This document shows, one piece after another, positions 1 through 64,000 of a DNA stretch of 64,000 bases (the stretch's first letter is position 1; every line of letters starts with the position of its first letter). The stretch comes from Parcubacteria bacterium C7867-005 (GTDB lineage: Bacteria; Patescibacteriota; Minisyncoccia; Phycocordibacterales; Zambryskibacteraceae). The translations under genes and the position numbers were made by a program. The notes beneath the pieces were generated by a model. The model was not told the origin of the DNA and did no database searches. It saw only the letters and a list, made by a program, of their open reading frames with translations. The stretch covers positions 84,321-148,320 of the forward strand of contig LFCO01000001.1 in assembly GCA_001189165.1 (NCBI GenBank), read 5' to 3'.

Positions 1-1176
1 ATCTATGTTCAATATATCTCCAATCAAATAAAGATTTTGGTATAGCCTTGAACGCATTGTCTTGAAGTCTACTTCATCTAAAACTACGCCCCCGCTTGAT
101 ATGACCGCCTTATCTATCCCCAGGAGTTTGTCTACCTGTATAGGTATGCTTTTTAATAAGTTTACTAGCGTGAGGCGCTCTTCGCGTTTGATGCTGTGGC
201 ATTTTGTTTCTGGTTTTATTTTCGAGAGTTCGACCAAGACCGGTACGATAGCAGAAGGGACCAGGTCAGAAAGTGCATTTTTGAAATCTTTTTTGTCATG
301 TTTCTTAAATAATTCTTGGAGCTTGTCATTCAGGGTTGAATAGTCTTCTTTGGGTAGTAAATCAAGGGACAGAAAAACTTCTCCGTATTTGAGTAGCTCA
401 CCTATATCTTTGCTCATGTTTAATATAGTTGGACCACTCAAGCCGAGGTGAGTGAATAGTACTTTACCCTTGGTTACACCCTGCTTCTCATTGTTTTGAA
501 GTAGAGTTATCTTTATATCAGAGATACTTTTACCCGAGAGTTTTTTAACCCATTTGTCTTTGGTTGATATGGGCACTAAAGATGGGGTTGGTTCTATGAC
601 TGCATGACCCAAATCGCTGAGCCACTTGTATCCATCTCCAGTTGAACCGGTTTCTGGCCTGGAGATGCCCCCAGTGGCGAGGATAAATGATCGTCCCAAG
701 ATTATCTTTTTATTCTTGAGCTTTACACCAATTAGGTTTTCTTTTTCTTTTATAAAATTAGATACGGGGGAGTCTGATGACACCGTGACCCCACCTTCCT
801 CCATGTACTGCACCAGCACGTCAAATACAGATTGTGCTTTGTTTGATGTGGGGAATGTCCGTAGTTCGTTCTCTACCTTTGTTTGCATACCTCTCTCGTG
901 GAAAAAATCCAAAGTTTCCTTGACTGACCACTTTGCAAATGCAGAGAAAAGAAACTTGTCATTGTCCTTGAATTTTTCTAGGAGTTTGCGGTTGTCGAAT
1001 TCAGAGTTGGTCACATTGCACCTGCCCCCACCGGTGATCAAGAGTTTTTTGCCCAGAGTGCTGTTCTTTTCAAGCAAAATGACTTTTAAACCTCTTGCAC
1101 CAGCTCTCCCAGCGGCCATCATGCCGGCCGGACCGCCACCTATGACCACTACATCCCATACCGTCTTTTCGTTCAT
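1..1176 (-). CDS. FAD-dependent flavoprotein, HI0933/BaiN (aminoacetone oxidase) family; 3' part runs off window start
   Basis: Minus-strand ATG at 1176. Translation MNEKTVWDVVVIGGGPAGMMAAGRAGARGLKVILLEKN.. shows a GxGxxG FAD-binding fold and TGGGRCNVTN, typical of the HI0933 family. The ORF is open to position 1 and is absent from the ORF track because it is truncated. Confidence 0.75.
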   Translation of the reverse strand, partial: MNEKTVWDVVVIGGGPAGMMAAGRAGARGLKVILLEKNSTLGKKLLITGGGRCNVTNSEFDNRKLLEKFKDNDKFLFSAFAKWSVKETLDFFHERGMQTKVENELRTFPTSNKAQSVFDVLVQYMEEGGVTVSSDSPVSNFIKEKENLIGVKLKNKKIILGRSFILATGGISRPETGSTGDGYKWLSDLGHAVIEPTPSLVPISTKDKWVKKLSGKSISDIKITLLQNNEKQGVTKGKVLFTHLGLSGPTILNMSKDIGELLKYGEVFLSLDLLPKEDYSTLNDKLQELFKKHDKKDFKNALSDLVPSAIVPVLVELSKIKPETKCHSIKREERLTLVNLLKSIPIQVDKLLGIDKAVISSGGVVLDEVDFKTMRSRLYQNLYLIGDILNID

Positions 1177-1256
1177 AGGGTCATCCTAGCAGAAAACCAG
1201 AGCAGGCTCTATAATATTCATATATTCGGATTTGATTTTATAAAATAATTATCACC

Positions 1257-2513
1257 ATGAAGCACATAAAAATATTCCTTTCCTTTGGTTTACTTGGACT
1301 GATCTTGTCTCTCACACTCCCACCACAAAATGGAGTTGTCGCTTCTACTAAATGTGATTTCTCCAGAGATTTAGAGCTCGGTGTCGAAGGTGAAGATGTC
1401 AGATGTCTTCAGAAATACTTGAACGAAGCCGGATTCACTATCTCCACTAGCGGAGTTGGTTCACCGGGCAAAGAAACCAACCAATACAAAGACCTAACCA
1501 AGAAAGCCATATCTGCATGGCAAGCAGCGAATGGTCTACCAGTCACGGGTTATTTCGGACCAGCATCAAAGAAAAAGTATTCGGAGGTACACGGCGGTTC
1601 ATCTGGGACCTCACAAATAAAATCCAATTCTGACTTGGCATCAAAGCAGGCAGAGTTAACAGCTCTCATGAATAAGTTGAAGGGCCTTCAAAATCTACAA
1701 GCTGACAAGCCGACAACTAAAACAGAAAGTACAACGATCAAAAGCACCACTTCAACTGTCGTATCAAACAAATCATCGAGCGATTCTATAAGGAAGGCTA
1801 TAGAGGGCATAAAAGATGCTGAAAAGCAGATCAAAAAAGCAGTTAAAGATGGTACCAGTATTGGTAGTGCCCAGGGCGACATAAACGATGCCAAGGAAGA
1901 TTTATTCGATGCGGTACTCGCATACTTTGATGGAGACTATAAAGAAGCTCAAGAATTTGGAGATAGGGCACTAGACAATTCACTTGATGCATTTGAGGAG
2001 GCTGGAGGAGAGACACAAGAGGATGAGGTCGAAGAGCTTATAGACGAAGTAGAGATCAAACTGGATAAAGCTGAAGACACCATAAACAAAGCTGATGACG
2101 ATGGTAAAAACGTAAACAAAGCCGAAGATCTGCTTGATGATGCGAGAGAGGCTTTGGATCAGGCTGGGGACAAGCTAGACGATGAGGAATATGAAGATGC
2201 AGAGAAACTCGCAGAAAAGGCAGAGGACCTCGCAGATGATGCAGTGGATGCCATAGACGAAGATGAGGATGATAAAGAAAATGCCAAAGATGCCATAGAC
2301 GATGCCAAGAAGGCTATAAATAAGGCCAAAGATGAGATAGATGAAGCAGATGATGATGGTGAGGATGTAGATGATGCAGAGGATCTCTTGGAGAAGGCTG
2401 AGGACAAGCTCGATAAGGCAGAAGAAGAGTACGATGATGAAAACTATGACGAAGCTAGGGATCTGGCACAGGACGCTGAGGACTTGGCGGATGATTCTGA
2501 GAAGTCACTCTAG
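1257..2513 (+). CDS. secreted protein with an N-terminal peptidoglycan-binding domain, Ser/Thr linker and acidic D/E/K tandem-repeat C-terminus
   Basis: Signal peptide MKHIKIFLSFGLLGLILSL. PG_binding_1-like segment VRCLQKYLNEAGF..AISAWQAANGLPVTGYFG. C-terminal half is about 45% D/E with two ~76-aa repeats (ADDDGKNVNKAEDLLDDA.. and ADDDGEDVDDAEDLLEKA..). Confidence 0.6.
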   Translation: MKHIKIFLSFGLLGLILSLTLPPQNGVVASTKCDFSRDLELGVEGEDVRCLQKYLNEAGFTISTSGVGSPGKETNQYKDLTKKAISAWQAANGLPVTGYFGPASKKKYSEVHGGSSGTSQIKSNSDLASKQAELTALMNKLKGLQNLQADKPTTKTESTTIKSTTSTVVSNKSSSDSIRKAIEGIKDAEKQIKKAVKDGTSIGSAQGDINDAKEDLFDAVLAYFDGDYKEAQEFGDRALDNSLDAFEEAGGETQEDEVEELIDEVEIKLDKAEDTINKADDDGKNVNKAEDLLDDAREALDQAGDKLDDEEYEDAEKLAEKAEDLADDAVDAIDEDEDDKENAKDAIDDAKKAINKAKDEIDEADDDGEDVDDAEDLLEKAEDKLDKAEEEYDDENYDEARDLAQDAEDLADDSEKSL

Positions 2514-2540
2514 TAAGAATGGGTCTATACTCTGGTATAA

Positions 2541-2909
2541 TTGAAAGTGACCAAATTAAATAATAAAAATATGCCCAAAGCTAAAGTTAAATCGAAAGCA
2601 AAACCAAAATCAAAAGTTGTAGTCAAAACAAAGCCAAAGGCAAAAGCGAAATCCAAACCAAAAGCGGGTTCCGCATTTATGAAGCCCCTCAAAGTAAGTA
2701 CTGACCTCGCGCTAGTAGTCGGCAAAGGGCCCATGCCTAGAACAGAAGTAGTGAAGAAACTTTGGGTTTATATCAAGAAGCACAACCTTCAAGATTCAAA
2801 AAACAAAAGAAACATCAATGCAGATGAAAATTTGAAGAAGATTTTCGCCGGCAAGAAAACAGTGAGTATGTTTGACATGACCAAGCTTGTTTCTAAACAC
2901 CTCTCTTAG
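2541..2909 (+). CDS. SWIB/MDM2-domain protein with a Lys/Ala-rich histone-H1-like N-terminal tail
   Basis: Tail PKAKVKSKAKPKSKVVVKTKPKAKAKSKPK followed by a SWIB signature (RTEVVKKLWVYIKKHNLQD..NINADENLKKIF..MFDMTKLVSKHL). Alternative start at 2571. Confidence 0.75.
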   Translation: MKVTKLNNKNMPKAKVKSKAKPKSKVVVKTKPKAKAKSKPKAGSAFMKPLKVSTDLALVVGKGPMPRTEVVKKLWVYIKKHNLQDSKNKRNINADENLKKIFAGKKTVSMFDMTKLVSKHLS

Positions 2910-2928
2910 CATACAAATCAAATAGTGG

Positions 2929-3378
2929 GTGTATAATGAGTATATGAATACTCAAATACAAGCCTTGTTAGACAAAGAAAATGTTGGTGTTTTAAGCGTA
3001 CTCTTACCAGACGGAAGTCCACATGTATCCGCGATGCATTATTCTTATTCTGCAGAACCATTTAGGATTTTTGTACAGACTGCACTACCGACAAACAAAA
3101 CTTGGCATTTCGAGAGAGATGGGGATACAGTCAAAGGCGCTTTTGTTGTCGGGTTGAGTGAAAATGACTGGGTAACTCTGCAGGTTCGTGGAGATGTTAG
3201 TTTGGTCAGAGATCCAGCTAGGTTAGAAGAGATCACCAAGATCCATTATGCCAAATTCCCTCACGCAGAAGAGTACAGAGACTCAGGTAATGTTTTTTTG
3301 GAGATAGTACCTAATTGGTCCAGATACTCTGACTTTAAAACAAAACCAAAAACCGTTATTCGTCATATAGGAGAGTAA
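2929..3378 (+). CDS. pyridoxamine 5'-phosphate oxidase-like FMN-binding split-barrel protein
   Basis: 149 aa; LDKENVGVLSVLLPDGSPHVSAMHYSY pattern typical of the PNPOx-like / general stress protein 26 family. Confidence 0.55.
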   Translation: MYNEYMNTQIQALLDKENVGVLSVLLPDGSPHVSAMHYSYSAEPFRIFVQTALPTNKTWHFERDGDTVKGAFVVGLSENDWVTLQVRGDVSLVRDPARLEEITKIHYAKFPHAEEYRDSGNVFLEIVPNWSRYSDFKTKPKTVIRHIGE

Positions 3379-3379
3379 T

Positions 3380-3775
3380 ATGTCTTACACTACCAACATT
3401 CAGAAGAGGGCTGGAGAGAATACAAACTTCAGACAGGTCCTTTTTACTGGAGGCAAGAGCCAGTTGGTGGTGATGGATATCCCCAGTGGAGGCGAGATAG
3501 GTGAAGAAATACACGAACACGTAGAACAGACCTTATTTTTTTGGAGTGGTACAGGTAAGGCAGTGATGGATGGTGTAGAGAGTACTATCAACCCAGGTGA
3601 TGTCTTTGTTGTGACTCCAGGCACTAAACATAATTTTATAAACACAGGTGCAGAATCTCTAAAGGTGTTCACTGTTTATGCTCCAGCTAACCATATAGAC
3701 AAGAGGATTCATGTGACCAAGGAAGATGCGGACAAAGATTTTGAGGATGAAGCCTTTGGAGAATCAATCAGATGA
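3380..3775 (+). CDS. cupin-domain protein
   Basis: 131 aa with a conserved-barrel motif pattern (GGEIGEEIHEHVEQTLFFWSGTG..PGDVFVVTPGTKHNFINTG). Confidence 0.55.
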   Translation: MSYTTNIQKRAGENTNFRQVLFTGGKSQLVVMDIPSGGEIGEEIHEHVEQTLFFWSGTGKAVMDGVESTINPGDVFVVTPGTKHNFINTGAESLKVFTVYAPANHIDKRIHVTKEDADKDFEDEAFGESIR

Positions 3776-4425
3776 TCGCTTCATTTCTCAGCTTAATAGA
3801 GAGTCTGTTCACGGCGTATGGTGCGGTAGGAGTGTTCCTCGCATCGATTATCGAAGAGGTGATAGCTCCCATACCTTCTTCTTTTGTGATCATGGGAGCG
3901 GCGTATTCCTTTTTTAGTGACATTGCATTTAGTGTGGGTACCTTTGGTCGATTGATTTATATGGTTATCATCCCAGCAGCACTTGGTGTAACCGTCGGAT
4001 CTTTTTTTGTTTATGGTTTAACTTATGCATTTGGTAAACCTTTTATAGAGAAGTTTGGTAAATACCTTGGTGTTTCCTGGACTGCAGTTGAAGCAGCTCA
4101 AGCTAAATTCACTGCAGGGTATACGGATGAGTTAATTCTATTTGGGATACGTGCTGTGCCTATCATCCCCAGTGTAGTAGTAAATGCACTTTGTGGGATT
4201 ATCCGACTACCCATAAAGCCATACATCATCTACACGTTTTTGGGCACATTAGTTCGAGCATCTATACTCGGACTCCTTGGCTGGCAGGTCGGTGCAGTAT
4301 ATAAAACTTGGGCCGAACAGATTCAGAAAGCTGAAGGATATATCGCTTCTGGATTGATCGTGGTTGTTTTGATTTATGTAGTTATTCGTCTTATTAAACA
4401 CAAAAAATATGAAAGGCTTTATTGA
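3772..4425 (+). CDS. DedA/VTT-family membrane protein
   Basis: Multi-TM, 217 aa, N-terminal YGAVGVFLASIIEEVIAPIPSS motif typical of DedA. Confidence 0.55.
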   Translation: MIASFLSLIESLFTAYGAVGVFLASIIEEVIAPIPSSFVIMGAAYSFFSDIAFSVGTFGRLIYMVIIPAALGVTVGSFFVYGLTYAFGKPFIEKFGKYLGVSWTAVEAAQAKFTAGYTDELILFGIRAVPIIPSVVVNALCGIIRLPIKPYIIYTFLGTLVRASILGLLGWQVGAVYKTWAEQIQKAEGYIASGLIVVVLIYVVIRLIKHKKYERLY

Positions 4426-4711
4426 TTTTATTCGAGAGCAGGGAGTAGTGGGACTCGCTGTCGGATTTATCCTCGGCGGTGCGGTGTCCAAGTTGGTATC
4501 AGCCATAGTGACAGACATTGTTAATCCGCTCCTAGGCCTTGCTCTGGGTTCTGTAGCCGGACTCAAAGAAGCTTATTTTGCCGTAGGGACAGCAAAGATT
4601 ATGTATGGCGATCTCTTGGCTGTGGCTATAGATTTTGTAGTCATTGCTCTCGTAGTTTACTTTGGTGTCAAAGCTCTCAAACTCGACCAACTCGACAAAC
4701 CAAAGATATAG
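4409..4711 (+). CDS. mscL: large-conductance mechanosensitive channel
   Basis: 100 aa; MKGFIDFIREQGVVGLAVGFILGGAVSKLVSAIVTDIVNP matches the MscL N-terminus and TM1. Confidence 0.8.
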   Translation: MKGFIDFIREQGVVGLAVGFILGGAVSKLVSAIVTDIVNPLLGLALGSVAGLKEAYFAVGTAKIMYGDLLAVAIDFVVIALVVYFGVKALKLDQLDKPKI

Positions 4712-4720
4712 GCAACACGC

Positions 4721-4779
4721 TTGACTTTTTGTATATTATGTGCTAGGGTCTCGAAGGAAGTAACAGGGTTCAAACCCTG
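4721..4779 (+). promoter_or_regulatory. promoter-like TTGACT-N17-TGcTAGGGT followed by a tRNA T-arm-like hairpin (cagggTTCAAACccctg); possible mscL terminator or tRNA 3' remnant
   Basis: TTGACT at 4721-4726 and an extended -10-like tgcTAGGGT at 4741-4749, the same architecture as the promoters at 21934 and 45318. Hairpin at 4764-4779 is followed by gcccccag and a T-rich run, immediately before the GC jump at about 4800. Confidence 0.3.
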
Positions 4780-4835
4780 GCCCCCAGGATTTACTTGGTT
4801 GGGTTTGGTCTTTCACACCATGGAGGAACAAGAAG

Positions 4836-5072
4836 ATGATTTGGGTATTCCTGTTCGAGTTGGCCATATGGATCTTCGTGCCACTCATCGTGGCAACGCA
4901 GGTCATCATCCCGCTTTGGCGGGGACGGCCGACATTCCCTCTGCTTCGGCGGAGGCCGCAGGTGATCGACAAGATCGATAGGGCTCGAAGTGAGGTCAAT
5001 GACGCCGAGCTCGAACTCGTCGCACGTCGTACGGAGAAGGAAGCCGAGAAGCTTCGCGGCAAGGTCCGCTAG
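4836..5072 (+). CDS. small single-TM plus coiled-coil protein (high GC), upstream partner of the SPFH protein
   Basis: 78 aa, MIWVFLFELAIWIFVPLIVATQVII then a charged helix. GGAGGA RBS 8 nt upstream. GC about 60%. Confidence 0.5.
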   Translation: MIWVFLFELAIWIFVPLIVATQVIIPLWRGRPTFPLLRRRPQVIDKIDRARSEVNDAELELVARRTEKEAEKLRGKVR

Positions 5073-5126
5073 GGAGCCGCAGGGTAGGATCAGTAGTTCA
5101 TCCAATCACCCGTAGGAAACCAGGAG

Positions 5127-6431
5127 ATGTTCATGTCCGCTTTTGGGGAAGTTCGTTCGGAGTGGGGGCTTCGCAAGATCGTACTTGCCGTCGCTTCCGG
5201 TTTCGGAGTCATCGCGCTCATCGTCTTCGGCAGCATGCTGCTCGAGAACAACGGCGCGAGCGAGATCATGGTGGTGCAGTCGCCGCTCAGCGGTGAGTTC
5301 ACCGTCTACAAGACCCCCGGTCTCAAGATGCAGGGTGGGGGCACGATCACGCGGTACAAGCTTCGCGATCAGTTCTGGTTCTCTTCCGACCCCAGCAGGG
5401 GCAGCGGAGAGGATCAGTCGATCGAGATCCGCTTCAACGACAACGGCAGGGCACGTCTCTCGGGTTCAATCTCATGGGAGATGCCCCTCTCCGACAGCGC
5501 CATCATCCAGCTCCATCGGCAGTACGGTAGCGCCGAGGCGATCCAGCACCAGCTCATCAGCACCGTGGTCGGCAAGTCGGTCTTCTTGACCGGTCCGCTC
5601 ATGTCTTCGACGGAGTCAAACTCCACGAAGCGCAACGATCTACTCTCGCTCATCATCGATCAGATCAATCACGGCGTCTACAAGACCGAAAGCCGTGAGA
5701 CACGTGTCCAGGACGAGATGACCGGCGTGACCAAGACCGTTCGTATCACAACGCTCGTTCCGAGCACGGTCGCGGCTGATCGCGGGTACGCTCGTCAGGA
5801 GGGATCCCCCCTGGATGAGTTCAACATCCGCACCTTCAATCTCGCCATCGACCAGATTCACTACGATTCGACGGTCGAGATGCAGATCAAGCAGCAGCAG
5901 ACCGCCATCATGCAGGTTCAGACCGCTCTCGCGCAGGCGAAGACCGCCGAACAGGCGGCCATCACTGCGGAGAAGAACGGTCAGGCCGAAGCGGCGAAGG
6001 CGCGATGGGAACAGGAAGTGATCAAGGCGAGAGAAGTCACCAGCGCGGAACAGCGTCGTGAAGTCGCTCGTCTCGATGCTGAAGCGGCAGACTTTCGCAA
6101 GTTGGCGAACATCCGCGACGGTGAAGGCGAGGCTCGCAAGCGCCAGCTCATCATGAACGCCGACGGCGCACTCAGTATGAAGCTGGAAGCCTTCGTCAAG
6201 GTGAACCAGTTCTACGCCACCGCAATCCAGGGATACACAGGCAACTGGGTTCCCTCGATCGTCATGGGTTCGAGTGGTGCGAGCAGTGCACCGGGATCCG
6301 GTGCCAACGGCCTCATCGACATGTTGATGGCCAGGACCGCAAGGGATCTGGCGCTCGACTTTCGGGCGGGCCTCGGCAACGATCCAGCGCGACCGCGGGC
6401 GGCAACACCAGCCCCCCGCAGTACTCCGTAG
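5127..6431 (+). CDS. SPFH/band-7 (flotillin/stomatin-like) membrane protein, high GC
   Basis: N-terminal TM (IVLAVASGFGVIALIVFGSML), SPFH-like core and a long Q/A/E-rich coiled coil (QIKQQQTAIMQVQTALAQAKTAEQAAITAEK). GC about 62% against a 40% backbone. Alternative start at 5133. Confidence 0.65.
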   Translation: MFMSAFGEVRSEWGLRKIVLAVASGFGVIALIVFGSMLLENNGASEIMVVQSPLSGEFTVYKTPGLKMQGGGTITRYKLRDQFWFSSDPSRGSGEDQSIEIRFNDNGRARLSGSISWEMPLSDSAIIQLHRQYGSAEAIQHQLISTVVGKSVFLTGPLMSSTESNSTKRNDLLSLIIDQINHGVYKTESRETRVQDEMTGVTKTVRITTLVPSTVAADRGYARQEGSPLDEFNIRTFNLAIDQIHYDSTVEMQIKQQQTAIMQVQTALAQAKTAEQAAITAEKNGQAEAAKARWEQEVIKAREVTSAEQRREVARLDAEAADFRKLANIRDGEGEARKRQLIMNADGALSMKLEAFVKVNQFYATAIQGYTGNWVPSIVMGSSGASSAPGSGANGLIDMLMARTARDLALDFRAGLGNDPARPRAATPAPRSTP

Positions 6432-6457
6432 TCGTCCTTCCGTGATGTAGGTAGTAA

Positions 6458-6495
6458 AGAGGTGGTAGCCATTGGCTGCCACCTCTATTTTGTAT
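6458..6495 (+). terminator. rho-independent terminator after the SPFH gene
   Basis: Hairpin agaggtggtagcc-attg-gctgccacctct followed by attttgtat. Confidence 0.55.
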
Positions 6496-6534
6496 ATACA
6501 GATCGATGTTTTGTGCTCTGGTGAGTTATCCACA

Positions 6535-6564
6535 TGGACAGGTGAACCATAGTTCACCTATACT
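6535..6564 (+). promoter_or_regulatory. SOS promoter with LexA (Cheo-type) box: TGGACA-N18-TATACT with AGGTGAAC-CATA-GTTCACCT in the spacer
   Basis: Perfect 8-bp inverted repeat containing GAAC-N4-GTTC at 6544-6555. -35 TGGACA at 6535-6540 and -10 TATACT at 6559-6564. Lies upstream of a small ORF and lexA. Confidence 0.7.
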
Positions 6565-6590
6565 AAATACAGTCAAATAAGAATAAAACC

Positions 6591-6797
6591 ATGAGCACAC
6601 AAAACGTAGAAAAAATATTGAGAAAGGAGTTAGAGACTTTGAATAACACCATCGACAAGAAGATCCTCAAAGGACTCTCTTATGCCAAAGAGGCGCGGGA
6701 ACACAAATACCTCTTGGCCAGATTACTTGAGAGGAAGAGAGCTTCCAGATTATCTTTCTTTAGTAAACTATCTTTCGTTCCCACATTCTTTCTATAA
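6591..6797 (+). CDS. small hypothetical protein between the LexA box and lexA (SOS-regulated candidate)
   Basis: 68-aa ORF with a charged N-terminus and hydrophobic C-terminus (RLSFFSKLSFVPTFFL); co-directional with lexA 10 nt downstream. Confidence 0.35.
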   Translation: MSTQNVEKILRKELETLNNTIDKKILKGLSYAKEAREHKYLLARLLERKRASRLSFFSKLSFVPTFFL

Positions 6798-6806
6798 GAT
6801 AGAGAT

Positions 6807-7373
6807 ATGAACGAAAGCCACAGGAACAAAATAGTTTCTTTCTATCAGAAAAATAAACGCATGCCCGGATATCAGGAGATCATGGGTTTGGTTGGTTTCA
6901 AGTCCAAAAATGCTGTTTATAAACTCATCAACAAACTCGTGGAAGAAGGTGTAGTTAACAAGGATTCAAGGGGCAAACTTACACCGAACAAACTTTTTGG
7001 AGAGATACCGATACTCGGTTTAGTTGAAGCGGGGTTTCCAACTTCTACTGACGAAGTTCTCACTGACACATTGTCCATAGATGATTATCTAGTCGAACAC
7101 AAAGAGGCGAGCTACTTACTCGAAGTAAAGGGGGACTCGATGATTGATGAGGGTATCAAAGAAGGGGACCTCGTACTTGTTGAACGTAAGGGAGAACCGA
7201 AAGATGGCGACATCGTAATCGCTGAAGTAGATGGCGGATGGACGATGAAATATTTCCGTAAAAGGGCAGGCAAAATATATCTCGAAGCAGCGAATAAAAA
7301 CTATAAACCAATTTATCCTAAATACGACTTCAGGGTAGCAGCAATAGTCAAAGGGGTGATTAGGAAGTACTAG
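6807..7373 (+). CDS. lexA: LexA repressor (S24 peptidase)
   Basis: N-terminal wHTH and C-terminal LLEVKGDSMIDEGIKEGDLVLV with Ser, plus a KYFRK Lys dyad. Confidence 0.85.
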   Translation: MNESHRNKIVSFYQKNKRMPGYQEIMGLVGFKSKNAVYKLINKLVEEGVVNKDSRGKLTPNKLFGEIPILGLVEAGFPTSTDEVLTDTLSIDDYLVEHKEASYLLEVKGDSMIDEGIKEGDLVLVERKGEPKDGDIVIAEVDGGWTMKYFRKRAGKIYLEAANKNYKPIYPKYDFRVAAIVKGVIRKY

Positions 7374-7413
7374 AAAAAACTCTGGGGGCTTGACTGTTAT
7401 TTATATTTATTTG

Positions 7414-7449
7414 TGGTATAATCAGACTAGATTGACACGAACGTGTCAA
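7414..7449 (+). promoter_or_regulatory. extended -10 promoter (TGgTATAAT) followed by the operator-like perfect palindrome TTGACACG-AA-CGTGTCAA
   Basis: TATAAT at 7417-7422 preceded by TGG. An 18-bp perfect inverted repeat at 7432-7449 lies between the promoter and the start of the high-GC protease gene; its half-site is shared with the repeats at 27630 and 40067. Confidence 0.45.
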
Positions 7450-7496
7450 ACGGATGGTTCTCTGACATTCAATCCAAACAAAGCGGAGGCACAGTT

Positions 7497-8888
7497 ATGC
7501 GTACCAAGCTTTCCAGCATTGGGCTGGCGGCTATGATTGCTGCCACCCTAGTCGTCTTCATCGGCTGTGGTGAGGGGACGTCTCCAGTGGAGCCGCCCCC
7601 TCCAGTAGAAGTAGTCACCGCGGTGATCGTCAGCCCGACAAGCGGGCAGGTGATCTCTTCGGGTCCGACCGTCCTGTCGGCGACCGCGCGGTCGTCGAAG
7701 ATCGGTGATATCACCGATCCGTCCAAGTATCTTTGGACGATCGACGGATCTCAAGTGGGGAACGGCATGGCCCTGTCCACGAACCTCACACCCGGTTCAC
7801 ATCAGGTGTGTGTCAGTGTCCAGGGATCGTCTGGGGCAAGTGGTAACACCTGCGTCCCACTGTCGGTCGTTCACGCACAACTCGTCGGGAAGGTGGTCGT
7901 CACAGACCTTCTTCAGGGCGAGGTCGTTCCCGTCGGTGTTCGCATCAAGCTTTTCGTCTCTGGGGCAGATACGATTTCAACCAATGTCGCTCCGGACGGA
8001 AGCTTCTCTGCGAACGTCTTCGGGTTCCTGAACAAGGACAGCATCAGCTTCATCGTCGATGCGGTGAATACCTCTTCTCGGATTTACCATCCGATGAGGG
8101 GGACGTTCGCCAAGGCTCTCGTGGAGAAGCCGGTCATTTTCATCATGACTCCACTTGCAGTCACTATCCCTAACGGCGTTTACGCCGGCAGGGTGGTTGA
8201 TATGAGGTTGAGCCGAGCGTATGTCGCCGGTGGTGACGCCCTCGGATTCTTCGATCGTCGCCCGTACGATGTTGGTGGTATTCCCATGTACAGGGTCAAG
8301 AGCCACAAGGTTCTCCCCGTACCTCTGGTGATCAGAAACGACCTCGGTGATACACCAATCACCGCGAGCGACTCTGTCGCCATGTGGGGATTCGTCACTA
8401 CGCTCGAAGATCACATCGGTCTGGATCTGTTCAGGCCGGCGATGAAGAGCGAAGAGAACGACACCCTGGGTATCGATGTGTACATGCTGTCGAACTTGGC
8501 CAAACCCGCCTTCGGTGGGTCGGACGGCATCCTCTATCCCACGCCCGGTAGCACCAGCTTGGGGAGAGGTCGCGCGACATTCAGAGGACGAGATGTCCTC
8601 CTGAATAACGGCGGCGGTGTCTTCAGACACGAACTCATCCACGTCCTTGGCTTCGACCACGGATGTGGGTTCCAAAGCATTCAGAACACCGAATGCAGTG
8701 GTGTGAGTATCGACTACACCGGCTTCGTCTCGGGGATCCCGAGTCCGTTCGATGTCGCATACGCCCGACTGATGTATGTGACGGCCGCGCTCGAGGACAA
8801 GTACAGCACCCACTTCTCCATCATGGAGAGCCATCAGGGTGAGCGAGAGCTCATGCTGGGACTCCCCAGAGAGATCGTGAGGAGATAG
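7497..8888 (+). CDS. secreted lipoprotein metzincin-type zinc metalloprotease with Ig-like and CarboxypepD_reg-like domains (high GC)
   Basis: MRTKLSSIGLAAMIAATLVVFIGC has a signal peptide plus lipobox. HELIHVLGFDH is the metzincin HExxHxxGxxH signature. GGAGG RBS before 7497. GC about 62%. The ORF track starts at 7443. Confidence 0.65.
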   Translation: MRTKLSSIGLAAMIAATLVVFIGCGEGTSPVEPPPPVEVVTAVIVSPTSGQVISSGPTVLSATARSSKIGDITDPSKYLWTIDGSQVGNGMALSTNLTPGSHQVCVSVQGSSGASGNTCVPLSVVHAQLVGKVVVTDLLQGEVVPVGVRIKLFVSGADTISTNVAPDGSFSANVFGFLNKDSISFIVDAVNTSSRIYHPMRGTFAKALVEKPVIFIMTPLAVTIPNGVYAGRVVDMRLSRAYVAGGDALGFFDRRPYDVGGIPMYRVKSHKVLPVPLVIRNDLGDTPITASDSVAMWGFVTTLEDHIGLDLFRPAMKSEENDTLGIDVYMLSNLAKPAFGGSDGILYPTPGSTSLGRGRATFRGRDVLLNNGGGVFRHELIHVLGFDHGCGFQSIQNTECSGVSIDYTGFVSGIPSPFDVAYARLMYVTAALEDKYSTHFSIMESHQGERELMLGLPREIVRR

Positions 8889-8939
8889 GGAGTTTGGATT
8901 GAATTGATAGCCCCCGCGGTACCCATCCGCGTGGAGCAT

Positions 8940-8970
8940 GGCCCCGACACCTGTCGGGGCCTCTTACTTT
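8940..8970 (+). terminator. rho-independent terminator (ggccccgacac-ctg-tcggggcc plus T-rich tail)
   Basis: Perfect 9-bp GC stem downstream of the protease stop. The stem sequence is shared with hairpins at 60264 and 32228. Confidence 0.55.
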
Positions 8971-8996
8971 ACAAATAGTCTACTATTTGCTATAAT
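8968..8996 (+). promoter_or_regulatory. sigma70-like promoter TTTACA-N17-TGcTATAAT for the DEAD-box helicase
   Basis: -35 at 8968-8973, -10 at 8991-8996 with TGc extension. A 5'UTR hairpin (cggaagagg..ccttcttccg) follows at 9060-9099. Confidence 0.5.
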
Positions 8997-9105
8997 AGTG
9001 TCTAAGAATATCTCATTCGTTGTTCGTATCCGAGAGTAACCAACTTTATTAACTCTCTACGGAAGAGGCCAGTCCTAAGACGCGCGAGACCTTCTTCCGA
9101 ATAAT

Positions 9106-10311
9106 ATGTATCAAAAAAGATCTTTTGGGCGTAGCCCAAGTACGAGAGGCCATAGACCATACCAAGGGCGCCCACCGATGAGGAGGAGTGCTGGTGGTTT
9201 CCGTGGTCAGAAACTCGACATCAATAGTTTTATAAACAAAGCGGTTATCGTAGAAGAATTCGATCACTTCGTTCCTGAACACGCATTCAGTGACTTTGTC
9301 ATAGAGGGAAAGCTCAAGAAAAACATCGCAGCCAAAGGTTACGTCGCTCCAACCTCTATCCAAGACAGGACGATACCTCACATCCTTAAGGGCCAAGATG
9401 TTGTCGGTATAGCCAATACAGGTACAGGCAAGACAGCAGCATTCCTCATCCCTTTAGTGGACAAGATGATGAAGAATCCAGATGGATCTGTACTCATCGT
9501 CGTACCTACAAGAGAGCTCGCTACACAGATAAATGATGAGCTAAAAGGCTTTGCTCCAGGCACAGGACTTTTCTCTGTTGTTTGTGTTGGTGGTACACCA
9601 ATGGGGAACCAGCTCAAGGAACTCCGATATAAAAACCATTTCATCATTGGCACGCCCGGTAGATTGAAAGACCTCATAGAGAGGCGCGCATTGGATTTAT
9701 CCAAAACGTCTTCAGTTGTATTAGACGAAGCGGACAGAATGCTCGATATGGGTTTTATGCCCGACATGAAATTCATTATGGCCAAAATGCCAAGTGAAAG
9801 ACATACACTTTTCTTCTCAGCGACTATGTCCAAAGAGATAGAAAAGTTAATACATGAATTCTTAAACGAGCCAGTATCTATTTCAGTAAAAACTCAAGAT
9901 ACATCAAAAAATGTTGATCAGGATATCGTCCGCATGAGAGCGGGGGAAGACAAAATCCTAGCACTCGAAGAATTACTCAAAAAAGAAGATTTCAACAAGG
10001 TACTTATCTTTGGTCGTACTAAACATGGCGTAGAGAGGTTGGCCAAAACACTATCAGTCAGAGGTTTTGCCGCAGACTCTATCCATGGAGACAAGAGCCA
10101 GGGCCAGAGACAAAGAGCTCTAAATGCTTTTAAGGAAAACAAACTCAAGATCTTGGTTGCTACTGACGTAGCTGCCAGAGGACTCGACATCCCACTCGTA
10201 TCTCATGTGATCAATTTTGACATTCCTGCGACGTACGAAGACTACATTCACCGCATTGGCCGTACAGGTAGAGCCGGTGCAGTAGGCAAGGCCCTTACTT
10301 TCGTAGAATAA
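9106..10311 (+). CDS. DEAD-box ATP-dependent RNA helicase
   Basis: Q-motif, ANTGTGKTAAF, PTRELA, VLDEADRMLDMGF, SAT and HRIGRTGRAG motifs. Confidence 0.9.
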   Translation: MYQKRSFGRSPSTRGHRPYQGRPPMRRSAGGFRGQKLDINSFINKAVIVEEFDHFVPEHAFSDFVIEGKLKKNIAAKGYVAPTSIQDRTIPHILKGQDVVGIANTGTGKTAAFLIPLVDKMMKNPDGSVLIVVPTRELATQINDELKGFAPGTGLFSVVCVGGTPMGNQLKELRYKNHFIIGTPGRLKDLIERRALDLSKTSSVVLDEADRMLDMGFMPDMKFIMAKMPSERHTLFFSATMSKEIEKLIHEFLNEPVSISVKTQDTSKNVDQDIVRMRAGEDKILALEELLKKEDFNKVLIFGRTKHGVERLAKTLSVRGFAADSIHGDKSQGQRQRALNAFKENKLKILVATDVAARGLDIPLVSHVINFDIPATYEDYIHRIGRTGRAGAVGKALTFVE

Positions 10312-10313
10312 CA

Positions 10314-10793
10314 ATGAGGAAAACTCTTCTGACTATTGTTGTTTTGTTTCTGGTTATCTTATTTTGGCTTTTTTTGCGTAAACCAGAAAAAATAGATCTG
10401 AATATTAGTCCAGATCAACAAGGAGAGGTCCCTACTACCACCTCAACAGGATTTACCTTGAGTCAGAATTCTATAGTAGTAGATTTGCCCAAAACGAATT
10501 CTACAACCACCTCTCCAATCAATCTTTCGGGCAAGGCTCGTGGAAATTGGTTTTTCGAAGCCAGCGCTCCGGTCCAAGTTGTGGATGATAAGGGCAATGT
10601 CCTCGGCCAGAGTCATGTAGAAGCGACGGGTGACTGGATGACTACAGAATTCGTGCCCTTTACTGGTAGTGTTGTTTATAAAAATCCAACAGGCACCACG
10701 ACCAAGGGGTTTGTCGTTTTTTCGAACGACAATCCATCCGGTGATCCAGAGAGAAGTGTTTCAGTCAAAATCCCTATAAATTTCAAGAGATAG
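10314..10793 (+). CDS. secreted Gmad2-like Ig-fold protein
   Basis: N-terminal TM/signal. C-terminal NWFFEASAPVQVVDDKGNVLGQSHVEATGDWMTTEFVPFTGSV resembles the Gmad2 domain. Confidence 0.4.
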   Translation: MRKTLLTIVVLFLVILFWLFLRKPEKIDLNISPDQQGEVPTTTSTGFTLSQNSIVVDLPKTNSTTTSPINLSGKARGNWFFEASAPVQVVDDKGNVLGQSHVEATGDWMTTEFVPFTGSVVYKNPTGTTTKGFVVFSNDNPSGDPERSVSVKIPINFKR

Positions 10794-10801
10794 ACTTAGG
10801 T

Positions 10802-11521
10802 TTATTGTTCTCTACCTCGGTCAGGCTGAAATGGAAGACTGTTCCTCACAGGAACTTTTCTGATTATTTCTAGTATCTCATCATGGTCATCTGTGATCGT
10901 GTATAGGGATAGATCCGGTTCGCTGATGGTTTCTCTGGAGAGCAAGGTTTCTTTCAAAAAGTTTTCTACATTTCTCCAATAATCTCCTCCAACGCAGATG
11001 ATGGGCACACCCTCGATTTTTTTTGTCTGGATGAGAGTCATGATCTCAAAAAATTCGTCCAAGGTACCGAACCCTCCAGGAAAGAAAACAAAAGCTTCTG
11101 CAGAGAAAGAGAGCATCACCTTACGCACGAAGAAATAATAGTGATCAACCTGTTTAGTGATGTATTTATTAATCGTCTGTTCGCTAGGGAGTTTGATCGT
11201 CACACCGAGTGATGTTCCACCAACTTCGAAGGCACCTCTGTTTGCGGCTTCCATAATCCCTGGACCTCCGCCAGATGCTACTGCGTAGTTGAGTTCTTTG
11301 GCTATACGCCCAGCGAGAGTTCGTGCACTTTGATAGTAAGGGTTATCTTCCTTGAATTGATTTGATCCGAAAAAAGTTACTGATTTAGGGTTATCTTCGA
11401 GGAACCTGAATCCCTCAACAAATTCTTTGGTTATTTCAGACACTCGGTCTAGGGCTACCTCCTGAACTTCTTTTGGGGTTAGGGTTAGCGTGTTTTTATC
11501 TGTATTCATGCGCAATATCAT
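10802..11521 (-). CDS. LOG-family (TIGR00730) Rossmann-fold nucleotide-binding protein
   Basis: [19 protein letters not shown] and [12 protein letters not shown] motifs. Confidence 0.75.
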
Positions 11522-11588
11522 ACCATACGGGGATAGCGAACTAGCTACATTTTGTGTGCGAGTTATACTAAAAAGGAATAAAAAATAT

Positions 11589-12065
11589 ATGAAACACTTA
11601 AATCGAAATCAATGGATCGGTGTCGCCGCTGGCCTGGGCTTTGTTGGGTACCTCTTTTATGGAGGAGCTTTTGTTAATCTTTTTAATCAAAACAATCCAT
11701 CCATGCAAAACGATTCTATGTCTCTAAAAACGGGTGTACAAGTTAGTGATGTGGTTGTGGGGAATGGAGACGCAGCTCTAGCTGGAGACGTCATAACCGT
11801 TCACTATGTTGGTTCACTTACAGACGGCAAGGTCTTTGACAGTTCTCTGGACAGGAAGCAACCCATCACCTTTACTCTCGGTGTTGGACAGGTTATCCGC
11901 GGATGGGACGAGGGTGTCGCAGGTATGAGAGTTGGAGGCAGGCGCAAGCTACTCATTGCCCCTGACTATGGTTATGGAGAGAACGGTATCGGCCCAATAC
12001 CTCCAAGTTCTACCCTTATTTTTGAAGTCGAATTACTAAAGATTGAGAAGCCAGTAGCCAGATAG
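11589..12065 (+). CDS. FKBP-type peptidyl-prolyl cis-trans isomerase (secreted/membrane-anchored)
   Basis: [59 protein letters not shown]. Start chosen at 11589 to avoid overlap with the LOG gene; the ORF track starts at 11490. Confidence 0.75.
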
Positions 12066-12078
12066 CATTCATGTATAT

Positions 12079-12708
12079 ATGGAGATAGATACAAACAATC
12101 TCCACCATGCGTATCTTCTAGAAGGGGAGATCTCTCTCGGTAATAAATATCTAGATTCTCTTTTCTTGCGTCTGGGTATCGATACGGTGCAAAATCCTGA
12201 TAGGCATGTTTTCAACAGCGGGGTATTCACAGTGGATGAGGCGCGTGGCTTGATTGAACGTGCGCAAAGCAAATCGTTTGGTGAAAGATCCGTCTTTATC
12301 ATATCTTCACCACACTTGACTAAAGAAGCTCAGAACGCACTACTCAAAACCCTCGAAGAGCCTCAACCGAACAAACACTTTTTTCTTCTTGCTTCTAATC
12401 GGGATCTGCTTCTGCCCACGCTTCTCTCTAGGTTGATGATAGTGAGGATGGATAGAGGAGATTATTCTTCGAATCGGTCAGGAAATTTTCTTTCACTAAG
12501 TCCGAAAAACAGACTGGCTTTCGCCAAAGAATTTGCAGATAAAGAGGGTGATCTAGGATCTTTTCTGGACTCGCTTTTGGCCGATCTCAAAAAAGAAAAT
12601 AGAAGTAAGACTGATATAGACAAAGTTTTTAGTGTCCGCAGATTTGCTGATGATACGAGCGTTCAACCCCGCCTCATTTTGGAGCATCTTGCTTTGGTTT
12701 TGAAATAA
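12079..12708 (+). CDS. holB: DNA polymerase III delta-prime-like subunit
   Basis: HHAYLLEG and LLKTLEEP motifs; C-terminal LLSRL. Confidence 0.55.
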   Translation: MEIDTNNLHHAYLLEGEISLGNKYLDSLFLRLGIDTVQNPDRHVFNSGVFTVDEARGLIERAQSKSFGERSVFIISSPHLTKEAQNALLKTLEEPQPNKHFFLLASNRDLLLPTLLSRLMIVRMDRGDYSSNRSGNFLSLSPKNRLAFAKEFADKEGDLGSFLDSLLADLKKENRSKTDIDKVFSVRRFADDTSVQPRLILEHLALVLK

Positions 12709-12738
12709 GGATACCCACCTTACGGTGGGCAGTCGCGC

Positions 12739-12924
12739 CTAGTGTCCTGGTCCATACCGCACTCTCTTGGCTAGGCTCGAGAGGAGGGGGATGACAGCGA
12801 AGATCGCGAACGAGAGGACGAGTATTCCCGCACCGATCTCGTAGCACCAGAAAAACACGAGGGACGCCAGTCCGAAGAACAAAGCCAGGAATCCGAGCCT
12901 CACGCGAAGCATCTTCTTTTCCAC
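12739..12924 (-). CDS. small 2-TM membrane protein, high-GC island
   Basis: 61 aa, two hydrophobic helices. GC is far above the backbone. Hairpin cccacc-ttac-ggtggg at 12714-12729 just past its stop. Confidence 0.3.
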   Translation of the reverse strand: MEKKMLRVRLGFLALFFGLASLVFFWCYEIGAGILVLSFAIFAVIPLLSSLAKRVRYGPGH

Positions 12925-13015
12925 CTTTCCCTCCAGATCCTGGTTTGGGGTATGCGTGATGTAATCTAACTCCTACTATACCCTAATTTTCGTATAAAAT
13001 TATCCATGCTAAAAT

Positions 13016-13573
13016 GTGTTTGTGGCATACAATTTCCAACAATTCAAAACAGTAGGTGAGTCAACTCTCTCTTGGCTACAAAAGGAATTCAGTGCTTTGC
13101 GTACGGGTCGTTCGACGCCAACTATTTTAGATGTGGTTTCTGTAGAATCATATGGTTCAAGAGTACCCATAAACCAGGTGGCGAACATAACCGTTCAAGA
13201 TGCACGCACTATACGTATTACTCCATGGGATAAAAACGTCACCCAAGCCATCGACGTGGCGATAAGAGAATCCAATCTAGGATTATCTGTGGCCGTTGAT
13301 GATCAGGGTCTGAGGATTTCTTTCCCAGAACTGACCGCAGACAGGCGCGTTGGGCTCATCAAAGTAGCCAAACAAAAACTTGAAGAAGCGAGGATTACTA
13401 TTCGTGGAGAGAGAGAAAGAGTTTTGAATGATCTGGATAAAAAAGAGAAGGATGGTGAGATGTCCAAAGATGATAAATTTAGAGCCAAAGAAGATTTGCA
13501 AAAGTTAGTAGATGAAGCAAACAGAAAACTTGAGGATCTGTCTACCAGAAAAGAGAAAGAGATAAACGAATAG
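13016..13573 (+). CDS. frr: ribosome recycling factor
   Basis: LRTGRSTPTILDVVSVESYGSRVPINQVANITVQD with a basic/acidic C-terminus. Confidence 0.8.
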   Translation: MFVAYNFQQFKTVGESTLSWLQKEFSALRTGRSTPTILDVVSVESYGSRVPINQVANITVQDARTIRITPWDKNVTQAIDVAIRESNLGLSVAVDDQGLRISFPELTADRRVGLIKVAKQKLEEARITIRGERERVLNDLDKKEKDGEMSKDDKFRAKEDLQKLVDEANRKLEDLSTRKEKEINE

Positions 13574-13580
13574 CATAAAA

Positions 13581-14666
13581 ATGTCCGTCATATATTTTCT
13601 GATTATATTGAGTGCACTGGTCATAGTGCATGAGCTTGGACACTTTTTAGTAGCCAGATATTTCGGTATCAGGGTGGATGAGTTTGGACTAGGCTATCCA
13701 CCCAAAGCTAAATCTTTATTCTCTTGGAAGGGCACACTCTTTACTCTAAATTGGTTACCGTTTGGTGGCTTTGTGAAGATCTTTGGGGAGAATCCGAATG
13801 AGTCAATCGAAGGTTTTCAATCAGTTTCCCCAGATTCTTTTTCTGCTAAGCATCGAGGTGCACAGGCCTCGGTTCTCGTTGCTGGTGTAGTTGGCAATAT
13901 ATTGTTTGCATGGCTACTTATATCTATAGGTTTTATGTCCGGGTTACCCGTACCGTCGAGCATGGCTCTACCCATGACTGATGCTCGGACGATGATTACC
14001 ACAGTCATGCCTGATTCGCCTGCGCATATTGCAGGGCTTTTGCCTGGAGACAGTATTGTGGAACTTCGTCGTGGTAAAACATTTGCAGAGAATTCTCCAG
14101 AAAAAATATCCGAGTTTATTGGATTATCTGGTGAGGCTTTAGACTTCACCATAAAGAGGGGCGAGGCTACTTTGGTTAAAACTTTGTCACCAAGTGATTC
14201 AGTAGTGTCGGGCCGATTAGTGGTTGGTATTAGCATGGACACCATAGGCACGGTTAGATTGTCTCCACCAAGAGCTGTCTATGAAGGGTTAAAAGCCACA
14301 GCACAACTTACTGCTTTGACGGCTACTGGGCTAGCTGATTTCATTTTTGGAGCTCTACGGGGCGAGGCCAAATTAAGTGATGTGACGGGGCCCGTGGGGC
14401 TCGTGGGTATGGTTGGGGATGTGAAGGCTCTTGGCTTCGTGTATGTCATGTACTTTACCGCCCTCATCTCTATAAATTTGGCATTGGTTAATCTCCTGCC
14501 CATCCCTGCGCTCGACGGTGGTCGGCTACTGTTTGTGGGTATAGAAAGTATTATCCGGAGACCAATATCTCCAAAGGTTTTTAATATGGCCAACAATGTT
14601 GGATTTTTCTTGCTCATTACGTTGATGTTGCTTATCACCTTCCGAGATATCACTAAATTGATATAA
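13581..14666 (+). CDS. rseP: RIP zinc metalloprotease (site-2 protease)
   Basis: HELGHFLVA HExxH motif, PDZ segment, LNLLPIPALDGG motif. Confidence 0.85.
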   Translation: MSVIYFLIILSALVIVHELGHFLVARYFGIRVDEFGLGYPPKAKSLFSWKGTLFTLNWLPFGGFVKIFGENPNESIEGFQSVSPDSFSAKHRGAQASVLVAGVVGNILFAWLLISIGFMSGLPVPSSMALPMTDARTMITTVMPDSPAHIAGLLPGDSIVELRRGKTFAENSPEKISEFIGLSGEALDFTIKRGEATLVKTLSPSDSVVSGRLVVGISMDTIGTVRLSPPRAVYEGLKATAQLTALTATGLADFIFGALRGEAKLSDVTGPVGLVGMVGDVKALGFVYVMYFTALISINLALVNLLPIPALDGGRLLFVGIESIIRRPISPKVFNMANNVGFFLLITLMLLITFRDITKLI

Positions 14667-14673
14667 TTATTTT

Positions 14674-14967
14674 ATGAGCTCTGAAGGACCAAATGAATTT
14701 CCTATATCAAATCCAGAATCACTAGAGGATTCTTTTTCGCCTGAACAGTTTGAGATTTTTAGAAGAATAGAAGATGCGGTTAGAGTTAGGACCTTTAGAC
14801 AAGACGAGGAAATAGAATTAGGTATGGAGAGGTGGGCTGAAGAAGGGGCTGTATTGTTTGATCACGTTTTTCTTGTTTTGTGGCAAGAAAGACCAGGAAT
14901 TTTAGAGGAATTTATGAGTGATCCAGATGGAGTTGTGAATGAAATTTTGGTTAGGATGGAAATGTAG
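14674..14967 (+). CDS. hypothetical acidic protein
   Basis: 97-aa ORF in the operon gap; no recognisable motif. Confidence 0.3.
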   Translation: MSSEGPNEFPISNPESLEDSFSPEQFEIFRRIEDAVRVRTFRQDEEIELGMERWAEEGAVLFDHVFLVLWQERPGILEEFMSDPDGVVNEILVRMEM

Positions 14968-15009
14968 GTGGCCTTTGTTTAAATACTGATTTTTCTGTAA
15001 AATAGGCGG

Positions 15010-16230
15010 ATGCGACAATCTCAATTTTTCACTAAGACTAGAAAGGAAGCCCCAGCAGACGAGGTATCCAAGAACGCTCAACTCTTGATTCGTGGGGGAT
15101 TTATCAACAAAGAGATGTCCGGGGTCTATGACTTCTTGCCTCTAGGACTGCGTGTTTTGAATAAAATCATCAACATTATTCGTGATGAGATGAATATGAT
15201 CGGAGGGCAAGAGATATTTATGTCCGCTCTTCAACGCAAAGAACTTTGGGAGAGGACAGACCGGTGGAGTGATGAAAAAGTAGATAATTGGTTTAAGACA
15301 AACCTAAAAGATGGTGCAGAGCTAGGTCTCGCATTTACGCACGAAGAACCAATCTCAAATATGTTGGAGCAATTCGTGTCTTCACACAAAGACCTACCTT
15401 TTTCTGTTTACCAATTTCAAACCAAGTTCAGAAACGAGACTCGTGCCAAGAGCGGTATCATGCGAACCAGAGAATTTATCATGAAGGATTTGTATTCTTT
15501 TACCAAAGATGAAGTAGAGCATCTTGAATTTTATGAGAAAGCAAAGAAGGCATATCTAAATATTTTTAAAACAGTTGGTTTGGGAGACATGACCTATATC
15601 ACTACAGCATCGGGGGGTAGTTTCTCTGAATTTTCACATGAATTTCAAACTCTTTGTGATGCTGGTGAAGATATAATTTATATAACTGATGAAAACAAGA
15701 AAGAGGCACTAAACAAGGAGCTTGGGATGGACGTTGCCACTCAAGAGGAGAAAGCGGTAGAAATTGGCAATATCTTCACTCTGGGCACGAAGTTTTCTGA
15801 CGGGTATTTAACTTATAAAGATGAGGCTGGGGAAAACAAACCCGTTTTTATGGGTTCATATGGGATAGGGCCAGCAAGGCTGATGGGCACCATAGTTGAA
15901 GTTCTTTCAGATAAAGATGGGATAGTTTGGCCCAAATCAGTCGCTCCATTCAGAGCTCACATACTATCTCTCGGTCAAGGTGAAAATGTTCTAAAGCTTG
16001 CAGAGGAAACTTACAAAACTCTAGTCGATAAGGGGGTAGAGGTTTTGTTTGATGATAGAGATGTTCGGGCAGGAGAGAAGTTTGCAGACGCAGACCTCAT
16101 AGGCATTCCTACTCGTGTAGTTGTGAGTGAGAAAACGATAGAGTCAAATATGTTTGAGACCAAGGATAGAGCAACTGGTGAAGTAAAAAGTTTCTCCTTG
16201 GATCATTTAATTTCCGAATTACAGAGATGA
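15010..16230 (+). CDS. proS: prolyl-tRNA synthetase (short form without editing domain)
   Basis: Class II motif 2 FRNETRAKSGIMRTREFIMKDLYSF and a C-terminal class II anticodon-binding domain. Confidence 0.7.
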   Translation: MRQSQFFTKTRKEAPADEVSKNAQLLIRGGFINKEMSGVYDFLPLGLRVLNKIINIIRDEMNMIGGQEIFMSALQRKELWERTDRWSDEKVDNWFKTNLKDGAELGLAFTHEEPISNMLEQFVSSHKDLPFSVYQFQTKFRNETRAKSGIMRTREFIMKDLYSFTKDEVEHLEFYEKAKKAYLNIFKTVGLGDMTYITTASGGSFSEFSHEFQTLCDAGEDIIYITDENKKEALNKELGMDVATQEEKAVEIGNIFTLGTKFSDGYLTYKDEAGENKPVFMGSYGIGPARLMGTIVEVLSDKDGIVWPKSVAPFRAHILSLGQGENVLKLAEETYKTLVDKGVEVLFDDRDVRAGEKFADADLIGIPTRVVVSEKTIESNMFETKDRATGEVKSFSLDHLISELQR

Positions 16231-17294
16231 AAGATTTCTTCGATACCAGAAAAATAAGCAGAATGCTCTCGAACGATATAGGGCTCGATTTGGGCACAGC
16301 GAACACCCTCGTCTATGTGCGAGGTAAGGGTATAGTGATCAACGAACCATCGGTGGTGGCTGTGAATCAAAAGACTGGGCAAGTCGTAGCTGTGGGTACA
16401 GAAGCCAAAAACATGCTCGGGCGTACGCCCTCGCACATCGTGGCGGTGAGGCCCCTTGTGGACGGAGTGATCTCTGATTTTGAGGTGACAGAAGAGATGA
16501 TCTCTTATTTTTTATCCAGAGCAGAGGAACAGTCTAAAAAACTTTTTGGTCCGAGGGTGATCGTAGGCGTGCCTTCGGGGATCACAAACGTAGAGATACG
16601 TGCAGTGAGGGACGCAACCAAAAATGCTGGTGCAGGTGAAGTACATATAGTAGAAGAACCAATGGCCGCGGCCATCGGCCTGCGTCTACCAATCGGAGAG
16701 CCGGTGGGGAATATGATCATAGATATCGGCGGTGGCACTTCTGACATCGCAGTTCTTTCTCTTGGTGGAGTTGTGCGTTCAAAAAACTTACGAGTCGCTG
16801 GGGATAAATTCAACAACGACATCATCTCTTATATCAGGAACCAATTCAAAATCCTCATAGGAGAAAAGACCGCAGAGAATGTAAAACATGCTATAGGATC
16901 AGTCCATCCAGATTCACCTCCACTCGAGGCGCGGATAAAGGGTCGGGACCTCATCACCGGTTTACCAAGAGAGGTGATAGTTACTGACACAGATATCAGA
17001 GAGGCACTCGCTCCGTCCATAGAATCACTGATCGAATCAACTCGAGAGGTTTTGGAAACAACACCACCAGAAATCTTGGCAGACATCATGCACCGTGGCA
17101 TTTATCTTGTGGGTGGTGGGGCTCTTACTAGTGGGCTGGCCGAACTCTTGGCGCGTGAAGTGAATATCCCCGTTCACGTAGCTCCAGATCCACTTACAGC
17201 AGTTGCCCGAGGCGCGGGTATTATACTTGAGGATATAGAATCTTATAGAGGTGTACTTATAGAAAATGAAGACGCACTTCCACCAAAGAAATAG
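16227..17294 (+). CDS. mreB: rod-shape determining actin homologue MreB
   Basis: IGLDLGTANTLVYV and DIGGGTSDIAVLSLGG motifs. Confidence 0.9.
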   Translation: MKDFFDTRKISRMLSNDIGLDLGTANTLVYVRGKGIVINEPSVVAVNQKTGQVVAVGTEAKNMLGRTPSHIVAVRPLVDGVISDFEVTEEMISYFLSRAEEQSKKLFGPRVIVGVPSGITNVEIRAVRDATKNAGAGEVHIVEEPMAAAIGLRLPIGEPVGNMIIDIGGGTSDIAVLSLGGVVRSKNLRVAGDKFNNDIISYIRNQFKILIGEKTAENVKHAIGSVHPDSPPLEARIKGRDLITGLPREVIVTDTDIREALAPSIESLIESTREVLETTPPEILADIMHRGIYLVGGGALTSGLAELLAREVNIPVHVAPDPLTAVARGAGIILEDIESYRGVLIENEDALPPKK

Positions 17295-18048
17295 GTTAAA
17301 CAAAGATTATTTTGGCAGGACAATTGTTGTCCTAGTTTTGTTTTTTGCTTGTGCAGTCGTCTTTTCGTTTATGGATGGTGTTTTGGTCAGGATAGCATCA
17401 CCGATCTGGAAAGGGGAGAATGCTTTGGCCAACTCGTTTTGGGGATTCTCTAATTTTTTTAAATCCAAAGAAACCCTTATCGCAGAGAACCAGTCACTCA
17501 AGGATAAGATCATTTCTCAGGAATTATCCATAGAATCAGCTCGTGTCACTATGCAGAGAGAGGATGATCTACTGCGTTCTTTTGGTAGACCAAAAAATGA
17601 AATCTTTATTGCCGCCAGCGTCTTGGTTCGTCCACCAGAAACTCCTTATGATATCTTGCTCGTGGACGCAGGTGCTGATGAAGGTGTGAATGTTTCTGAT
17701 AGAGTAACCCTGGCTGAGGGTATACCCATCGGTTCAGTCGTCGAGGTTTTCAAAAAAACATCCAGAGTGAAGTTATATTCTGCGAGCGGTGAGGATACTC
17801 AGGCCGTACTCGAACGCGGGCCGGTCTCTATCCTGCTCACTGGTAGGGGCGGTAGTAGTTTTGAGTTTACTGTGCCCAGGGAGCTCGAAGTTCTAATCGG
17901 TGACAGAGTTCTTTCTTCAACTATCAATTCTACTTTACTGGGTACCGTGGAGGATATAGAAGTAGCCCCAACTGACTCATTAAAGAAAGTTTTGGTCTCT
18001 AGTTTTGTGAATGTTCATAATATTCGTTTTGTAAGAATAACCCCATGA
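17266..18048 (+). CDS. mreC: rod-shape protein MreC
   Basis: N-terminal TM, coiled coil and beta-rich C-terminus, immediately after mreB. Confidence 0.6.
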   Translation: MKTHFHQRNRLNKDYFGRTIVVLVLFFACAVVFSFMDGVLVRIASPIWKGENALANSFWGFSNFFKSKETLIAENQSLKDKIISQELSIESARVTMQREDDLLRSFGRPKNEIFIAASVLVRPPETPYDILLVDAGADEGVNVSDRVTLAEGIPIGSVVEVFKKTSRVKLYSASGEDTQAVLERGPVSILLTGRGGSSFEFTVPRELEVLIGDRVLSSTINSTLLGTVEDIEVAPTDSLKKVLVSSFVNVHNIRFVRITP

Positions 18049-18305
18049 GTAAGCGAGGCGTGGTCACGATTCTTTTGATTTTTATTTCATTGGCTTTTCC
18101 TTATTGGGTTTATTTGCCAGCACTCTTTTTGACGGTTTTATTCCTTACATTTTTTTGGGAGGCGATATTTATTGGATTCATAATCGACGCGCTTTATGGT
18201 TCACCGTGGGGTGGTTTACTTTCTTACCCCGTCGGTTTGTCTGTCTGTTTGTTCCTCATTCTTCTTTTGCCTATAAGAGATAGAATAAGGACAAACGATG
18301 CATAG
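18045..18305 (+). CDS. mreD: rod-shape protein MreD-like small membrane protein
   Basis: 86-aa multi-TM protein between mreC and PBP2. Confidence 0.4.
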   Translation: MSKRGVVTILLIFISLAFPYWVYLPALFLTVLFLTFFWEAIFIGFIIDALYGSPWGGLLSYPVGLSVCLFLILLLPIRDRIRTNDA

Positions 18306-20010
18306 ACATTTATTTAGGAGATTTAGAAAGAGCATTAGTCGGGGTCACAAGGATATAGATCCCGAGGATATTTTCTTGGACTCAGCAAACCTTCCTGGGT
18401 TCGCTGAAAACCGCTTCGAAGGGAGGATAGAGAAACCAATATCAGGAAATACTTTTTTATTGGTAAGGGGTTTTTTGATTTTATTATTAATTCTTTCGTT
18501 TATTAAACTTTGGGAACTACAGGTCATAAAGGGACATGTCTACAAAGAGATTTCTGAAAACAACAGACTGGCTCACACTCTGATTTTCGCCAACAGGGGA
18601 GTTATCTATGATAGGAACGACATAGAACTTGCTACTAACGAAGTCAAAGAGGGTAATGTGGATTTTGCTGCCCGTTTGTATGCTCCTTATAAAGGTCTCG
18701 CGCATGTTGTGGGCTACCTCAAATATCCTCTCAAGGATTCATCTGGATATTACTATGAGGAGGATTATATCGGTCAGGCGGGGGTAGAGAGGATTTATGA
18801 TGAAATTCTATCAGGCAAAAATGGTCTCAAGATAACAGAGACGGATGCGCTTTCGAGGATCACTTCAGAAAGTCTGATACATAGACCAGAGGATGGAAAG
18901 GATCTGAATCTCTCTGTAGATGTCCGACTCACGAGCGAGTTGTACAAGGCCATAGAGAATACTGCTAAAGCTCGAGGCTTTACCGGAGGAGCTGGGGTGA
19001 TTATGGATGTTAATACAGGGGAGATTCTAGCCCTCACAAGTTATCCAGAATATGACCAAAATATGGTCACCGCAGGTAAAGATAAAGCTGAGATTTCTAG
19101 ACTTTTTAACTCCAAAGATAAACCATTTTTGGATCGGGCAGTGAATGGTCTTTATACTCCTGGTTCTATCGTCAAACCGATTGTTGCCCTTGCTGCTTTG
19201 AATGAAAAAATAATCGATCCAAGCAAACAAATACTTTCTACTGGATCGATTTCTATCCCTAATCCCTATGATAAGACAAAATCATCTGTTTTCAGGGACT
19301 GGAAAGCTCATGGGTGGGTTGATCTACGGAGGGCACTCGCCGTGTCGTCTGACGTCTATTTCTATGCGGTTGGTGGTGGATTCGAGGATCAAAAAGGTTT
19401 GGGGATATCGAATATAGATCGTTATTTCAAAATGTTCGGTTTATCCGAGAAGACCTCTATAGATCTACCAGGAGAGACTACTGGCGTGGTGGCTAATCCA
19501 GAATGGAAAAGCAAAAATTTTAATGGAGAACCATGGAGGCTTGGCGATACATATATAACTGCTATTGGGCAGTACGGTACTCAGGTCTCTGTGATCAGTG
19601 CAGTCAGGTGGGTAGGGGCCATAGCCAACGAAGGTACTTTGTTGGTCCCATCAGTTATCAAGGGTGGTAATGATGAAGATGATCGTGTTTTTCGAACCAT
19701 AGATTTACCACAAGATGTCTGGCGCATAGTCAAAGAGGGTATGAGGGCAGGCGTACAGCCTGGTGGTACCGTGACATCTTTGAGTCACCCGGCAGTGGCT
19801 GTGGCGGCGAAAACAGGTACAGCAGAACTTGGTATTTCTAAGCAGTTTGTTAACTCTTGGGCTACTGGATTTTTCCCTTATGAAGCACCCAAATATGCCT
19901 TCGCTATATTGATGGAAAAGGGGGATAGGGCCAATCTGGTGGGTGCTTCTGCCGCGATGCAACAAGTACTGAATTGGATGATTTTGAATACTCCAGAGTA
20001 TATAAAGTAG
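18298..20010 (+). CDS. mrdA: penicillin-binding protein 2 (elongation transpeptidase)
   Basis: SIVKP (SxxK), SSD (SxN), KTGTA motifs; follows mreBCD. Confidence 0.8.
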   Translation: MHRHLFRRFRKSISRGHKDIDPEDIFLDSANLPGFAENRFEGRIEKPISGNTFLLVRGFLILLLILSFIKLWELQVIKGHVYKEISENNRLAHTLIFANRGVIYDRNDIELATNEVKEGNVDFAARLYAPYKGLAHVVGYLKYPLKDSSGYYYEEDYIGQAGVERIYDEILSGKNGLKITETDALSRITSESLIHRPEDGKDLNLSVDVRLTSELYKAIENTAKARGFTGGAGVIMDVNTGEILALTSYPEYDQNMVTAGKDKAEISRLFNSKDKPFLDRAVNGLYTPGSIVKPIVALAALNEKIIDPSKQILSTGSISIPNPYDKTKSSVFRDWKAHGWVDLRRALAVSSDVYFYAVGGGFEDQKGLGISNIDRYFKMFGLSEKTSIDLPGETTGVVANPEWKSKNFNGEPWRLGDTYITAIGQYGTQVSVISAVRWVGAIANEGTLLVPSVIKGGNDEDDRVFRTIDLPQDVWRIVKEGMRAGVQPGGTVTSLSHPAVAVAAKTGTAELGISKQFVNSWATGFFPYEAPKYAFAILMEKGDRANLVGASAAMQQVLNWMILNTPEYIK

Positions 20011-20070
20011 ATTTGATTTTTGGGGTGGTTTAGCGTACTATACGTCCCCATAATCGTGCCAAAATAAGCC

Positions 20071-20538
20071 ATGAACACAGACAAAGAATATCTGACAGAA
20101 GCCAAATACAACGAGTTCAAAAAAGAGCTTGAGACCCTGAAAACCACCAAGCGCAAGGAGATTGCCGAAGCACTTGAATACGCCAAGTCACTCGGTGACC
20201 TTTCTGAAAACGCAGAATACCACGAAGCCAGAGACACCCAGGCTCGTGTGGAAGACCGCATCAACCACCTCGAAGCACTACTCAAGCATGCTTCAATCGT
20301 ATCTAACCACGACACAAATAAAGTTACCGTTGGTTCTGTTATCAGTGTGGTAAAAGAGGGCTCGAAAGATGTATCCGTCTATACCATCGTCGGTTCAGAA
20401 GAAGCAGACGCGTCACAAGGCAAGGTGTCTCTTCGTTCTCCACTCGGACAGTCTGCACTTGGCAAATCTAAAGGGGAATCTTTTTCTTTCAAAACTCCAA
20501 GCGGTCAGATGACCTACAAAGTCGTAGACATCAAATAG
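20071..20538 (+). CDS. greA: transcription elongation factor GreA
   Basis: LTEAKYNEFKKELETL coiled coil with acidic tip and C-terminal FKBP-like domain. Confidence 0.85.
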   Translation: MNTDKEYLTEAKYNEFKKELETLKTTKRKEIAEALEYAKSLGDLSENAEYHEARDTQARVEDRINHLEALLKHASIVSNHDTNKVTVGSVISVVKEGSKDVSVYTIVGSEEADASQGKVSLRSPLGQSALGKSKGESFSFKTPSGQMTYKVVDIK

Positions 20539-20570
20539 CATCTCTGCTTAAAAACTAGTAAGCTAGATAA

Positions 20571-21929
20571 ATGGCATCTATAGAAGAAATCCGAGAGGCG
20601 CGCCTTCTGAAGCTCAAAATCCTACAAGAAAAGGGTATAAATCCTTATCCAGCAAAATCCAAACAGGACATAACTTGTATTGATGCAGTTAGTCAGTTCG
20701 ATTCACTTGTGGCAGATGGTAAACCTCTCTCCATGGTCGGTCGGGTATTGTCCATACGTGCACAAGGCAAGATTATTTTCATAAACTTTGATGACGGTAC
20801 TGGTCGTTTTCAGGCTCTACTCAAATCTGGTGAACCGCTTCCGGTAGAGACCTTCGAATTGTTCGAAAACGCTTTTGACATAGGGGATTTCGTCGAATTA
20901 AAAGGAACTTTCTTTTTGACCAAGAGGGAAGAGAAGACTCTTTTGGTAGAGGATGTGAAGATGCTCTCCAAGTCTCTTCGCCCACTACCAGAAAAGTGGA
21001 GTGGACTCCAAGACATCGAAGAGAGGTTTAGGAAAAGATATCTTGACCTCATCAGTAGTCCAGAGGTCAAAGAGAGGTTTATGGTTCGTTCCAAAATAGT
21101 TTCCTTAATCCGAGAGTTTTATCAGAAATCTGGGTATGTAGAAGTGGATTTGCCGAACCTCCAGCCGCTTGCTGGTGGGGCGACCGCAGCACCGTTCACC
21201 ACTCACCACAATGCTTTGGATATGGATTTCTATCTGCCTATCGCTCAAGAGCTTTATCTAAAAGAACTTTTGGCTGGTGGTATGAACCGCGTCTTTGAGA
21301 TCGGCAAGCGTTTCAGGAACGAAGGTATAGACACTACTCACAACCCAGAATTCACCATGCTTGAATCAAACGCGGCTTATGAAGACGCGGAGATACAGAG
21401 GGGTTTTATTCAGGATTTATTTAGATTCGTAGTTAAGGGGCTTTTTGGTAAACTCCAATTTGAATATAAAGGTGAAATGATCGACCTGGAACCAGATTTC
21501 AAAGTTTTGAAGTATCCAGACATGACTGACGAAGAATACAAGAAAGAACTTCGACCAACACTCATCCAACCCACATTTATCATTGACTATCCTGTCGCTT
21601 TCAATCCATTCGCCAAGAGAAAGGAGGATGATGAGAAGCTCATCGACCGATTCCAACTCGTCATACACGGCACAGAATTAGTGAATGCGTTTTCAGAATT
21701 AAATAATCCTATTGATCAAAAAGAAAGATATCTTGAAGAAGATAAGAAAGGGAAGAAGGGGAACAAAGATATTTCTCCATCAGATCAAGAATACCTAGAA
21801 GCGATGGAATACGGCATGCCTCCGAATGGCGGTATAGGGATAGGTATAGACCGCTTGGTCATGCTCCTTACGAATGTAGAAAACATAAAGGAAGTGATAC
21901 TTTTCCCGACCCTGAAGCCAAGAAACTAG
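20571..21929 (+). CDS. lysS: lysyl-tRNA synthetase (class II)
   Basis: OB fold plus [18 protein letters not shown] motif 2 and [12 protein letters not shown] motif 3. Confidence 0.9.
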
Positions 21930-21933
21930 CTAC

Positions 21934-21963
21934 TTGACAAAGTGGTATAGTTTGTGCTAGTAT
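21934..21963 (+). promoter_or_regulatory. promoter TTGACA-N18-TGcTAGTAT upstream of high-GC gene D
   Basis: -35 at 21934-21939, extended -10 at 21955-21963. Confidence 0.45.
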
Positions 21964-22018
21964 CAGAAGGAAACTGATCTTCAGTACGTCCACAACCACC
22001 CCAGACACGGAGTAGCAG

Positions 22019-22672
22019 ATGCGTTTGTTCGTGCGTTTCCTCTGCCTCGTCATGCTGATGTGCATGGTCGAGAAGAACGTGCTCGCCCAGGAGAACCCGC
22101 GGGCCATGGAACTCAAGTCGATCACCGTCGGCTCCGGCCGCGACGCGATCGCGAGCGGGATCGTCGGCACCGCGATCTTCAATTCGCGGGATGGCAAGCT
22201 GTACGGTGACTTCACCGTCCAGGCACAGCAGTCCTGGCTCACGATGGGTAGGAACTTCGGCACGAAGACCAAGGCGACCATCGGTGGCACCATCGGATAC
22301 TTCCAGGGTGCACCATTCGTCGGCCCGTATGTCTTCGTCACTCGACCGATCGCACCCAAGATCTCCAAGATCTCGGTTAGCGGTCTCTACTGGCCAGCCG
22401 TCTTCGCATGGGAGCCGAGCGAATGGAAGAACGACGGGGTGAAGAACCCCGAGCCCCTCGCCATCGGCAACTTCGGCATGGTGTCGATCGGTACGGACAG
22501 GGTGAGACTCACTTACGCCCTGCTCGACTTCATGGATGACCCGTTCAATCGACTCCCGGGGATCTCGATCTCGGCGCCGTACGCAAAGAAGATGGTCTTC
22601 AATGCGAACGCGACCTGGAATACGGTCGGTGAGGAATGGATGTTCTACATGGGGATGACCTGGTCCCGCTAG
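22019..22672 (+). CDS. signal-peptide-bearing beta-strand-rich protein resembling an outer-membrane beta-barrel (high GC)
   Basis: Signal MRLFVRFLCLVMLMCMVEKNVLA and an alternating hydrophobic pattern. GC about 60%. Confidence 0.35.
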   Translation: MRLFVRFLCLVMLMCMVEKNVLAQENPRAMELKSITVGSGRDAIASGIVGTAIFNSRDGKLYGDFTVQAQQSWLTMGRNFGTKTKATIGGTIGYFQGAPFVGPYVFVTRPIAPKISKISVSGLYWPAVFAWEPSEWKNDGVKNPEPLAIGNFGMVSIGTDRVRLTYALLDFMDDPFNRLPGISISAPYAKKMVFNANATWNTVGEEWMFYMGMTWSR

Positions 22673-22723
22673 CACAGGGGCCTTTTTGATACAAAAAGTA
22701 AGTATAAGAAGTGTGGATAACTA

Positions 22724-22780
22724 TGCTAGTAGAGTGGAGGCTGGTGGGGTACAATTTCACTTGAGTGGGAGAAAGTGGGA
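22724..22780 (+). promoter_or_regulatory. mraZ control region: TGcTAGTAG -10-like element plus four GTGGRR direct repeats at 10-bp spacing (MraZ-box-like)
   Basis: Repeats at 22734, 22744, 22765 and 22775 (GTGGAG, GTGGGG, GTGGGA, GTGGGA). Confidence 0.45.
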
Positions 22781-22792
22781 AACAAACAAATC

Positions 22793-23227
22793 ATGTTCAT
22801 AGGCGAGTACACACATACGGTAGATGAGAAAAAAAGAATCTCATTACCGGCCAAGTTCAAAAAAGAATTAGGCAAGAAAGTCGTCGTCACTCGCGGACTC
22901 GATAATTGTCTTTTCCTCTTCACTCACAAGACGTGGACAGACATATCCAAAGAGACTGCCAAGCTTGATTTCAAACAAGCAGATGCCCGAGGATTCTCTA
23001 GGTTCATGTTCTCCGGTGCTTCAGAGATAGATGTAGATTCGATGGGGAGAATTCTAATCCCTGACTATCTCCGAGAGTTCGGGGATGTCAAAAGCTCTGT
23101 GGTGTTTGCCGGAGTGCATGACCGAATAGAAATCTGGAATGAGAAGCGTTGGGATACATACAAGAAATTGATTGAATCCCAAGCGGACATGATGGCTGAA
23201 AAACTTGGCACAGTAGGGATAAGGTAG
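22793..23227 (+). CDS. mraZ: transcriptional regulator MraZ
   Basis: MFIGEYTHTVDEKKRISLPAKF and a second SpoVT/AbrB-like half. ATG at 22793 preferred over the GTG at 22775 in the ORF track. Confidence 0.85.
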   Translation: MFIGEYTHTVDEKKRISLPAKFKKELGKKVVVTRGLDNCLFLFTHKTWTDISKETAKLDFKQADARGFSRFMFSGASEIDVDSMGRILIPDYLREFGDVKSSVVFAGVHDRIEIWNEKRWDTYKKLIESQADMMAEKLGTVGIR

Positions 23228-23228
23228 T

Positions 23229-24125
23229 ATGGCTCACGTCACTGTACTTTTACATGAGGCGATCGACAATCTAGATCTTAAATCCGGAGAAATCTTACTC
23301 GATGGGACACTTGGTGCAGGTGGGCACAGCGCCCTCGTCGCAGAAAGGTTCGGAGATGATGTAGAGATCATCGGGCTCGATAGAGACCCTGAAGCGATTC
23401 AAAGAAGTGAAGAGAGGTTGCGGACTCTTACCACTTCGGCTTATTTCAGAAACGAAAGTTTCAAGAATTTAGATCAAGTTATCGATTCGTTAGGGATAAA
23501 AAAAGTAGATGCGATCCTCCTTGATCTGGGGATATCATCTGATCAGCTCGATGCAGAGGGCAGGGGATTTTCTTTTCAAAGAGACGAACCTCTCTCGATG
23601 ACTATGTCAGGCGGCGATAAAGATTTCGACGCTGCCACGATCCTCAATACCTTTGATGAAGAAGCACTCGAACTTATCATCAGGGGTTTTGGAGAAGAGA
23701 AGTTTTCTAGACGTATCGCCAAGGAGATAGTAGAGAGAAGAGAGATCAAATCGTTTGCTACGACGTTCGAACTTGTAGAAGCAGTGCGCGCTGCCACGCC
23801 CACTGTCTACCATCGAGGGAAACTCCACCCCGCGACCAGAACGTTCCAAGCACTACGCATTGCGGTTAACGCAGAACTCACTGCCTTAGAGGAGGGCTTA
23901 GAGAAAGGATTCAAATCTCTCTCGGTCGGAGGTCGATTCGCAGTGATCACCTTCCACAGCCTCGAAGACAGGATCGTCAAACAATTTTTCAAAAACAAAG
24001 TAGTAGAGGAAAAGGCCGTAGCTATATCCAAGAAGCCCATTACTCCGACCGAAGAAGAGATAAAAGAGAATCCCAGGTCGAGGAGCGCCAAGCTCCGAGT
24101 GATAGAGAAGCAACAAGAAGAATAA
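23229..24125 (+). CDS. rsmH: 16S rRNA m4C1402 methyltransferase
   Basis: HVTVLLHEAIDNL..DGTLGAGGHS..FHSLEDRIVKQ motifs. Confidence 0.9.
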   Translation: MAHVTVLLHEAIDNLDLKSGEILLDGTLGAGGHSALVAERFGDDVEIIGLDRDPEAIQRSEERLRTLTTSAYFRNESFKNLDQVIDSLGIKKVDAILLDLGISSDQLDAEGRGFSFQRDEPLSMTMSGGDKDFDAATILNTFDEEALELIIRGFGEEKFSRRIAKEIVERREIKSFATTFELVEAVRAATPTVYHRGKLHPATRTFQALRIAVNAELTALEEGLEKGFKSLSVGGRFAVITFHSLEDRIVKQFFKNKVVEEKAVAISKKPITPTEEEIKENPRSRSAKLRVIEKQQEE

Positions 24126-24126
24126 A

Positions 24127-24438
24127 ATGTACAAAACCAAAACAATTTCATACGATAGCAGAGCCCTCGCTTTCTGGACTCTCACTTCTCTATGTGCTCT
24201 TTCTTTAGTAATTTATATATATGGTATCAATGCGACTGTGCATAACACTGTCACCAGACAGAATATGGAAAAACAAGTTTCGAGTATAACCACCGCCCTA
24301 GGAGAAATGGAATTCAAATACATCTCTTTGAAGAACAGCATCTCACTTGAAGTTGCTTATGAGAAGGGTTTCAAAGATGTAGATACTCCTGTGTTCATAT
24401 CCAGAGCTTCTACTCCTACTCTTTCTATAAATAGATAA
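24127..24438 (+). CDS. ftsL: FtsL-like cell-division membrane protein
   Basis: 103 aa with a single TM, positioned between rsmH and ftsI. Confidence 0.45.
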   Translation: MYKTKTISYDSRALAFWTLTSLCALSLVIYIYGINATVHNTVTRQNMEKQVSSITTALGEMEFKYISLKNSISLEVAYEKGFKDVDTPVFISRASTPTLSINR

Positions 24439-24443
24439 ATCTT

Positions 24444-26189
24444 ATGAAAGAAGCTTCAAACAGGCTTCGATTCCTCTCGATAGCAGTCATCGTATTTGCC
24501 CTCGTCCTTATCTCTAAACTCTATTGGGTGCAGATAGTTTCTGGAGATAGATATGAAGGATTGGCTGATCATCAGTATGTTGCTGGATCGAGTTATTTTG
24601 ATCGTGGTTCGATTTTCTTTAGTGCCAAGGATGGTTCGACCGTTCCTGCTGCCACTCTTAAAACAGGATTCATTCTGGCTATAAATCCTCAGATCTTGTC
24701 AAAAGATCCAGACATCGGAGCGGTTTATGAAAAGATAAATAATATTACCCCTATAGATAAAGATTCTTTCTTGTCGAAGATAAACAAAGAATCAGATCCG
24801 TATGAAGAAATAGAGAACAAGTTGTCACAAGACGTGGCGGATCAGATAAGCGGTTTAAAAATCAAAGGTGTATCTGTGTACAAAGAAAAGTGGCGTATCT
24901 ATCCAGGTGATTCTATGGCCGCACAGACAGTTGGATTTATAGGATATAAAGGGGACGAACTTGCAGGTAGATACGGACTCGAGCGTTTCTATGAACCACA
25001 GCTCGGGCGTTCAGGAGATGAAGCATTTGTGAATTTTTTTGCAGAAATTTTTTCCAATATAAAAAAACGAGTTGTCGATGGCGGGAGTCTAGAGGGTGAC
25101 ATAGTCACTACTATAGAACCTACCGTAGAGTCATATCTTGAAGCAGAGCTTAAAAAAGTAAATGACAAATATCACTCAGAATTTACTGGAGGTATAGTGA
25201 TCAATCCAAAGAATGGAGAAATCTATGCCATAGGGATGGACCCAACATTCAATCCAAATGATTTAAAGAACGAAAACGACCCAAGTGTGTTTAGAAATAA
25301 ATTTGTAGAAGACAGGTATGAGATGGGCTCGATCATCAAACCACTCACGGTTGCTGCCGGACTCGATTCAGGAGCCATAACCCCAAAGACAACCTACAAA
25401 GATCCTGGTTGTATGACACTGAACAAAAAAACTTTCTGCAACTATGACCTGAAGTCACACGGCTCCCTCGTGCCGATGCAGACGATCTTGAGCAAATCTC
25501 TCAATACAGGAGTTGCTTTTATAGTGAACAAAATGGGCAAAGAAGTTTTCGCAGACTATATGTTCAAATTTGGACTGGCAACTACGACGGGCATAGATCT
25601 ACCAAATGAAGGTCACTCGTTGGTTTCTAACCTCAACTCTCCACGTGATCTGGAACACGCCCAAGCATCGTTTGGTCAAGGTATAGCCCTCACGCCGATC
25701 ATCACTGTGCGTGCGCTTTCTGCATTGGCGAATGGTGGTGTACTCATCAATCCGCATCTGGTCAAAGAGATCAAGCACAAGATTGGCACTGCCGACAAGA
25801 TTGAGTTCGAAGAGAGCCAAAGAGTTCTTAAACCAGAAACTACCGAGGAGATCAGTAGGATGCTCACAGAGGTTGTAGACCGTGCATTAAAGAACGGCAC
25901 AGTTCGTCTAGAGAACTATAGTATCGCGGCCAAAACGGGTACAGCACAAATAGCAAAATCCGGAGGTGGGGGATACTACGAAGATAGATATCTCCACTCC
26001 TTCTTTGGATATTTCCCTTCATTTGATCCCAAGTTCCTCATTTTCCTATACACCTTCCATCCTAAAGAGGTGAAGTATGCTTCGGAAACTCTTACTGATA
26101 CTTTCATCAACATGGCAAAATTTTTGATAAACTACTATGATATTCCTCCAGACAGAGAAGCCCCACCACCAGCCACAGTAAAAATATGA
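24444..26189 (+). CDS. ftsI: penicillin-binding protein (FtsI-type septal transpeptidase)
   Basis: GSIIKP (SxxK), SLN, KTGTA; dcw context. Confidence 0.8.
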   Translation: MKEASNRLRFLSIAVIVFALVLISKLYWVQIVSGDRYEGLADHQYVAGSSYFDRGSIFFSAKDGSTVPAATLKTGFILAINPQILSKDPDIGAVYEKINNITPIDKDSFLSKINKESDPYEEIENKLSQDVADQISGLKIKGVSVYKEKWRIYPGDSMAAQTVGFIGYKGDELAGRYGLERFYEPQLGRSGDEAFVNFFAEIFSNIKKRVVDGGSLEGDIVTTIEPTVESYLEAELKKVNDKYHSEFTGGIVINPKNGEIYAIGMDPTFNPNDLKNENDPSVFRNKFVEDRYEMGSIIKPLTVAAGLDSGAITPKTTYKDPGCMTLNKKTFCNYDLKSHGSLVPMQTILSKSLNTGVAFIVNKMGKEVFADYMFKFGLATTTGIDLPNEGHSLVSNLNSPRDLEHAQASFGQGIALTPIITVRALSALANGGVLINPHLVKEIKHKIGTADKIEFEESQRVLKPETTEEISRMLTEVVDRALKNGTVRLENYSIAAKTGTAQIAKSGGGGYYEDRYLHSFFGYFPSFDPKFLIFLYTFHPKEVKYASETLTDTFINMAKFLINYYDIPPDREAPPPATVKI

Positions 26190-27481
26190 TCAAAGATATC
26201 CTCAAACGCACAGTCATACATCTCCTACAAAAACAGGCCAAGTTTGTTCTAAGGAAATACAACCCCAAAATTGTGGCTATCACTGGTACCGTAGGCAAAA
26301 CCAGCACCAAAGATTCACTTTACACCGCATTATCCAGGTTCTATTTCGTAAGGGCGAGTCAGAAGAGTTTTAACAATGATTTTGGTATTCCTCTTACTAT
26401 CCTGAATTTACCAACAGCAGGAAGCGATATGCTTGGTTGGGCGAGGAACTTACTCGAAGGTCTATCACTTATGATCATGCCCAGCCATTATCCAGAGTGG
26501 CTTATTCTCGAAGTGGGGACTGATAGACCGGGGGACATAGCCGCAGTTACTTCGTGGATCAAACCCGACGTGGTGATTGTGACCAAACTTTCCAAAGTAC
26601 CAGTGCATGTAGAATTCTTTGGTTCACCAGAAGATATTTTTGAAGAAAAAGGTAATTTGATTAGAGCACTGAAGATGGGAGGAATCCTCGTCCTCAATGC
26701 AGATGATGAAGATGTTCTTTCCTATAAAAATTTATCTGATGAGAGGGTTGTCTCGTTTGGGCAGAAAGAGGGTGCAGACATCACAGCGAGTGACTATGAA
26801 GTTCTTTATGATGAAGAGAATCAGCCCAAGGGTATAACATTCAATGTCTTGAATAAAGAAGAAATCCACCCAGTTTACCTAGCTGGCACCGTCGGGGCGC
26901 ATCATGTTTATCATGTATTATCGGCTTTTGCTGTTTGTTTTGCTTTGGGTGAACACCTTTCTATCGCTGCCAAGGCTTTCAAAAATCATGAACCCACTCC
27001 AGGCAGAATGCGTTTATTGCCAGGCATCAAAGAGAGTACTGTCGTCGATGATTCATATAACTCATCACCGGTGGCCGTCGAGGAAGCATTGAAATCTCTT
27101 TCTACAATAAAAAAATCTAAACGAAATATAGTTGTGCTGGGCGACATGCTCGAACTCGGGAGATATTCCATAGATGAACACAAGAAAGCCGGCGCACTGG
27201 CATCCAAGGTAGCAGACATATTGGTCACCGTGGGGATCAGGTCGAGGTACATCGCTGAATCTGCCTTGAACGAAGGCATGGATGAATCAAAAGTACTCCA
27301 GTTTGATGGATCCGAAGAAGCGGGTTCATATATTCAAAATATTATAAAGAAAGGGGATTTGGTTTTGGTTAAGGGCTCCCAGGGTGTCCGTATGGAACGT
27401 GTCGTAGAAGAGATCATGGCTCATCCAGAAGATAAAGAACATTTACTAGTTAGACAAGAGGAAGAATGGAGAAATCGGTGA
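26186..27481 (+). CDS. murF: UDP-MurNAc-tripeptide--D-Ala-D-Ala ligase
   Basis: ITGTVGKTSTKD P-loop and Mur ligase middle and C-terminal domains. Confidence 0.85.
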   Translation: MIKDILKRTVIHLLQKQAKFVLRKYNPKIVAITGTVGKTSTKDSLYTALSRFYFVRASQKSFNNDFGIPLTILNLPTAGSDMLGWARNLLEGLSLMIMPSHYPEWLILEVGTDRPGDIAAVTSWIKPDVVIVTKLSKVPVHVEFFGSPEDIFEEKGNLIRALKMGGILVLNADDEDVLSYKNLSDERVVSFGQKEGADITASDYEVLYDEENQPKGITFNVLNKEEIHPVYLAGTVGAHHVYHVLSAFAVCFALGEHLSIAAKAFKNHEPTPGRMRLLPGIKESTVVDDSYNSSPVAVEEALKSLSTIKKSKRNIVVLGDMLELGRYSIDEHKKAGALASKVADILVTVGIRSRYIAESALNEGMDESKVLQFDGSEEAGSYIQNIIKKGDLVLVKGSQGVRMERVVEEIMAHPEDKEHLLVRQEEEWRNR

Positions 27482-27550
27482 CCCTACAGAGAATCGAACT
27501 CTGATTTGATCCTTGAGAAGGATCCGTCCTAACCGTTAGACGATAGGGCC
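27479..27550 (-). tRNA. tRNA-Glu (anticodon CTC)
   Basis: Minus-strand 72-nt cloverleaf: GGCCCTA / GTCT-AACGGTTA-GGAC / GATCC-TTCTCAA-GGATC / CAGAG-TTCGATT-CTCTG / TAGGGTC-A. The D-arm and acceptor resemble bacterial tRNA-Glu. CCA is not encoded. Confidence 0.85.
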
Positions 27551-27629
27551 ATAAACGTAGAAAGAATAGCCGAAATAAGCCCATTTTTCAACCCCAGCCA
27601 CCACAGTTCCCAGAAGTCCATCAGCCAGC

Positions 27630-27691
27630 CCCGTGTCAACCTGCCAGGTTGACACGGGCATCACCACACGCGAGTGTGGTGATTTTGTTTT
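27630..27691 (+). repeat. tandem hairpins: palindromic element cccGTGTCAACCTGCCAGGTTGACACggg plus terminator atcaccacac-gcgag-tgtggtgat-TTTGTTTT
   Basis: Perfect 12-bp stem at 27630-27658. The core recurs at 40067-40102. The second hairpin at 27660-27683 has a T-tract. Confidence 0.6.
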
Positions 27692-27707
27692 GTGATAGTA
27701 TTTCTAT

Positions 27708-28076
27708 ATGAAAAAGTGTTTGTCTATTTTGATATTTTTACTTGTGCTAATCGTTGGCTGTTTCTTTTTGATTGTCTCGAATGACAACATGGTTTCTGCG
27801 CCAGAAGAAAACGAACTATCAACAACGATTTCCTCGAATGTTAATCCATCCGGTAGAATTATGTTCATCGACGATTACATCAAACAGAATATTTCTGAAC
27901 TTTCTCCGGAGAAAGAAGTGCTCGGAGGCAAATTCTATGTTACAGAGATATCTTCAGGTGATGGTATGGGCACAGTGTCATACGAAGACGGTCATGTTTC
28001 TTATACTGCCGATTTTACCTATCTGACAAATGAGAACACTGGGCACACTGTTACCTCGTTTGTTTTAAGGAAATAG
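27708..28076 (+). CDS. small secreted lipoprotein (hypothetical)
   Basis: Signal peptide with LIVGC lipobox; 122 aa. Confidence 0.45.
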   Translation: MKKCLSILIFLLVLIVGCFFLIVSNDNMVSAPEENELSTTISSNVNPSGRIMFIDDYIKQNISELSPEKEVLGGKFYVTEISSGDGMGTVSYEDGHVSYTADFTYLTNENTGHTVTSFVLRK

Positions 28077-28139
28077 TCTAGTTTTTATTTATATTTGTTG
28101 TATAGTTCTTGTGGACACACCACACTGGTCGGAGGGACC

Positions 28140-28478
28140 ATGTCACGAAAGGGGGCGGTGCATCAGTACTATGTTCGTTCCTTGGATGAACATACGAGTA
28201 AGTCTGTATCGAGGAGTTTTCCCGACGCCGACTTTATCACCGAAGTGGCATGTGCTGGGGGCGAAAGCTTTCCCATGCACATGTGCAGTGAGGAAGTAGT
28301 CAAATTCCTTCGGAGAAGCAACAAGAAGAGCGGTGGTGACTACGGGTTCGAGGTCTATGTGCGTAGACGCCAGGGCGACAAGGTCGTCCACAAGCAGATC
28401 GAACCGGAGGTAAGGCAGAAACGAGCACTCAAGCGACAAGTGCTCAGCAGACTGAGGAGAATCACCGCCAAGAGCTAA
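28140..28478 (+). CDS. hypothetical basic protein (elevated GC)
   Basis: GGAGGG RBS before the ATG at 28140. Arg/Lys-rich C-terminus (RQKRALKRQVLSRLRRITAKS). The ORF track starts at 28095. Confidence 0.35.
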   Translation: MSRKGAVHQYYVRSLDEHTSKSVSRSFPDADFITEVACAGGESFPMHMCSEEVVKFLRRSNKKSGGDYGFEVYVRRRQGDKVVHKQIEPEVRQKRALKRQVLSRLRRITAKS

Positions 28479-28510
28479 TCTTGGCGGTCTTAATTTGATA
28501 CAATATCTAC

Positions 28511-28762
28511 ATGACTTTTGAACAGGCTATACATAAGGTCGTTAAAACTATTCCAAAAGGGAAGGTGTTGACCTATAAACAAGTAGCTCAAAAAGCTGGC
28601 AGACCAATGGCTTTTAGGGCGGTAGGGAACATTTTAAATAAAAACATTGATTCAAAGATTCCTTGCCATAGAGTAATTCGTTCAGATGGTAAGATCGGCG
28701 GGTACAATGGCCTTCAGGGACAGAAGAGAATGCTTTTGGTTGAAGAAGGATATTTGAAATAA
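28511..28762 (+). CDS. methylated-DNA--protein-cysteine methyltransferase, DNA-binding/active-site domain only
   Basis: 83 aa containing the IPCHRVIRSDGKIGGY active-site motif (PCHR). Confidence 0.7.
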   Translation: MTFEQAIHKVVKTIPKGKVLTYKQVAQKAGRPMAFRAVGNILNKNIDSKIPCHRVIRSDGKIGGYNGLQGQKRMLLVEEGYLK

Positions 28763-28765
28763 TTT

Positions 28766-29215
28766 ATGACATTCTCACAGGAAGATTATTTGCATGGTAT
28801 AACTGGTGAATTTCCTACAGAGGTTACTGAATTCAAACAGGAGTACGCAAAGATAAAACCTCCAGTGGACAAGGAGTTTCTGGCTGGCCTATGTGAAGGG
28901 GATGAGGATCTACAAACTGCATTCGAAGACATGATCGAATATTTCTATAGATATACAAGAGATGTCTGTACCCAAGAGAGTTTAAAGCATGCCGGGATTC
29001 AAGATAACCTTGAAGAGATACAAGCCATGGAAGTACCTAGAAGAGTGCTACACAATGCGATGATTGAATCAGTAAAAATTTTCGTCAGGAATTTAAGAAA
29101 AAAAGGTAAAGATGTGTCATGGGCCACAGATATTGACAAAAGGGGTAGAGCGGGTTATGCTCAATTAGCTCTTTTGACCACCTTCCGGGATATAATGAAG
29201 GCAAACCCCAACTAA
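28766..29215 (+). CDS. hypothetical protein
   Basis: 149-aa ORF with no recognised motif, tightly linked to the next ORF. Confidence 0.35.
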   Translation: MTFSQEDYLHGITGEFPTEVTEFKQEYAKIKPPVDKEFLAGLCEGDEDLQTAFEDMIEYFYRYTRDVCTQESLKHAGIQDNLEEIQAMEVPRRVLHNAMIESVKIFVRNLRKKGKDVSWATDIDKRGRAGYAQLALLTTFRDIMKANPN

Positions 29216-29216
29216 T

Positions 29217-29429
29217 ATGGGAGGACCTGAACAGATGCCACAAGATCGGTTTTCCCTTATCTTGCGTTATGCAAGTTTGGCGGCTCTCGAGATGACCGAA
29301 AAGGATCCTGCCAGGCTTGCAGAAATCGCCGATGACAAAAAGGTGATTGCAGACGGCTTGGGCATGGATGGTTCAGCTATCATCATGGAAGCGAGTAAGC
29401 TTGTCGCGGGTGGCAACGGTTCGCACTAA
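29217..29429 (+). CDS. hypothetical small protein
   Basis: 70-aa ORF starting 2 nt after the previous stop. Confidence 0.3.
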   Translation: MGGPEQMPQDRFSLILRYASLAALEMTEKDPARLAEIADDKKVIADGLGMDGSAIIMEASKLVAGGNGSH

Positions 29430-29473
29430 CAATCTCCCTTCTGGGAGATTTCTTTTGTTATACTATTCTGTAT

Positions 29474-32218
29474 ATGCAAAGTGAGAGGGGATCATTTAAT
29501 AATCCACACGAAGAGATCGAATACCTACGATCCAAAGTTCTAGAACAAGAACGTCGTTTTGATCGACTGGGTCAAAGTAAAGAAAGGGATGCAGTCATCA
29601 GAGAATTTATTCAGAATTTCCATAGAGAAGAATCGAAAAGCCTTTCTCAAACCACAGAAAGAGAATCAGAGCTTCACGCAGGGGATTTGCTCAAGAAAAA
29701 CGAGGATAAACAGCTCCATGAGATGATGCATATCACGGAGACTAAGGGTGTCTTGCATGCTTTGACCGTAGTAGAAAAGATGAACGGCTGGTGCTTAGAG
29801 GATGATTTCCATGATTTTCTCGTGGGTTTGGTCAGAGAGGGCTTACCACCAAAAGGTGTCAAAGAAAAAGGCCCTCTTTATCGCGCGTTAAACATGACTC
29901 TTTTTGAGGTGGTGTTACCAGATAATTCGATTGGTACAGATCAAGCAAACCAAAACAAAGATTTAAAAACACTTATTTCTAGTATGGAACAGTTTTATGC
30001 CGGGATGCTCTCTGTCTCTGAAAAGGAGACTATGGGTAAAAACTATTTTGTATTAGAGATGGCGAACAGCAACGGTAGTGAAGAATTTATTTTTTATGCA
30101 TCTGTGCCCACAGAGAAAAAGATGTTATTCGAGAAACAGCTTTTATCTATTTTCCCCACAGCGCGTTTGATAGAGAGGCAAAAGGACTATAATATTTTCT
30201 CTGACGAGAGCTACTCGCTTGCTTCTGTGGCTGAGTTGTCCGCATCATCCGCTTTGCCGCTCAAAACATATGAATCATTTGACCACGATCCGCTTAATAC
30301 TATCCTGAACAGTTTCTCGAAGATTCCTAAGGATGGATCAGGCGCAGCAATACAGATAATCTTTAATCCAAAAGGGGATCAATATATAAAAAAATATCAA
30401 TATATTCAGAAACAGATAGAAAAAGGAGTGAAGCCCAAGGACGCATTGACCGAGAGGTCTATATTCGGGGACGTGATACACACACTTGGAGATCTGTTTG
30501 CTCCATCCAAAAAGAAAAAAGAAGAGGATAAAGTTAATCCAAACAACACAGAAGTGATAGATCGGATTAAAACAAAACTCCTCGCACCGACCGTATCAAC
30601 AAATATTCGTATAGCTGTTTCCAGTAACACTAAACCAGAAGCGGAGAGGATCCTCTCAGATATTGAATCAAGCTTCAATCAATTTGAAGTACCTGGAGTG
30701 AACAAAATCAAATTCAATAGAGTGAAGCCCAAAGCCTTTGCAAACTTCTTTAGAAATTTCTCATTTAGACTCTTTGCAAGCGAAGAAATTTTACCCTTGA
30801 ACCTCAAGGAGCTGACATCTGTATTTCACTTTCATACGACCGCCCTGCAGGGCAGAAGTGAGCTCAAACAGGTCAAGGCGGTTGGGGCACCAGCACCTAT
30901 CGGTCTGCCTACGTCGGGTACACTCCTCGGTATAAATCGTTTTAGTAATACAGAGACGAAGGTCTATATGACTCCAGAAGACCGTTTAAGGCACTTCTAC
31001 ACTATCGGACAGACAGGCACAGGTAAGTCGACGTTGTTAAAGAATATGATCATTCAGGACATCTTACGCGGAGACGGAGTTTGTATGATCGACCCACATG
31101 GAGTGGATATTGTCGATGTACTTGCAAATATCCCCAAGGAGAGGATGGATGATGTTGTTTATTTTGATCCAGCTTCAGTCGAGCGACCCATGGCACTCAA
31201 CATGCTTGAATACGATCGATCTAAGCCTGAACAGAAAACATTTGTGGTGAATGAACTCTTTAGTATTTTCCAAAAACTTTATGGTGCCGTACCTGAATCT
31301 CTTGGACCAATGTTCGAACAATACTTCAGAAATGCAACGATGCTGGTGATCGAAGATCCGTCATCCGGTTCAACTTTACTCGATGTATCAAGGGTGATGG
31401 TAAACAAAGAGTTTAGGCAGATGAAAATATCCAAATGCCAGAACCCAGTTGTAGTACAGTTCTGGAAAGATATCGCTGAAAAGGCAGGTGGTGAGGGTTC
31501 TCTGGCAAACATCGTACCCTACATCACTTCCAAGTTCGATGTGTTCTTGGCAAACGACATCATGCGTCCGATCATCGCCCAAGAAAAATCCTCTTTTGAT
31601 TTTAGAGACATCATGGATAACAAGAAAATCCTCCTGGTGAACCTGTCAAAAGGCAGGTTGGGAGAGCTCAATGCTAATCTGATTGGACTTATCCTCGTAG
31701 GTAAAATACTGATGGCCGCGCTTTCTCGTGCAGATTCGATGAATACAAATCTACCTCCGTTTTATTTGTACATAGATGAGTTCCAAAATGTCACCACGAA
31801 CTCTATCGCCACGATTCTCTCTGAGGCGCGCAAATATAAACTTTCACTCACCATGGCTCACCAATTCATCGCTCAGCTCGAAGAAGAAATCAAAGATGCA
31901 GTATTTGGAAACGTAGGGAGCATCGCATCATTCCGAGTTGGTGCAGATGATTCTGAATATTTGGAAAAACAATTCGCACCAACATTTGGAGCCAAGGATT
32001 TAAGGGATATAGACAATCGGAATGCTTATTTGAAAATGTTGGTTGACGGTCGCCCTACAAAACCATTTAGTATAGAGACCATCGCTACACCAGAAGGCAA
32101 TAGAGAACAGGTAGAATTATTGAAAAAGATTTCATTTGAAAAATACGGAGGAGATAGGGGGGTGATCGAAAAGGGGATAATGGATAGATACATAAAGCCT
32201 GCCCAACCTGCTGTATAG
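29474..32218 (+). CDS. large P-loop ATPase of the VirD4/TraD/TraG coupling-protein-like (DUF87) family with a ~480-aa N-terminal domain of unknown function and no TM segments
   Basis: Walker A GQTGTGKST, Walker B FYLYIDEFQN and a C-terminal LTMAHQ region resembling the TraD/TraG C-terminal domain. 914 aa. Confidence 0.55.
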   Translation: MQSERGSFNNPHEEIEYLRSKVLEQERRFDRLGQSKERDAVIREFIQNFHREESKSLSQTTERESELHAGDLLKKNEDKQLHEMMHITETKGVLHALTVVEKMNGWCLEDDFHDFLVGLVREGLPPKGVKEKGPLYRALNMTLFEVVLPDNSIGTDQANQNKDLKTLISSMEQFYAGMLSVSEKETMGKNYFVLEMANSNGSEEFIFYASVPTEKKMLFEKQLLSIFPTARLIERQKDYNIFSDESYSLASVAELSASSALPLKTYESFDHDPLNTILNSFSKIPKDGSGAAIQIIFNPKGDQYIKKYQYIQKQIEKGVKPKDALTERSIFGDVIHTLGDLFAPSKKKKEEDKVNPNNTEVIDRIKTKLLAPTVSTNIRIAVSSNTKPEAERILSDIESSFNQFEVPGVNKIKFNRVKPKAFANFFRNFSFRLFASEEILPLNLKELTSVFHFHTTALQGRSELKQVKAVGAPAPIGLPTSGTLLGINRFSNTETKVYMTPEDRLRHFYTIGQTGTGKSTLLKNMIIQDILRGDGVCMIDPHGVDIVDVLANIPKERMDDVVYFDPASVERPMALNMLEYDRSKPEQKTFVVNELFSIFQKLYGAVPESLGPMFEQYFRNATMLVIEDPSSGSTLLDVSRVMVNKEFRQMKISKCQNPVVVQFWKDIAEKAGGEGSLANIVPYITSKFDVFLANDIMRPIIAQEKSSFDFRDIMDNKKILLVNLSKGRLGELNANLIGLILVGKILMAALSRADSMNTNLPPFYLYIDEFQNVTTNSIATILSEARKYKLSLTMAHQFIAQLEEEIKDAVFGNVGSIASFRVGADDSEYLEKQFAPTFGAKDLRDIDNRNAYLKMLVDGRPTKPFSIETIATPEGNREQVELLKKISFEKYGGDRGVIEKGIMDRYIKPAQPAV

Positions 32219-32263
32219 AATAGAGACAATGATGGCCCCTCGCTTACGCTCGGGGCCACTGCA

Positions 32264-32659
32264 CTAGTCATCGTCTCCATCATCTGGATCCCAATGATCA
32301 AGAATTCCGCGCTCCCGGAGGGGAGATGAGATCATCGGTTGTACCTGAGCTGGCTCGGTGGGGGTAAAATTCTTGGCGTTTTTGCGCTCGAACAGTACCT
32401 CGCCGGTTGCTCCCTTTACAGCCAAACGATACTCTGGCGGAACCTCATTTTCTTGGATCACGCCGTTGAGGATGCCGTCGAAGTTGATGGAAGAGGGCTT
32501 CTTACTCCTCACTTCTTTGATTCTTTCCTCGACCAGATCAGCAAGCCTGTTGGCAAGGTGATCCATTTCATCCCTAGAAAGCTCCACGGTAGCTCTCCTG
32601 GTGGGTGATGGGGTGTACTTCTGGTTCCTAATGCTATCATAAAATAACACAAAAGTCAA
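32264..32659 (-). CDS. hypothetical protein with acidic C-terminus (elevated GC)
   Basis: 131 aa ending DHWDPDDGDDD. Convergent with the ATPase; a shared hairpin ggcccctcgcttacgctcggggcc lies at 32228-32251. Confidence 0.35.
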   Translation of the reverse strand: MTFVLFYDSIRNQKYTPSPTRRATVELSRDEMDHLANRLADLVEERIKEVRSKKPSSINFDGILNGVIQENEVPPEYRLAVKGATGEVLFERKNAKNFTPTEPAQVQPMISSPLRERGILDHWDPDDGDDD

Positions 32660-32698
32660 GCTTCATTTGGCTTTGTGGATAACTAAAAAAGTTTAAAA

Positions 32699-33151
32699 CT
32701 AGGAGAAAAGGGATTCTATGGCAACTTTCACGTCTCCACTGTCCGCTTTGCCCTTGAGATCTTTCATCACCGAACCCATGAACTGACCCATTTTGGATTT
32801 ATCTGTAGCACCTAGTTCTACTTGTTTGGCCTTAACGAAGGTGAGTATCTCTTCTTTGGACATTTGTGCAGGCAGGAGAGTCTCCAATATGGCGAGCTCT
32901 GCCTCCTCAGCATCAGCGAGGTCAGCGCGCCCACCCTTCTCGAATTGACCGATAGAGTCTTTTCTTTGTTTTACCCCCCTGCGGATGAGGTCGAGCGCCT
33001 CTTCATCTGGTAGTGGATCAGTGGGCTTGCGCTTCTTGGCCACGAGTTCGTTAGTAAAGGCTGTGATAAGACCACGGAGGACGTTTAATCTAACCACATC
33101 CTTGTCTCTCATGGCTTGTTTTATCTGCTCATGTATGTCGGTTTGTATCAT
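32699..33151 (-). CDS. GatB/YqeY-domain protein
   Basis: MIQTDIHEQIKQAMRDKDVVRLNVLRGL is the canonical YqeY N-terminus. Confidence 0.8.
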   Translation of the reverse strand: MIQTDIHEQIKQAMRDKDVVRLNVLRGLITAFTNELVAKKRKPTDPLPDEEALDLIRRGVKQRKDSIGQFEKGGRADLADAEEAELAILETLLPAQMSKEEILTFVKAKQVELGATDKSKMGQFMGSVMKDLKGKADSGDVKVAIESLFS

Positions 33152-33189
33152 AAATTCATAATAACATAGGATTTTGGTACAATGGGTTT

Positions 33190-34272
33190 ATGGAGGGACT
33201 TCCAATCATCATTATCCTCAGCATTATTATATTTCTCGTATTAAACGCGGGTGCGCTTTATTTTGTCTATAAGAAATTTTCATCAGGAATAAACAAATCA
33301 GAAGATTCAAAAGGTTTTGATCTACTACTCCAACAGATGAATGAACTCTCCAGGGTTGTGGATTATAAAATGGGGGAGACGAACAAGATGATGAATGAGT
33401 CAGTGCGTACTCAGTTTGGTGAATCGGCCAAGTTGATTCGAGAAGTGACCGAAGGTTTAACCAAGCTTGATGAGACAAACCGTCAGGTGGTTTCTTTTGC
33501 AGATCAGCTTCAATCCCTAGAAGACATTTTAAAGAACCCAAAACAGAGAGGGATACTCGGTGAATATTATCTAGAGACGCTTTTGAAGAACTGTATGCCC
33601 CCAGGGAGCTACCAGATGCAATATGAGTTAGGGATGAATGATGACGGCGCACGTCTGATCCCAGATGCGGTTGTGTTCGTGAAGGATAAAATCATCCCCA
33701 TAGATTCCAAGTTTTCACTAGAGAACTATAATCGCCTTGTAGAAGAAAAAGATCCGGTGCAGAAAGAAAGATTAGAAAAATTATTTGTTAGTGATTTGAA
33801 AAACAGGATTACTGAGACTTCAAAATATATACAACCGAGCAAGGGGACGATGGATTTTGCTTTCATGTTTATTCCCCATGAGGCGATCTACTATGACCTG
33901 ATTGTAAACAAGATAGGCGCCCTGCAAGAGGAGACAGAGAGTTTGGTGCAACGCGCTGCTTCAAAGTACAAAGTGATCATAGTTTCTCCTACATCTTTCC
34001 TCGCGTATCTTCAAACAGTTTTGCAGGGATTGAAAGCACTTCAGATAGAAGAAAAGGCTCAAGAGATTGTCAAAAGGGTAGAGGATCTCGGCAGGCATTT
34101 GAAAACATATGAAGAGTATTACACCAAACTAGGTAACACATTGGGTACCGCTGTTAACCACTATAACGGCGCAGGCAAGGAGCTCCTCAAGATAGACAAA
34201 GATGTCCTAAGGATAACGGGCACGGGGGTAGGCCTGGAGACAGTTACTGTAGAGAAACCCGCCCTGGAATAG
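33190..34272 (+). CDS. rmuC: DNA recombination protein RmuC
   Basis: N-terminal TM, long coiled coil and C-terminal DAVVFVKDKIIPIDSKF nuclease-like region. Confidence 0.6.
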   Translation: MEGLPIIIILSIIIFLVLNAGALYFVYKKFSSGINKSEDSKGFDLLLQQMNELSRVVDYKMGETNKMMNESVRTQFGESAKLIREVTEGLTKLDETNRQVVSFADQLQSLEDILKNPKQRGILGEYYLETLLKNCMPPGSYQMQYELGMNDDGARLIPDAVVFVKDKIIPIDSKFSLENYNRLVEEKDPVQKERLEKLFVSDLKNRITETSKYIQPSKGTMDFAFMFIPHEAIYYDLIVNKIGALQEETESLVQRAASKYKVIIVSPTSFLAYLQTVLQGLKALQIEEKAQEIVKRVEDLGRHLKTYEEYYTKLGNTLGTAVNHYNGAGKELLKIDKDVLRITGTGVGLETVTVEKPALE

Positions 34273-34332
34273 CCTTTTTGGCCCCAAAATGCCTCTTGGC
34301 GGTTGCTTTTTAGGGCTTTATATGTAGAATAG

Positions 34333-34761
34333 GTGTCCTATATGGCAGAAGCAAAAACAGTCAAAACCAAAGCAAAGAAGGCTACCACTGTAGCTGAAAA
34401 GGCTCCTAAAACCCCTAGAGCACCTAAGGCAGAGAAGACAGGCGAATTTGCTATCTTTGCTACTGGGGGCAAGCAATACAGAGTTTCTCCTGGGGACTCT
34501 TTAAAGATCGAGAAGATCATCGGTGAACACAAAGAAGGGGATAAGATTGTCTTCGACAAGGTTCTCCTCGTCGGTGATGGATCAACCGAGGCCACTATCG
34601 GTACCCCATATATCTCTGGTGCCAAGGTCAACACTACTTTGAAGAAGATCGGCAGGTACAAAACTATCGACGTGATCAAATACAAACAGAAATCCAGATA
34701 TTTCAAGAAAAACGGCCATCGCCAGCCATACTTCGAAGTCACAATCGACTCAATAAAATAA
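34333..34761 (+). CDS. rplU: 50S ribosomal protein L21 with a Lys/Ala-rich N-terminal extension
   Basis: FAIFATGGKQYRVSPGD..KVLLVGDG..KIGRYKTIDVIKYKQKSRYFKKNGHRQPYFEV. Confidence 0.85.
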   Translation: MSYMAEAKTVKTKAKKATTVAEKAPKTPRAPKAEKTGEFAIFATGGKQYRVSPGDSLKIEKIIGEHKEGDKIVFDKVLLVGDGSTEATIGTPYISGAKVNTTLKKIGRYKTIDVIKYKQKSRYFKKNGHRQPYFEVTIDSIK

Positions 34762-34768
34762 ATAAAAT

Positions 34769-34793
34769 TCCCCGAAAGGGGAGTTTTATTTTG
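34769..34793. terminator. bidirectional rho-independent terminator between rplU and recR
   Basis: tcccc-gaaa-gggga hairpin followed by gttttattttg. Confidence 0.6.
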
Positions 34794-35391
34794 TTCTGTG
34801 CAAGAATGCGCTTTTGAGGGTTTCTGGGTCAGCGTATTCGAGCTCTGCGCCGGTGGAGAGGCCACGGCCCAGCTCTGAGATGACATAAGTAGAACCTTTG
34901 TACTTGTCCCGTATAAAATCTGCGGTGTTTTCTCCTTCTGAATTTGCATTCATGGCGAGTATCACTTCCTTCAAGTTTTTCTCATGCTTTTTGATGATTT
35001 TCTCTAACTCATGTAGTCTGATTTTTTTCTCCGGCTCCTTTTCGAGGATGGGGAGTGAGCCACCGAGTACGAAGTATAGGCCTTTGTAACTTCCGCTCCT
35101 CTCTACGGCCTCGAGGTCAATGTCTCTCGGCACAACCATGAGCATTGAAGTATCCCTCTCTGTGTTTGAGCAGATAGAACAGAGCGAATGACTCGAACCA
35201 TTTTTAGGGAAGAATCGTAGACATTCTGCACATTGAGTTATTTCTTTTTTCAAACTCTCCACAGCTCTGATAAGGTCGCTAACAAAGTTTCCGTTTCTAG
35301 ACAAAATATAATAGACAAAGCGTTTGGCTTGCCTTGGTCCGATGCCAGGAAACTTGGCAAATATTTCAGTCAGTTTATCTATTGAATTCAT
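34786..35391 (-). CDS. recR: recombination protein RecR
   Basis: HhH KFPGIGPRQAKRFVYYIL, C4 zinc finger CxxC..CxxC, Toprim domain. Confidence 0.85.
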   Translation of the reverse strand: MNSIDKLTEIFAKFPGIGPRQAKRFVYYILSRNGNFVSDLIRAVESLKKEITQCAECLRFFPKNGSSHSLCSICSNTERDTSMLMVVPRDIDLEAVERSGSYKGLYFVLGGSLPILEKEPEKKIRLHELEKIIKKHEKNLKEVILAMNANSEGENTADFIRDKYKGSTYVISELGRGLSTGAELEYADPETLKSAFLHRTK

Positions 35392-36815
35392 TAAAAGTTT
35401 TTGAAATCTTCGTCTGCCTTGCCGTAGTTTGAGTAGTCTATTTCTACGAACATACCCTTGCGAGCATGGAAGTCCAGATTCACTTCGCCCAGTGGCCCAT
35501 TTCTGTGCTTAGCTATGATAATTTGTTTTCTCTGTACCTCTTTAGTTTTTCCCGATTCGTCTCTTATATCATCATTCTCTGCGTGGATGAACATCACCAA
35601 GTCAGCATCTTGTTCGATAGAGCCCGAATCACGCAAATCAGATAGCTTTGGCTTGCCTCCACGGGTTTCCACTGCGCGGGAGAGCTGTGAGAGGGCGATA
35701 ACAGGTATATCAAGCTCGCGCGCAAGGTGTTTGAGCGATCTAGATATCTCGGTGACCTGCTGAACCATAGAATCAGACTGCTTGGTCGTAGTTGGGGCCA
35801 TGAGCTGTAGATAGTCTACGATTAAGAGCTTTAGACCTCTTTCAATCTTTAGTTTTCTAGCAGCAGAGCGCATTTTCAAAATAGTGTTACCAGCTTGGTC
35901 GTCTATATAGATAGGCGTCCGAGAAAGATCATCGAGTGCATCACGGATGTTTTTGAACACATCGTCTCTCCACGAACCTGTTTGCGTTCTCACGCCCTTT
36001 CTGATCACCGATTGATCTGTGCTTGACTGTGCAGAGACAATACGATCAACCAACTGATCAGCACTCATCTCGAGTGAGAATATACCTACTGGGTTACCGT
36101 ATTCACTCGCAGTCCTGCGAGCGATGTCGAGCGCGAGTGCGGTTTTTCCTACAGAAGGACGTGCTGCAAGGATGATAAGGTCAGATCTCTGGAAGCCGCC
36201 GAGTATATCATCAAGGGATTTGAAACCAGTATTCACACCACGGAGTTCATGGTCAGCGCTTGAGAGTTTTTCGAACCTATCATATGCATCCATCAAAAGT
36301 GGTTTGAGGTCTTTGAATTTGCCGCCACCGGAGAAATGTTGAGTGATATCAAAAACTTTTTTCTCTGCATGATCGAGTATTTCTTCAAGCTCTCCAGCCT
36401 CGTTGAATCCAAGATGTGAGATAAATTCTGAAGCTTCAATCAGTTCGCGCATCATGAATTTTTTCATCACTATCTCTGCATAGTGTTTGACGTTCGCAGA
36501 CGAAGGTACCATGGAGGTGAGTTCAGTGAGGAAGCTCGTACCGCCAATGCGTTCGAGTATGTCTTTCTCTTTTAAGCGAGAGGAGAGGGAGAGGAAGTCT
36601 ATGGGTTGGTGTTTGCTAAAAAGTTCGAGCATGTTCTCAAACACTAGCCGATTCTTCTCAAAATAAAATGACATCGGACTGACTATGTCCATCACTTCAT
36701 AAATCGAATCTGGACGGAGCATGATAGATCCAAGAAGAGCCATCTCTGCTTCTAGAGATTGTGGGGGAATGCGGAGCTTTAATTTGTCTATATTGGAGAT
36801 AGAGTTGTACGCCAT
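35391..36815 (-). CDS. dnaB: replicative DNA helicase DnaB (no intein)
   Basis: N-terminal domain plus RPSVGKTALALD Walker A and RecA-like C-terminal domain; 474 aa. Confidence 0.9.
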   Translation of the reverse strand: MAYNSISNIDKLKLRIPPQSLEAEMALLGSIMLRPDSIYEVMDIVSPMSFYFEKNRLVFENMLELFSKHQPIDFLSLSSRLKEKDILERIGGTSFLTELTSMVPSSANVKHYAEIVMKKFMMRELIEASEFISHLGFNEAGELEEILDHAEKKVFDITQHFSGGGKFKDLKPLLMDAYDRFEKLSSADHELRGVNTGFKSLDDILGGFQRSDLIILAARPSVGKTALALDIARRTASEYGNPVGIFSLEMSADQLVDRIVSAQSSTDQSVIRKGVRTQTGSWRDDVFKNIRDALDDLSRTPIYIDDQAGNTILKMRSAARKLKIERGLKLLIVDYLQLMAPTTTKQSDSMVQQVTEISRSLKHLARELDIPVIALSQLSRAVETRGGKPKLSDLRDSGSIEQDADLVMFIHAENDDIRDESGKTKEVQRKQIIIAKHRNGPLGEVNLDFHARKGMFVEIDYSNYGKADEDFKNF

Positions 36816-36897
36816 ACCTGTATGCTAGCAACTAGGTACAAAGACACGCAAGGCAATAACGGTTTACAAGTCCTGCATAAGTTGTGGACTAGAAAAT

Positions 36898-38298
36898 TTA
36901 GGCTCTTTCGACTGACTGACCAGCATCAGAATCTTTGATTTTATAGCCTTTTGACTCTATTTCTTGCCTCAATTCGTCTGCCTTGGCCCAATCCCTGGTT
37001 TCTCGAGCTACAGCCCTCTCGTTTAGGAGTTTTTGTATATCGTCTGATAATTCTTTAATTTCGTATTCGTTCTGCTCCAAGTTTAAACCAAGGAATTTGT
37101 CGAAGTACAGGAGTGTCGCTAAGGTATCCTTGTAAGAAACTTCATCACCTGCAAGCTTTGAAAGTTTCCAGACGATCGCCAATGCTTCCGGTGTATTAAG
37201 GTCATTTTCGATCGCCTCTAGGAATTCTGTTTTATACTTCTCATTTACCTCACCTTCCATATCGTTATTTGCTTGTTGGGCTACAAATCCGAAGAATATT
37301 TTTAACCGTTTGTAAGCATTTTCAGCGGCTTCGAGTGCTTCCCAAGAGAAATTCGTGGGAGTTCGATAGTGCGACAGAAGTAGGAAGTATCTATAGGCGA
37401 CAGGGGAGAAGCCTTTTTCAACCAGGGTTTTGATCGTGATGTGGTTTCCGAGGGATTTGGCCATCTTCTCTCCGGTGATATTTACAAATTCATTGTGGAT
37501 CCAAAAATTTGCCATCTGGCATCCACATGCGTTCTCAGATTGAGCGATCTCGTTGTTGTGGTGGATGGGGGCGAGGTCGATGCCTCCAGTATGGATATCA
37601 AAATGCTCTCCAAGATATGCCTTGGACATAGCCGAACATTCTATATGCCAACCAGGGAATCCATGACCCAAATCACTCGGGTATCCCATGTCTTTGTTGA
37701 ACTTCCATAGCGCAAAATCTTTTTGGTTTTTCTTTTCTGTATTTGCTTCAACTCTTGCCTGGCCCTCATTTTCGTTTTTGTTTATACCGCCAAGCTTTCC
37801 ATAATTTTGGTCTTTAGATGTATCAAAATACACTCCGTCGCTTGTGTTATAGGTGAATCCTTTTTTCTCAAGTTGTCGAATTATCTCTATATCTTCCTCT
37901 ATGTGCTCACTGGCCTTGGGTAACACGTGTGGCGTCAGGATGTTTAAGCTACCGATGTCCTCTTTGAACCTGTCTGTGTAGAAACTAGCGAGCTCCCGCA
38001 TGGCATCCATGGTGATTGGCTTACCCTCACGTTTTAGGCCTTTGGTCATTTTGTCTTCACCAGAGTCTCCATCACCAGAAAGCTGTCCTACATCAGTGAT
38101 GTTCATAACCTGCTTTACTTCCATACCATGAATTTCAAAATTTCTACGCAGAATATCCGCCAAGAAAAAAGCTCGGAGATTACCTATATGAGCATGGTCA
38201 TAAACTGTCGGACCACAGTTATACATAGAAACATGACCTGCCTTTATGGGTTTAAATTCCTCGACCTTGCCAGTGAGAGTATTATGAAGTTTGATCAT
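36898..38298 (-). CDS. cysS: cysteinyl-tRNA synthetase
   Basis: HIGNLRAF (HIGH), KMAKSLGN (KMSKS), zinc-binding Cys residues. Confidence 0.9.
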
Positions 38299-38376
38299 GG
38301 TTTTATCGCTTCAAAAAAGTATAACATGTACGAATAGGGGTTTACTGCGTATCTCCAGGGTGAGATAATCTACCGA

Positions 38377-39609
38377 ATGGATCAGCACAAGAAGGTAGGA
38401 TCGAGAATCTTTCTCATCATCATATTGGTTTCCTTAGTATTTTATTGGGGATTTTACTTGGGCAAATCAAGTATCGAGGCGGCTGAGTCTCCTACTTCTT
38501 CTAAGCTTGAAAATATAACAGAGAACAAACCCTCCTCTGTCGACTTCGCTCCTTTTTGGAAGGCGTGGAATCTTTTGAATGAAAAATATGTGCCTTCCGC
38601 AACTTCGAGCAAAGAGATAACAGATGAAGACAAAGTTTGGGGGGCAATCTCTGGACTAGCGTCATCTTTGGGTGATCCATATACAGTGTTTTTTCCTCCG
38701 ACTCAGTCAGAATTGTTTGCTGCAGATATAAGAGGGAACTTTGAAGGCGTGGGAATGGAGCTGACTGCAAGAGACGGTGCTTTGGTGGTGATTGCGCCTC
38801 TGAAGGGTAGTCCAGCAGAGAAGTCAGGACTTTTGCCCGGGGACCGGATACTCAAAATTGACGACAAAGACACTGGAAACATCAGTACAGAGGATGCGGT
38901 TAAACTTATTCGTGGACCAAAAGGAACAGAGGTCAAATTTAGTATCTCACGAACAGGTAGAGCCCAGGCTTTTATTGTGTCTGTCATCAGAGACACCATC
39001 GATATACCAACAATTGATACTAAAAATCTAGGTAACGATATTTTCAAAATAGATCTTTATAGCTTTACTGCTGGTTCTCCAAACTTGTTTAGAAAAGCTC
39101 TAAGAGAATTTGTTGAGTCTGGTAGTCATAAACTTGTTCTCGATTTGCGTGGTAACCCCGGTGGATACCTAGAGGCAGCCATAGACATGGCTAGCTGGTT
39201 TCTCCCTTCGGGCAAGATTGTAGTTCGAGAGAATTTTGGAGAAGGCAAAGAAGAGATTGTCTACAGATCTAAGGGGTACGATGTTTTTACTGATAAATTA
39301 AAATTTGTGGTTCTGGTGGACGGTGGATCTGCCTCCGCTTCAGAGATCTTTGCTGGTGCTGTAAAAGAGCACAAGAGGGCGGTCATCGTAGGGGAGAAAA
39401 CTTTCGGTAAGGGTTCCGTTCAAGAGCTCGTCGACATCACCTCCAAGACTTCACTGAAGATCACTATCGCACGCTGGTTGACCCCCGATGGTACATCTAT
39501 ATCCAAAGATGGTGTAGTGCCTGATTTCGAAGTAAAACGAACTGAAGCAGACGTCAAAGCGGGGAAAGATCCACAGCTTGAGAAAGCTCTCGAAATACTG
39601 AATAATTAG
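38377..39609 (+). CDS. ctpA: C-terminal processing (S41) peptidase
   Basis: N-terminal TM, PDZ domain, [13 protein letters not shown] catalytic Ser region. Confidence 0.8.
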
Positions 39610-39614
39610 GGTCT

Positions 39615-40061
39615 ATGAAGGTTATCTTACTAAAGGATGTGAAGGGGATCGGACGTCGCTTCGAAGAGAAAGACGTATCTGATGGACACGCTTTGAATTT
39701 CCTCATACCCCAAAAACTAGCTACTCCGGCTACGGGCGGCAGTGCTGGTCAGATTAAGGCGATGAAAGACAGAGAGAGTCAGCACAAGGATGCAGAAAGT
39801 AAAAAACTACTCGAGAACATAAGCAAACTCAAAGAGTCAGAAGTGGTGATGGTGGCCAAAGCAAATGAAAAAAATCATCTCTTCGCATCTTTAACTAAAG
39901 AAAAGATTTCCGAATTTCTGTCCAAAGAAAAGCAAATCAACATCGCTCCAGAACTTATTCTCCTCCCAAGTCCGATCAAAGAACTTGGAACCTTCGATAT
40001 CTCCATAAAAACAAACAGCGACAAAACTTCTCACTTCACTCTAACGATCAAGTCAAATTAA
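39615..40061 (+). CDS. rplI: 50S ribosomal protein L9
   Basis: [36 protein letters not shown]. Confidence 0.85.
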
Positions 40062-40066
40062 CCTTC

Positions 40067-40102
40067 CCCCGTGTCAACCTGGCAGGTTGACACACCACGG
40101 GG
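40067..40102 (+). repeat. second copy of the palindromic element ccccGTGTCAACCTGGCAGGTTGACACaccacgggg
   Basis: 22 of 23 nt identical to 27633-27655; nested inverted repeats. Confidence 0.6.
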
Positions 40103-40131
40103 ATGGGACTCATAATTAAACAAAGATAATT

Positions 40132-40848
40132 TTGATGTTTAGATATTACGCAAAGCTCCTATCAGTACCACTGACGTTTTTACTCCTTTATATATCGCTT
40201 GCAGCGGTGTGGCTGGTGTTTGATTTTCCAGAGACACAAGAACTTTTGGTTGTTGTAAATTACTGGTTTGATAAATATGGACTACCAGCGCTTTTTATAT
40301 GTTCAGTTTTGGAGGGCATACTTCTTGTCGGTACGTATTTCCCTGGGGTATTTGTAATCTTCGTCAGCGTTATTTTGGCGGATAATCCAATAGAGGCTAT
40401 TTTTGCAATCCTTGTTGGCACAGCGGGTTTGATGATCGCGCATATTATAAATTATATTTTGGGTAAATATGGATGGTACAGGTTATTTGTTAAGTTTGGG
40501 TTACAAAATGCTATCGGGCAGTCCCAAACCAAATTATTGAAAAGAGGACCCATAGCTATACTCGGAAGTTACTGGTCTCCGGCCTTGGGTGCGCTTACAG
40601 ATACAGCAGCAGGGATAATGCAGATGCCGTTTAAAATATTTATAACCTACTCACTCATGTCGGCGGTTTTATGGAACAGCTTTGTTGGATCAATCGTCTA
40701 TGTATGGGGAGATGGCGCGCTTTCTATAGCTTCACCTGGTGGTCAACGCAATTTTCTCTTATATGCAATTATCGGTTTTTGGATAACTGCATTGTTGGTA
40801 GGGGATTTTATAGAAAAACGAAAGAACCGCCAGGGGGCGGTTCTTTAG
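40132..40848 (+). CDS. DedA/VTT-like membrane protein
   Basis: Multi-TM, LEGILLVGTYFPG motif. Confidence 0.45.
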   Translation: MMFRYYAKLLSVPLTFLLLYISLAAVWLVFDFPETQELLVVVNYWFDKYGLPALFICSVLEGILLVGTYFPGVFVIFVSVILADNPIEAIFAILVGTAGLMIAHIINYILGKYGWYRLFVKFGLQNAIGQSQTKLLKRGPIAILGSYWSPALGALTDTAAGIMQMPFKIFITYSLMSAVLWNSFVGSIVYVWGDGALSIASPGGQRNFLLYAIIGFWITALLVGDFIEKRKNRQGAVL

Positions 40849-40851
40849 AGC

Positions 40852-41139
40852 TTACTTAACTTCGACGGGGAGGATGTGCATGACTTTCTTGAGCACAGTT
40901 TTGTTATCGAAATGTATTTTGCGTTTGTAGCCGAGCTTGACCTCACCTGCCTTGAGGGCAAACAGGGTGTGATCCTTGCCTATACCCACGTTCTTTCCGG
41001 GGAGAACGTCTGTACCTCTTTGGCGAACCAAAACTGACCCGACCTTGGCAAAAGAGCCGTGGGTAAGCTTAACACCCAAGTATTTTGGATTGGAATCTCG
41101 GCCGTTTTTGGTTGTACCTGCGGACTTTTTATGTGCCAT
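40852..41139 (-). CDS. rpmA: 50S ribosomal protein L27
   Basis: [24 protein letters not shown].. Confidence 0.9.
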
Positions 41140-41159
41140 AACGTTGTATAATTAGCCAG

Positions 41160-41624
41160 ATGAGTATACCCAAAGAGCCAGATAAAATCAAGACCACAGA
41201 GAGCTTGGTGACCACAGAAACTGTCTCTTTTGGTCCAAATGGCCATATAGAAGATAAATCAGTCCTAGCTAGGTACTTTTGGGCTATTTGCCTGATATTG
41301 GTGTCGCTCCTCAGTTTTGGTGTGGGGAGGCTATCAAAGGTGGGGGTTGGGGGTGAGATAAAATTTACTTATGATCCGAGCCTATCTGCTTTAATGCAGA
41401 GTCAAAAATCTGAAAAGCAAACAAAATCGACAGAGGCCAATATCGATCAAATAAATACCTCAACAAATGTAGCTGTGGTCGCTTCGAGTAAGGGAACCAA
41501 GTATCACTACCCAAATTGTCCTGGGGCTCGCACTATTTCAGAAAAAAATAAAATATCTTTTGCAAGTGTGGCCATGGCCGAATCAGCAGGTTACACACTA
41601 GCCTTGAACTGCAAACCGAAATAA
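41160..41624 (+). CDS. membrane-anchored protein with a C-terminal Ada-like Cys-rich (zinc-binding) domain
   Basis: One TM (ARYFWAICLILVSLLSFGVG). C-terminal KYHYPNCPGARTISEKNKISFASVAMAESAGYTLALNCKP parallels the Ada N-terminal metal-binding motif YCRPSCRAR..ENV.F..EA..AGFRPCKRC. Confidence 0.45.
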   Translation: MSIPKEPDKIKTTESLVTTETVSFGPNGHIEDKSVLARYFWAICLILVSLLSFGVGRLSKVGVGGEIKFTYDPSLSALMQSQKSEKQTKSTEANIDQINTSTNVAVVASSKGTKYHYPNCPGARTISEKNKISFASVAMAESAGYTLALNCKPK

Positions 41625-41670
41625 TTAGGTGATAGAGAGAATAGAAAAATTGTGCGATAATTGAGGATAA

Positions 41671-42966
41671 ATGATGATTAAACGACCTAAACCGGCCGGA
41701 CTCGGCAGATCTTTGTCTCTTGGTTGGTTTCTTGCATACAGACAAGTCAGGAGATCTAGTTGGGCTACGACAGCCCTCATTGTTTTTGTGATGATGCTGA
41801 CATTCTTAAACCTTGTTGTCGTCCGGGGTGTGCTGGTCGGACTTATCCAGGGATCTACAGATGTTTATAAAAAATATTACGCTGGGGATATCATCATCTC
41901 ATCGCTCCCTAAAAAGGATTATATAGAGAACAGTCCAAATATAGTGAACATCGTTGATGGGCTACCATGGGTAGAAAGTTATTCGGCTAGATATGTTGTC
42001 GGGGGTACAGTTGAAGCAGAATATAAAACCAAATTAAGAGAAACAGATGCAGCGAACCAAGCAAGTGGCTTGGTCGCTGGGATAGACCCGATCAAAGAGG
42101 ATCAAACCACAAACCTTTCCAAGAAAATGGTTGAGGGCGAGTATCTAACTCCATCAGATACGGATTCCGTTCTCCTCGGGTCAACTCTGTTGAAAAAGTA
42201 TACAAATGTAGATGTGCCAGGGTTTACTTTGCTCGAGAGAGTTAATATCGGAGATAGGGTCAGATTAAAAATAGGAGAAAATGTTAGAGAAGTTACCGTC
42301 AAGGGGTTTATCCAAACCAAAACAGATGTTGATCAACGCATCATCATGCTTGATTCAACTCTGCGCAATCTTATCGGTAGAGGCGACTACAATGTGGATG
42401 AGATTGCGGTCAAACTCGTCCCGGGCTCGGATGTTTTAGTGGTAAAGAGCGCTTTACAAAAGAGTGGGGTGGGGGAGACTGCTCGAGTCCAGACCGCTGA
42501 CGAAGCTCTACCCAGCTTCCTCATAGATATAAAAAATACTTTTGCTGTGCTTGGTAACGTGGTCGGCTCTATCGGTTTGGTGGTGGCATCTATTACTATT
42601 TTTATCGTCATATTCATTAATGCGATCACCCGCAGGAAGTATATCGGGATCTTGAAGGGAATAGGGATCAACTCTATCTCTATTGAGTTCGCATATGTGC
42701 TTCAGTCGGTTTTCTACGCACTCCTCGGTATTTTGTTTGGAATGTTAATCCTCTACGGACTCCTGGTGCCGTTTGTTGATGCACATCCGATCAAGTTCCC
42801 ATTTTCTGATGGCATTCTAGTTGCTGAACTTTCTTCTACTCTTATCCGTGCGGGGTTACTCATGTTCGCGACGATTATCGCAGGCTACATCCCCGCGAGA
42901 ATCGTGGTCAAGCAAAATACGCTTGATGCGATATTGGGTAGGTCTAGTGAAAAACCAAAAAAATGA
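41671..42966 (+). CDS. ABC transporter permease, FtsX/MacB-type
   Basis: N-terminal TM, large extracytoplasmic domain and C-terminal FtsX-like 3-TM bundle. Confidence 0.7.
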   Translation: MMIKRPKPAGLGRSLSLGWFLAYRQVRRSSWATTALIVFVMMLTFLNLVVVRGVLVGLIQGSTDVYKKYYAGDIIISSLPKKDYIENSPNIVNIVDGLPWVESYSARYVVGGTVEAEYKTKLRETDAANQASGLVAGIDPIKEDQTTNLSKKMVEGEYLTPSDTDSVLLGSTLLKKYTNVDVPGFTLLERVNIGDRVRLKIGENVREVTVKGFIQTKTDVDQRIIMLDSTLRNLIGRGDYNVDEIAVKLVPGSDVLVVKSALQKSGVGETARVQTADEALPSFLIDIKNTFAVLGNVVGSIGLVVASITIFIVIFINAITRRKYIGILKGIGINSISIEFAYVLQSVFYALLGILFGMLILYGLLVPFVDAHPIKFPFSDGILVAELSSTLIRAGLLMFATIIAGYIPARIVVKQNTLDAILGRSSEKPKK

Positions 42967-43646
42967 TTGAAGTAAAAAATCTAGTAAAGAAATTTGAGAG
43001 TGGTGAAGGTGTGCTTCTTGCTGTTAACAATGTTTCTTTCAGCGTAAGCACTGGAGAATTTGTGGCTATCACAGGGAGGTCGGGTTCAGGTAAATCAACC
43101 CTAATGTATCAGCTCGGCTTACTGGATCACCCATCTGAAGGGAGGATTATTATCGACGGTGAAGACATCACAGATCTGCCACACCATGAGAGAACATCTA
43201 TTCGTCTGAATTCTCTTGGGTATGTGTTTCAGGATTATGCCTTGCTACCAGAATTATCTGCTATAGAAAATGTACTCATCCCTCTCCTTATGCAGGGATT
43301 GCCACAAACGGAGGCACTAGAGAAAGCCAAAAATTCGCTTGTCCGCATAGGACTTGGAGATCGTTTGCACCACCTTCCATCTCAGCTTTCTGGTGGGCAA
43401 CAACAACGTGTTTCTATTGCTAGGGCGATAGCCCATGATCCGAAAATTATTTTTGCAGATGAGCCAACAGCAAACCTAGATTCAGAATCGTCTCTTTTGG
43501 TTTTAAAAAACTTTATTGAATTAAATAACGAAGGGCAGACTATTCTCATGGTCACTCATGAGCCAGAGTATGCGGCGATGGCTCACAGAGTGATAACTCT
43601 TTCAGATGGAGAAATATCAAGTGACAAGTGGAATAAAATAAAATAA
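42963..43646 (+). CDS. ABC transporter ATP-binding protein (MacB/LolD-type)
   Basis: GRSGSGKSTL, LSGGQQQRVSIARA, IFADEPT. Confidence 0.9.
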   Translation: MIEVKNLVKKFESGEGVLLAVNNVSFSVSTGEFVAITGRSGSGKSTLMYQLGLLDHPSEGRIIIDGEDITDLPHHERTSIRLNSLGYVFQDYALLPELSAIENVLIPLLMQGLPQTEALEKAKNSLVRIGLGDRLHHLPSQLSGGQQQRVSIARAIAHDPKIIFADEPTANLDSESSLLVLKNFIELNNEGQTILMVTHEPEYAAMAHRVITLSDGEISSDKWNKIK

Positions 43647-43664
43647 GGTATAGTAGTAACCCAT

Positions 43665-45224
43665 ATGATAAAAAACAAACTCAGCATCCTGGTAAATAAA
43701 ATAAAATCACTATCCAAAAGACAGAGGATATTTTCTATAATTGGCATTATAGTTTTGTTTTTTATTCTCTCTAGTATAGGAGGGGAAGATAAAACAGAAG
43801 TCGTGTTAGTGACTAGGGGGACAGTAGAAGAAGAAGTTTTGGTGACCGGTAAAACAAAATCACGTACTGAGGTCAACTTGGGGTTCGAGGCTTCTGGTAG
43901 AATTGTTTTCTCTAATGTAGAAGTTGGATCCAAGGTTTATGAAGGGCAAACGCTCGTCGAGTTGGATCAGAGTGACCTATTGGCTAAACTGCGTAAAGCA
44001 GATGCTAATTTGAACCAGGCTTTGGTAGAACTTGAGTCGACCAAGAGGACCAGTGTTGTCTCAAACCAAACTGCAGAGGACGCTCTACTTCTCAATCTGA
44101 AGGATGCATACATAAAATCTGATAATGCTGTAAGGAACAGCATCGACCAGTTCTTCACTAACCCAGTCGGACAAACACGCAAATTCAACCCTTCGATAAT
44201 AGTGGACGGTTTTACTTATTATGGAGATATTAATGAAAGTGTAAAAAAAGATATAACTGCAGATAGGCAGATGATCGAGAAACTCCTATCTGAATGGGAA
44301 TTGGCACAAGCAAGCCTCAATAAACAAAGTGATTTGGAGGAGGGATTCATGCTCGCGCAAAATAATTTGAATCAAGTGCAGGTTTTTGTAGAGAAAGTCG
44401 CAAATGCCATAAACTCTTTCTCCTACAAAGATCAGAATTATAATGTGATCAGGAACAATGACACCATAGAGAGTTACAAGGCCACCATGTCGGTGACTCG
44501 AACATCTCTAACTACAGTAGGTACAAATATGCTGGCTGCGAAGGATAAGTACAACAGCGCACCACAGGAGGTGGGGATGGGTAAATCACTCGATCTAGTG
44601 CTTATCGAAGAGGCCAAGATAGAATCTCTTCGTGCTGATAAGGCACTCATAGAAGCAGATTTGAGGAAGACAGTGTTAAGGTCACCTATAAATGGTTTGG
44701 TGACAAAGATGGATGCCAAGAAAGGAGAGATAGTGACTACGGGAGGATCTTTGGTTGGTATAATTTCTGACGAATTACTCCAGATAGAGGCTTTTGTATC
44801 CGAGGTGAACATAGGCAAGGTCAGGGTGGGGAACAGGGTGTCGGTAGAGTTCGATGCGATCAAAGATACAGAGTATTCGGGCAAAGTAGTTTATGTTGAC
44901 CCAGCTTCAACCTTGGTCGATGGTGTGCCAACATACAAAGTCACGGTTATCTTTGATAATAGTGATACAAGCAAGGATCTGTCTGTTATTCGAAGTGGTC
45001 TGACAGCAAACTTGAAGATAGAAACCAAGAAAATAGAAGACGTTCTAAAGATCCCTGAATACGCCCTAGAGAAGAGATCCGATGGTAATTTTGTCCTTGT
45101 GCTATCAGATAGTGGGGAAGAGGAGAGGGAAGTGGAGGTGGGTCTACGAGGAAAGGATGGCCAAATTGAAGTAATCTCCGGTCTTTCTGTGGATGAAAAG
45201 ATCAAAGTTTCTGCAAGTAACTAA
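43665..45224 (+). CDS. HlyD-like periplasmic adaptor / membrane fusion protein
   Basis: N-terminal TM, lipoyl-like beta segments flanking a long coiled coil, C-terminal beta-barrel. Confidence 0.6.
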   Translation: MIKNKLSILVNKIKSLSKRQRIFSIIGIIVLFFILSSIGGEDKTEVVLVTRGTVEEEVLVTGKTKSRTEVNLGFEASGRIVFSNVEVGSKVYEGQTLVELDQSDLLAKLRKADANLNQALVELESTKRTSVVSNQTAEDALLLNLKDAYIKSDNAVRNSIDQFFTNPVGQTRKFNPSIIVDGFTYYGDINESVKKDITADRQMIEKLLSEWELAQASLNKQSDLEEGFMLAQNNLNQVQVFVEKVANAINSFSYKDQNYNVIRNNDTIESYKATMSVTRTSLTTVGTNMLAAKDKYNSAPQEVGMGKSLDLVLIEEAKIESLRADKALIEADLRKTVLRSPINGLVTKMDAKKGEIVTTGGSLVGIISDELLQIEAFVSEVNIGKVRVGNRVSVEFDAIKDTEYSGKVVYVDPASTLVDGVPTYKVTVIFDNSDTSKDLSVIRSGLTANLKIETKKIEDVLKIPEYALEKRSDGNFVLVLSDSGEEEREVEVGLRGKDGQIEVISGLSVDEKIKVSASN

Positions 45225-45317
45225 AACCTTGAAAAAGAGCTAAAATAGTGGTGTGGAGATACAGTTAAAACACGGCTATAAATAAGGGTATTGTTAGTTT
45301 TTGAATGACTAAAAAGC

Positions 45318-45375
45318 TTGACTTTTGGTTTGTAAAATGCTAGTATAAAAGGGAATCAGCAAGGGCTGATTTTTC
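45318..45375 (+). promoter_or_regulatory. promoter TTGACT-N17-TGcTAGTAT followed 9 nt later by hairpin atcagc-aagg-gctgat plus T-tract; possible attenuator or small RNA
   Basis: Located in a 277-nt intergenic gap; hairpin at 45355-45370 then ttttcgttt. Confidence 0.35.
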
Positions 45376-45501
45376 GTTTGGGGGTGATATGTCGGTAACT
45401 GCGTCCCAAATTTAAAAGTTTATCCTACTGTTATTTTACAGCTTACGACCCTCAGTCTTCTCTTCAGCCTCTCATCCTCGGCTGCTGCAGTCCTACCTGC
45501 G

Positions 45502-45930
45502 ATGCTCCCGTCTGATCAGGCGATAGCCCTTCCGGAAGTAGCGATAACAGAGTCCTTGGAACCAGAGATAGTTGAATCAGAAGATTATGAGCCGATTACT
45601 GACACTGAAAACGTAGAACGTTTCGTCGCCGATTACTTCGAGGATACACCTATTCTCGCTCGTATCGCCGAATGTGAGTCACAGTATCGCCAGTTTAATT
45701 CTAAAGGTGATGTGCTACGTGGGGTAGAGAACCCACTCGATGTCGGTGTGATGCAGATCAATGAGAAGTATCACCTCGAAGATTCGAAAAAGCTCGGGTT
45801 TAACATCTACCATATCGAAGGGAATGTCGCTTATGCGGAATACCTATACGAGAAGCAGGGTGCTAAACCATGGATGTCTTCTTCTCCTTGTTGGGCAAAA
45901 TATACCCACAAGGAACTAGCAAGGAAGTAA
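45502..45930 (+). CDS. lytic transglycosylase (SLT-domain) protein
   Basis: AECESQYRQFNS (E-S motif), VGVMQIN, NVAYAEYLY. Confidence 0.5.
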   Translation: MLPSDQAIALPEVAITESLEPEIVESEDYEPITDTENVERFVADYFEDTPILARIAECESQYRQFNSKGDVLRGVENPLDVGVMQINEKYHLEDSKKLGFNIYHIEGNVAYAEYLYEKQGAKPWMSSSPCWAKYTHKELARK

Positions 45931-45938
45931 TCCTCATA

Positions 45939-45975
45939 AAACCCCGTTGCAGAAATGCACGGGGTTTTATGTTGT
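45939..45975 (+). terminator. rho-independent terminator aaaccccg-ttgcagaaatgca-cggggttt plus T-tail
   Basis: 8-bp stem after the SLT stop; followed by promoter TTGACT(45978)-N17-TATTAT(46001) for island F. Confidence 0.6.
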
Positions 45976-46057
45976 TATTGACTATTTATATATTTTGGGT
46001 TATTATTTATAAAGGCAGTTCCGTAGTAAAACAGCAACATTACTATCACCGCCGGGG

Positions 46058-46549
46058 ATGATTAATATGGAAGAGACGACCCGCAGGTTTGTTTTCATCA
46101 GCAAGGAACCGATCTTCAGGGTCGAGTCGAGGCCGATCACGGGTCGAGTGCTACGTCAGTGGCACTCGAAGATCGATCACCACACGGCCTACTGGGCACT
46201 CATATCCGCGGACGAGGATCTCTATTCGGGAATCTTCAGCTTCAAGAACCCAAGCGCGGTGGACCTGTGGAGCTTCGGCATCAGCCAGCAACAGGTCGAC
46301 CACTTCCTCATCTACGTCGGTCATGGGATGCGGATGCAAGACGTGGTTGAACAGTTCAACCAGGCCAACATCGATCCGGCCAAGGTGACCTACGTCGTGT
46401 GCCCGTGCCAGACCATCGACGAGAAAGGGGAGTACCTCAACCTCGTCAGAAGCTGGGGCTCTCGTGCTAAGGTCATCGGCTGTGGTGTCTCGGCCATGGA
46501 GATGGGTGCTCTCATCCAGGAATACCTGGAGACGGGCGAGGTCAAGTAA
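46058..46549 (+). CDS. hypothetical protein (high GC); CPC..GCG cysteine pairs
   Basis: 163 aa, GC about 60%, GGGGA RBS. No recognised family. Confidence 0.4.
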   Translation: MINMEETTRRFVFISKEPIFRVESRPITGRVLRQWHSKIDHHTAYWALISADEDLYSGIFSFKNPSAVDLWSFGISQQQVDHFLIYVGHGMRMQDVVEQFNQANIDPAKVTYVVCPCQTIDEKGEYLNLVRSWGSRAKVIGCGVSAMEMGALIQEYLETGEVK

Positions 46550-46783
46550 GCCTCTGACCATCGGTGTAATGTTGTGTGTTCACAAAGCCTGCCTCCACTG
46601 GAGAGCGGGCTTTCTTCTTGGGGGAGAGACTTATATAAGAATAGATGAACGTCGCACAATATATCTTTGCGGTATCTAATATAGGAAGCTTTTGACCGAA
46701 CCACTTCCCCACAGGCAATTTAATTTTTTGACCCAACCCATCAAGTAGTCACAAATTAAATATTTATTTTATTTTAAATTATT

Positions 46784-48058
46784 TTAATTCACTTCCCCCA
46801 TGAATGGTATACGGGATCTATTTTTAAAATTTGTTATTTCAACACTTTTTGTTTTTTGCTCCTTTTGGTCAAAAACATCATTTTGGCCCCCGGTCGACAT
46901 CATGCTTGATCCAAGCATCAACATACCCTTGCCATACCTCTTTTTGACCTTGTCGAAGGCCTTGAACACATCGTCCCATCTGTTTATTCGTTTAAATGAC
47001 CCGAACAGGTCATTTGAGACGTGGTCTGGATCAACTAATACAGATAAAGTAACCCCAGAGGCCCTATAAAAAAGATTTGGTTCGTAGATATGTTCAAAAG
47101 TCTTTTTAATTTCTTCCAAAACTAAAGACGGATTAGAAAGAGCATTCGTCAGAGGTATTTCTTGTCTATGGTATTTGAACTCAGCTGTTTTCAAAAAATA
47201 ATGTATTTTTTTGGATGCGACACCAGCCGTCCTTGCTCGCGTACACACTTCTTCAACATTCTTTGATAATTCTCCAAAGATAGTATTTCGGTTGGTGGTC
47301 TTTGGGAAAGTTCTAGTGCTTTGGATGCTTTGCTGTTCGTCTTCGTTTTTAGTGCTATGTAGTTTGTATACAGATGTACCACGCAGTTCATGCCAAGTTT
47401 CGAGTTGTGGTAAGGATAGATTATCTTTTACCCACTCCCCGCTCTTATTTATAAAATCAAGAGCTGTTCGTATGCCTAATCTTTGGATTTTTAGAGTGGT
47501 CTGTGGACCGATACCCCAAACCTTGCCTATAGGTAGGTCGTGCAGAAATGATTCTATGTTTATAAAGTTAATGATTGTTAAGCCGTTTGGTTTTTGGTGC
47601 TTGGAGGCAATTTTGGCTAATACTTTGGTAGGGGCAATACCTATGGAGAATGTTACCCCGAGCTCTTTTTCCAATGCTTGTTGTATTTCTTTGCCTGTAT
47701 TTATTGGATCTGTCGATAAGTTAGTTATATCTGCAAAGCATTCGTCCACAGAATACTCTTCTACTGACGCTGTGTACCGCCTGACTATCTCATACATTCT
47801 GTGTGCAAATATTTTGTAGTTTTTATAATTTGAATTTACAACTATTGCTTGCGGGTACAGTTTCTTGATTTGAAATACAGGCATGCCTCTAAAGATGCCG
47901 AGGGCTTTGGCTTCTGTGTTCATGGAAGTGGCTATACCCCTTTCCATGCCCGTAACCACAGGCTTCCCTCTCAAGCTTGGATTTAAAGAGATCTCACATG
48001 AAGCAAAAAATGAATCTCCATCTACGTGTAAAATAGTTTTCTGCATTCTTACTAGCAT
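46784..48058 (-). CDS. dinB: DNA polymerase IV (Y-family)
   Basis: ILHVDGDSFFASCE, SIGIAPTKVLAKIAS and the little-finger domain. Confidence 0.85.
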   Translation of the reverse strand: MLVRMQKTILHVDGDSFFASCEISLNPSLRGKPVVTGMERGIATSMNTEAKALGIFRGMPVFQIKKLYPQAIVVNSNYKNYKIFAHRMYEIVRRYTASVEEYSVDECFADITNLSTDPINTGKEIQQALEKELGVTFSIGIAPTKVLAKIASKHQKPNGLTIINFINIESFLHDLPIGKVWGIGPQTTLKIQRLGIRTALDFINKSGEWVKDNLSLPQLETWHELRGTSVYKLHSTKNEDEQQSIQSTRTFPKTTNRNTIFGELSKNVEEVCTRARTAGVASKKIHYFLKTAEFKYHRQEIPLTNALSNPSLVLEEIKKTFEHIYEPNLFYRASGVTLSVLVDPDHVSNDLFGSFKRINRWDDVFKAFDKVKKRYGKGMLMLGSSMMSTGGQNDVFDQKEQKTKSVEITNFKNRSRIPFMGEVN

Positions 48059-48082
48059 AGCATCCTCTGTTTTGTATTAAGA

Positions 48083-48104
48083 AAGCCACCCTTTCGGGTG
48101 GCTT
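48083..48104. terminator. hairpin aagccaccc-tttc-gggtggctt between dinB and high-GC gene set G
   Basis: Perfect 9-bp stem. Read on the minus strand it is followed by ttcttaatac. Confidence 0.5.
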
Positions 48105-48108
48105 GTGG

Positions 48109-48444
48109 TCAGAGCCTGCTGTATTCGACGTGCGCGAGGCTGAGCCGGAGCTGTATCAGGTTGCTCTTCATCCCGACGCCTCTCGCTGTCTTCTTGACCC
48201 ATGCCCCGATCTGCTGGTGCCGTTCAGCGAGGTCCTTGTTGTTCCGCCATTCTTGGAAATTGCCCGAGATGTCGATGAAGATGTCGAGTTCCCCACGGGC
48301 CGGAACCTCGATGAGAACCACGTTCTTCACCACCAGAGCCTCGATCACCGCGGTTCTGATTCCCCGCCGGAAACTCGCCATGAATCTCTTGACCTCGGCC
48401 CTCTCCTTGATCATCTCGTGGGTGTAGACCGTCACAAGCGGCAT
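48109..48444 (-). CDS. hypothetical protein, possibly tautomerase-superfamily-like (N-terminal Met-Pro); high GC
   Basis: The ORF extends to 48492. An internal start gives MPLVTVYTHEMIKERAEVKRF.., about 111 aa, beta-alpha-beta-like. The family assignment is speculative. Confidence 0.3.
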   Translation of the reverse strand: MPLVTVYTHEMIKERAEVKRFMASFRRGIRTAVIEALVVKNVVLIEVPARGELDIFIDISGNFQEWRNNKDLAERHQQIGAWVKKTARGVGMKSNLIQLRLSLAHVEYSRL

Positions 48445-48540
48445 GGAGCCCTCCTCATGGGTTTGGGGTGGTTTTGGTTCCGCCGACAACAATACTGTTT
48501 GTTTTGAATTTGGTCAATATCACTATTTTTATACTAAGAA

Positions 48541-48563
48541 AGCCGAATCACTTGGATTCGGCT
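48541..48563. terminator. hairpin agccgaatc-acttg-gattcggct plus TTTT
   Basis: Perfect 9-bp stem overlapping the stop of the zinc-ribbon micro-ORF. Confidence 0.5.
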
Positions 48564-48691
48564 TTTGGCTCTGGATGTTCGGGGGCCACGTAGCCACAAC
48601 TTCCGCACTCCAGCTTCTTCTCGTTCCAAGCCGGAGGTTTCTTGCCGCATTTCGGGCACTTCACTTCGGCCGGCGCATCATCCTCTTTCAA
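48548..48691 (-). CDS. unannotated 47-aa zinc-ribbon micro-protein (CPKCG..CGSCG), high GC
   Basis: Minus-strand TTG start with GGAGG 4 nt upstream, 19 nt after the stop of the upstream gene. Translation LKEDDAPAEVKCPKCGKKPPAWNEKKLECGSCGYVAPEHPEPKAESK. Below the 60-aa cutoff of the ORF track. Confidence 0.45.
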   Translation of the reverse strand: MKEDDAPAEVKCPKCGKKPPAWNEKKLECGSCGYVAPEHPEPKAESK

Positions 48692-48710
48692 GGGTCCTCC
48701 GCGAGTGGTG

Positions 48711-49091
48711 TCAGTACGGGTTCATGAACATGATGGCCAAATTGATGTCTCGAGAGTAATTCGGCACAGCATCAGTCCATGTCATCATCTTGCGAACCCA
48801 ACGGTTGGGTCCTTCCTTGCCGATGATGATGAAGTTCGGATTCGCCCACGACCTTCCTCGCTCATTGTGCCTCGCGGTTTTTTCCTCCGCGAACCTGATG
48901 AGCTTGCCGAGCTCTTCTTCGTTGTAGTCACCGGGGTCACCCACGATGGCGACGATGGATGACCACTCCGCATCTGACTTCGGCAGAGGCGCTTCGTGTC
49001 CAGCGAGGTTCTTCACATGGAAACGCCCGCAGGAATCCTTCGTGGCTCGCGGCAGCTTCTGTGCCGCTTCGAGCAAGGTCGCAAGTGTCAA
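48711..49091 (-). CDS. hypothetical protein (high GC), TTG start
   Basis: 126 aa; AGAGGA RBS 7 nt before the TTG. No recognised family. Confidence 0.4.
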   Translation of the reverse strand: MTLATLLEAAQKLPRATKDSCGRFHVKNLAGHEAPLPKSDAEWSSIVAIVGDPGDYNEEELGKLIRFAEEKTARHNERGRSWANPNFIIIGKEGPNRWVRKMMTWTDAVPNYSRDINLAIMFMNPY

Positions 49092-49289
49092 GCTGAAATC
49101 CTCTCATCTAAGGGTTTGTGCTTCTACGAATGTCCTTCAGCACAGTACCACAAAAACTCAAAATATCAAATTAATCGATCAAGCCTTCCCACCATTTGAA
49201 AGTAAATTGCATGAATACGTACATCGTCCCATAAATCGGTAGAAGCAGAAAAAATAGAAATTTTTTGAAACCTTTCATGGCCGTATAAG

Positions 49290-49580
49290 TTATTTCTGTA
49301 TTGGAGTGACGTTCTTCTCTCCCCAATCAAGGAATAGTTCAAAAGTATGCCAAACAAGACTAAACACAGGCCAAACTATTTTCTCCCAAATAAAGATTAC
49401 TGGTGCAGAGATGTAACCCCACACAACATTAAACACCCGACCAATATAGCTTGTTGTCTCTTGCCCCTGTTCTGAGCTTACAGCGTCGAAGATAGACCAA
49501 TCCAAAAAGTATTTGAGTAAAATCAAAGCGATTATTATAAGTATAACCTTGCCTATAATTCCTTTCTGCTTTTGATTCAT
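49290..49580 (-). CDS. small membrane protein (hypothetical)
   Basis: 96 aa, 2-3 TM helices, backbone GC. Confidence 0.35.
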   Translation of the reverse strand: MNQKQKGIIGKVILIIIALILLKYFLDWSIFDAVSSEQGQETTSYIGRVFNVVWGYISAPVIFIWEKIVWPVFSLVWHTFELFLDWGEKNVTPIQK

Positions 49581-49595
49581 GATGACTTAAGTCTA

Positions 49596-50891
49596 TTAGA
49601 GCGCTGGGAGGTATGCAAGCGGATCAAGGTATCCAGCAGGTCCAGCTTTGGAGATAGGTATATAAACATTTTTACAATTAATGCTGTTTGAGTACAGCTC
49701 CACACTGACCGCCTGGGTGACATACAAACCAAAATGTAGATGTGGACCGGTTGAATATCCTGAACCGTTTCCTCCTATAGCACCACCCGAATATCCTATT
49801 ATTTGACCCGTCGATACTTTTTGACCAACAGTAACAAGTGAATTTGATAGGTGGCTATAGAAAGAAGATAGGCCGTTGTCGTGCCTGACCAGTAACCACC
49901 TTCCGTAGGATTTACATGATTTGGATAAATCAGTGTTACCCGATCCGGTGACAACACCATCCTTCACAGACAATACTGCGCTTCCAACAGAAGCGGCAAA
50001 ATCTACACCACTATGACTCTGTGACGTATAAAGACGCTTTGCATCTACAGTAGCTCCGAACATTTGAGTTACTCTGATTTTTTCAAGTGGCCAAGCTAAC
50101 ACAGCCGGCGAGGCTTCTGGTATGAGGTTTGGATCGAGCACTAGTTTTAATTGAGATTCAAAGTTGAAGAGATCTGATTCAAATTTTTTCTGGTTCGCGA
50201 TATTTTCTGAGAGCATCTTCTGATACTCCGCTTCTTTGTTTTTGGTTTGAATTAGAAGGGCGGTCTGGTTAGCTTGAGTAACCTCTACTACCTTTTTTTG
50301 GCCACCGAGTTCAGTATTAAAGTTCTGTAGTTCTTTTTTTGTTTTTTCTTTTTTGTCCCTCTCTATCTCCAGAGCATTTTTTGTTGCCCTCAGGAAGGCT
50401 ATTTCTTCACCCAGTCCATCCTGCAGGTCTCCCAAGGCGCTTCTGTCGTGCCACACCTCAGATATTTTCTTATAGGTCAAAAGGTCAGCTATCATTGACT
50501 TCGAGTCATAGCTTGCCAGTTTTTGGATGCTCATACTAATAGCTTTCTGGTGCGTGTCTATATCCCTTTCCTTTTCTGTCATAGAGTTCTCTAGGGATTT
50601 TATGTTCAGCTCTGCCCCATTGATTTTTGATTTAGTTACTTTGATATCCGTTTCCAGTTTTTTTCTGGTCGCATCGAGAGATTTGACAGTGCCTTGGAGG
50701 GTTTTACCTTGGTTGTTTAATATATCGAGCCCTTTCTGAAGTTTTATTTGTTCTTCTTGGAGTTTTTGTTTTTGAATATTTGCTTCCTCTATTTTCTGTC
50801 TAAGGCTGTCTGCTGTTTCTGCGACAACAAATTGAGGCACCAAAAAAAGCATCATCAAACATATAAAGAGTATCTTTATATTTTTTTGCAT
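49596..50891 (-). CDS. M23-family peptidoglycan endopeptidase with N-terminal coiled coil (EnvC-like)
   Basis: Signal peptide, ~250-aa coiled coil, HSGVDFAA..GPHLHFGLY M23 motifs. Confidence 0.8.
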   Translation of the reverse strand: MQKNIKILFICLMMLFLVPQFVVAETADSLRQKIEEANIQKQKLQEEQIKLQKGLDILNNQGKTLQGTVKSLDATRKKLETDIKVTKSKINGAELNIKSLENSMTEKERDIDTHQKAISMSIQKLASYDSKSMIADLLTYKKISEVWHDRSALGDLQDGLGEEIAFLRATKNALEIERDKKEKTKKELQNFNTELGGQKKVVEVTQANQTALLIQTKNKEAEYQKMLSENIANQKKFESDLFNFESQLKLVLDPNLIPEASPAVLAWPLEKIRVTQMFGATVDAKRLYTSQSHSGVDFAASVGSAVLSVKDGVVTGSGNTDLSKSCKSYGRWLLVRHDNGLSSFYSHLSNSLVTVGQKVSTGQIIGYSGGAIGGNGSGYSTGPHLHFGLYVTQAVSVELYSNSINCKNVYIPISKAGPAGYLDPLAYLPAL

Positions 50892-50892
50892 T

Positions 50893-52200
50893 TTATTCCA
50901 AAAGTTTTATAGCCTTTTCTATTCTCTTCTCAGTTTTATCTTGACCTAGCAAACTCATAAGGGTGAATGGATCCGGTGACTTTTCTCTTCCGGATAGGGC
51001 ATAGCGTAGAGGCCAAAGCACATCGCCCTTCCCCACCTCTTCTGCGTATTTCATGATGCCGTCTTTATTCCCCACCATCTTTACTACATGCTTTAGATGT
51101 TCCAAAGTTTTTTCTTTTGTTGAGTTTTTCCAGATTATTTTTTCTAAATTTAAATCTGGCTCCATAAACACGTAATCGATTTCCCCGTCAGCAATTAGTA
51201 TGTCTATATCAGAGAGAATATCAATGCGTTCAAGGATCAAATCGACGATTTTTTCTGGCACAGACACATCAGGGAATTTTTCCAAGATTTTCTGTGTTAC
51301 CACACTGGACAGTTCCTCCTTGGGCAACATCTTCAAATGCTCACGGTTTATCCAGCGCAGTTTCTTCTCATCAAATATAGCTCCGCCCTTTTGGACCTTG
51401 TCGATGTCAAAAGCTTCTACCAATTCGCTCAAGCTGAATATTTCTTTCTCCGTACCGGGATTCCATCCGAGGAGGGCATAAAAGTTTAAAAGAGCATCAG
51501 ATAAATATCCTTGATTCTTATAGTACTCAACCCACACTGCTTCGCCGTGCTTTCTCTTTGATAGCTTCTTTCTATCCGCGTCTAATATGAGGGGTAAATG
51601 GGCATATATAGGCCTATTTGCCCCTATAGCCTCCTGTATGAGGATCTGGCGAGGGGTATTGGAGATGTGGTCCTCACCACGAATTACGTGGGTTACTCCC
51701 ATCTCATGGTCATCCACAACTACAGCCAGATGATAGAGGGGTTCCTCGGGGCTTTTGGCGATGACGAAGTCCTTTAGTTCTGTGGTATCGAACTCCACCT
51801 CCCCTCTTATCAGGTCATCAAATTTTATTTTCTTATTTGGATTTTTAAATCTAACCACCTCACTTCTCTGTCCTTCTTCCTGTGGTTCTTCTTTGGATAT
51901 ATAGGCTGTCCCATTGTCGAGCATTTTTTGAACATAATTCTTATACACCTCAGTCCTTTCTGATTGTCTAAAAAATTCATCACAGGTTAATCCAAGCCAA
52001 GATAGCCCGTCCAAAATATTCTTCTCAAATTCTTTAGTAGATCGTTCCTTGTCTGTGTCTTCAATACGCAGGATAAACTTGCCTCCATATTTTTTGGCAA
52101 AGAGATAGTTAAACAACGTAGTGCGCGCCGTACCCACGTGCAAGTTTCCCGTTGGTGATGGTGCCATCCTCACTACAATTTTTTTGTTTGGATCAATCAT
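50893..52200 (-). CDS. gltX: glutamyl-tRNA synthetase
   Basis: RMAPSPTGNLHVGTARTTLFNYLFAKKYGGKFILRIEDTD and KLSKR. Confidence 0.85.
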   Translation of the reverse strand: MIDPNKKIVVRMAPSPTGNLHVGTARTTLFNYLFAKKYGGKFILRIEDTDKERSTKEFEKNILDGLSWLGLTCDEFFRQSERTEVYKNYVQKMLDNGTAYISKEEPQEEGQRSEVVRFKNPNKKIKFDDLIRGEVEFDTTELKDFVIAKSPEEPLYHLAVVVDDHEMGVTHVIRGEDHISNTPRQILIQEAIGANRPIYAHLPLILDADRKKLSKRKHGEAVWVEYYKNQGYLSDALLNFYALLGWNPGTEKEIFSLSELVEAFDIDKVQKGGAIFDEKKLRWINREHLKMLPKEELSSVVTQKILEKFPDVSVPEKIVDLILERIDILSDIDILIADGEIDYVFMEPDLNLEKIIWKNSTKEKTLEHLKHVVKMVGNKDGIMKYAEEVGKGDVLWPLRYALSGREKSPDPFTLMSLLGQDKTEKRIEKAIKLLE

Positions 52201-53330
52201 GATTCTATCTCGTGAGAAAGTGCGATCTTCAGTATCTCTTCTGCTATCTCGTGCGCTGCTGTTGGTTTATAAAACGCCTTAGCTGCTTGCTTCATCCTCT
52301 CTCTTTCCACAGGGTTGTTCACTAGGCGATCGATCTCTGATGCCAAAATACTTGCAGTGAGGTTCTGCTCTTCTATAACTTCTCCAGCACCGGACCTCGC
52401 ATAAGCGAAAGCATTTGATCTTTGGTCATGGCTCACTGATTCAGGTATAGGGATGATGATTGAAGGTGTTCCCCAAGCGGCTATTTCAAATATTGTTGAT
52501 CCAGCTCTGGACACAACTACATCTGCCACACCAGCGGCCATACGCATCGCAAGTGGGTTTAAATAGTCAAATGGTTTGTATCTGTCTTTGTGTTCAGAGT
52601 TTATAAGGACCGCTTCACTCGTTGATTTTGATTCAGCGATATTGTTTTTGCCTGTCTGATGTATTATCGAATATTTTTTTACTAGCTCAGGTAGTCCTTC
52701 AAGTAAAATATCATTTATACTCTCTGCTCCTTGTGAACCGCCGAGGACAAGGATCACAGGGACACCCTCTTCGAGTTTTAGGTATTCTCTGGCTCCCTCT
52801 GATATGGGCACGGTCAGATCTTTCCTTACGGGATTTCCAGTATGCGCAACTTTTTCTTTAGGGAAATATTCTGCTGCTTCAGGGTATGAGATAGCGATTT
52901 TTTCTGCAAATTTTCCAGCCCACAAATTAACCTTGCCTGGTTTAGTATCTGATTCGTGTATAACCACGGGTATACGAAGAATTCTTGCTGCTACGAGCGT
53001 TGGGAAGCTCCCATACCCCCCTTTGCCAAAGATAACGTCTGGATATATTTTGTAGACTTCATAAAGTGAACCCAGGATTCCCCAAGCAGTTTTGAACAGA
53101 TCAAAAAAATTCAATATTGAAAAATATCTGCGGAGTTTACCAGCACTATTTTTTTTGTAAGCTATGTCCTTTTCAAACAGTAGTCCCGCATTATATGGAG
53201 TTGGGGACATGTAGAACAATTCTGGTTCTAGCAGTCGTTTCTCCTTGGTTATGTTTTTTATCTCATCCGCGATAGCGATGATTGGATAAAAATGTCCACC
53301 GGTTCCTCCTCCAGTAAAAAGTATTCTCAT
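52197..53330 (-). CDS. murG: UDP-GlcNAc:lipid I GlcNAc transferase
   Basis: ILFTGGGTGGHFYPIIAIADE and the C-terminal GT28 domain. Confidence 0.85.
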   Translation of the reverse strand: MRILFTGGGTGGHFYPIIAIADEIKNITKEKRLLEPELFYMSPTPYNAGLLFEKDIAYKKNSAGKLRRYFSILNFFDLFKTAWGILGSLYEVYKIYPDVIFGKGGYGSFPTLVAARILRIPVVIHESDTKPGKVNLWAGKFAEKIAISYPEAAEYFPKEKVAHTGNPVRKDLTVPISEGAREYLKLEEGVPVILVLGGSQGAESINDILLEGLPELVKKYSIIHQTGKNNIAESKSTSEAVLINSEHKDRYKPFDYLNPLAMRMAAGVADVVVSRAGSTIFEIAAWGTPSIIIPIPESVSHDQRSNAFAYARSGAGEVIEEQNLTASILASEIDRLVNNPVERERMKQAAKAFYKPTAAHEIAEEILKIALSHEIES

Positions 53331-54433
53331 GTGCGTTGTGTGACTTGGGTTTTAGATATAGAGAGGACGATACCAACTTCAAGTAAGGTGATAAAAAGCG
53401 ATGTGCCACCATGACTGACAAAAGGCAAAGTAATCCCCGAGAGTGGAATAACCCCAAGCATGGCTCCTATATTCACAAACGCTTGGCAGACTATCATTAT
53501 AACAATTCCCACAACCAAGAGTCTACCGAACTGATCAGGAACCCTCGAGGCTATTTTGAGTCCCCTGGTAGCAAAAAATACAAACAAAACTATCAAAGTA
53601 GTCGCTCCGACGAAACCAAATTCTTCTGCTTGCACTGCAAAGATAGAATCTCCAATCGGTTCAGGTAAAAAGTTAAATTTTTGGACACTTTGGCCAAACC
53701 CCCTACCAAACAATCCCCCCGATCCAATGGCTATGAGTGATTGTTGTATTTGATAGCTTGAGCCTCTTGCATTATCTCCCGGTTTCAAAAAAGTACTGAT
53801 ACGCTCCATGACATACGGCCTGGTTAGTGCGAGCAGGATGATGCCGATTATCCCAGATAAAATCAAAAGAGAAAGATGCCTCCACTTCCCTCCTCCGGCG
53901 AGGAATATAGCCAAACCAGAGCAGATGATCATCATAAAAGTATCAGTGTCTGGTTGTAGGAGAAGTAATATCCCAGAGATTACAAATAAGATAATTAAAG
54001 GTAGTAAACCAAATTTAAATGTTTCCATCTTGCTTTTGACGCTTGATACCCAAGCAGCAAAATAGATAATAAAACCAAGCTTTAGTATTTCAGACGGTTG
54101 AAAAGAAAATCCCCAAATATAGAACCATCTCCTGGCCCCATTGTGCTCGAATCCAAGTTGGGGGATGAGGACGAGGATGTTCAGTGCAATGGCTAGAAAC
54201 AAAAGATAAAAAGCATACGTTTTCCATATTTTGTGGTCTATCTTTGACACCACGAGCATAGCTACTGAACCCAAAAATAAACCCAAAACAGTTTGTGAGA
54301 AGGCTATGGAAGAATATTTGTCGCTGCTCTTAGCAAGTATACCTAGGGATGCAGAACTAAATATAAAAAAACCAGCGATCATCAGTATGATGATCGAAAA
54401 TAGAAATGGTTTGTCTACCTTCCACTTTTTCAT
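53327..54433 (-). CDS. ftsW: SEDS-family peptidoglycan polymerase (FtsW/RodA)
   Basis: 10-TM SEDS pattern, located between mraY and murG. Confidence 0.75.
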   Translation of the reverse strand: MKKWKVDKPFLFSIIILMIAGFFIFSSASLGILAKSSDKYSSIAFSQTVLGLFLGSVAMLVVSKIDHKIWKTYAFYLLFLAIALNILVLIPQLGFEHNGARRWFYIWGFSFQPSEILKLGFIIYFAAWVSSVKSKMETFKFGLLPLIILFVISGILLLLQPDTDTFMMIICSGLAIFLAGGGKWRHLSLLILSGIIGIILLALTRPYVMERISTFLKPGDNARGSSYQIQQSLIAIGSGGLFGRGFGQSVQKFNFLPEPIGDSIFAVQAEEFGFVGATTLIVLFVFFATRGLKIASRVPDQFGRLLVVGIVIMIVCQAFVNIGAMLGVIPLSGITLPFVSHGGTSLFITLLEVGIVLSISKTQVTQRT

Positions 54434-54469
54434 GTGGCTATTATAGCACCGTGAATCCGATAAATAACT

Positions 54470-55552
54470 CTAGTCGAGGAGAGCAAGTACCAGACCAAGC
54501 ATCGCAAAGATAACAGATATGATCCAATACCGCATGGTTACTTTATAGGCGGGCCAGCCTATTGCTTCAAAATGATGGTGGAGCGGCGCTATCAAAAAAA
54601 CCTTTTTACCACCCCTCATCTTTTTAGATAAAACTTGAATTATGTTTGATAGAGTTGTGACCAAAAGTGGTAGGGCTATGATAGGTAAGACCAAAACCCC
54701 ATAACCTCCACCAATCGAATCTGTCATAAATGCCACAACAGCGAGTGTGATAGTTAGCCCCATACTCCCTGTCTCCGACATATAAAATCTCGCGGGTGGA
54801 ATGTTGTACCAGAGAAATGCGAGGATACCTCCAAGGACTACTGCGCAAAAGGCAGCTAGGTTTATCTGCTGTTGATAGAAAGCTATCCCCGCATAGGCAG
54901 CGAACATTGTGGCAAATGTTCCTCCTGCCAAACCGTCTATGCCGTCTATGACCCCACCAGAATAAAGTGCGAGCATCACTAATACAAAGAAAGGTATAAA
55001 GAATACTCCCAGATCAAGCACCCCCCAACTTTGTGGTAACCCGATTATATGAACATCTAATTTAAAATAAAACCAGAGAGCTGCTGCCAAACCGATAGTT
55101 GTGATGATGATAAGCCTCTTAGATAGGGACAATCCTCCAGCGGCATTATCTCCCCCTCCTTTAATTTCGAGGATATCGTCCACCAATCCAACTAATGCTC
55201 CAAAGATCAGAGTAAAAAGTGGAATCCAAGTCTGGTTCCTTGAGAGTAGATCGAGCTTAGAAAGGGTTAGGCTATCTGGAAATATATGACTCAAGATCCA
55301 AGTTCCAAGGACAGTGACAAGCACTGAGGCCCAGATAACAATGCCGCCCATCCTGGGTGTGCCAACTTCTTTTTCTTTGTGCAGTTCATTAAACACTGGA
55401 GTTCCTCCTCCGCCTATGCCAACATGTTTGCCAGATTTTTTCTTCCACATCTTATTTTTATAAAGATAGTCAGTGAGGATTGGGGCAAAAAACATACCCA
55501 AACCGAAGGCGATGATTGGAGGAGTGAATATTTTTACAACATCTATAATCAT
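54470..55552 (-). CDS. mraY: phospho-MurNAc-pentapeptide translocase
   Basis: Multi-TM with DDxxD-like and HHHFE motifs. Confidence 0.85.
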   Translation of the reverse strand: MIIDVVKIFTPPIIAFGLGMFFAPILTDYLYKNKMWKKKSGKHVGIGGGGTPVFNELHKEKEVGTPRMGGIVIWASVLVTVLGTWILSHIFPDSLTLSKLDLLSRNQTWIPLFTLIFGALVGLVDDILEIKGGGDNAAGGLSLSKRLIIITTIGLAAALWFYFKLDVHIIGLPQSWGVLDLGVFFIPFFVLVMLALYSGGVIDGIDGLAGGTFATMFAAYAGIAFYQQQINLAAFCAVVLGGILAFLWYNIPPARFYMSETGSMGLTITLAVVAFMTDSIGGGYGVLVLPIIALPLLVTTLSNIIQVLSKKMRGGKKVFLIAPLHHHFEAIGWPAYKVTMRYWIISVIFAMLGLVLALLD

Positions 55553-55561
55553 ATAGATAAA

Positions 55562-56527
55562 TTATAAGTTACTTATAGGTTCGGCTGAAAGGGATAACAG
55601 GGTGGCTCGCACCAGTTTCTCTACGTCTCTAAATCGTTCTTCAGCTGTTGAACCCAAAACAGAGATGATTATTGGCCTACCAAGTTCCGGGTCAAAGGCA
55701 ATCACCAAATTGCCACCAGCAATATCTGTAAAACCAGTTTTTGATCCTTTGATACCGGGAATGTCCGCTACTATTTGATCAGTATTGACCGCAGTATGAA
55801 CAAAATTATCCATGGACCTTATAGTGATAGTGTCATGTTTTGTAGCCTCGAGTAGATTTGGATTATTCTTTAGAATATAAGCGAACAGAGAGGCAACATC
55901 CTTTGCTGATCCATATGCACCGCCCTTCTTATCTGATTCATCTAGGCCGGTCTCATTAAAGAAATACGTATTTTTCATACCCAATTTGTTTGCCATGGTA
56001 TTCATAGAGTTGATGAAGTCCACCTCTTTTTCTTTGTCTGTAGCATCAGATTTGCCTATCGCACCCAAGGCAAGCGCCACAGCTTTGGTGCCATCGTTTG
56101 ATGAACTAGTAAGAGAAAAATCCAATAAATCCTTCAAGCTCCACCTCTCGCCGACCCTTAGACCACTGTCTCCATCTGTGCGGATTGCTTTGTTAGTTAT
56201 AGTAATGACACTTTCCTCTGGAGCGATGCTTATTGCCACTAGAGCAGACATAACTTTGGTTAGTGATGCGAGGGGCAGTCTCTCGGACTCGTTTTTGCTA
56301 TAAATTATTTTGTTTTCTCTTATATCAAAAACATATGCAGCTTTGGCATTTATTTCTACACTATCAAAAGGGTTTATGACTACTTCAGAAGGAACAGAGG
56401 TACCATCCCTCATAACTTTGTTACTCATGATGGTAGAGATTAATATGAGTGCGACCAAAAGAACGCCTAAGGCGGCGATAAAACGTAGTTCGTGCTTATT
56501 TGTCAGGATAGGTGTGTGTATGGTCAT
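55562..56527 (-). CDS. D-alanyl-D-alanine carboxypeptidase (S11, PBP5/6-like)
   Basis: ASLTKVM (SxxK), SSSN (SxN), KTGFT (KTG). Confidence 0.75.
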   Translation of the reverse strand: MTIHTPILTNKHELRFIAALGVLLVALILISTIMSNKVMRDGTSVPSEVVINPFDSVEINAKAAYVFDIRENKIIYSKNESERLPLASLTKVMSALVAISIAPEESVITITNKAIRTDGDSGLRVGERWSLKDLLDFSLTSSSNDGTKAVALALGAIGKSDATDKEKEVDFINSMNTMANKLGMKNTYFFNETGLDESDKKGGAYGSAKDVASLFAYILKNNPNLLEATKHDTITIRSMDNFVHTAVNTDQIVADIPGIKGSKTGFTDIAGGNLVIAFDPELGRPIIISVLGSTAEERFRDVEKLVRATLLSLSAEPISNL

Positions 56528-57099
56528 GAGGTCATTTCAGTAGGTTCATCTCCACTATCTTCACTGGTTTTAGCAAATGATTCAAGCTTGGAAAAAGCTG
56601 TTTCAAACTCAGGCAAATCCTCCACCCTCTTAACTCCGAGAAATCTTAACAGTTCTATAGTTGGTTTGTAACTAAAACTTCTTTCGCCCTTTTCGCTTTC
56701 ACTTCTCTCCACCAAGCCCCTTATCAATAAATTTCTTATGATAAATCCAGAATTCACCCCTCTTATGTAATCAATCTCCTTGCGAGATATTGGTCCTTTG
56801 TAAAGAATTATGGAAAGTGTCTCGAGCCCTGCCCTACCCAGATCCCTAGAGAACTCCTCTTTTTGGAGTTTTTCTATAACAGATGATGCATTTGGGCTAG
56901 TGCCAAAAGTTACTTTCTCTCCATCAGAGACTAGTACTATTCCCCTGTCGCCATAGAATTTTTGTAGTGACAGAACCGCGGATCTGACATCATCCGGATT
57001 TTCCTCAGTAGATTTTGAAAGTTCGGTGATAGTTATCGGTTCGTTTTTGAAGAACAGTATCGCTTCTATGAGTGATTCAAGTTTAGTGTCTTTAGGCAT
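56524..57099 (-). CDS. scpB: segregation and condensation protein B
   Basis: LIEAILFFKNEPITITEL and a second winged helix with LETLSIILYKGPISRKEIDYIRGV. Confidence 0.8.
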   Translation of the reverse strand: MPKDTKLESLIEAILFFKNEPITITELSKSTEENPDDVRSAVLSLQKFYGDRGIVLVSDGEKVTFGTSPNASSVIEKLQKEEFSRDLGRAGLETLSIILYKGPISRKEIDYIRGVNSGFIIRNLLIRGLVERSESEKGERSFSYKPTIELLRFLGVKRVEDLPEFETAFSKLESFAKTSEDSGDEPTEMTS

Positions 57100-57844
57100 A
57101 ATGCGGAATTCCTACATTTTCTGTTTCCATCTCTATATCGCCTCCGGCTTCTTGTGTGACCCTTATGGCCCCTCGCTTTACGAGTTCCAGCATAGCAAGA
57201 AAACCGACTATTATCATCACTTTGTTTTCGTGTGTTAGCGCACCCCTTTTCATATTAGATTTGTAGAAATCAGTGAAATTCATTTTGATACCTCTTGATA
57301 TTCTTTCTGCAAGTTTCTCTATGGTTTCCTCCAGACTAATCATTTTCCTTATGACTGTTTTGGGTAGATTCTCTTTTTTCGGTAGCGATTCGAGCACTCT
57401 GTTCAGTGCAGAAAGGAGATATGTTTGGTTTGTCTTGGAATCCGGTGAGAAAACCACAACCGCCTCCTTGGATGGAGTTTTTTCAAAAATTATGTTTTTA
57501 CCAAATAATTTTTTGATATTTATGGAGAGTTCTTTTACACGCGCATAAATGACAAGACGCCTTTCCAAATCTTCGATTGAAGCTTCCTCTTCTTCAGACA
57601 ATTCGAGCATTGGGAGTAGTGATCTGGATTTAACCAGCATAAGCGTAGACGCGATCACTATGAATTCAGCACTCTCCCCTATGGGGAATTTTTCATGCGA
57701 CTCGATATATTTGATAAAATCGTCAGTCACCTCAGAAAGTGATACGTCGTTTACAAAAAGCTTTCTTTTTTCTACTAGGTCAAGGAGGAGGTCCAGGGGC
57801 CCTTCGAAGACACCCGTCTTTACTTTGTAGTTGAATCTGTCCAT
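57092..57844 (-). CDS. scpA: segregation and condensation protein A
   Basis: FEGPLDLLLDLVEKRKLFVNDVSLSEVTDDFIKYI. Confidence 0.8.
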   Translation of the reverse strand: MDRFNYKVKTGVFEGPLDLLLDLVEKRKLFVNDVSLSEVTDDFIKYIESHEKFPIGESAEFIVIASTLMLVKSRSLLPMLELSEEEEASIEDLERRLVIYARVKELSINIKKLFGKNIIFEKTPSKEAVVVFSPDSKTNQTYLLSALNRVLESLPKKENLPKTVIRKMISLEETIEKLAERISRGIKMNFTDFYKSNMKRGALTHENKVMIIVGFLAMLELVKRGAIRVTQEAGGDIEMETENVGIPHYA

Positions 57845-57938
57845 TTACGGCCAATTATAGCCTTTTAAGCCTAGTTTTGGAAGAAAACTATTTGATTTCA
57901 GAAGGCTGTACCCTAAGTCAGGTTGGTGGGGCTAGGAG

Positions 57939-60164
57939 CTAGTTTGCCTTCAAAGGCACCGCGAGCATAGTCCAGCTTCTTGTTGATCCCCAACTCCAAG
58001 ACATGCTTGATGCATTTGGTTTGCTTGAGCCTCCACCGATAACTCCATCACCCAGCCATGTTGTTGTGTTTGTGCGGACATTCCATCTTTCTGATTGAGT
58101 TGTGCTTGCAGTAGGAGTTCCATAAGTGAGTGAGTCACTTTCTCTTGAGAAGACATCAAAAACTAAATCATTTGTTGAGGTTACTATTTCTCCTAGTGAC
58201 GCAGTGTTACCTCTGCCGTTACTAATGAGCATCTGGCCAAATGGAGTTGTTTGATTAACACCAAAATATGAAGCTGATCCCGCTACAAATTTCATGGTTC
58301 CCGTCCATGTAAAGGTAACGCTACCCGTGCCTGTTGGCGGATTTATCAAGTACCACAGTTGTGTTTGTGTCATCACATTACCGTTTGAGAGATACGAAGA
58401 TGTTCCAAGATGGGTTAGATTAAGTCCGTTGTACGTCACTGAAGTTACTTGTCTGTTGGGATTTACGATGCCGGTAGAGACTCCAACCAAGAGGATTCTG
58501 TCTGCCCCTGTCCCTATAGTATGGCTCCAGGTTAAGGTTGTTAGATTTGAATTTCCAGGTACTGAAGTAGAGTTTGATGAGTCGAAGACGATATTTCCAC
58601 TCGAAGGAGGTGGTAGAGGAGCAGCAACACTGAATGTTATTGAATAGTCAGATGTGTTTTCGTTGTTTGATGCATCGAGGCATCGAACATAGTAATTGTA
58701 GCTTTGGCCATCAACTAATCCGATAATTGGTTGTGAGTGATCCAGGTTTCCTGTTGTTAGGAAAGTGTTTGTCATTGAACCATAAGGAGTGTTTGGTGTA
58801 GTGGAGTATCTGCAGGTAGCATTTTCGCTTGTCATCAGACTGATTGTTGTTTGCCTGGTTCCTGCATCAAATATTCCCGAAGGAAATCCACCACTTCTTG
58901 TAGGAGCTGTGGTGTCTGGAATTGTGTTATCGACAATTACATTAATTGTAAATTCCTGTGTGTTCCCTGCCATGTCTCTGGCGGTAGCAGAGACAACATG
59001 TGCTCCAAATGTTGCTGTTGTTGTATTCCAAGATATAGAGTATGGCAAACTCGTGTCTTCAGCGTCGAGGTTATTTCCGTCTAATTTGAATTGAACTCCA
59101 GCAACACTCCTATCATCTGTTGCGGTCGCATTTATGCTTATTGTCCCAGAGACATTTGAATCGTTTGAAGGACTGACTATAGAGACAGTTGGTGAAGTTG
59201 TATCAGGGGCTTGGTTCATCTGCCATCCTGTAAGCCTGGCTAACATCCACCAAAACGCCCTTGCTTTGAGATTACAATTTAGTGGGTCTGAGTGAGCACA
59301 TACGGCAACATTCGGTGCTGCTCTAAAGGCGCAAAGATCATTCACTTCTTCAGGATGTGAATCGCACCATTCAACGGCCCAATAAGTTTCCTCGTCCCAT
59401 AGACTTCCTGACCCGTCGCTGTCATAACGGGTGCTATCTCTTGAGAGTCTTGTCATATACTCACCTCCTGATGGGTCGTAGCTTTCTATGTCTGCATAAT
59501 CGTAAAGTATTCTGTCTGTCCCACGGACGAAATTTCTTATCTGTTCATTTCTTTGGTTTGCATTCCCATTCTCCCCCGTGCCTGATAGGGTGATTGTCAT
59601 ATAGACAAATTTGACATCCGGATAGTCAGTTTCTAGCTGTGACATCAGATTAAGGTATGTGTTGATGTCAGCTTCTGTAGAACTTTCTCCGTGACCACTC
59701 CATGCCCACATAACGACATTTCTATTGTTGTTTGGGTCGTCTAGGTGTCGTCTGGTTGCGTAATACCATGCTGTCCTATCGGGGTTAGCTAGGTTGTTTG
59801 CTTCTGGCCATGTCCGCATACTCCATAGTGACAGGACTCCAGCTGGTAGTTGGGAGCGATAATCATCACAGTACTGGTAGATGTCGTTTCCTGGGTTGTA
59901 ACCACTACATTCAATAGCCATTTCTATGGTTTGGCCCTGGAGCATGTTTGTACCAGTTATAAGCTGGCCACCATGAGAAGAGTGCCCGTAGTCTATTCTA
60001 AAGCTATTTTTTGCTTGTTGTATTACAGAATCGGGTATATTTTCAAAATCAGTAATAGATGTATGGTCAGCTATAAGGGCAGAGGCAGAATTAGGAATAA
60101 GTGTTAGGCACAACAACAGAAATAAACCAGACACAACATTTGAAATGTTCGTACTTTTTTGCAT
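57939..60164 (-). CDS. large secreted multidomain protein: N-terminal putative hydrolase-like domain plus Ig-like/FN3-like repeats and C-terminal beta-sandwich
   Basis: Signal peptide; Big-like segment PTVSIVSPSNDSNVSGTISINATATDDRSVAGVQFKLDG; FN3-like segment; 741 aa; backbone GC. Confidence 0.4.
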   Translation of the reverse strand: MQKSTNISNVVSGLFLLLCLTLIPNSASALIADHTSITDFENIPDSVIQQAKNSFRIDYGHSSHGGQLITGTNMLQGQTIEMAIECSGYNPGNDIYQYCDDYRSQLPAGVLSLWSMRTWPEANNLANPDRTAWYYATRRHLDDPNNNRNVVMWAWSGHGESSTEADINTYLNLMSQLETDYPDVKFVYMTITLSGTGENGNANQRNEQIRNFVRGTDRILYDYADIESYDPSGGEYMTRLSRDSTRYDSDGSGSLWDEETYWAVEWCDSHPEEVNDLCAFRAAPNVAVCAHSDPLNCNLKARAFWWMLARLTGWQMNQAPDTTSPTVSIVSPSNDSNVSGTISINATATDDRSVAGVQFKLDGNNLDAEDTSLPYSISWNTTTATFGAHVVSATARDMAGNTQEFTINVIVDNTIPDTTAPTRSGGFPSGIFDAGTRQTTISLMTSENATCRYSTTPNTPYGSMTNTFLTTGNLDHSQPIIGLVDGQSYNYYVRCLDASNNENTSDYSITFSVAAPLPPPSSGNIVFDSSNSTSVPGNSNLTTLTWSHTIGTGADRILLVGVSTGIVNPNRQVTSVTYNGLNLTHLGTSSYLSNGNVMTQTQLWYLINPPTGTGSVTFTWTGTMKFVAGSASYFGVNQTTPFGQMLISNGRGNTASLGEIVTSTNDLVFDVFSRESDSLTYGTPTASTTQSERWNVRTNTTTWLGDGVIGGGSSKPNASSMSWSWGSTRSWTMLAVPLKAN

Positions 60165-60263
60165 TATCTAAGTTAATACTCAATGTCTAGGCCTGTCAAC
60201 AAAACCTAAATTGAGCTATATAGGCATAAATATGTCAATTTTAAACACATTATAAAAGAATGA

Positions 60264-60291
60264 GGGCCCCGACACGCGAGTGTCGGGGCCC
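60264..60291. terminator. hairpin gggccccgacac-gcgag-tgtcggggccc downstream of the high-GC lipoprotein gene
   Basis: 11-bp GC stem sharing ggccccgacac with the 8940 terminator. Loop and flanks cacgcgagtg are shared with the 27660 hairpin. Confidence 0.5.
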
Positions 60292-60315
60292 TGTTAGTTC
60301 ATGGCTGACTGCCTA

Positions 60316-60768
60316 TCAGCCCTTGCCACCTTCGAACGGAACGATGATGACCTTGACGCTATCCTTCTGGGTCGGATCGATCCGCGATCGGAAGTGGAAC
60401 CAGCTGATTCCGATCTGACCCTCCGGGGTGAGCTCCCAGACCTCATAGTGGGTCACCGACTCCTTGTAGCCGTTGCCGATCGGGGTGACGTTCGTGTAGT
60501 TCCCCTCGGACCGCTTCATCGCCGACACGAAATCGTCGTTCGTCCTGACCATGATCACGTCGGCGTCATCCGTCGAGTTCCGCCCGATGACGGTACTCTG
60601 GATGAAGACGTACCCGTTCGTATTCACGGGCATGATCAGGGCAGGTTCGCCCGCCGAGACCGCGACTGCGATCCGCTCCTTCGGCTCTGTCGGGCTGTCA
60701 CCGCAGGCCGTGGTGGCCATGGTGACAGCAGCGAGCAAGATCACGGGCAACAAACGCAAGTACTTCAT
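60316..60768 (-). CDS. small lipoprotein (hypothetical), high GC
   Basis: MKYLRLLPVILLAAVTMATTAC has a signal peptide plus lipobox. 150 aa, GC about 60%. Confidence 0.5.
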   Translation of the reverse strand: MKYLRLLPVILLAAVTMATTACGDSPTEPKERIAVAVSAGEPALIMPVNTNGYVFIQSTVIGRNSTDDADVIMVRTNDDFVSAMKRSEGNYTNVTPIGNGYKESVTHYEVWELTPEGQIGISWFHFRSRIDPTQKDSVKVIIVPFEGGKG

Positions 60769-60851
60769 GTCAGAGCCTCCAGGCTCACGGGGTGGGTGTA
60801 CTGCGGCACTTCTACCTGAACACTAGCATATTATACCACTAATGTCAAGTA

Positions 60852-62264
60852 CTACTTTGTGTGCTTAATATGGAGTTCGTTTAATTGTTTTTCAGAGACT
60901 TCTGACGGAGAGTCCATCATCGGGTCTTTGCCTTCGCCAGTTTTAGGAAACGCGATCACTTCGCGGATATTCGGTTCACCCTGTAGAAGCATCACTAATC
61001 GGTCGAAGCCCCATGCGATACCACCGTGTGGTGGTGTTCCAGAAGCAAATGCCTTGAGCATGTGACCAAAGTTCCCTTCTATCTGTTCATCTTTGTAACC
61101 TAAAATATTGAATACAGAACGAAGTGCCTCTGGCTCATGATTTCTAATACTGCCACCACCGATTTCAAAGCCATTCAATGTGATGTCGTATTGAGCAGCG
61201 ACTATCTTGTCTATGTTTTCTTGATTTTTGACCCAGTCTCTATGTTCGGGTATAGATGCAGAAAATGGATTATGAGTGAATGTCCACGCACCACCGGTCT
61301 CATTGTGATCTGCGGTTTTAGTGCTCTCAAAGAAAGGAAAATCTATGACCCAACAAAATGCGAGCAGGTTTGGGTCTTCCTTATTCTCCCTGACGTCTGG
61401 CCTATCGTTACCATATTTTTCCATCGCATCCTTATAAGAGATTCTAGGGAATGGTACCTGCTGTATTCTTTTTTCAGGGTAAAGCTTAGTAACTACTTCG
61501 ATAAGTAGTTTTTCGTTTAGATTCATCACATCTTCCTGTGTGACAAAACTCATCTCTAAATCGAGCTGGGTAAATTCAGGTTGACGATCCCCTCTTGTAT
61601 CCTCGTCCCTCATACATCTGGCTATCTGGAAATACCTCTCGAGTCCAGCGGTCATCAGTAGCTGTTTGTATTGCTGCGGTGATTGTGGAAGTGCATAAAA
61701 TTTACCTGGATAGAGTCTAGACGGGACGATATAGTCCCTGGCTCCTTCTGGGGTTGATTTGGTCAACAAAGGTGTTTCTATTTCAATAAAATTTTCTTTA
61801 TCCAAGAAATCCCTTACGAGTTTGGCGACCCTGTGTCTCATCAAGAGATTTTTTTGTAATCTTGGTCTGCGTAGGTCTAGGTATCTATAGGTTAAACGGC
61901 TCTCCTCGTTTATCTCCTTACCATCTCCACCTACGTCAAAGGCCGGTGTCTCTGCTCTATTCAATACATTTATAGAAAGTACCTCTAGCTCGATGTCTCC
62001 GTTAGCTTCGCCAATCTTTTTGTTTTTTTCTGGACGTTCGTTTGCTTTGCCAGTAATTTCCACTACCCATTCAGGTCTGACTTCTTTGGCTACTTCGATC
62101 GCTTCAGTTTGGTTTGGTAAGACAACGCTTTGAACCTTGCCCGATACATCTCTCACATCCAAGAAGACCATCTTGCCCTGGTCTCTCCTGATGTCTATCC
62201 AGCCAGAGACACTAACTTCTGTGCCTTTGAGTTCGCTTAAATCCTTTATGTAAGTTCGCTTCAT
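60852..62264 (-). CDS. aspS: aspartyl-tRNA synthetase (short archaeal/non-discriminating-type)
   Basis: N-terminal OB fold; motif 2 CMRDEDTRGDRQPEFTQLDLEMSF; motif 3 GGIAWGFDRLVMLL; 470 aa. Confidence 0.8.
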   Translation of the reverse strand: MKRTYIKDLSELKGTEVSVSGWIDIRRDQGKMVFLDVRDVSGKVQSVVLPNQTEAIEVAKEVRPEWVVEITGKANERPEKNKKIGEANGDIELEVLSINVLNRAETPAFDVGGDGKEINEESRLTYRYLDLRRPRLQKNLLMRHRVAKLVRDFLDKENFIEIETPLLTKSTPEGARDYIVPSRLYPGKFYALPQSPQQYKQLLMTAGLERYFQIARCMRDEDTRGDRQPEFTQLDLEMSFVTQEDVMNLNEKLLIEVVTKLYPEKRIQQVPFPRISYKDAMEKYGNDRPDVRENKEDPNLLAFCWVIDFPFFESTKTADHNETGGAWTFTHNPFSASIPEHRDWVKNQENIDKIVAAQYDITLNGFEIGGGSIRNHEPEALRSVFNILGYKDEQIEGNFGHMLKAFASGTPPHGGIAWGFDRLVMLLQGEPNIREVIAFPKTGEGKDPMMDSPSEVSEKQLNELHIKHTK

Positions 62265-62288
62265 ATTATTTATAGTGAGCTTGTTGAA

Positions 62289-63257
62289 TTATTCGTGGTG
62301 GATTAATCCAACTTTATTCCTCACATCCATCATTTTTTCATGTACTATCTCTCTCATTTTTTTGCCCCCTTCAGATATGATCTGGTCTACTTCGTCTGGT
62401 TTAGCTTCCCATTCGGCTCTTCGCTCACGAAATGGAGTGATGAAAGCTATCAAGTCTTTGGCCAGCGCATCTTTCAGGTCTTTGTACTTACCTTTTCTCT
62501 CTGCATAAAGGTCTTTTAGTTCTTCGGCTGATTTTATGAGGTTGTGTATAGCATAAACATTTTCTGGGGTATCGCTCCCAGAATCAGTGACGATAGACAT
62601 AACCTTCTTTTTAATCTCACTATCCTCATCAAATAAACCAATGTAGTTGTTGTAGCTCTTGCTCATTTTCTGACCATCTGTGCCAGGCACGGTTTCTACC
62701 GTTTTGATCACAAGCTCCTGTGGCTCTTTGAAAGTTTCTCCAAAGATGTTGTTGAAGTCGCGGGCCACTTCTCTGGTGATCTCTACATGCTGGATTTGAT
62801 CTTTGCCCACAGGCACGACATCGGCATCGGGTGCCAGTATGTCAGCCGCCATAAGTAGTGGATAGTTAAAGGTACCGACGTTTAGATCTTTGTTTTTTGC
62901 TTCAGCATCTTTGAATGCGTGCGCACGCATGAGTTCTGGCATAGTTGTAAGGCAGGAAAAAATCCAAGCAAGTTCTGTGACATGCGGTACATCTGACTGG
63001 TAGTAGAGAGTGGTCCGCTCTGGATCTATGCCTATCCCCAGAAAGTCGAGGATTACTTCCTTGCTGTTTCGCTCCATCTCTCCTTTGTCCTGGAGGGTAG
63101 TCAGGGCATGTAGGTTAGCCACAAAAATCCTTGATTCATAGGAGTCTTGTAGGTCTACGAACTGCTTCATCGCCCCAAAGTAGTTGCCTATATGTGGCCT
63201 ACCAGTTGGTTTGACCCCTGATACGAGTATTTTTTTGTCAGCCATTGTAGGCATCAT
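62289..63257 (-). CDS. trpS: tryptophanyl-tRNA synthetase
   Basis: SGVKPTGRPHIGNYFGAM (HIGH region) and KMSKS. Confidence 0.9.
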   Translation of the reverse strand: MMPTMADKKILVSGVKPTGRPHIGNYFGAMKQFVDLQDSYESRIFVANLHALTTLQDKGEMERNSKEVILDFLGIGIDPERTTLYYQSDVPHVTELAWIFSCLTTMPELMRAHAFKDAEAKNKDLNVGTFNYPLLMAADILAPDADVVPVGKDQIQHVEITREVARDFNNIFGETFKEPQELVIKTVETVPGTDGQKMSKSYNNYIGLFDEDSEIKKKVMSIVTDSGSDTPENVYAIHNLIKSAEELKDLYAERKGKYKDLKDALAKDLIAFITPFRERRAEWEAKPDEVDQIISEGGKKMREIVHEKMMDVRNKVGLIHHE

Positions 63258-63290
63258 TCTATCAATAAAATAAGCCTATTTCAAAGAAAT

Positions 63291-64000
63291 TTATTTGTTC
63301 GCAGGGAATTCTATATAGAATGTTGAGCCCTTGTCCTTTCCTTCTGATTCTGCCCAGGTTCGTCCTCCATGTGCCTCTACTACACCCTTCACAAACACCA
63401 ATCCGTAGCCGGTGCTGTTAATGTTGACCTTCAAAGAATCTTTGCCTCTACCACCCCTGGTAAATAGTTTTTTCATATCCTCTGGAGTAATGCCCATGCC
63501 CGTATCCGTTATCGTCAAGAGCATCTTTTTCTCTTTGTGAGTTAAATGTACTTTCAGACCACCTTTTGGTGTATATCTGATCGAGTTATCAATGAGGTTT
63601 CTTATTGCTTCTCTAAGCTGCACCCCGTCACCGATCATCCTATAATCACCCTCGTCTATAGTCACCTCCAAAGAAAGGCCAGCGCTGTCAGCTTTTTCTT
63701 TTTGCTTAGTCGCTGTTTCTGTCACTATCGCGCCGATTTCTATTGGATTCTTGGCATAAACCAATTTACCTGTTTCTGCACTTGAGCCATTCAAAACTTG
63801 CTGAACAAATCCTACACCTTCGGTCAAAGACTCTAATCCCTCCTTGATCATGGGTTTAGCCGATTCGTTTATTGGGCCGTATGATGGTTCCTCGAGAAGC
63901 TCTGCAAAAATATTCCTTGATTTGGATAGGTAGCTCTTGATCTGGTGATTCATGATGTGAATTAGGTTTGCCTGTCCATCATTTGCTACTTGTAAATGCT
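63291..64000 (-). CDS. sensor histidine kinase (HATPase_c end; 5' part runs off the window)
   Basis: N, G1 and G2 boxes (LIDNSIRYT, TDTGMGI, GYGLVFVKGVVEAHGG). The reading frame stays open beyond 64000. Confidence 0.7.
   Translation of the reverse strand, partial: HLQVANDGQANLIHIMNHQIKSYLSKSRNIFAELLEEPSYGPINESAKPMIKEGLESLTEGVGFVQQVLNGSSAETGKLVYAKNPIEIGAIVTETATKQKEKADSAGLSLEVTIDEGDYRMIGDGVQLREAIRNLIDNSIRYTPKGGLKVHLTHKEKKMLLTITDTGMGITPEDMKKLFTRGGRGKDSLKVNINSTGYGLVFVKGVVEAHGGRTWAESEGKDKGSTFYIEFPANK

Follow-up and report, generated by a model that had tools for sequence, protein, structure and literature searches.

The window analysed here, 64,000 nucleotides of Parcubacteria bacterium C7867-005 (contig LFCO01000001.1, positions 84,321 to 148,320 of the forward strand), carries short GC-rich segments between housekeeping genes of lower GC content, which raises the question of whether these segments are acquired genes, old residents of the lineage or products of a faulty assembly. 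The source genome is the same as that of the UBA MAG deposit GCA_002396705.1.

Composition and structure of the islands

All eight islands reported by the first-pass annotation were recovered, each within about 50 bp of where it had placed them.

Island A, 4810-6514, GC 0.591
Island B, 7451-8991, GC 0.572
Island C, 12652-12964, GC 0.543
Island D, 21966-22695, GC 0.588
Island E, 28110-28495, GC 0.531
Island F, 46032-46636, GC 0.557
Island G, 48054-49152, GC 0.545
Island H, 60244-60860, GC 0.575

The islands, 0.2-1.7 kb each, together make up 10.9% of the window and have a GC content of 53-59% as compared with 42.7% in the backbone (300-bp windows: mean 0.427, sd 0.032, maximum 0.507). Every island exceeds the top length-matched backbone window in GC, with z values of 3.6 to 12.3 against such windows, the lowest belonging to the weak islands C and E. 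A possible ninth island, weaker than these, lies at 32195-32513.

The pooled GC1/GC2/GC3 values are 0.56/0.44/0.75 in the islands and 0.51/0.37/0.42 in the backbone, and the excess is located at synonymous sites (GC3), which rules out amino-acid composition as its source. Transfer RNA, rRNA and other structured RNAs were also ruled out as the nature of the GC-rich segments; no tRNA or Rfam family accounts for any island, the sole tRNA of the window (27477-27550) lies about 550 bp from island E, the nearest island, and not at an island edge, and tRNAs fail for the islands of relatives too. Codon fractions fall steeply from backbone to islands for AAA (0.66 to 0.07), ATA (0.41 to 0.03) and TTT (0.62 to 0.09), and the islands use CTC more than CTG and encode 34% of their arginines by AGR codons. 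In tetranucleotide z-scores, islands and backbone correlate at 0.35, below every same-size backbone sample (mean 0.70, minimum 0.57), thus no uniform codon and tetranucleotide signature runs through both. Base composition, codon usage and oligonucleotide signature all differ from those of the resident genome.

Several islands had also been described as having AT-rich promoters and hairpin terminators, a description that holds in part, namely for the promoters of A, B, D and H and the hairpins of A, B, C, E and H. The following elements, being consensus matches, are predicted.

4721..4749, plus strand: island A promoter, a pattern match with TTGACT, a 17-nt spacer and the extended -10 TGTGCTAGGGT
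4750..4835, plus strand: island A 5' UTR with three predicted hairpins
6458..6486, plus strand: island A terminator-like hairpin, 13-bp stem and T tail, ranked first in 4400-13200
7390..7422, plus strand: island B promoter, TTGACT ... TGTGGTATAAT
8940..8961, plus strand: island B terminator-like hairpin
12712..12731, minus strand: island C terminator-like hairpin
21934..21963, plus strand: island D promoter, TTGACA-18-TGTGCTAGTAT, beginning 4 nt past the lysS stop
28464..28488, plus strand: island E terminator-like hairpin, overlapping the stop codon
45978..46006, plus strand: island F promoter-like site, TTGACT-17-TATTAT
48085..48102, minus strand: island G terminator-like hairpin, GCCACCC-GAAA-GGGTGGC then TTTCTT, read from the sequence
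60263..60292, minus strand: island H terminator-like hairpin, 13-bp stem with 10 G-C pairs, ranked first in 45900-61000
60820..60848, minus strand: island H promoter, TTGACA ... TATGCTAGTGT, beginning 3 nt past the aspS stop

Promoters of the form TTGAC-N15-19-TGnTAnnnT precede A, B, D and H, six such sites being seen in the window against 0.73 expected, and near-consensus promoters are enriched 5' of GC-rich genes (odds ratio 5.7, p=3e-4). The promoter-like site of F is weaker than these four. At the ends of A, B, C, E and H stand terminator-like hairpins stronger than any others in their regions; the hairpin of G was missed by the terminator scanner. The promoters of H and D are very alike across 32 nt; a shared element at the island 5' ends was considered and rejected, as the likeness is essentially that of the consensus promoter. 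The folding energy of the 5' UTRs is no better than that of shuffled sequences.

As first described, no direct repeats flank the islands, target-site duplications or repeats being absent beyond chance, and no integrase or transposase is present among the annotated flanking genes (lysS, mraZ, aspS, lexA, dinB, holB, frr etc.). The proposal of CDS-precise insertion is corrected to insertion of a whole transcription unit: the DNA homology of island A to its copy in L087, a related Paceibacteria contig, begins at the promoter, which is homologous in the two.

Gene content and relatives

The islands encode one to three genes each, and the first description of their products as secreted, membrane or unknown proteins holds; six of the ten main ORFs encode membrane, lipoprotein or secreted proteins.

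4836..5072, plus strand: A1, 78 aa, N-terminal transmembrane helix and charged tail; GC3 0.73
5133..6431, plus strand: A2, SPFH/Band 7 protein of 432 aa whose family is carried by phages
7497..8888, plus strand: B, 463-aa lipoprotein with lipobox FIGC, tandem Ig-like domains and a C-terminal domain with HExxHxxGxxH; GC3 0.70
12739..12924, minus strand: C, 61-aa two-helix membrane protein in the holB/frr gap; GC3 0.74
22019..22672, plus strand: D, 217-aa secreted protein, predicted 12-stranded beta-barrel; GC3 0.85
28095..28478, plus strand: E, basic protein of 127 aa from a TTG start; GC 0.526, GC3 0.62, the weakest island
46058..46549, plus strand: F, 163-aa cytoplasmic protein; GC3 0.79
48109..48492, minus strand: G1, 127 aa from a TTG start; GC3 0.79
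48548..48691, minus strand: zinc-ribbon ORF (CxxC...CxxC) of 47 aa in the G2/G1 gap, followed by a hairpin
48711..49091, minus strand: G2, 126-aa protein; GC3 0.70
60316..60768, minus strand: H, 150-aa lipoprotein with lipobox TTAC-G; GC3 0.85

The two genes of island A form a phage module, with a small membrane protein and an SPFH protein as products. A2 matches Pfam Band_7 (PF01145) at 27.3 bits (cut-off 23.6) and phrog_11908 over its full length (E=1.3e-37). Members of its family were found in 35 IMG/VR contigs, many with lengths of 100-466 kb, and in 11 of these a homologue of A1 sits immediately 5' of the SPFH gene. Relatives of A2 are also found in crAss-like, Vibrio and Aeromonas phages and in a 462-kb uncultured phage, and A2 shares 33% identity with the 'SPFH-domain/band7-family protein' of the Bacteroides phage crAss001. 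The small upstream membrane partner is kept in phage contigs as in A; in the window the pair stands alone in a bacterial chromosome and has a promoter to itself. Three close non-Paceibacteria homologues of A2 (P0011, P0012 and P0016), among those with contigs read, lie on phage-like contigs, the GC of homologue and contig being 0.525/0.546, 0.586/0.576 and 0.638/0.670, respectively.

The best match of A2 reaches 75% identity. L087 holds the A module at a different locus, with A1 56% and A2 75% identical in amino acids, and there too the module is a GC island (0.54 vs 0.36). Hairpin 1 of the 5' UTR carries a compensatory change relative to L087, and hairpin 3 pairs with the Shine-Dalgarno sequence. 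The N-terminus of the DEAD helicase is 77% identical between the window and L087, so that module and backbone have diverged to about the same extent; identity at four-fold sites is 0.37 for A2 and 0.36 for the DEAD helicase, and the GC3 excess over the backbone is about 0.32-0.36 in both copies. Equal divergence together with a retained GC3 excess is awkward for simple neutral amelioration.

The protein of island B appears to be one of a family of secreted, Zn-protease-like proteins whose native setting is high-GC non-CPR bacteria. H378, E379, H382, G385 and H388 are invariant in 6/6 family members. In sequence, the matches to astacin, MMP and acutolysin all stay below threshold. Most fold matches fall on the N-terminal Ig-like domains, the C-terminal domain being modelled at low to moderate confidence. 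Its start is placed at 7497 in the public annotation and the longest ORF runs from 7443; the best match is 46% identical. Homologues form GC islands in the Paceibacteria contigs L002 (0.547 vs about 0.40), L148 and L006, and are compositionally native in L149, a high-GC contig with a TetR neighbour, and in L127 (Longimicrobiaceae). GC3 values in the family form a graded series of 0.70, 0.62, 0.52 and 0.45.

The protein of island D is predicted to be a KdgM/NanC-like outer-membrane-type porin. Its AlphaFold model (pLDDT 93.4) shows 12 antiparallel strands and a signal peptide, and the leading PDB matches are KdgM, NanC, VhGalP and Omp33, the best Foldseek matches to the KdgM/NanC porins being 4fqe and 2wjq (TM 0.55-0.70). 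Sequence identity to these porins is 6-10%, and no Pfam family, KdgM included, is matched. The best match of D in sequence is 45% identical, its homologues form 62 clusters, and a scan of viral contigs found no relatives. The host phylum is generally considered to be without an outer membrane, and an outer-membrane-type porin would point to an ultimate origin in a diderm bacterium.

For C, E, F, G and H, no relatives were detected in the searches made. This includes Pfam, PHROG, NCBIfam and PADLOC for E, the same four together with PDB and viral contigs for F, and Pfam, PHROG, NCBIfam and the viral-contig scan for H. Across all island proteins NCBIfam gave zero matches, and PADLOC gave no meaningful matches to defence systems. 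The start of E is more likely the ATG at 28137 (113 aa), and G1 may start at Met17 instead of the TTG.

The absence of an island from the same locus of relatives could be examined for A, B and C, which lie in the LexA neighbourhood. In 80 related species, the 10 kb on either side of LexA contain zero homologues of the island proteins, which favours acquisition; this includes L007 and L010, the two closest relatives with shared gene order, whose A and B slots hold other genes or are empty. In L007, the closest syntenic relative, the C slot holds a non-homologous 109-aa membrane ORF on the same strand. When DinB was used to look for the F and G slots in metagenomes, the matches were all distant (47% or less) and lacked usable synteny.

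The neighbourhoods of relatives contain outlier genes of their own, 64 GC-rich and 48 AT-rich in total. Where the genome is low in GC these outliers are GC-rich, and where it is high they are AT-rich; in relatives with a median gene GC above about 0.44 they are almost all AT-rich. A homologue in other loci is lacking for 82% of the GC-rich and 73% of the AT-rich outliers, as compared with 39% of ordinary genes. The GC deviation of singleton genes drops with rising backbone GC (slope -0.20, p=5e-4, zero at 0.46), a trend absent from core genes. About half of the homologues of the relatives' GC-rich outliers are GC-rich themselves, and the rest are just +0.01 to +0.06 over their own backbone. 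By eye, islands beside LexA in relatives are about as frequent as sequence share predicts.

Island codon usage is nearer to high-GC Paceibacteria than to the two non-CPR high-GC contigs compared, and specific codons (CTC/CTG, AGR, GGT) lean toward Paceibacteria. Overall RSCU and tetranucleotide correlations do not clearly separate high-GC Paceibacteria (0.70-0.80) from other high-GC sources (0.72-0.76), and the GARP/FYMINK amino-acid index is uninformative on the GC of the homologues' source.

Origin of the islands

Each island was probably acquired horizontally and independently of the others, as one to three genes from a higher-GC source, and sits as a self-contained unit between housekeeping genes. 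Horizontal acquisition, the part of the first interpretation that stands, is favoured by the foreign composition, the phage relatives of A, the native occurrence of B in high-GC bacteria and the predicted porin fold of D. The unit, where recognisable, would consist of a promoter, a 5' UTR, one or more ORFs and a terminator, and the ultimate sources would differ, namely a phage for A, high-GC non-CPR bacteria for B and a diderm bacterium for D. For A, and perhaps B, the proximate donor may have been another Paceibacterium or its phage, as a Paceibacteria-type promoter and 5' UTR travel with the genes of A. Integration presumably took place without a dedicated recombinase, the likely route being DNA uptake by the competence machinery followed by illegitimate or short-homology recombination. 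Competence genes (ComEC, ComF, DprA) are core in Parcubacteria (PMC4508563), and the transfers into Patescibacteria detected in another survey came mostly from other Patescibacteria (PMC12455944). The units may have been kept because the cell expresses them and profits from them at its surface, and their GC content may be decaying toward the host value, with islands at different stages. Searches for a high-identity donor sequence found none for any island. A separate observation is that phage- and diderm-derived genes stand behind Paceibacteria-type consensus promoters, which sits uneasily with repeated acquisition from higher-GC sources.

Two other parts of the first interpretation fare poorly. 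A chimeric or contaminated assembly, in which high-GC community reads were spliced into a Parcubacteria contig, would be conceivable for a metagenome-assembled genome whose source community also contained Parcubacteria of 53-56% GC (PMC4508563), yet it is very unlikely, since exact LexA and exact D proteins occur on four assembled contigs with identical neighbours, D lying in the lysS/mraZ gap each time. The Nelson-Stegen C7867-005 record, a separate deposit, contains A2 and B proteins identical to those of the window, the eight inserts are gene-sized with the housekeeping order restored on both sides and no flanking gene broken, the junctions are promoters and terminators rather than repeats, and the same architecture recurs in unrelated samples and assemblers (L002-L005, L087, L148) and in 80 relatives. 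An actinobacterial host of an epibiotic cell is an extremely improbable donor. The islands are GC-high, and Saccharibacteria, another CPR group, live on Actinobacteria; however, the source-named matches, in a set where most matches are nameless, comprise Parcubacteria/Patescibacteria, Bryobacteraceae, Longimicrobiaceae, unclassified 'bacterium' and phages, with zero actinobacterial ones. The outer-membrane porin fold predicted for D is absent from typical Actinobacteria, and typical actinobacterial codon usage is unlike the 34% AGR and the preference for CTC over CTG seen here.

An old Paceibacteria accessory pool, in which the units are inherited vertically or swapped within the clade from promoter to terminator and their GC-rich synonymous sites are maintained, in opposition to an AT-biased mutation of the genome, by mRNA selection or by GC-biased gene conversion (gBGC) in genes that recombine often, is unlikely, although several observations fit it. 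A2 of the window and of L087 have diverged like the backbone, with four-fold sites near-saturated and a GC3 excess of +0.32 to +0.36; the A promoter and 5' UTR are homologous at two loci, one hairpin showing a compensatory change; about half of the outliers' homologues elsewhere are likewise GC-rich; and the codon preferences (CTC over CTG, retained AGR, GGT) resemble Paceibacteria usage moved GC-ward. On the other hand, GC3 in the B family is graded (0.70 to 0.45) rather than held at a fixed offset, which fits amelioration, the AT-rich outliers of high-GC relatives are not predicted by a GC-raising mechanism, and the homologues in phages and high-GC bacteria match the composition of the genomes that carry them. 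The effects known for gBGC in bacteria are far below +0.3 in GC3. It is also doubtful that Paceibacteria share a pool of recombinase-free, single-gene promoter-to-terminator cassettes that stay GC-rich while the host lineages diverge, one of them being a diderm-type porin perhaps inserted in the outer membrane of a host. Such a GC-rich cassette pool, if true, would need selection or biased conversion opposing the mutational bias of the genome.

Comparison with known elements and significance

Repeated acquisition of small units has a close parallel in the phage 'morons' of Juhala and Hendrix. These are reportedly inserts of a single gene or a small number of genes, unlike their neighbours in base composition, that bring along a promoter and a terminator, lie between resident genes and lack a recombinase. 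The islands share the few genes, the own promoter and terminator, the deviant composition and the lack of a recombinase, but they lie amid chromosomal housekeeping genes and not in a prophage, with no phage structural genes nearby. Classical genomic islands, ICEs and prophages resemble the islands in being compositionally atypical accessory DNA; they exceed 10 kb, as against 0.2-1.7 kb here, and do not fit, since there is no integrase among the annotated neighbours, no adjacent tRNA and no direct repeats. Integron gene cassettes, which are promoterless ORFs with an attC site behind them, found in arrays or close to an integron integrase, fit poorly as well, since the islands have their own promoters, are scattered singly and have no integrase in their flanks. 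Transferred genes and small islands of Patescibacteria, detected by composition and phylogeny, are likewise single genes, mostly exchanged within Patescibacteria and often membrane-associated (PMC12455944). Neither promoter-to-terminator units nor a link of the sign of GC deviation to backbone GC is described in the parts of that survey considered here. The islands probably represent gene transfer of an ordinary kind in an unusually clean form.

As real biology and not contamination, the islands should stay in the MAG, and they are unsuited to taxonomic or compositional binning decisions. The rule that outliers are GC-rich in low-GC and AT-rich in high-GC genomes offers an easy way of following gene flux in Paceibacteria by base composition. 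In the window it can be seen cleanly how CPR genomes that are ultra-small and poor in recombinases may gain accessory functions, as single, ready-to-express units placed between housekeeping genes, with gains biased to surface proteins such as a phage-origin SPFH scaffold, a protease-like lipoprotein and a porin-like barrel. Among them, the gene with the predicted porin fold in island D is a lead on the cell envelope of Parcubacteria or on how they may tap a host.

Composition, architecture and assembly of the islands

The backbone of the window has a mean GC content of 0.427 (300-bp windows; standard deviation 0.032, maximum 0.507). The eight islands, A to H, together make up 10.9% of the window and have a GC content of 0.53–0.59, each exceeding all backbone windows of equal length, with z-scores against such windows from 3.6 (C and E) up to 12.3 (A). 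The GC excess sits at synonymous sites, as pooled GC1/GC2/GC3 values are 0.56/0.44/0.75 in the islands versus 0.51/0.37/0.42 in the backbone, and codon fractions change from backbone to islands for AAA (0.66 to 0.07), ATA (0.41 to 0.03) and CCG (0.15 to 0.49). The tetranucleotide z-scores of islands and backbone correlate at 0.35, versus 0.70 (minimum 0.57) for size-matched backbone samples, so that the signature is not uniform, and the first-pass annotation of eight GC islands in an AT-leaning backbone is confirmed by GC, GC3, codon choice and tetranucleotides. No tRNA or Rfam family was found inside any of the eight islands, which contain the following ORFs.

Predicted products of the islands
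Island A: 78-aa membrane protein (A1) and 432-aa SPFH protein (A2)
Island B: 463-aa lipoprotein
Island C: 61-aa membrane protein
Island D, 22019–22672 (+): 217-aa secreted protein
Islands E and F: soluble proteins, function unassigned
Island G: two proteins without assigned function (G1, G2) and a 47-aa zinc ribbon
Zinc-ribbon ORF, 48548–48691 (−): 47 aa, CxxC...CxxC, with its own hairpin, between G2 and G1; absent from the first-pass annotation
Island H: 150-aa lipoprotein

This survey agrees with the earlier description of one to three genes per island, with secreted, membrane or unassigned products. A possible ninth, weaker island lies at 32195–32659 (−; GC 0.536), the ORF of which (32264–32659, GC3 0.56) has a consensus promoter at 32659–32631 and no Pfam match. 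Adjoining island H, the ORF at 57939–60164 (−) encodes a surface protein of 741 aa, rich in Ser, Thr and Asn and containing a Big_7 domain; this gene has backbone GC but an odd composition, its GC2 exceeding its GC1.

Six matches to the strict promoter pattern TTGAC-N15-19-TGnTAnnnT are present in the window versus 0.73 expected, and four of them immediately precede A, B, D and H, the promoter of D starting 4 nt past the lysS stop codon and that of H 3 nt past the aspS stop codon. A, B, C, E and H each end in the strongest terminator-like hairpin of the surrounding region, and another was seen at G by reading the sequence, while none was visible at D. The AT-rich promoters and hairpin terminators previously said to abut several islands are thus found in part, at A, B, D and H and at A, B, C, E, G and H, respectively. 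As promoters and terminator-like hairpins lie at their edges, the islands are whole transcription units rather than bare coding sequences; the proposed CDS-precise acquisition does not hold, since the abutting AT-rich promoter is part of the unit, as shown for A by homology with contig L087. Flanking direct repeats are not found beyond chance, nor is any recombinase among the annotated neighbours, in line with the reported lack of integrases, transposases and direct repeats. A TGCTAGTAA sequence resembling a −10 box lies 7 nt ahead of the apparent start of dinB (48058–48085, −), a spacing which suggests a leaderless mRNA. Islands lie on either side of both SOS-type genes of the window, lexA and dinB; an enrichment of islands near lexA was looked for in relatives and not found.

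The C7867-005 bin, from a Hanford aquifer metagenome, comprises 3 scaffolds of 563,550 bp in total with 42% GC (Nelson and Stegen 2015; PMC4508563), and two co-occurring bins, C7867-001 and C7867-004, have a GC content of 53–56%. A2 and B match proteins in the record of Parcubacteria bacterium C7867-005 at 100% identity, and by exact-protein look-up the window is carried by contig DGYO01000004.1 (288 kb) of the UBA MAG GCA_002396705.1. The backbone encodes ordinary housekeeping proteins (lexA, DEAD helicase, holB, frr, lysS, mraZ, mur genes, dinB, aspS and others). A chimeric or contaminated assembly, in which high-GC foreign reads were spliced into a Parcubacteria contig, had been offered as an alternative to horizontal acquisition, and is unlikely. 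The exact LexA, encoded between A and B, occurs on four contigs (one of 20–50 kb, one of 50–200 kb and two of 0.2–1 Mb), as does the exact D protein, and the other three share mostly the same neighbouring proteins; the assemblies holding exact window proteins include NCBI, JGI and Logan. Flanking genes are uninterrupted by any insert, with housekeeping order resuming after each, and the embedded-island architecture is also present in contigs of other projects, such as the Paceibacteria copies of the A and B modules.

Homologues of islands A, B and D

The Pfam score of A2 for Band_7 is above threshold; A2 also aligns from end to end with phrog_11908 (E=1.3e-37) and has at least 628 relatives at E ≤ 0.001 among 8,000 candidates scored. 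Among the close relatives outside Paceibacteria whose contigs were read, three (P0012 and P0011, 60% identity each; P0016, 55%) are encoded on phage-like contigs, with co-directional small ORFs and such genes as those for integrase, RNR, RNA ligase and DnaB, and the GC of the SPFH gene resembles that of its contig (0.586/0.576, 0.525/0.546 and 0.638/0.670, respectively). In an alignment-based scan, 35 IMG/VR contigs contained the family; many of these are 100–466 kb long, and in 11 of the 35 an A1 homologue lies immediately upstream of the SPFH gene. Deposited phages with the family include crAss-like Bacteroides phages, whose copies are annotated as 'SPFH-domain/band7-family protein', Vibrio and Aeromonas phages and a 462-kb uncultured phage.

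The nearest relative of A2 is P0008 (75% identity) on L087 (2,965 bp), which encodes in order an RNase T-like exonuclease (GC 0.36), a 79-aa gene (0.51), the SPFH gene (0.54) and a DEAD helicase; L087 is from a related Paceibacterium, in which the A module occupies another locus and is once more a GC island. DNA similarity starts at the −35 box and extends through the 5' UTR, where both copies have three predicted hairpins (window 4750–4835, +; L087 776–861), one with a compensatory change (CAGGG/CCCUG versus CGAGG/CCUCG). From this start and this change, the unit that was moved or inherited includes the promoter, and island A is a phage module travelling with its own promoter. The folding energy of the 5' UTR is no better than that of shuffled sequences. 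One hairpin pairs UCUUUC with the Shine-Dalgarno GGAGG and may be a translational switch.

Island B has only five relatives besides itself in the database search, and the motif HExxHxxGxxH is invariant in all six members. The N-terminal half of B is predicted to contain tandem Ig-like domains, while the model of the catalytic domain is too poor to establish a metzincin fold. P0002 (46% identity to B) lies between housekeeping genes on another Paceibacteria contig as a GC island (GC 0.547 versus approximately 0.40; GC3 0.62 versus 0.32), with its own TTGACA-17-TGTATAGTAT promoter and terminator; P0003 (42%) is in a similar island on L148 (GC3 0.52), and P0005 has a milder GC3 excess (0.45 versus 0.28). 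P0004 (42%), next to a TetR regulator on a contig of 0.59 GC, and P0006, on a Longimicrobiaceae contig of 0.70 GC, are compositionally native. Pairwise identities among B, P0002, P0003 and P0004 are 42–48% throughout, and the Paceibacteria copies are therefore not clearly grouped together.

For island D, with a consensus promoter upstream, the representatives of 50%-identity clusters include 62 relatives (best 45%). Modelled with the alignment of these relatives, it is predicted as a signal peptide followed by a 12-stranded antiparallel barrel (pLDDT 93.4), with the outer-membrane porins KdgM, NanC, VhGalP and Omp33 as best PDB matches (TM 0.55–0.70). The predicted fold points to a diderm origin, and the phylum of the window organism is usually considered to be without an outer membrane. 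According to Nelson and Stegen (PMC4508563), Parcubacteria are without the secretin PilQ, like organisms without an outer membrane; the same authors cite one report of an outer membrane.

Compositional outliers in related genomes

A genome scan with LexA identified 80 related species among Taylor-, Zambryski- and Vogelbacteria-type Paceibacteria (LexA identity 65–82%, locus GC 0.31–0.54). Islands at the same loci in related genomes were checked for, and in none of the 80 does the region ±10 kb around LexA encode a homologue of an island protein. Gene order past the LexA pair is kept in few relatives only; the closest two, L007 and L010, have the order LexA...DEAD...Gmad2-LOG in common, which in L007 goes on through FKBP, HolB and RRF. 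The intervening slots hold different genes, including a non-homologous 109-aa membrane ORF exactly in the C slot of L007. A 68-aa ORF immediately upstream of lexA (6591–6797, +), kept with lexA in approximately 75 of the 80 relatives and without a Pfam family match, may be an unrecognised LexA partner. In L070, L073 and L081, a tmRNA gene is located 1.4–2.7 kb downstream of lexA, encoding tag peptides which are nearly identical and have FAFAYALA or LAFAYALA at the end.

Genes with a GC differing from the locus median by more than 0.09 were counted as outliers. The 1,394 genes include 64 GC-rich outliers, almost only in loci with a median gene GC below approximately 0.44, and 48 AT-rich ones, mostly in loci above it. 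Counting the window, homologues in other loci are missing for 82% of the GC-rich outliers and 73% of the AT-rich ones, versus 39% of ordinary genes. The higher the backbone GC, the lower the mean GC deviation of these singleton genes (slope −0.20 and p=5e-4, with zero reached at 0.46), a trend absent from core genes. Near-consensus promoters are 5.7 times commoner upstream of GC-rich genes in window and relatives together (p=3e-4), with an odds ratio of 4.0 (p=0.014) in the relatives alone. This pattern is predicted if genes are exchanged with a pool whose GC is different and, on average, intermediate. The window, in which 9–10 of approximately 75 genes are outliers, ranks high without being unique, as L020 has 6 of 21. 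By eye, the GC-rich outliers of L067 (8084–13774) include PurD-, PurM- and PRPP-synthetase-like genes, and the high-GC relatives L010, L042 and L077 have AT-rich outliers instead.

Probable sources and proposed mode of acquisition

Horizontal acquisition from higher-GC sources, as first proposed, is supported by the foreign composition of the islands, the absence of A, B and C from the 80 LexA loci and the native homologues of A and B elsewhere. Between the window and L087, the A module has diverged to a similar degree as the backbone, both in amino acid identity (A2 75% versus 77% for the N-terminus of the DEAD helicase) and in identity at four-fold sites (0.37 versus 0.36), yet the GC3 of both copies is 0.32–0.36 above their own backbones. 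Such a combination would be expected of long-term residents whose GC is actively maintained. This explanation is rather improbable, as the graded GC3 series of the B family favours amelioration, the drift of acquired genes toward host GC, and the clade-wide outlier pattern is not predicted by a GC-raising mechanism. Under horizontal acquisition, both A copies may have been recently acquired from related higher-GC carriers in which the promoter was already present.

Relative synonymous codon usage (RSCU) of the islands correlates best with high-GC Paceibacteria (L010 0.80, L077 0.75, L042 0.74), the values for two non-CPR high-GC contigs being nearly equal (0.72 and 0.76). The islands prefer CTC (0.50) over CTG (0.23) for leucine, and use AGR for 34% of arginine and GGT for 31% of glycine codons, the last matched among four high-GC Paceibacteria only by L060 (0.32; others 0.07–0.15). 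These preferences fit high-GC Paceibacteria better than Bryobacteraceae or Longimicrobiaceae, while partial amelioration could give the same picture. The suggested actinobacterial host is unsupported as donor, since no hit bearing a source name is actinobacterial. We conclude that the ultimate sources are heterogeneous: A goes back to a phage, D to a diderm bacterium and the B family to high-GC bacteria. The proximate donors were probably Paceibacteria or their phages for A, because a Paceibacteria-type promoter and UTR accompany its genes, and perhaps also for B; by the figure given in PMC12455944, 83% of detectable transfers into Patescibacteria come from other Patescibacteria. Integration would have occurred without a recombinase, possibly through competence, as ComEC, ComF and DprA are among the core genes of the phylum (PMC4508563).

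The process itself, single-gene horizontal acquisition in a CPR genome, is known, and the window is a clear and well-structured case of it. The details worth recording are units which, with their consensus promoters, resemble phage morons, an SPFH gene pair domesticated from phage and a gene with a porin fold.

Follow-up and report, generated by a model that had tools for sequence, protein, structure and literature searches.

The DNA analysed is a 64-kb window of Parcubacteria bacterium C7867-005, and by the window we mean this whole stretch. At the locus of interest, lexA is followed by an open reading frame of 463 amino acids that is identical to the NCBI entry 'hypothetical protein AB200_00575, Parcubacteria bacterium C7867-005'. 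The features of the locus are listed below; the promoter elements and the ribosome-binding site were read from the sequence.

6540-6559, forward strand: candidate LexA operator AGGTGAAC-CATA-GTTCACCT, between the -35 and -10 of the small-ORF/lexA operon
6807-7373, forward strand: lexA (TIGR00498 equivalog, 121 bits against a cut-off of 110.95; Peptidase_S24)
7390-7395, forward strand: -35-like hexamer TTGACT, 21 nt upstream of the -10
7414-7422, forward strand: extended -10, TGgTATAAT
7432-7449, forward strand: palindrome TTGACACGAACGTGTCAA, that is TTGACACG-AA-CGTGTCAA; as RNA, a 7-bp stem with a GAAC loop
7485-7489, forward strand: ribosome-binding site GGAGG, 7 nt upstream of the ATG
7497-8888, forward strand: open reading frame for a predicted lipoprotein with a metzincin-like zinc peptidase domain; ATG 7497 matches the deposited 463-aa protein
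8894-8931, forward strand: 3'-UTR segment homologous to the 3' UTR of P0007, from the Saccharibacteria MAG L012 (local alignment z 7.9 against shuffles)
8940-8970, forward strand: intrinsic terminator GGCCCCGACAcctGTCGGGGCC, then a T-rich tail (-20.7 kcal/mol, z -6.5)

We propose that positions 7390-8970 form a single self-contained transcription unit, in which the extended -10 TGgTATAAT would be followed by a leader of ~67 nt, the GGAGG ribosome-binding site, the 463-aa reading frame and a strong intrinsic terminator. The region upstream of the gene is AT-rich (38.5% GC at 7300-7499) and, as an earlier sequence-only reading of this DNA had described, its TGgTATAAT is followed by the palindrome. 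The TTGACT at 7390-7395 fits the CTTGACW -35 of other promoters in the window; a consensus promoter scan with spacers of 16-18 nt did not list the TTGACT/TGgTATAAT pair, and the hexamer is probably not used with this -10. Because its 21-nt spacing is non-optimal, the promoter call depends on the extended -10 alone, and from the usual distance of 6-8 nt to a -10 we predict that transcription starts at about 7429-7431. An alternative start codon from the ORF-program listing, GTG 7443, was rejected: it lies within the palindrome and has no ribosome-binding site. The GGAGGCA(C) and ATGCG of the gene are also found in the homologous loci L002 and L134.

Upstream, GAAC-N4-GTTC has a single exact match in the window (6544-6555), and on the basis of this dyad of the lexA operon itself we regard the box at 6540-6559 as a likely LexA operator of the Cheo type; it is unrelated to the palindrome at 7432. 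The window scan found no terminator-like site between the end of lexA at 7373 and position 7432. Two further roles for the palindrome were considered and dropped: as a lexA terminator it would lack a T-tract, the genome's terminators being canonical GC stems with a T-run, and the TTGACA within it would, as a second -35, have no usable -10 at 16-18 nt.

The encoded protein and its predicted peptidase domain

The protein may be divided into the following segments, of which the first was read from the translation.

7497-7568, forward strand: signal peptide and lipobox, MRTKLSSIGLAAMIAATLVVFIG followed by Cys24
7614-7871, forward strand: Ig-like beta-sandwich, ~aa 40-125 (Big_7 E 0.009, below cut-off; AF2 model all-beta)
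7878-8165, forward strand: second beta-sandwich, CarboxypepD_reg-like, ~aa 128-223 (AF2 model; PF13620 in relatives)
8193-8885, forward strand: metzincin-like catalytic domain, ~aa 233-463 (AF2 model pLDDT 94.1, pTM 0.92)
8628-8660, forward strand: zinc-binding motif HELIHVLGFDH, aa 378-388 (H378, E379, H382, G385, H388)

The signal peptide (MRTK...LVVFIG, then C24) has the basic n-region and hydrophobic h-region of a lipoprotein precursor. Its lipobox, VFIG before C24, compared with the pattern [LVI..][ASTVI][GAS]C, carries the less common Phe at position -3, which we take to be permitted by PROSITE PS51257, and the cysteine is found in 5 of 6 close homologs, in agreement with the lipoprotein first proposed. 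The protein would thus be exported and lipid-anchored on the cell surface via Cys24, with the two beta-sandwiches as possible spacer or binding domains. The Ig-like and carboxypeptidase-regulatory-like domains of the earlier reading are borne out by family and structural evidence but not by profile matches to the protein itself, since Big_7 stays below threshold and CarboxypepD_reg has no direct match in the Pfam and NCBIfam scans. Foldseek and PDB matches of the ~aa 40-125 region are Ig/Big_2 domains, and PF13620 matches the region homologous to the second sandwich in 13 of 103 family members.

The exact HExxHxxGxxH motif that had been reported is present, and its H/E/H/G/H residues are kept in 98-100 of 103 family members. 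A word-indexed homolog search returned 6 relatives only; an exhaustive HMMER search revealed a family of about 584 cluster representatives, which has no name. Pfam and NCBIfam peptidase HMMs gave no match to the 463-aa protein (PF00413 none at E <= 0.1). By contrast, Peptidase_M10 (PF00413) matches 24 of the 103 aligned relatives (best E 7.7e-7), and Reprolysin_5 matches 16; because PF00413 recognises relatives but not this protein, the M10 relationship is transitive only. A profile search against the PDB reached MMP-12 at E 0.003, and every peptidase it matched was a metzincin.

With 6 sequences as input, a full-length AF2 model reached only a mediocre pLDDT of 68.7 and Ig domains swamped its Foldseek matches; the C-terminal domain was then re-modelled with 103 sequences. 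In this second model HExxH is placed on a helix (residues 146-159 of the fragment), consistent with a metzincin fold, in which a beta-sheet is joined by helices A, B and C and helix B bears HExxH. Its best 50 Foldseek PDB matches are nearly all metzincin catalytic domains, with probabilities of 0.9-1.0, target-normalised TM-scores of 0.5-0.71 and E-values of only ~1e-3; at the top are snapalysin (TM up to 0.71 on target), MMP-3/7/8/12/13, karilysin and BMP-1. The Met-turn methionine of metzincins is lacking, however: the corresponding column, +8 from the third His, holds M in 67 and Q in 9 of the 103 members, the window protein has Gln396 there, as P0002 and P0003 also have Gln, and no other invariant Met is found further downstream.

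Together, these family-level and structural data support a divergent metzincin-type zinc endopeptidase, as modelled; the metzincin call of the earlier reading stands on these grounds, while the peptidase HMM check of the protein gave no direct match. The three predicted zinc-ligand histidines and the catalytic Glu are intact, the Met-turn Met being replaced by Gln, and because this Met is missing, proteolytic activity is not guaranteed. If active, the protease would most likely cleave extracellular proteins or proteins on the surface of neighbouring cells, which would fit a nutritionally dependent CPR cell.

Composition and probable horizontal transfer

The foreign look noted from the sequence is confirmed: the gene has 57.8% GC and a GC3 of 69.8%, against ~43% and ~40% in the backbone (40+ backbone genes). 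The figure of ~62% GC first given is too high for the gene as a whole, for only its first ~200 nt reach 63%. Homologs have 49-58% GC in hosts of 38-44% GC and 56-58% GC in hosts of 61-64% GC, and in a neighbour-joining tree of the homologs the low-GC and higher-GC host types are interleaved. An alignment-based search for related loci yielded only two Saccharibacteria loci. The L134 homolog is wedged between rplS and trmD, and the L012 homolog lies within a 1751-bp unit bounded by 71-nt perfect direct repeats. We suggest that the coding region and 3' UTR were acquired horizontally, and that this subfamily is transferred between CPR bacteria and bacteria of higher GC content.

The upstream region of the window gene gave no significant alignment with those of its homologs (z <= 1.8); the upstream regions of L002, L012 and L009 are similar among themselves (z 4.7-6.5). 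A cassette-borne promoter, which does hold for those three loci, was dropped for the window on account of its upstream z-scores. The window also contains at least six other GC-rich ORFan islands with a promoter and a terminator. Assembly chimerism was rejected as the origin of such islands, which are gene-exact and have their own promoters and terminators, the same contig having been recovered five times.

The palindrome and the proposed leader hairpin

An 18-bp palindrome is indeed present at 7432-7449, yet it is not perfect as had been claimed: its arms are arranged 8+2+8 around a central AA that does not pair with itself, so that symmetry extends to 16 of its 18 positions. It begins 10 nt past the -10, and 1-3 nt past the predicted transcription start. 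The RNA hairpin that it specifies folds with -8.1 kcal/mol (z -2.8). Over its full 73 nt the leader does not exceed shuffled sequences in stability (z -0.32), and for its first 42 nt p is 0.09. An Rfam search found nothing in the leader and a single tRNA across the whole window.

Hairpins of differing sequence occur at the same 5'-proximal place in four of five homologous AT-rich loci, the first 42 nt against shuffles giving p = 0.03 (L002), 0.008 (L012), 0.05 (L009) and <0.002 (L006), with transcription starts in the homologs picked by eye; at one homologous locus, L133, the leader has no hairpin. The L012 stem includes a G.U pair and so forms a hairpin as RNA without being palindromic as DNA. 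Compared with TGACACG-AA-CGTGTCA of the window, the L002 stem, TGGCACG-TC-CGTGCCA, shows a compensatory A:T to G:C change; as there is no significant upstream similarity, homology of these two hairpins depends on the 6/7 match of the half-site (p ~0.01, a rough estimate).

That four of five loci carry their own, different hairpin in this position favours a 5' mRNA stem-loop and leaves an operator as its main rival. We propose that the palindrome acts in RNA, as a 5'-terminal stem-loop that would shield the mRNA from decay dependent on its 5' end. With moderate confidence, then, we read the locus as a self-contained unit for an acquired surface lipoprotein of metzincin type, whose palindrome is a 5' mRNA stem-loop unrelated to the repeats at 27630 and 40071.

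A doubtful but serious alternative is that the palindrome is a DNA operator, at which a dimeric repressor not encoded beside the gene would bind at about +3 to +20 and block RNA polymerase. A site just downstream of the -10 is a classic location for a repressor operator, and here a near-perfect 18-bp dyad occupies it and is unique in the window even when 3 mismatches are allowed (0.04 expected). Each of the two neighbouring promoters, moreover, has a palindrome that falls between its hexamers or close to them (6540-6559 and 8972-8989), and in the L002 homolog a related dyad, altered symmetrically, is spaced in the same way. However, there is no second site within the 64 kb, and the only adjacent regulator is LexA, whose own box is GAAC-N4-GTTC. 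Homologs in other hosts, too, carry unrelated hairpins at this place, one with a G.U pair that breaks DNA symmetry, and such a pattern is more readily explained by RNA structure than by a conserved site for a protein.

A wider reading, which we think unlikely, takes the protease gene with its leader hairpin, 3' UTR and terminator as one of many exchanged single-gene expression modules, which CPR bacteria would swap with one another and with higher-GC bacteria, possibly their hosts, by site-specific insertion. Were it true, the 71-nt direct repeats around the L012 homolog, and the terminator arm GGCCCCGACAC that the protease gene has in common with the terminator of another GC-rich island (60263-60292), would be traces of module insertion, and the protease would belong to a mobile surface-protein repertoire for an epibiotic lifestyle.

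That the palindrome has no function, being an inverted repeat that arose by chance or survives as a relic in an AT-rich spacer between genes, seems to us quite improbable. Some 10 palindromes of such quality are expected by chance in 64 kb, the leader overall is not unusually structured, and the upstream region is not conserved with homologs. Against this, the chance of one landing in the 75-nt leader is ~0.01-0.03, and the same position relative to the -10 recurs at four homologous loci. Palindromes with perfect arms of at least 8 bp are enriched 2.5-fold in the window (25, against 9.8 +/- 2.8 in shuffles).

The sequence-only reading had gone further and assigned the palindrome, together with repeats that it placed at 27630 and 40067, to one DNA-binding factor or one repeat family through a shared half-site. 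The two repeats lie outside the protease unit:

27630-27658, no strand assigned: REP-like hairpin element CCCGTGTCAACCTG-C-CAGGTTGACACGGG
40071-40093, no strand assigned: second REP-like element GTGTCAACCTG-G-CAGGTTGACAC, directly past the stop codon of the gene for ribosomal protein L9

The 7-mer TTGACAC does occur in all three, and the surroundings at 7432 (AGaTTGACAC and GTGTCAAaCgG) agree with the repeats' outer halves (AGGTTGACAC and GTGTCAACCTG) at 9/10 and 9/11 positions. The likeness ends there, however. The 8-mer GTTGACAC is confined to the two repeats and is absent at 7432, because the preceding base there is A; the half-sites have the opposite orientation (TTGACAC-N4-GTGTCAA at 7432, GTGTCAAC-N7-GTTGACAC in the repeats); and the core of the repeats, GTCAACCTGSCAGGTTGAC, lacks the 'AC/GT' of the shared 7-mer. 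In the window TTGACAC is found at the frequency expected at random, coding regions included (10 copies against 8.0 expected, with all four copies outside palindromes in coding sequence), and TTGACA is also the plain -35 consensus. Neither TTGACAC-N-GTGTCAA nor GGTTGAC-N-GTCAACC occurs in 827 kb of contigs that carry the repeat family. A common factor or family is accordingly very improbable, and a functional or evolutionary link of the 7432 palindrome to the hairpins at 27630 and 40071 is largely refuted.

The repeats themselves are accounted for by a REP/RAYT system. Their family has the conserved core GTCAACCTGSCAGGTTGAC, which only the copies at 27630 and 40071 match in the window, even with 3 mismatches, and the bases that flank it vary and covary. 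The core is closely associated with a RAYT-like Y1-transposase gene, whose Y1_Tnp match (E 0.0027) is under the Pfam cut-off, and repeat copies stand at both ends of this gene in 43 of 120 contigs; the 64-kb window contains no RAYT gene. The two repeats are copies of a widespread REP-like family of a RAYT-like transposase system.

We give next to no credence to a last reading, in which the palindrome serves as an SOS (LexA) box, or as the site through which the upstream LexA controls the protease. In its favour, lexA immediately precedes the gene on the same strand, no terminator separates the two, and CGAACG lies in the centre of the palindrome. But this is one GAAC with no GTTC partner, and allowing 3 mismatches brings up no counterpart near 7432 to the perfect GAAC-N4-GTTC of the lexA operon promoter. 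Transcription driven by SOS may read through from the lexA promoter into the protease gene, and would not involve the palindrome.

Significance and comparison with known systems

Life on or off other cells is assumed for CPR/Patescibacteria, most of whose surface proteins lack annotation. Neither Pfam nor NCBIfam has a model for the ~580-cluster family described here, whose members are putatively lipid-anchored zinc proteases of matrixin-like type, and one of its subfamilies appears to cross between CPR and unrelated higher-GC bacteria; the protease is a concrete candidate for studying proteolysis at the cell surface or in host interaction. On the preferred reading, a regulatory claim that seemed unusual comes down to an ordinary leader hairpin. 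Perhaps more interesting is the highly conserved REP-like element with its RAYT-like transposase in many CPR-like contigs, which explains the other two palindromes (27630 and 40071) and of which we found no description in the papers searched.

Stem-loops that stabilise mRNA at its 5' terminus are known from the E. coli ompA leader and the B. subtilis aprE and ermC leaders, and are expected within about 4 nt of the mapped 5' end. As in these, the leader of the protease gene has a short stable hairpin a few nucleotides from the predicted 5' end and precedes a strong ribosome-binding site; among homologs the place of the hairpin is conserved and its sequence is not. The repeats at 27630 and 40071 resemble REP/RAYT of Proteobacteria in lying between genes and in forming hairpins whose apical sequence is conserved and whose stem base covaries, but they occur in CPR-like, groundwater-type contigs; among the papers searched we found none that links RAYTs to CPR.

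The protease shares the HExxHxxGxxH zinc site with matrixins (M10A, including karilysin of Tannerella forsythia) and with snapalysin (M7), and its modelled catalytic fold is closest to snapalysin, MMPs and karilysin. In MMPs a Met stands 8 residues past the third His, a spacing equal to that of the family consensus here. Unlike the matrixins, the protein has Gln at the Met-turn and two beta-sandwiches before its catalytic domain, and the PRCGxPD cysteine-switch propeptide was not seen on reading the 463-aa translation. It would differ from them, moreover, in being lipid-anchored with Ig-like and CarboxypepD_reg-like N-terminal domains, and the hallmarks of its family are an HTCxW signature and, in a helix, the conserved motif DVAY.

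A transcription unit downstream of lexA

The stretch singled out by the sequence-only reading spans a single transcription unit, and the hypothetical protein AB200_00575 already deposited for Parcubacteria bacterium C7867-005 has exactly the sequence of its product; the window belongs to contig DGYO01000004.1 of that bacterium. The 200 nt ahead of the ORF have a GC content of 38.5%, and we predict that the protease is expressed from a simple promoter and that its leader starts with a hairpin.

Features of the protease gene and its leader
7390–7395: −35-like TTGACT, 21 nt from the −10 and too distant to pair with it
7414–7422: extended −10, TGgTATAAT, the sole basis of the promoter call
7432–7449: palindrome TTGACACG-AA-CGTGTCAA (8+2+8)
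7485–7489: RBS GGAGG, with the ATG 7 nt further on
7497–8888 (+): ORF, 463 aa
8940–8961: terminator hairpin (−20.7 kcal/mol), then a T-rich tail

The upstream neighbour is a bona fide lexA (6807–7373; TIGR00498, 121 bits against a cut-off of 110.95), preceded in its operon by a 68-aa ORF of unknown function (6591–6797). Between the −35 and −10 of the operon promoter lies a perfect 20-bp dyad of the Gram-positive type GAAC-N4-GTTC, AGGTGAAC-CATA-GTTCACCT (6540–6559). A terminator scan found none after lexA, so transcripts induced in the SOS response may run on into the protease gene. On the downstream side lies a DEAD-box helicase gene, in whose promoter the palindrome CAAATAGT-CT-ACTATTTG (8972–8989), which looks like a putative operator, fills the spacer between −35 (TTTACA) and −10 (TATAAT).

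A matrixin-like lipoprotein of a large unnamed family

The protein carries the exact zinc motif reported from the sequence (HELIHVLGFDH, aa 378–388), and it is a lipoprotein as proposed: its signal peptide ends VFIG|C24, and the lipobox cysteine is present in five of six close homologs. The sequence-only reading had also called it a metzincin, to be given up if no metzincin HMM matched. Scanned directly, the protein returned a single sub-threshold Pfam match (Big_7) and no NCBIfam match; by that standard the call fails for want of a metzincin HMM match, but evidence from the family, its conservation and its structure rescues it. A word-indexed homolog search yielded 6 relatives, and a profile built from these, searched exhaustively with HMMER, defined a family of 584 cluster representatives at E ≤ 1e-3 (229 at E ≤ 1e-30). 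H378, E379, H382, G385 and H388 are kept in 98–100 of 103 aligned family sequences, the consensus being HELxHxLGFGHTCxWxSxM. When these 103 members were scanned individually, Peptidase_M10 matched 24 (best E 7.7e-7), Reprolysin_5 16 and CarboxypepD_reg 13. Against the PDB, the family profile matched MMP-12 at E 0.003 over ~100 residues, and its remaining peptidase matches were metzincins without exception.

An AlphaFold model of residues 225–463, built from the 103-sequence alignment, reached pLDDT 94.1 and pTM 0.92; its top Foldseek matches in the PDB were snapalysin, MMP-3/7/8/12/13, karilysin and BMP-1 (probability ~1.0, target-normalised TM up to 0.71, E ~1e-3). A first model showed two beta-sandwiches (~aa 40–125 and 128–223), in agreement with the Ig-like and CarboxypepD_reg-like domains read from the sequence. 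The defining metzincin Met is replaced: MMPs carry Met 8 residues past the third His, where this protein has Gln396, a column that across the family holds Met in 67 and Gln in 9 of 103 sequences. The protein is therefore called a divergent metzincin-like, matrixin-related lipoprotein, predicted to act as a surface-anchored zinc protease, and is not filed under M10.

Foreign origin and other GC-rich islands

The gene is GC-rich against its backbone, as the sequence-only reading had noticed, although the figure is 57.8% (GC3 69.8%) and not 62%; backbone genes have 39–48% GC and GC3 mostly of 35–50%, and the contrast is gene-exact. Homologs at seven other loci were compared with their surroundings.

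GC content of protease homologs and their surroundings
L002 (P0002, Saccharibacteria MAG): gene 55%, surroundings 41%
L009 (P0003): gene 50%, surroundings 38%
L012 (P0007): gene ~54%, surroundings 30–45%
L133 (P0008): gene 51%, surroundings 42%
L006 (P0005): gene 49%, surroundings 41%
L010 (P0004): gene 58%, surroundings 61%
L134 (P0010): gene 56%, surroundings 64%

In both high-GC hosts (L010 and L134) the homolog is GC-poorer than its surroundings, and the subfamily composition therefore stays intermediate in any host. CPR-borne and high-GC-borne members interleave in a neighbour-joining tree, and amino-acid usage across the wider family is that of high-GC organisms (median GARP 35%, FYMINK 14%). 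At L012 (Saccharibacteria MAG CAYHDI010000001.1), perfect direct repeats of 71 nt (L012:2690–2760 and 4441–4511) enclose gene, promoter and terminator as a unit of 1751 bp, an arrangement suggestive of recent site-specific insertion or of target duplication. At L134:2402–5230 (GCA_031401495.1, 64% GC), the homolog, encoded on the other strand, separates rplS from trmD-rimM-rpsP-ffh within a normally conserved ribosomal gene cluster. Finally, homology to the 3′ UTR at L012 covers the 38 nt past the stop codon of the window's gene (z 7.9). Composition, tree, L012 repeats, L134 placement and 3′-UTR homology together bear out the impression of a foreign-looking gene, and its foreign origin is well supported.

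Among themselves, L002, L012 and L009 have homologous upstream regions (z 4.7–6.5); that of the window has no significant similarity to any homolog's. Its promoter may be a backbone one, as the sequence-only reading proposed. The RBS and start at L134, ggaggcagttATGCGC, resemble the window's ggaggcacagttATGCGT. In two CPR loci (L002:3078–7791 and L133:190–6199) the homolog adjoins the same gene set, encoding a ~730–750-aa protein, a ~170–207-aa protein, T2SSE (the type IV pilus/T2SS ATPase), TIM and PGK; this may point to linkage with a pilus or surface locus, one that the window lacks.

At least six other islands, each the size of a gene (GC 56–61%, GC3 up to 85%), interrupt the 43% GC backbone.

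Further GC-rich islands
4721–6486
21934–22700
32264–32659 (−)
45978–46620
48109–49091 (−)
60263–60850 (−)

Most have a near-consensus promoter of the type CTTGACW-N17-TGCTAGTAT and several their own GC-rich terminator; they encode an SPFH-domain protein and ORFans without Pfam match. A stem arm, GGCCCCGACAC, is common to the terminators at 8940–8961 and 60263–60292, which belong to two islands and have similar T-rich tails (5 matches against 0.36 expected; 0 of 100 shuffles reach 5); a donor shared by the two islands, or a second small repeat family, could explain it. A Y-family (DinB/ImpB-type) DNA polymerase gene (46784–48058, −) immediately follows GC-rich ORFan genes; a window scan found no GAAC-N4-GTTC box near it.

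The predicted leader hairpin and the repeats at 27630 and 40071

The "perfect 18-bp operator-like palindrome" of the sequence-only reading is present at 7432–7449, but being 8+2+8 it is symmetric at 16 of 18 positions. It is unique in the window even at ≤3 mismatches (0.04 expected), and a perfect palindrome with 8-bp arms has a chance of ~0.01–0.03 of arising within the 75-nt leader; it is more than chance. From the extended −10, transcription is predicted to start at ~7429–7431, so placed that a stem of 7432–7438 with 7443–7449, closed by a GAAC loop, begins 1–3 nt from the predicted 5′ end. As RNA this hairpin has −8.1 kcal/mol (z −2.8); taken as a whole, the leader does not exceed shuffled sequences in stability. 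A hairpin of different sequence begins 8–13 nt past the −10 at four of five AT-rich homologous loci: L002 an 8-bp stem, L012 a 6-bp stem with a GAAA loop, and L009 and L006 one 5′-proximal hairpin each; the L133 leader has none. The L012 stem includes a G.U pair and so is not a DNA palindrome, and L002 matches the window half-site at 6 of 7 positions (TGGCACG-TC-CGTGCCA vs TGACACG-AA-CGTGTCA), the sole difference being compensatory. Because position and structure are conserved and sequence is not, we favour a function at the RNA level. Hairpins at the extreme 5′ end are best known for protecting mRNAs from 5′-end-dependent decay, as in the ompA, aprE and ermC leaders, and the window hairpin, likewise at the predicted 5′ end, would shield its mRNA in this way.

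A DNA operator at +3 to +20 is a serious rival to this RNA role, against which the window shows neither a second site nor a cognate regulator. The palindrome is not a LexA box, since the dyad of the lexA promoter is GAAC-N4-GTTC and has no counterpart near 7432, nor a terminator, since it lacks a T-tract.

A separate motif, (A)CATTCAA(T/C), is present in the window leader (7470–7478, CATTCAATC) and recurs ~20–40 nt ahead of the RBS in the leaders of the homologs at L009, L012, L002 and L133; it is not significant in pairwise tests involving the window.

The proposed sharing of a half-site with the palindromes at 27630 and 40067 did not hold. The octamer GTTGACAC occurs only in those two repeats and is missing at 7432, where the shared heptamer TTGACAC follows an A. 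This heptamer (TTGACA is the −35 consensus) has 10 occurrences in the window, 8.0 being expected, and the four that lie outside the three palindromes all fall in coding regions. Half-site order is opposite, TTGACAC-N4-GTGTCAA at 7432 vs GTGTCAAC-N7-GTTGACAC in the repeats, and among the matches listed the TTGACAC-N-GTGTCAA arrangement occurs 0 times in 827 kb of contigs carrying the repeat core; a shared DNA-binding factor is therefore rejected, and the resemblance of the hairpin to the other palindromes is coincidental.

The repeats themselves (27630–27658 and 40071–40093) have in common the core GTCAACCTGSCAGGTTGAC, found exactly in at least 120 metagenome contigs that, among the matches listed, are mostly groundwater-type, CPR-like and of ~41% GC; L006 has one copy just downstream of its protease homolog. 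Translated in frame, the core reads VNL[AP]G-stop, with the result that adjacent ORFs often "end" within it. In 134 distinct copies among these matches, the 3–6 nt flanking the core vary yet stay mutually complementary (aaactt/aagttt, aaggt/acctt, ccc/ggg); this makes the element a hairpin whose stem base covaries, and the AC/GT completing TTGACAC falls in its variable part. In 43 of the 120 contigs listed, copies of the element lie ~5–50 nt from one end or both ends of a ~225-aa gene (for example L029:8987–10487), whose product combines an HxH motif with a weak Y1_Tnp (IS200-like) match (E 0.0027, below the Pfam cut-off); no such homolog lies inside the window. Together with the many GC-rich single-gene islands, this system is more unusual than the protease. 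Its layout is that of REP hairpin elements and their tyrosine transposases (RAYTs), and we interpret the repeats, from sequence, as a REP/RAYT-type system in CPR-like genomes.

Follow-up and report, generated by a model that had tools for sequence, protein, structure and literature searches.

The 914-aa ATPase encoded close to tRNA-Glu in Parcubacteria bacterium C7867-005 is very probably the product of a core, vertically inherited gene of Parcubacteria (Paceibacteria), a four-part protein without a membrane anchor that is encoded in ordinary chromosome rather than in a mobile island or a new multi-gene system. When a proposed function as a translocase docked on a membrane partner is added, the explanation as a whole is given a probability of about 0.6. 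The ATPase belongs to the DUF8128 family, which is catalogued, uncharacterised and related to the motors of type IV secretion systems (T4SSs).

The analysis was performed on a 64-kb window, the whole stretch of DNA presented, and statements of absence from the genome refer to this window. The tRNA-Glu, the double hairpin and the open reading frames listed by an earlier, sequence-only reading were all found where it had placed them. The murF gene ends at 27481 and shares its last 5 nt with the tRNA-Glu on the opposite strand (anticodon CTC, 27477-27550, minus strand; identified by ARAGORN and as Rfam RF00005, 59.9 bits), and no other RNA family was detected in an Rfam scan at the gathering thresholds. 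Two adjoining hairpins follow, the first with a perfect 14-bp stem and a 1-nt loop (27630-27658) and the second with a 10-bp stem and then the T-run TTTTGTTTTG (27660-27683, plus strand, the pair extending to 27693), which makes the second terminator-like on the plus strand. The plus strand then encodes a putative lipoprotein of 122 aa (27708-28076), a basic ORF of 127 aa (28095-28478; pI 10.0, GC3 0.62), a single-domain MGMT of 83 aa (28511-28762; PF01035, TIGR00589), an acidic protein of 149 aa with a weak DUF3232 match (28766-29215), a protein of 70 aa (29217-29429) and the ATPase, which combines DUF8128 with a VirD4/TraG-type motor (29474-32218). An acidic ORF of 131 aa (32264-32659; pI 5.0, GC3 0.56) and YqeY (32699-33151) lie on the minus strand, followed by RmuC on the plus strand (33190-34272). 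Profile matches bore out the earlier placing of YqeY and RmuC after the block, and these two genes form a right-hand flank that is kept in the closest relatives.

The ATPase begins with a helical module (residues 1-130; 29474-29863, plus strand, as for all its parts), in which residues 31-90 are poorly conserved and conservation starts at residue 91. At one related locus (L091) this module is a gene of its own, encoding 141 aa directly upstream of an 840-aa ATPase (profile E 6e-8). The next part in the predicted structure is an alpha/beta domain (residues 131-455; 29864-30838), joined by a flexible linker to a RecA-like motor (residues 481-870; 30914-32083) that carries conserved Arg/Gln motifs. 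The motor contains Walker A (GQTGTGKST, residues 512-520; 31007-31033) and Walker B (FYLYIDEFQN, residues 763-772; 31760-31789), and between the two the model places an all-alpha insertion (residues 586-715; 31229-31618). The Walker motifs are invariant among 30 homologues, and conservation within the ATPase domain exceeds 80-90% in each block of 30 residues. The Walker motifs and the TraD/TraG-like region proposed earlier were confirmed, and in Pfam T4SS-DNA_transf (PF02534, 35.4 bits against a cut-off of 20.1), TraG-D_C (PF12696, 26.2 against 22) and, for residues 491-566 only, DUF87 (25.5 against 23.2) all exceed their cut-offs; a match to PF10412 is confined to residues 499-543. The absence of a transmembrane anchor was likewise upheld, with no hydrophobic segment in residues 1-480 and the highest 19-residue hydropathy of the protein (1.9) inside the ATPase core. 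The N-terminal domain, previously called uncharacterised, proved to be Pfam PF26449 (DUF8128), a catalogued family without an assigned function, which precomputed Pfam annotation lists for the identical protein P0001 and for all 120 best homologues. Among the papers searched, none uses the term "DUF8128".

The ATPase had been described as an orphan, yet its homologues number more than 1,631, and the best 120 among them are all about 900 aa long and 57-73% identical to it. Relatives were counted in no fewer than 547 species-level genomes (GTDB), and the N-terminal domain alone matches 856 clusters at 50% identity clustering. Gene neighbourhoods were compared across 78 related loci. The slot between MurF and YqeY-RmuC is the same in the closest relatives (L021, L004, L009, L013, L017, L093, L094 and L095), and L019 has the YqeY-RmuC side only; in other lineages the ATPase gene follows SecY-Adk-Map and precedes Ndk. 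The commonest neighbours are Ndk, Map, Adk and SecY, and none is common to the whole family. The ATPase diverges at about the rate of MurF, CysS and RmuC: identities to L021 are 73% for the ATPase, 62% for MurF, 64% for CysS, 74% for RmuC and 86% for DnaB. Since the gene is syntenic, since its identity tracks that of housekeeping genes and since it occurs in at least 547 genomes, it is regarded as core.

Homologues also occur on mobile elements. They include PHROG 5156 (E 5.5e-75, residues 153-907), gp156 of Bacillus phage G (structural match in BFVD, E 4e-44, 835 aligned columns), a 913-aa protein of phage JL and a 913-aa 'DUF87' protein of the B. subtilis plasmid CP120602.1, which is TM-less (E 1e-26, query residues 233-897) and whose gene lies upstream of TcpC/D/E-like genes. 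A further homologue of the full-length type stands beside the partition and replication genes of a plasmid-prophage. The CP120602.1 protein is not the pLS20 coupling protein, which has 786 aa and two TM segments. The phage and plasmid proteins share the same architecture of N-terminal domain and motor over their full length, but they are 20-24% identical to the ATPase, are without the CPR-type helical module (residues 1-130) and reside on mobile elements. Since the Bacillus phages have no T4SS, the family can work without one.

The predicted fold of the ATPase was compared with known structures. The model of the complete protein (pLDDT 78.7) can be aligned with TrwK/VirB4 over its whole length (E 3e-15), and the motor alone gives TM scores of 0.65 to TrwB, 0.68 to the VirB4 C-terminal domain 4ag6 and 0.5 to HerA. 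When the N-terminal domain was modelled separately, the best 13 PDB matches were all TrwK chains, with E down to 7e-7, and TrwB, HerA and FtsK were absent from the best 50. The VirB4-like fold of this domain comes from one AF2 model with a pLDDT of 67.6 and a Foldseek TM score of about 0.35. At the sequence level, hhalign of the family profile against TrwK matched the Walker A region only, and PDB searches with the single sequence and with the profile matched only the Walker A region of TrwB. The DUF8128 domain appears, as modelled, to resemble the N-terminal domain of VirB4/TrwK.

In the explanation preferred here, the ATPase, as a predicted soluble hexameric translocase, would assemble as a ring and transport either DNA or a protein-DNA substrate at the expense of ATP. 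Docking on a membrane partner whose gene lies elsewhere would be the task of the VirB4-like N-terminal domain. The likeliest partner would be the chromosomal MPF_FATA-like T4SS carried by nearly all Patescibacteria, although some lineages may use in its place a large variable membrane protein whose gene directly follows that of the ATPase. This combination of ring assembly, ATP-driven transport and docking is put forward tentatively, at somewhat below even odds. The ATPase gene is followed after 3-10 bp, in 13 of the 78 loci, by the start of a gene for a rapidly evolving protein (580-1,850 aa) whose central part contains Gly-rich hydrophobic segments, and in L090 a similar large protein is encoded upstream instead; tblastn with the giant downstream proteins gave no match in the window. 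As had been stated earlier for the genes nearby, no T4SS part, relaxase or integrase is present, and by precomputed Pfam annotation this is so for the whole window, nor do T4SS genes, relaxases or integrases occur beside the ATPase among the recurrent neighbours in the 78 related loci. PMC12102498 surveys 3,035 genomes of Patescibacteria, of which 2,918 contain VirD4-type homologues, 5,713 altogether; no more than 148 of these homologues lie near virB4, and the authors raise exaptation. The paper also places the Patescibacteria virB4 near dnaA/dnaN. The same text reports that in Southlakia the T4SS is essential and the t4cp homologue (of whichever N-terminal type) dispensable, which speaks against T4SS coupling, as do the lack of any T4SS gene beside the ATPase in the window and the 78 loci and the homologues in Bacillus phages without a T4SS. 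Docking in the manner of VirB4 has against it the moderate confidence of the model and a sequence profile that agrees at Walker A only.

A stand-alone housekeeping DNA translocase that works independently of any T4SS, for example in chromosome or plasmid segregation, in clearing DNA at division or in pulling in DNA acquired by competence, is an alternative that we consider unlikely. It is in keeping with the core-like conservation of the gene, with its unvarying placement next to housekeeping genes, be it in the dcw cluster, where the ribosomal superoperon ends, beside Ndk or beside RmuC/RecR/DnaB, with the match of the motor fold to HerA as well, and with the phage and plasmid-prophage homologues of the same two-domain architecture, which adjoin ParA/RepA-type genes. 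However, neither a conserved DNA-metabolism partner nor a NurA-like gene nor an FtsK gamma domain is found, FtsK_SpoIIIE falls below the Pfam cut-off (E 0.021), and the ComEC-dependent uptake of DNA is dispensable in Southlakia (PMC12857230). A large membrane protein directly downstream in several lineages and an N-terminal domain that, in the model, resembles the membrane-complex-docking domain of VirB4 also favour a docked translocase over an independent one. The sequence-only reading had proposed a soluble FtsK/HerA-like translocase used outside conjugation, for DNA uptake or defence. The first part stands, in that the protein is a TM-less member of the FtsK/HerA/VirB4/VirD4 superfamily and, since no conjugation partners are nearby, a non-conjugative role is reasonable; defence, for which there is only a partial match to mad8, does not.

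The small genes that precede the ATPase, and the one that follows it, are not parts of a common machine. All had been called orphans apart from the lipoprotein and the MGMT, and the description holds for the 127- and 131-aa ORFs and extends to the 122-aa one: none of the three has a homologue by iterated HMM search among the ORFs of at least 40 aa of the 78 related loci, and relaxed BLAST gave marginal positional matches only. The hydrophobic N-terminus of the 122-aa protein ends in a lipobox-like IVGC, with a maximum hydropathy of 3.32 at residue 5. For the 127-aa ORF the NCBI start at 28140 would leave 112 aa, a terminator-like hairpin (28464-28488) overlaps its end, and its marginal positional match is in L009 (25% identity, E 0.06). 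At the position of the 131-aa ORF the relatives have small minus-strand ORFs (105-143 aa), none detectably similar to it. The 83-aa protein, previously described as a truncated MGMT, is indeed the C-terminal DNA-binding and active-site domain of O6-alkylguanine-DNA alkyltransferase alone (PF01035, E 3.8e-28), and because it begins at the equivalent of human AGT residue 96 the N-terminal domain is absent. In the alignment to AGT residues 96-174 the cysteine of its PCHRV motif nonetheless matches the human catalytic cysteine, and L009 has an MGMT gene in the same slot.

Orphan status does not apply to the 149-aa and 70-aa genes, both of which have homologues preceding the ATPase gene in five other genomes. 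The 149-aa family comprises 24 clusters (23 besides that of the window), and in all six genomes examined (the window, L005, L009, L093, L094 and L095) a pair of genes for the 149-aa protein and a 58-81-aa protein precedes the ATPase gene by at most 1.3 kb and shares its orientation, the counterpart of the 70-aa gene accompanying the 149-aa gene every time. Such constancy raises the prospect of a three-gene unit, in which the 149-aa and 70-aa proteins of this subclade would act on the ATPase as adaptors or regulators. The trio is intact in L005 despite different flanks (DnaB and CysS), and for at least nine of the 23 other 149-aa clusters the longest contig has the same size as that of an ATPase homologue. 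Even so, the pair occurs in 24 clusters only, against more than 1,600 homologues of the ATPase; ClpP and another gene intervene between pair and ATPase in L095; a terminator-like hairpin (29431-29450) separates the 70-aa gene from the ATPase start in the window; and in so narrow a clade a shared gene order may reflect nothing more than synteny. A functional unit of this kind is thus judged improbable. The three ORFs without homologues are lineage-specific, and the 149-aa/70-aa pair accompanies the ATPase only within a single narrow subclade.

In the original view the block was a recently acquired accessory or defence island beside tRNA-Glu, in which the small genes would cooperate with the ATPase. 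The small genes between MurF and the ATPase do vary among close relatives, with ClpP occupying the gap in L021 and unrelated ORFs in L004, and the three ORFs without a homologue in related loci have a GC content above their surroundings. PADLOC returned a partial match to mad8 (ATPase residues 506-809, E 1.8e-12) besides weak HerA matches, and the closest plasmid-borne relative of the motor domain, from Bradyrhizobium, is set among CHAT/TPR genes. Against this, the ATPase is core-like and its synteny is largely kept in relatives, the GC content of the block (0.42-0.44) matches that of the window (about 0.43), and L009, in which the ATPase is only 59% identical, retains most of the block in the same order (MGMT, 149-aa, 70-aa, ATPase, YqeY, RmuC). 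As this order is kept in a more distant relative, the arrangement is old. A tRNA-linked genomic island was rejected on the same evidence together with the lack of an integrase in the window and of a repeat of the tRNA 3′ end: the 26-nt 3′ segment is present as a single copy in the window with up to three mismatches allowed, other repeats in the block are short pairs at chance level, and, since the tRNA-Glu is on the minus strand, the block faces its 5′ side. Assignment to the MADS or another defence class was rejected too, the mad8 match being partial, the partner genes absent and the block without any other notable PADLOC match. The island reading is largely refuted already and is assigned only a very small chance of being correct.

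Patescibacteria depend on host cells. Their T4SS lacks a relaxase and is essential in the one genetically tested species, and coupling-type ATPases are scattered on the chromosome. The outcome is mainly corrective, in that the block is ordinary chromosome with fast-changing small filler genes around a conserved ATPase, and this ATPase gene offers a clear case of the scattered coupling-type ATPase that is most conserved in Parcubacteria. Handles on its cargo and docking site are offered by the apparent VirB4-like N-terminal domain that replaces a membrane anchor, by the helical module that is a separate gene in some lineages and by the tight coupling, also in some lineages, to giant variable membrane proteins. 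A bolder and doubtful idea is that the DUF8128 ATPases might be a third lineage of T4SS-type motors, joining a VirB4-like docking domain to a VirD4-like coupling motor and recruited in Parcubacteria as a near-universal housekeeping translocase. If so, they would record the divergence of VirB4 and VirD4 and could supply the soluble coupling ATPase that the essential CPR T4SS, which has no relaxase, is missing, or work with lineage-specific giant surface proteins.

Among known systems, the ATPase falls outside FtsK/SpoIIIE and HerA. PF01580 reaches 14.7 bits against a cut-off of 24, in the Walker A region only, and the TM segment and gamma domain of FtsK are lacking, while the likeness to HerA is limited to the short DUF87 match and the TM score of 0.5, without a NurA-like neighbour. 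VirD4-type T4CPs (TrwB of R388, TraD, TraG; PF02534, PF12696, PF10412) share with it the RecA-like motor with both Walker motifs, and the ATPase model shows a candidate counterpart of their all-alpha insertion. They have an N-terminal TM anchor, however, where the ATPase has a soluble region of about 480 aa, and the ATPase differs further in its core-like position and conservation and in having no relaxase or T4SS genes nearby in the 64-kb window. VirB4 (TrwK of R388; 7o42, 7o43, 8rtd) has a soluble two-domain plan of 800-900 aa, an N-terminal alpha/beta domain and a C-terminal motor, which the ATPase appears, as modelled, to share, its predicted structure aligning with TrwK from end to end. 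In contrast to VirB4, the ATPase has no match to CagE_TrbE_VirB (PF03135), a match to AAA_10 below the cut-off (E 0.057) and no adjoining VirB3-like gene, and its gene lies away from dnaA/dnaN, where the available text of PMC12102498 places the Patescibacteria virB4. TraJ of pIP501 is likewise a coupling-type ATPase without a membrane anchor of its own; such an ATPase depends on a separate membrane partner, and anchoring by the small membrane protein TraI has been proposed (PMC12857230). The TraJ gene is part of a conjugation operon, next to those for its partner and a relaxase, whereas the ATPase has no adjacent partner. The ATPase fits the Patescibacteria T4CPs whose genes are distant from virB4, as described by Quinonero-Coronel et al. 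2025 (PMC12102498), whose scattering is already published; as that class is described in the available text, the ATPase shares its positive VirD4 profile, its distance from T4SS genes and its relaxase-less surroundings, and the present analysis adds to that text the domain architecture, DUF8128, the apparent VirB4-like N-terminal fold and the gene neighbourhoods.

Every gene that the sequence-only reading had listed in the block after tRNA-Glu was recovered in the window at the coordinates given. The tRNA-Glu(CTC) gene (27477-27550) is on the minus strand, so it is its 5′ end that the block faces. At the tRNA 3′ end, the murF stop codon region, on the opposite strand, overlaps it by 5 nt (27477-27481). 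Two hairpins follow the tRNA (27630-27658 and 27660-27683, the second with a T-run), then a 122-aa ORF whose hydrophobic N-terminus ends in a lipobox-like IVGC, a basic 127-aa ORF (28095-28478; pI 10.0), an 83-aa protein comprising only the C-terminal domain of O6-alkylguanine-DNA alkyltransferase with the PCHRV cysteine kept, a 149-aa ORF weakly matching DUF3232, and a 70-aa ORF (29217-29429). The 914-aa ATPase (29474-32218, plus strand), identical to P0001 (NCBI name "putative Type IV secretory pathway VirD4 component"), lies between this last ORF and an acidic 131-aa ORF (32264-32659, minus strand; pI 5.0), and YqeY and then RmuC form the right-hand end.

The ATPase, a P-loop motor of the VirB4/VirD4 clade, is conserved, intact and soluble, and its gene is inherited as part of the core. 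Far from being the orphan proposed earlier, it has more than 1,631 homologues in a search of 5.8 billion proteins, and the best 120 of these, all from Parcubacteria/Patescibacteria MAGs, are ∼900 aa long and 57-73% identical over 98-100% of the query. With one genome scanned per GTDB species, full-length relatives were found in at least 547 genomes, and residues 1-480 by themselves match 856 clusters at 50% identity. Because precomputed Pfam annotation assigns PF26449 (DUF8128) to the N-terminal half of the best 120 homologues, the ∼480-aa domain is already catalogued; the earlier description of it as uncharacterised stands in that it remains a DUF, and does not in the sense of unclassified. 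Across 30 aligned homologues, each 30-residue block of the motor domain is 80-96% conserved, with invariant Walker A (G512-T520), Walker B (F763-N772), R786/K787 and H796/Q797. Many MAG records titled "uncultured Candidatus Saccharibacteria bacterium" also carry the ATPase at 50-73% identity (loci L005, L017, L021, L025, L028, L031 and others). Synteny is of the Parcubacteria type in the three whose flanks were examined (L005, L017, L021), and the organism names are probably generic labels rather than real taxonomy.

AF2 models (full length, pLDDT 78.7; residues 1-495, pLDDT 67.6 and pTM 0.66) predict a helical module (residues 1-130), an alpha/beta domain (131-455), a disordered linker (456-480), a RecA-like motor (481-870) with an all-helical insertion (586-715), and two C-terminal helices. 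No TM segment is present anywhere in the protein, in agreement with the N-terminal anchor having been reported as lacking. The motor is VirD4-like in sequence, with T4SS-DNA_transf and TraG-D_C above their cut-offs, which bears out the proposed TraD/TraG-like region; the best NCBIfam match is SXT_TraD, and no VirB4 sequence signature was found with Pfam or NCBIfam. In Foldseek searches of the PDB, the full-length model aligned end to end with TrwK/VirB4 of R388 (about 900-930 columns, E 3e-15), and the motor alone matched TrwB (TM 0.65), the VirB4 C-terminal domain 4ag6 (TM 0.68), HerA, Cagbeta and DotL. The top 13 matches of the N-terminal model were all TrwK chains (E down to 7e-7, about 400 columns, TM 0.33-0.35), and no TrwB, HerA or FtsK chain appeared among its top 50. 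From these model-based matches we infer that the N-terminal half probably corresponds to the VirB4 N-terminal domain and not to a RecA fold.

The suggestion that the block is an accessory, variable multi-gene system found no support in its surroundings. The order dcw genes-MurF…ATPase…YqeY-RmuC-L21-RecR-DnaB is shared by the closest relatives (loci L021/L003, L004, L009, L013, L017, L093, L094 and L095), with only the YqeY-RmuC-RecR-DnaB side retained in L019. The ATPase identity to these relatives runs parallel to that of housekeeping genes, as in L021 (ATPase 73%, MurF 62%, CysS 64%, RmuC 74%, DnaB 86%). Locus L009, with only 59% ATPase identity, retains the order MGMT, 149-aa, 70-aa, ATPase, small ORF, YqeY, RmuC; the arrangement is therefore old, and it is eroded in some closer relatives. 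The 64-kb window lacks VirB4 and VirB6 as well as any relaxase or integrase, as had been noted for the neighbourhood of the ATPase, and it has no repeat of the tRNA-Glu 3′ segment, and the GC content of the block (0.42-0.44) equals the window average. The region is chromosome, not an island. When ORFs were called in 78 non-redundant related loci and neighbours were clustered, no neighbour was common to the whole ATPase family. The commonest were Ndk directly downstream (22 loci) and, upstream, Map (18), Adk (16) and SecY (13), a position where the ribosomal superoperon ends; MreB, DedA, Tgt and ribosomal proteins also recurred.

The small genes are more lineage-specific. Even iterated HMM searches detected no homologue of the 122-, 127- or 131-aa ORFs in any of the related loci. 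The 127- and 131-aa ORFs exceed their surroundings in GC (GC3 0.56-0.63 versus 0.40-0.47), and across the lineage-specific ORFs at 28095-28478, 29217-29429 and 32264-32659 GC3 is 0.52-0.63, compared with 0.40-0.47 in housekeeping genes. Patches of 0.53-0.60 GC also occur elsewhere in the window (5127-6431, 7443-8888, 22019-22672 and about 48000-49000; genome ∼0.43), those at 5-9 kb and 22-23 kb coinciding with ORFs lacking a Pfam match. Precomputed annotation further places a 112-aa protein with a SWIB/MDM2 domain (PF02201) at about 2571-2909 (plus strand; L085:2258-2596). In relatives a minus-strand ORF of 105-143 aa fills the ATPase-YqeY gap; these ORFs show little or no mutual similarity, and none resembles the 131-aa ORF. 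The family of the 149-aa protein is small (24 clusters), and in all five genomes examined (L005, L009, L093, L094, L095) its gene precedes a homologue (58-81 aa) of the 70-aa gene, both within 1.3 kb upstream of the ATPase. The trio is intact in L005 though the flanks differ. Against a strict operon, ClpP is interposed in L095, and the window has a terminator-like hairpin (29431-29450) between the 70-aa gene and the ATPase.

Within Parcubacteria the ATPase itself varies in architecture. Shorter forms of 815-840 aa are without residues 1-130. At L091 a 141-aa gene (9574-9999) ends 2 nt before such an ATPase (10001-12523), and its product matches the profile of the helical module (residues 1-140 of the 914-aa form; E 6e-8). 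The module can therefore stand apart as a unit of its own, and it exists both split and fused. L090 has a similar layout, with a small gene (9601-10008) abutting the ATPase, but its product did not match the module profile. In a Parcubacteria subclade that is more distant (about 50% ATPase identity), a low-complexity, fast-evolving protein of 580-1,850 aa begins 3-10 bp beyond the ATPase; 13 of the 78 loci show this (L048:6420-9056, L056:12714-14936, L064:12734-15127, L066:12739-15495, L068:12726-15848, L076:12715-15366, L078:5863-8721, L075:7824-12038 and others). In these proteins the N-terminus is a charged coiled coil, the centre contains Gly-rich hydrophobic segments and the C-terminus carries a recurring motif (…PH[IV]Y…G.L.V.GG), and they could be membrane or surface partners of the ATPase. 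A comparable 1,033-aa protein at L090 is upstream of the ATPase instead, and nothing similar was found in the window.

Relatives also occur on phages and plasmids. PHROG 5156 matches residues 153-907 (E 5.5e-75), and full-length structural homologues, about 22-24% identical to the query, are Bacillus phage G gp156 (825 aa, E 4e-44) and a phage JL protein (913 aa, E 1e-39). In plasmid-prophage 0105phi7-2 the homologue (gene 033, 847 aa, L092:6215-8758) adjoins ParA/RepA-type partition and RepB-primase genes; according to its depositors, HHpred matched the C-terminal domain to TrwK (7O43). The B. subtilis plasmid CP120602.1 encodes a 913-aa TM-less homologue (L087:7404-10145; aligned to query residues 233-897, E 1e-26) upstream of TcpC/TcpD/TcpE-like conjugation genes, with a 446-aa protein lacking a Pfam match between them (L087:10155-11495). 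This may be a Gram-positive conjugation module with such an ATPase as coupling protein; in PLSDB the plasmid is typed as non-mobilizable. Among plasmid-borne motors, those of Bradyrhizobium and Sulfitobacter are the closest (35% identity), and the 708-aa TM-less protein of Bradyrhizobium sp. 131 plasmid p131_1 (L086:7074-9200) has CHAT-domain and TPR proteins on its flanks, surroundings more reminiscent of defence or signalling than of conjugation.

We propose, with a probability of about 0.4, that the ATPase assembles into a ring and translocates a DNA, nucleoprotein or protein substrate, its VirB4-like N-terminal domain docking it on a membrane partner whose gene lies elsewhere, most plausibly the MPF_FATA-like chromosomal T4SS of Patescibacteria. 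That the protein is instead a T4SS-independent DNA translocase, as the phage homologues and housekeeping neighbourhoods favour, is the main rival and seems unlikely.

The gene typifies a family that Pfam already lists as a DUF, and VirD4-type homologues as a class are already in the literature, without characterisation there. One published survey reports 5,713 of them in 2,918 of 3,035 Patescibacteria genomes, only 148 near virB4 and with relaxases rare, and its authors suggest exaptation (PMC12102498). Added here are the core-gene status of the ATPase in Parcubacteria, its probable, model-based VirB4-like N-terminal domain, the occurrence of the N-terminal module both split and fused, and the lineage-specific companions. 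For the docking proposed here, TraJ of pIP501, a TM-less coupling protein whose proposed anchor is the separate small membrane protein TraI, provides a precedent for a TM-less coupling protein with a separate membrane anchor (PMC12857230).
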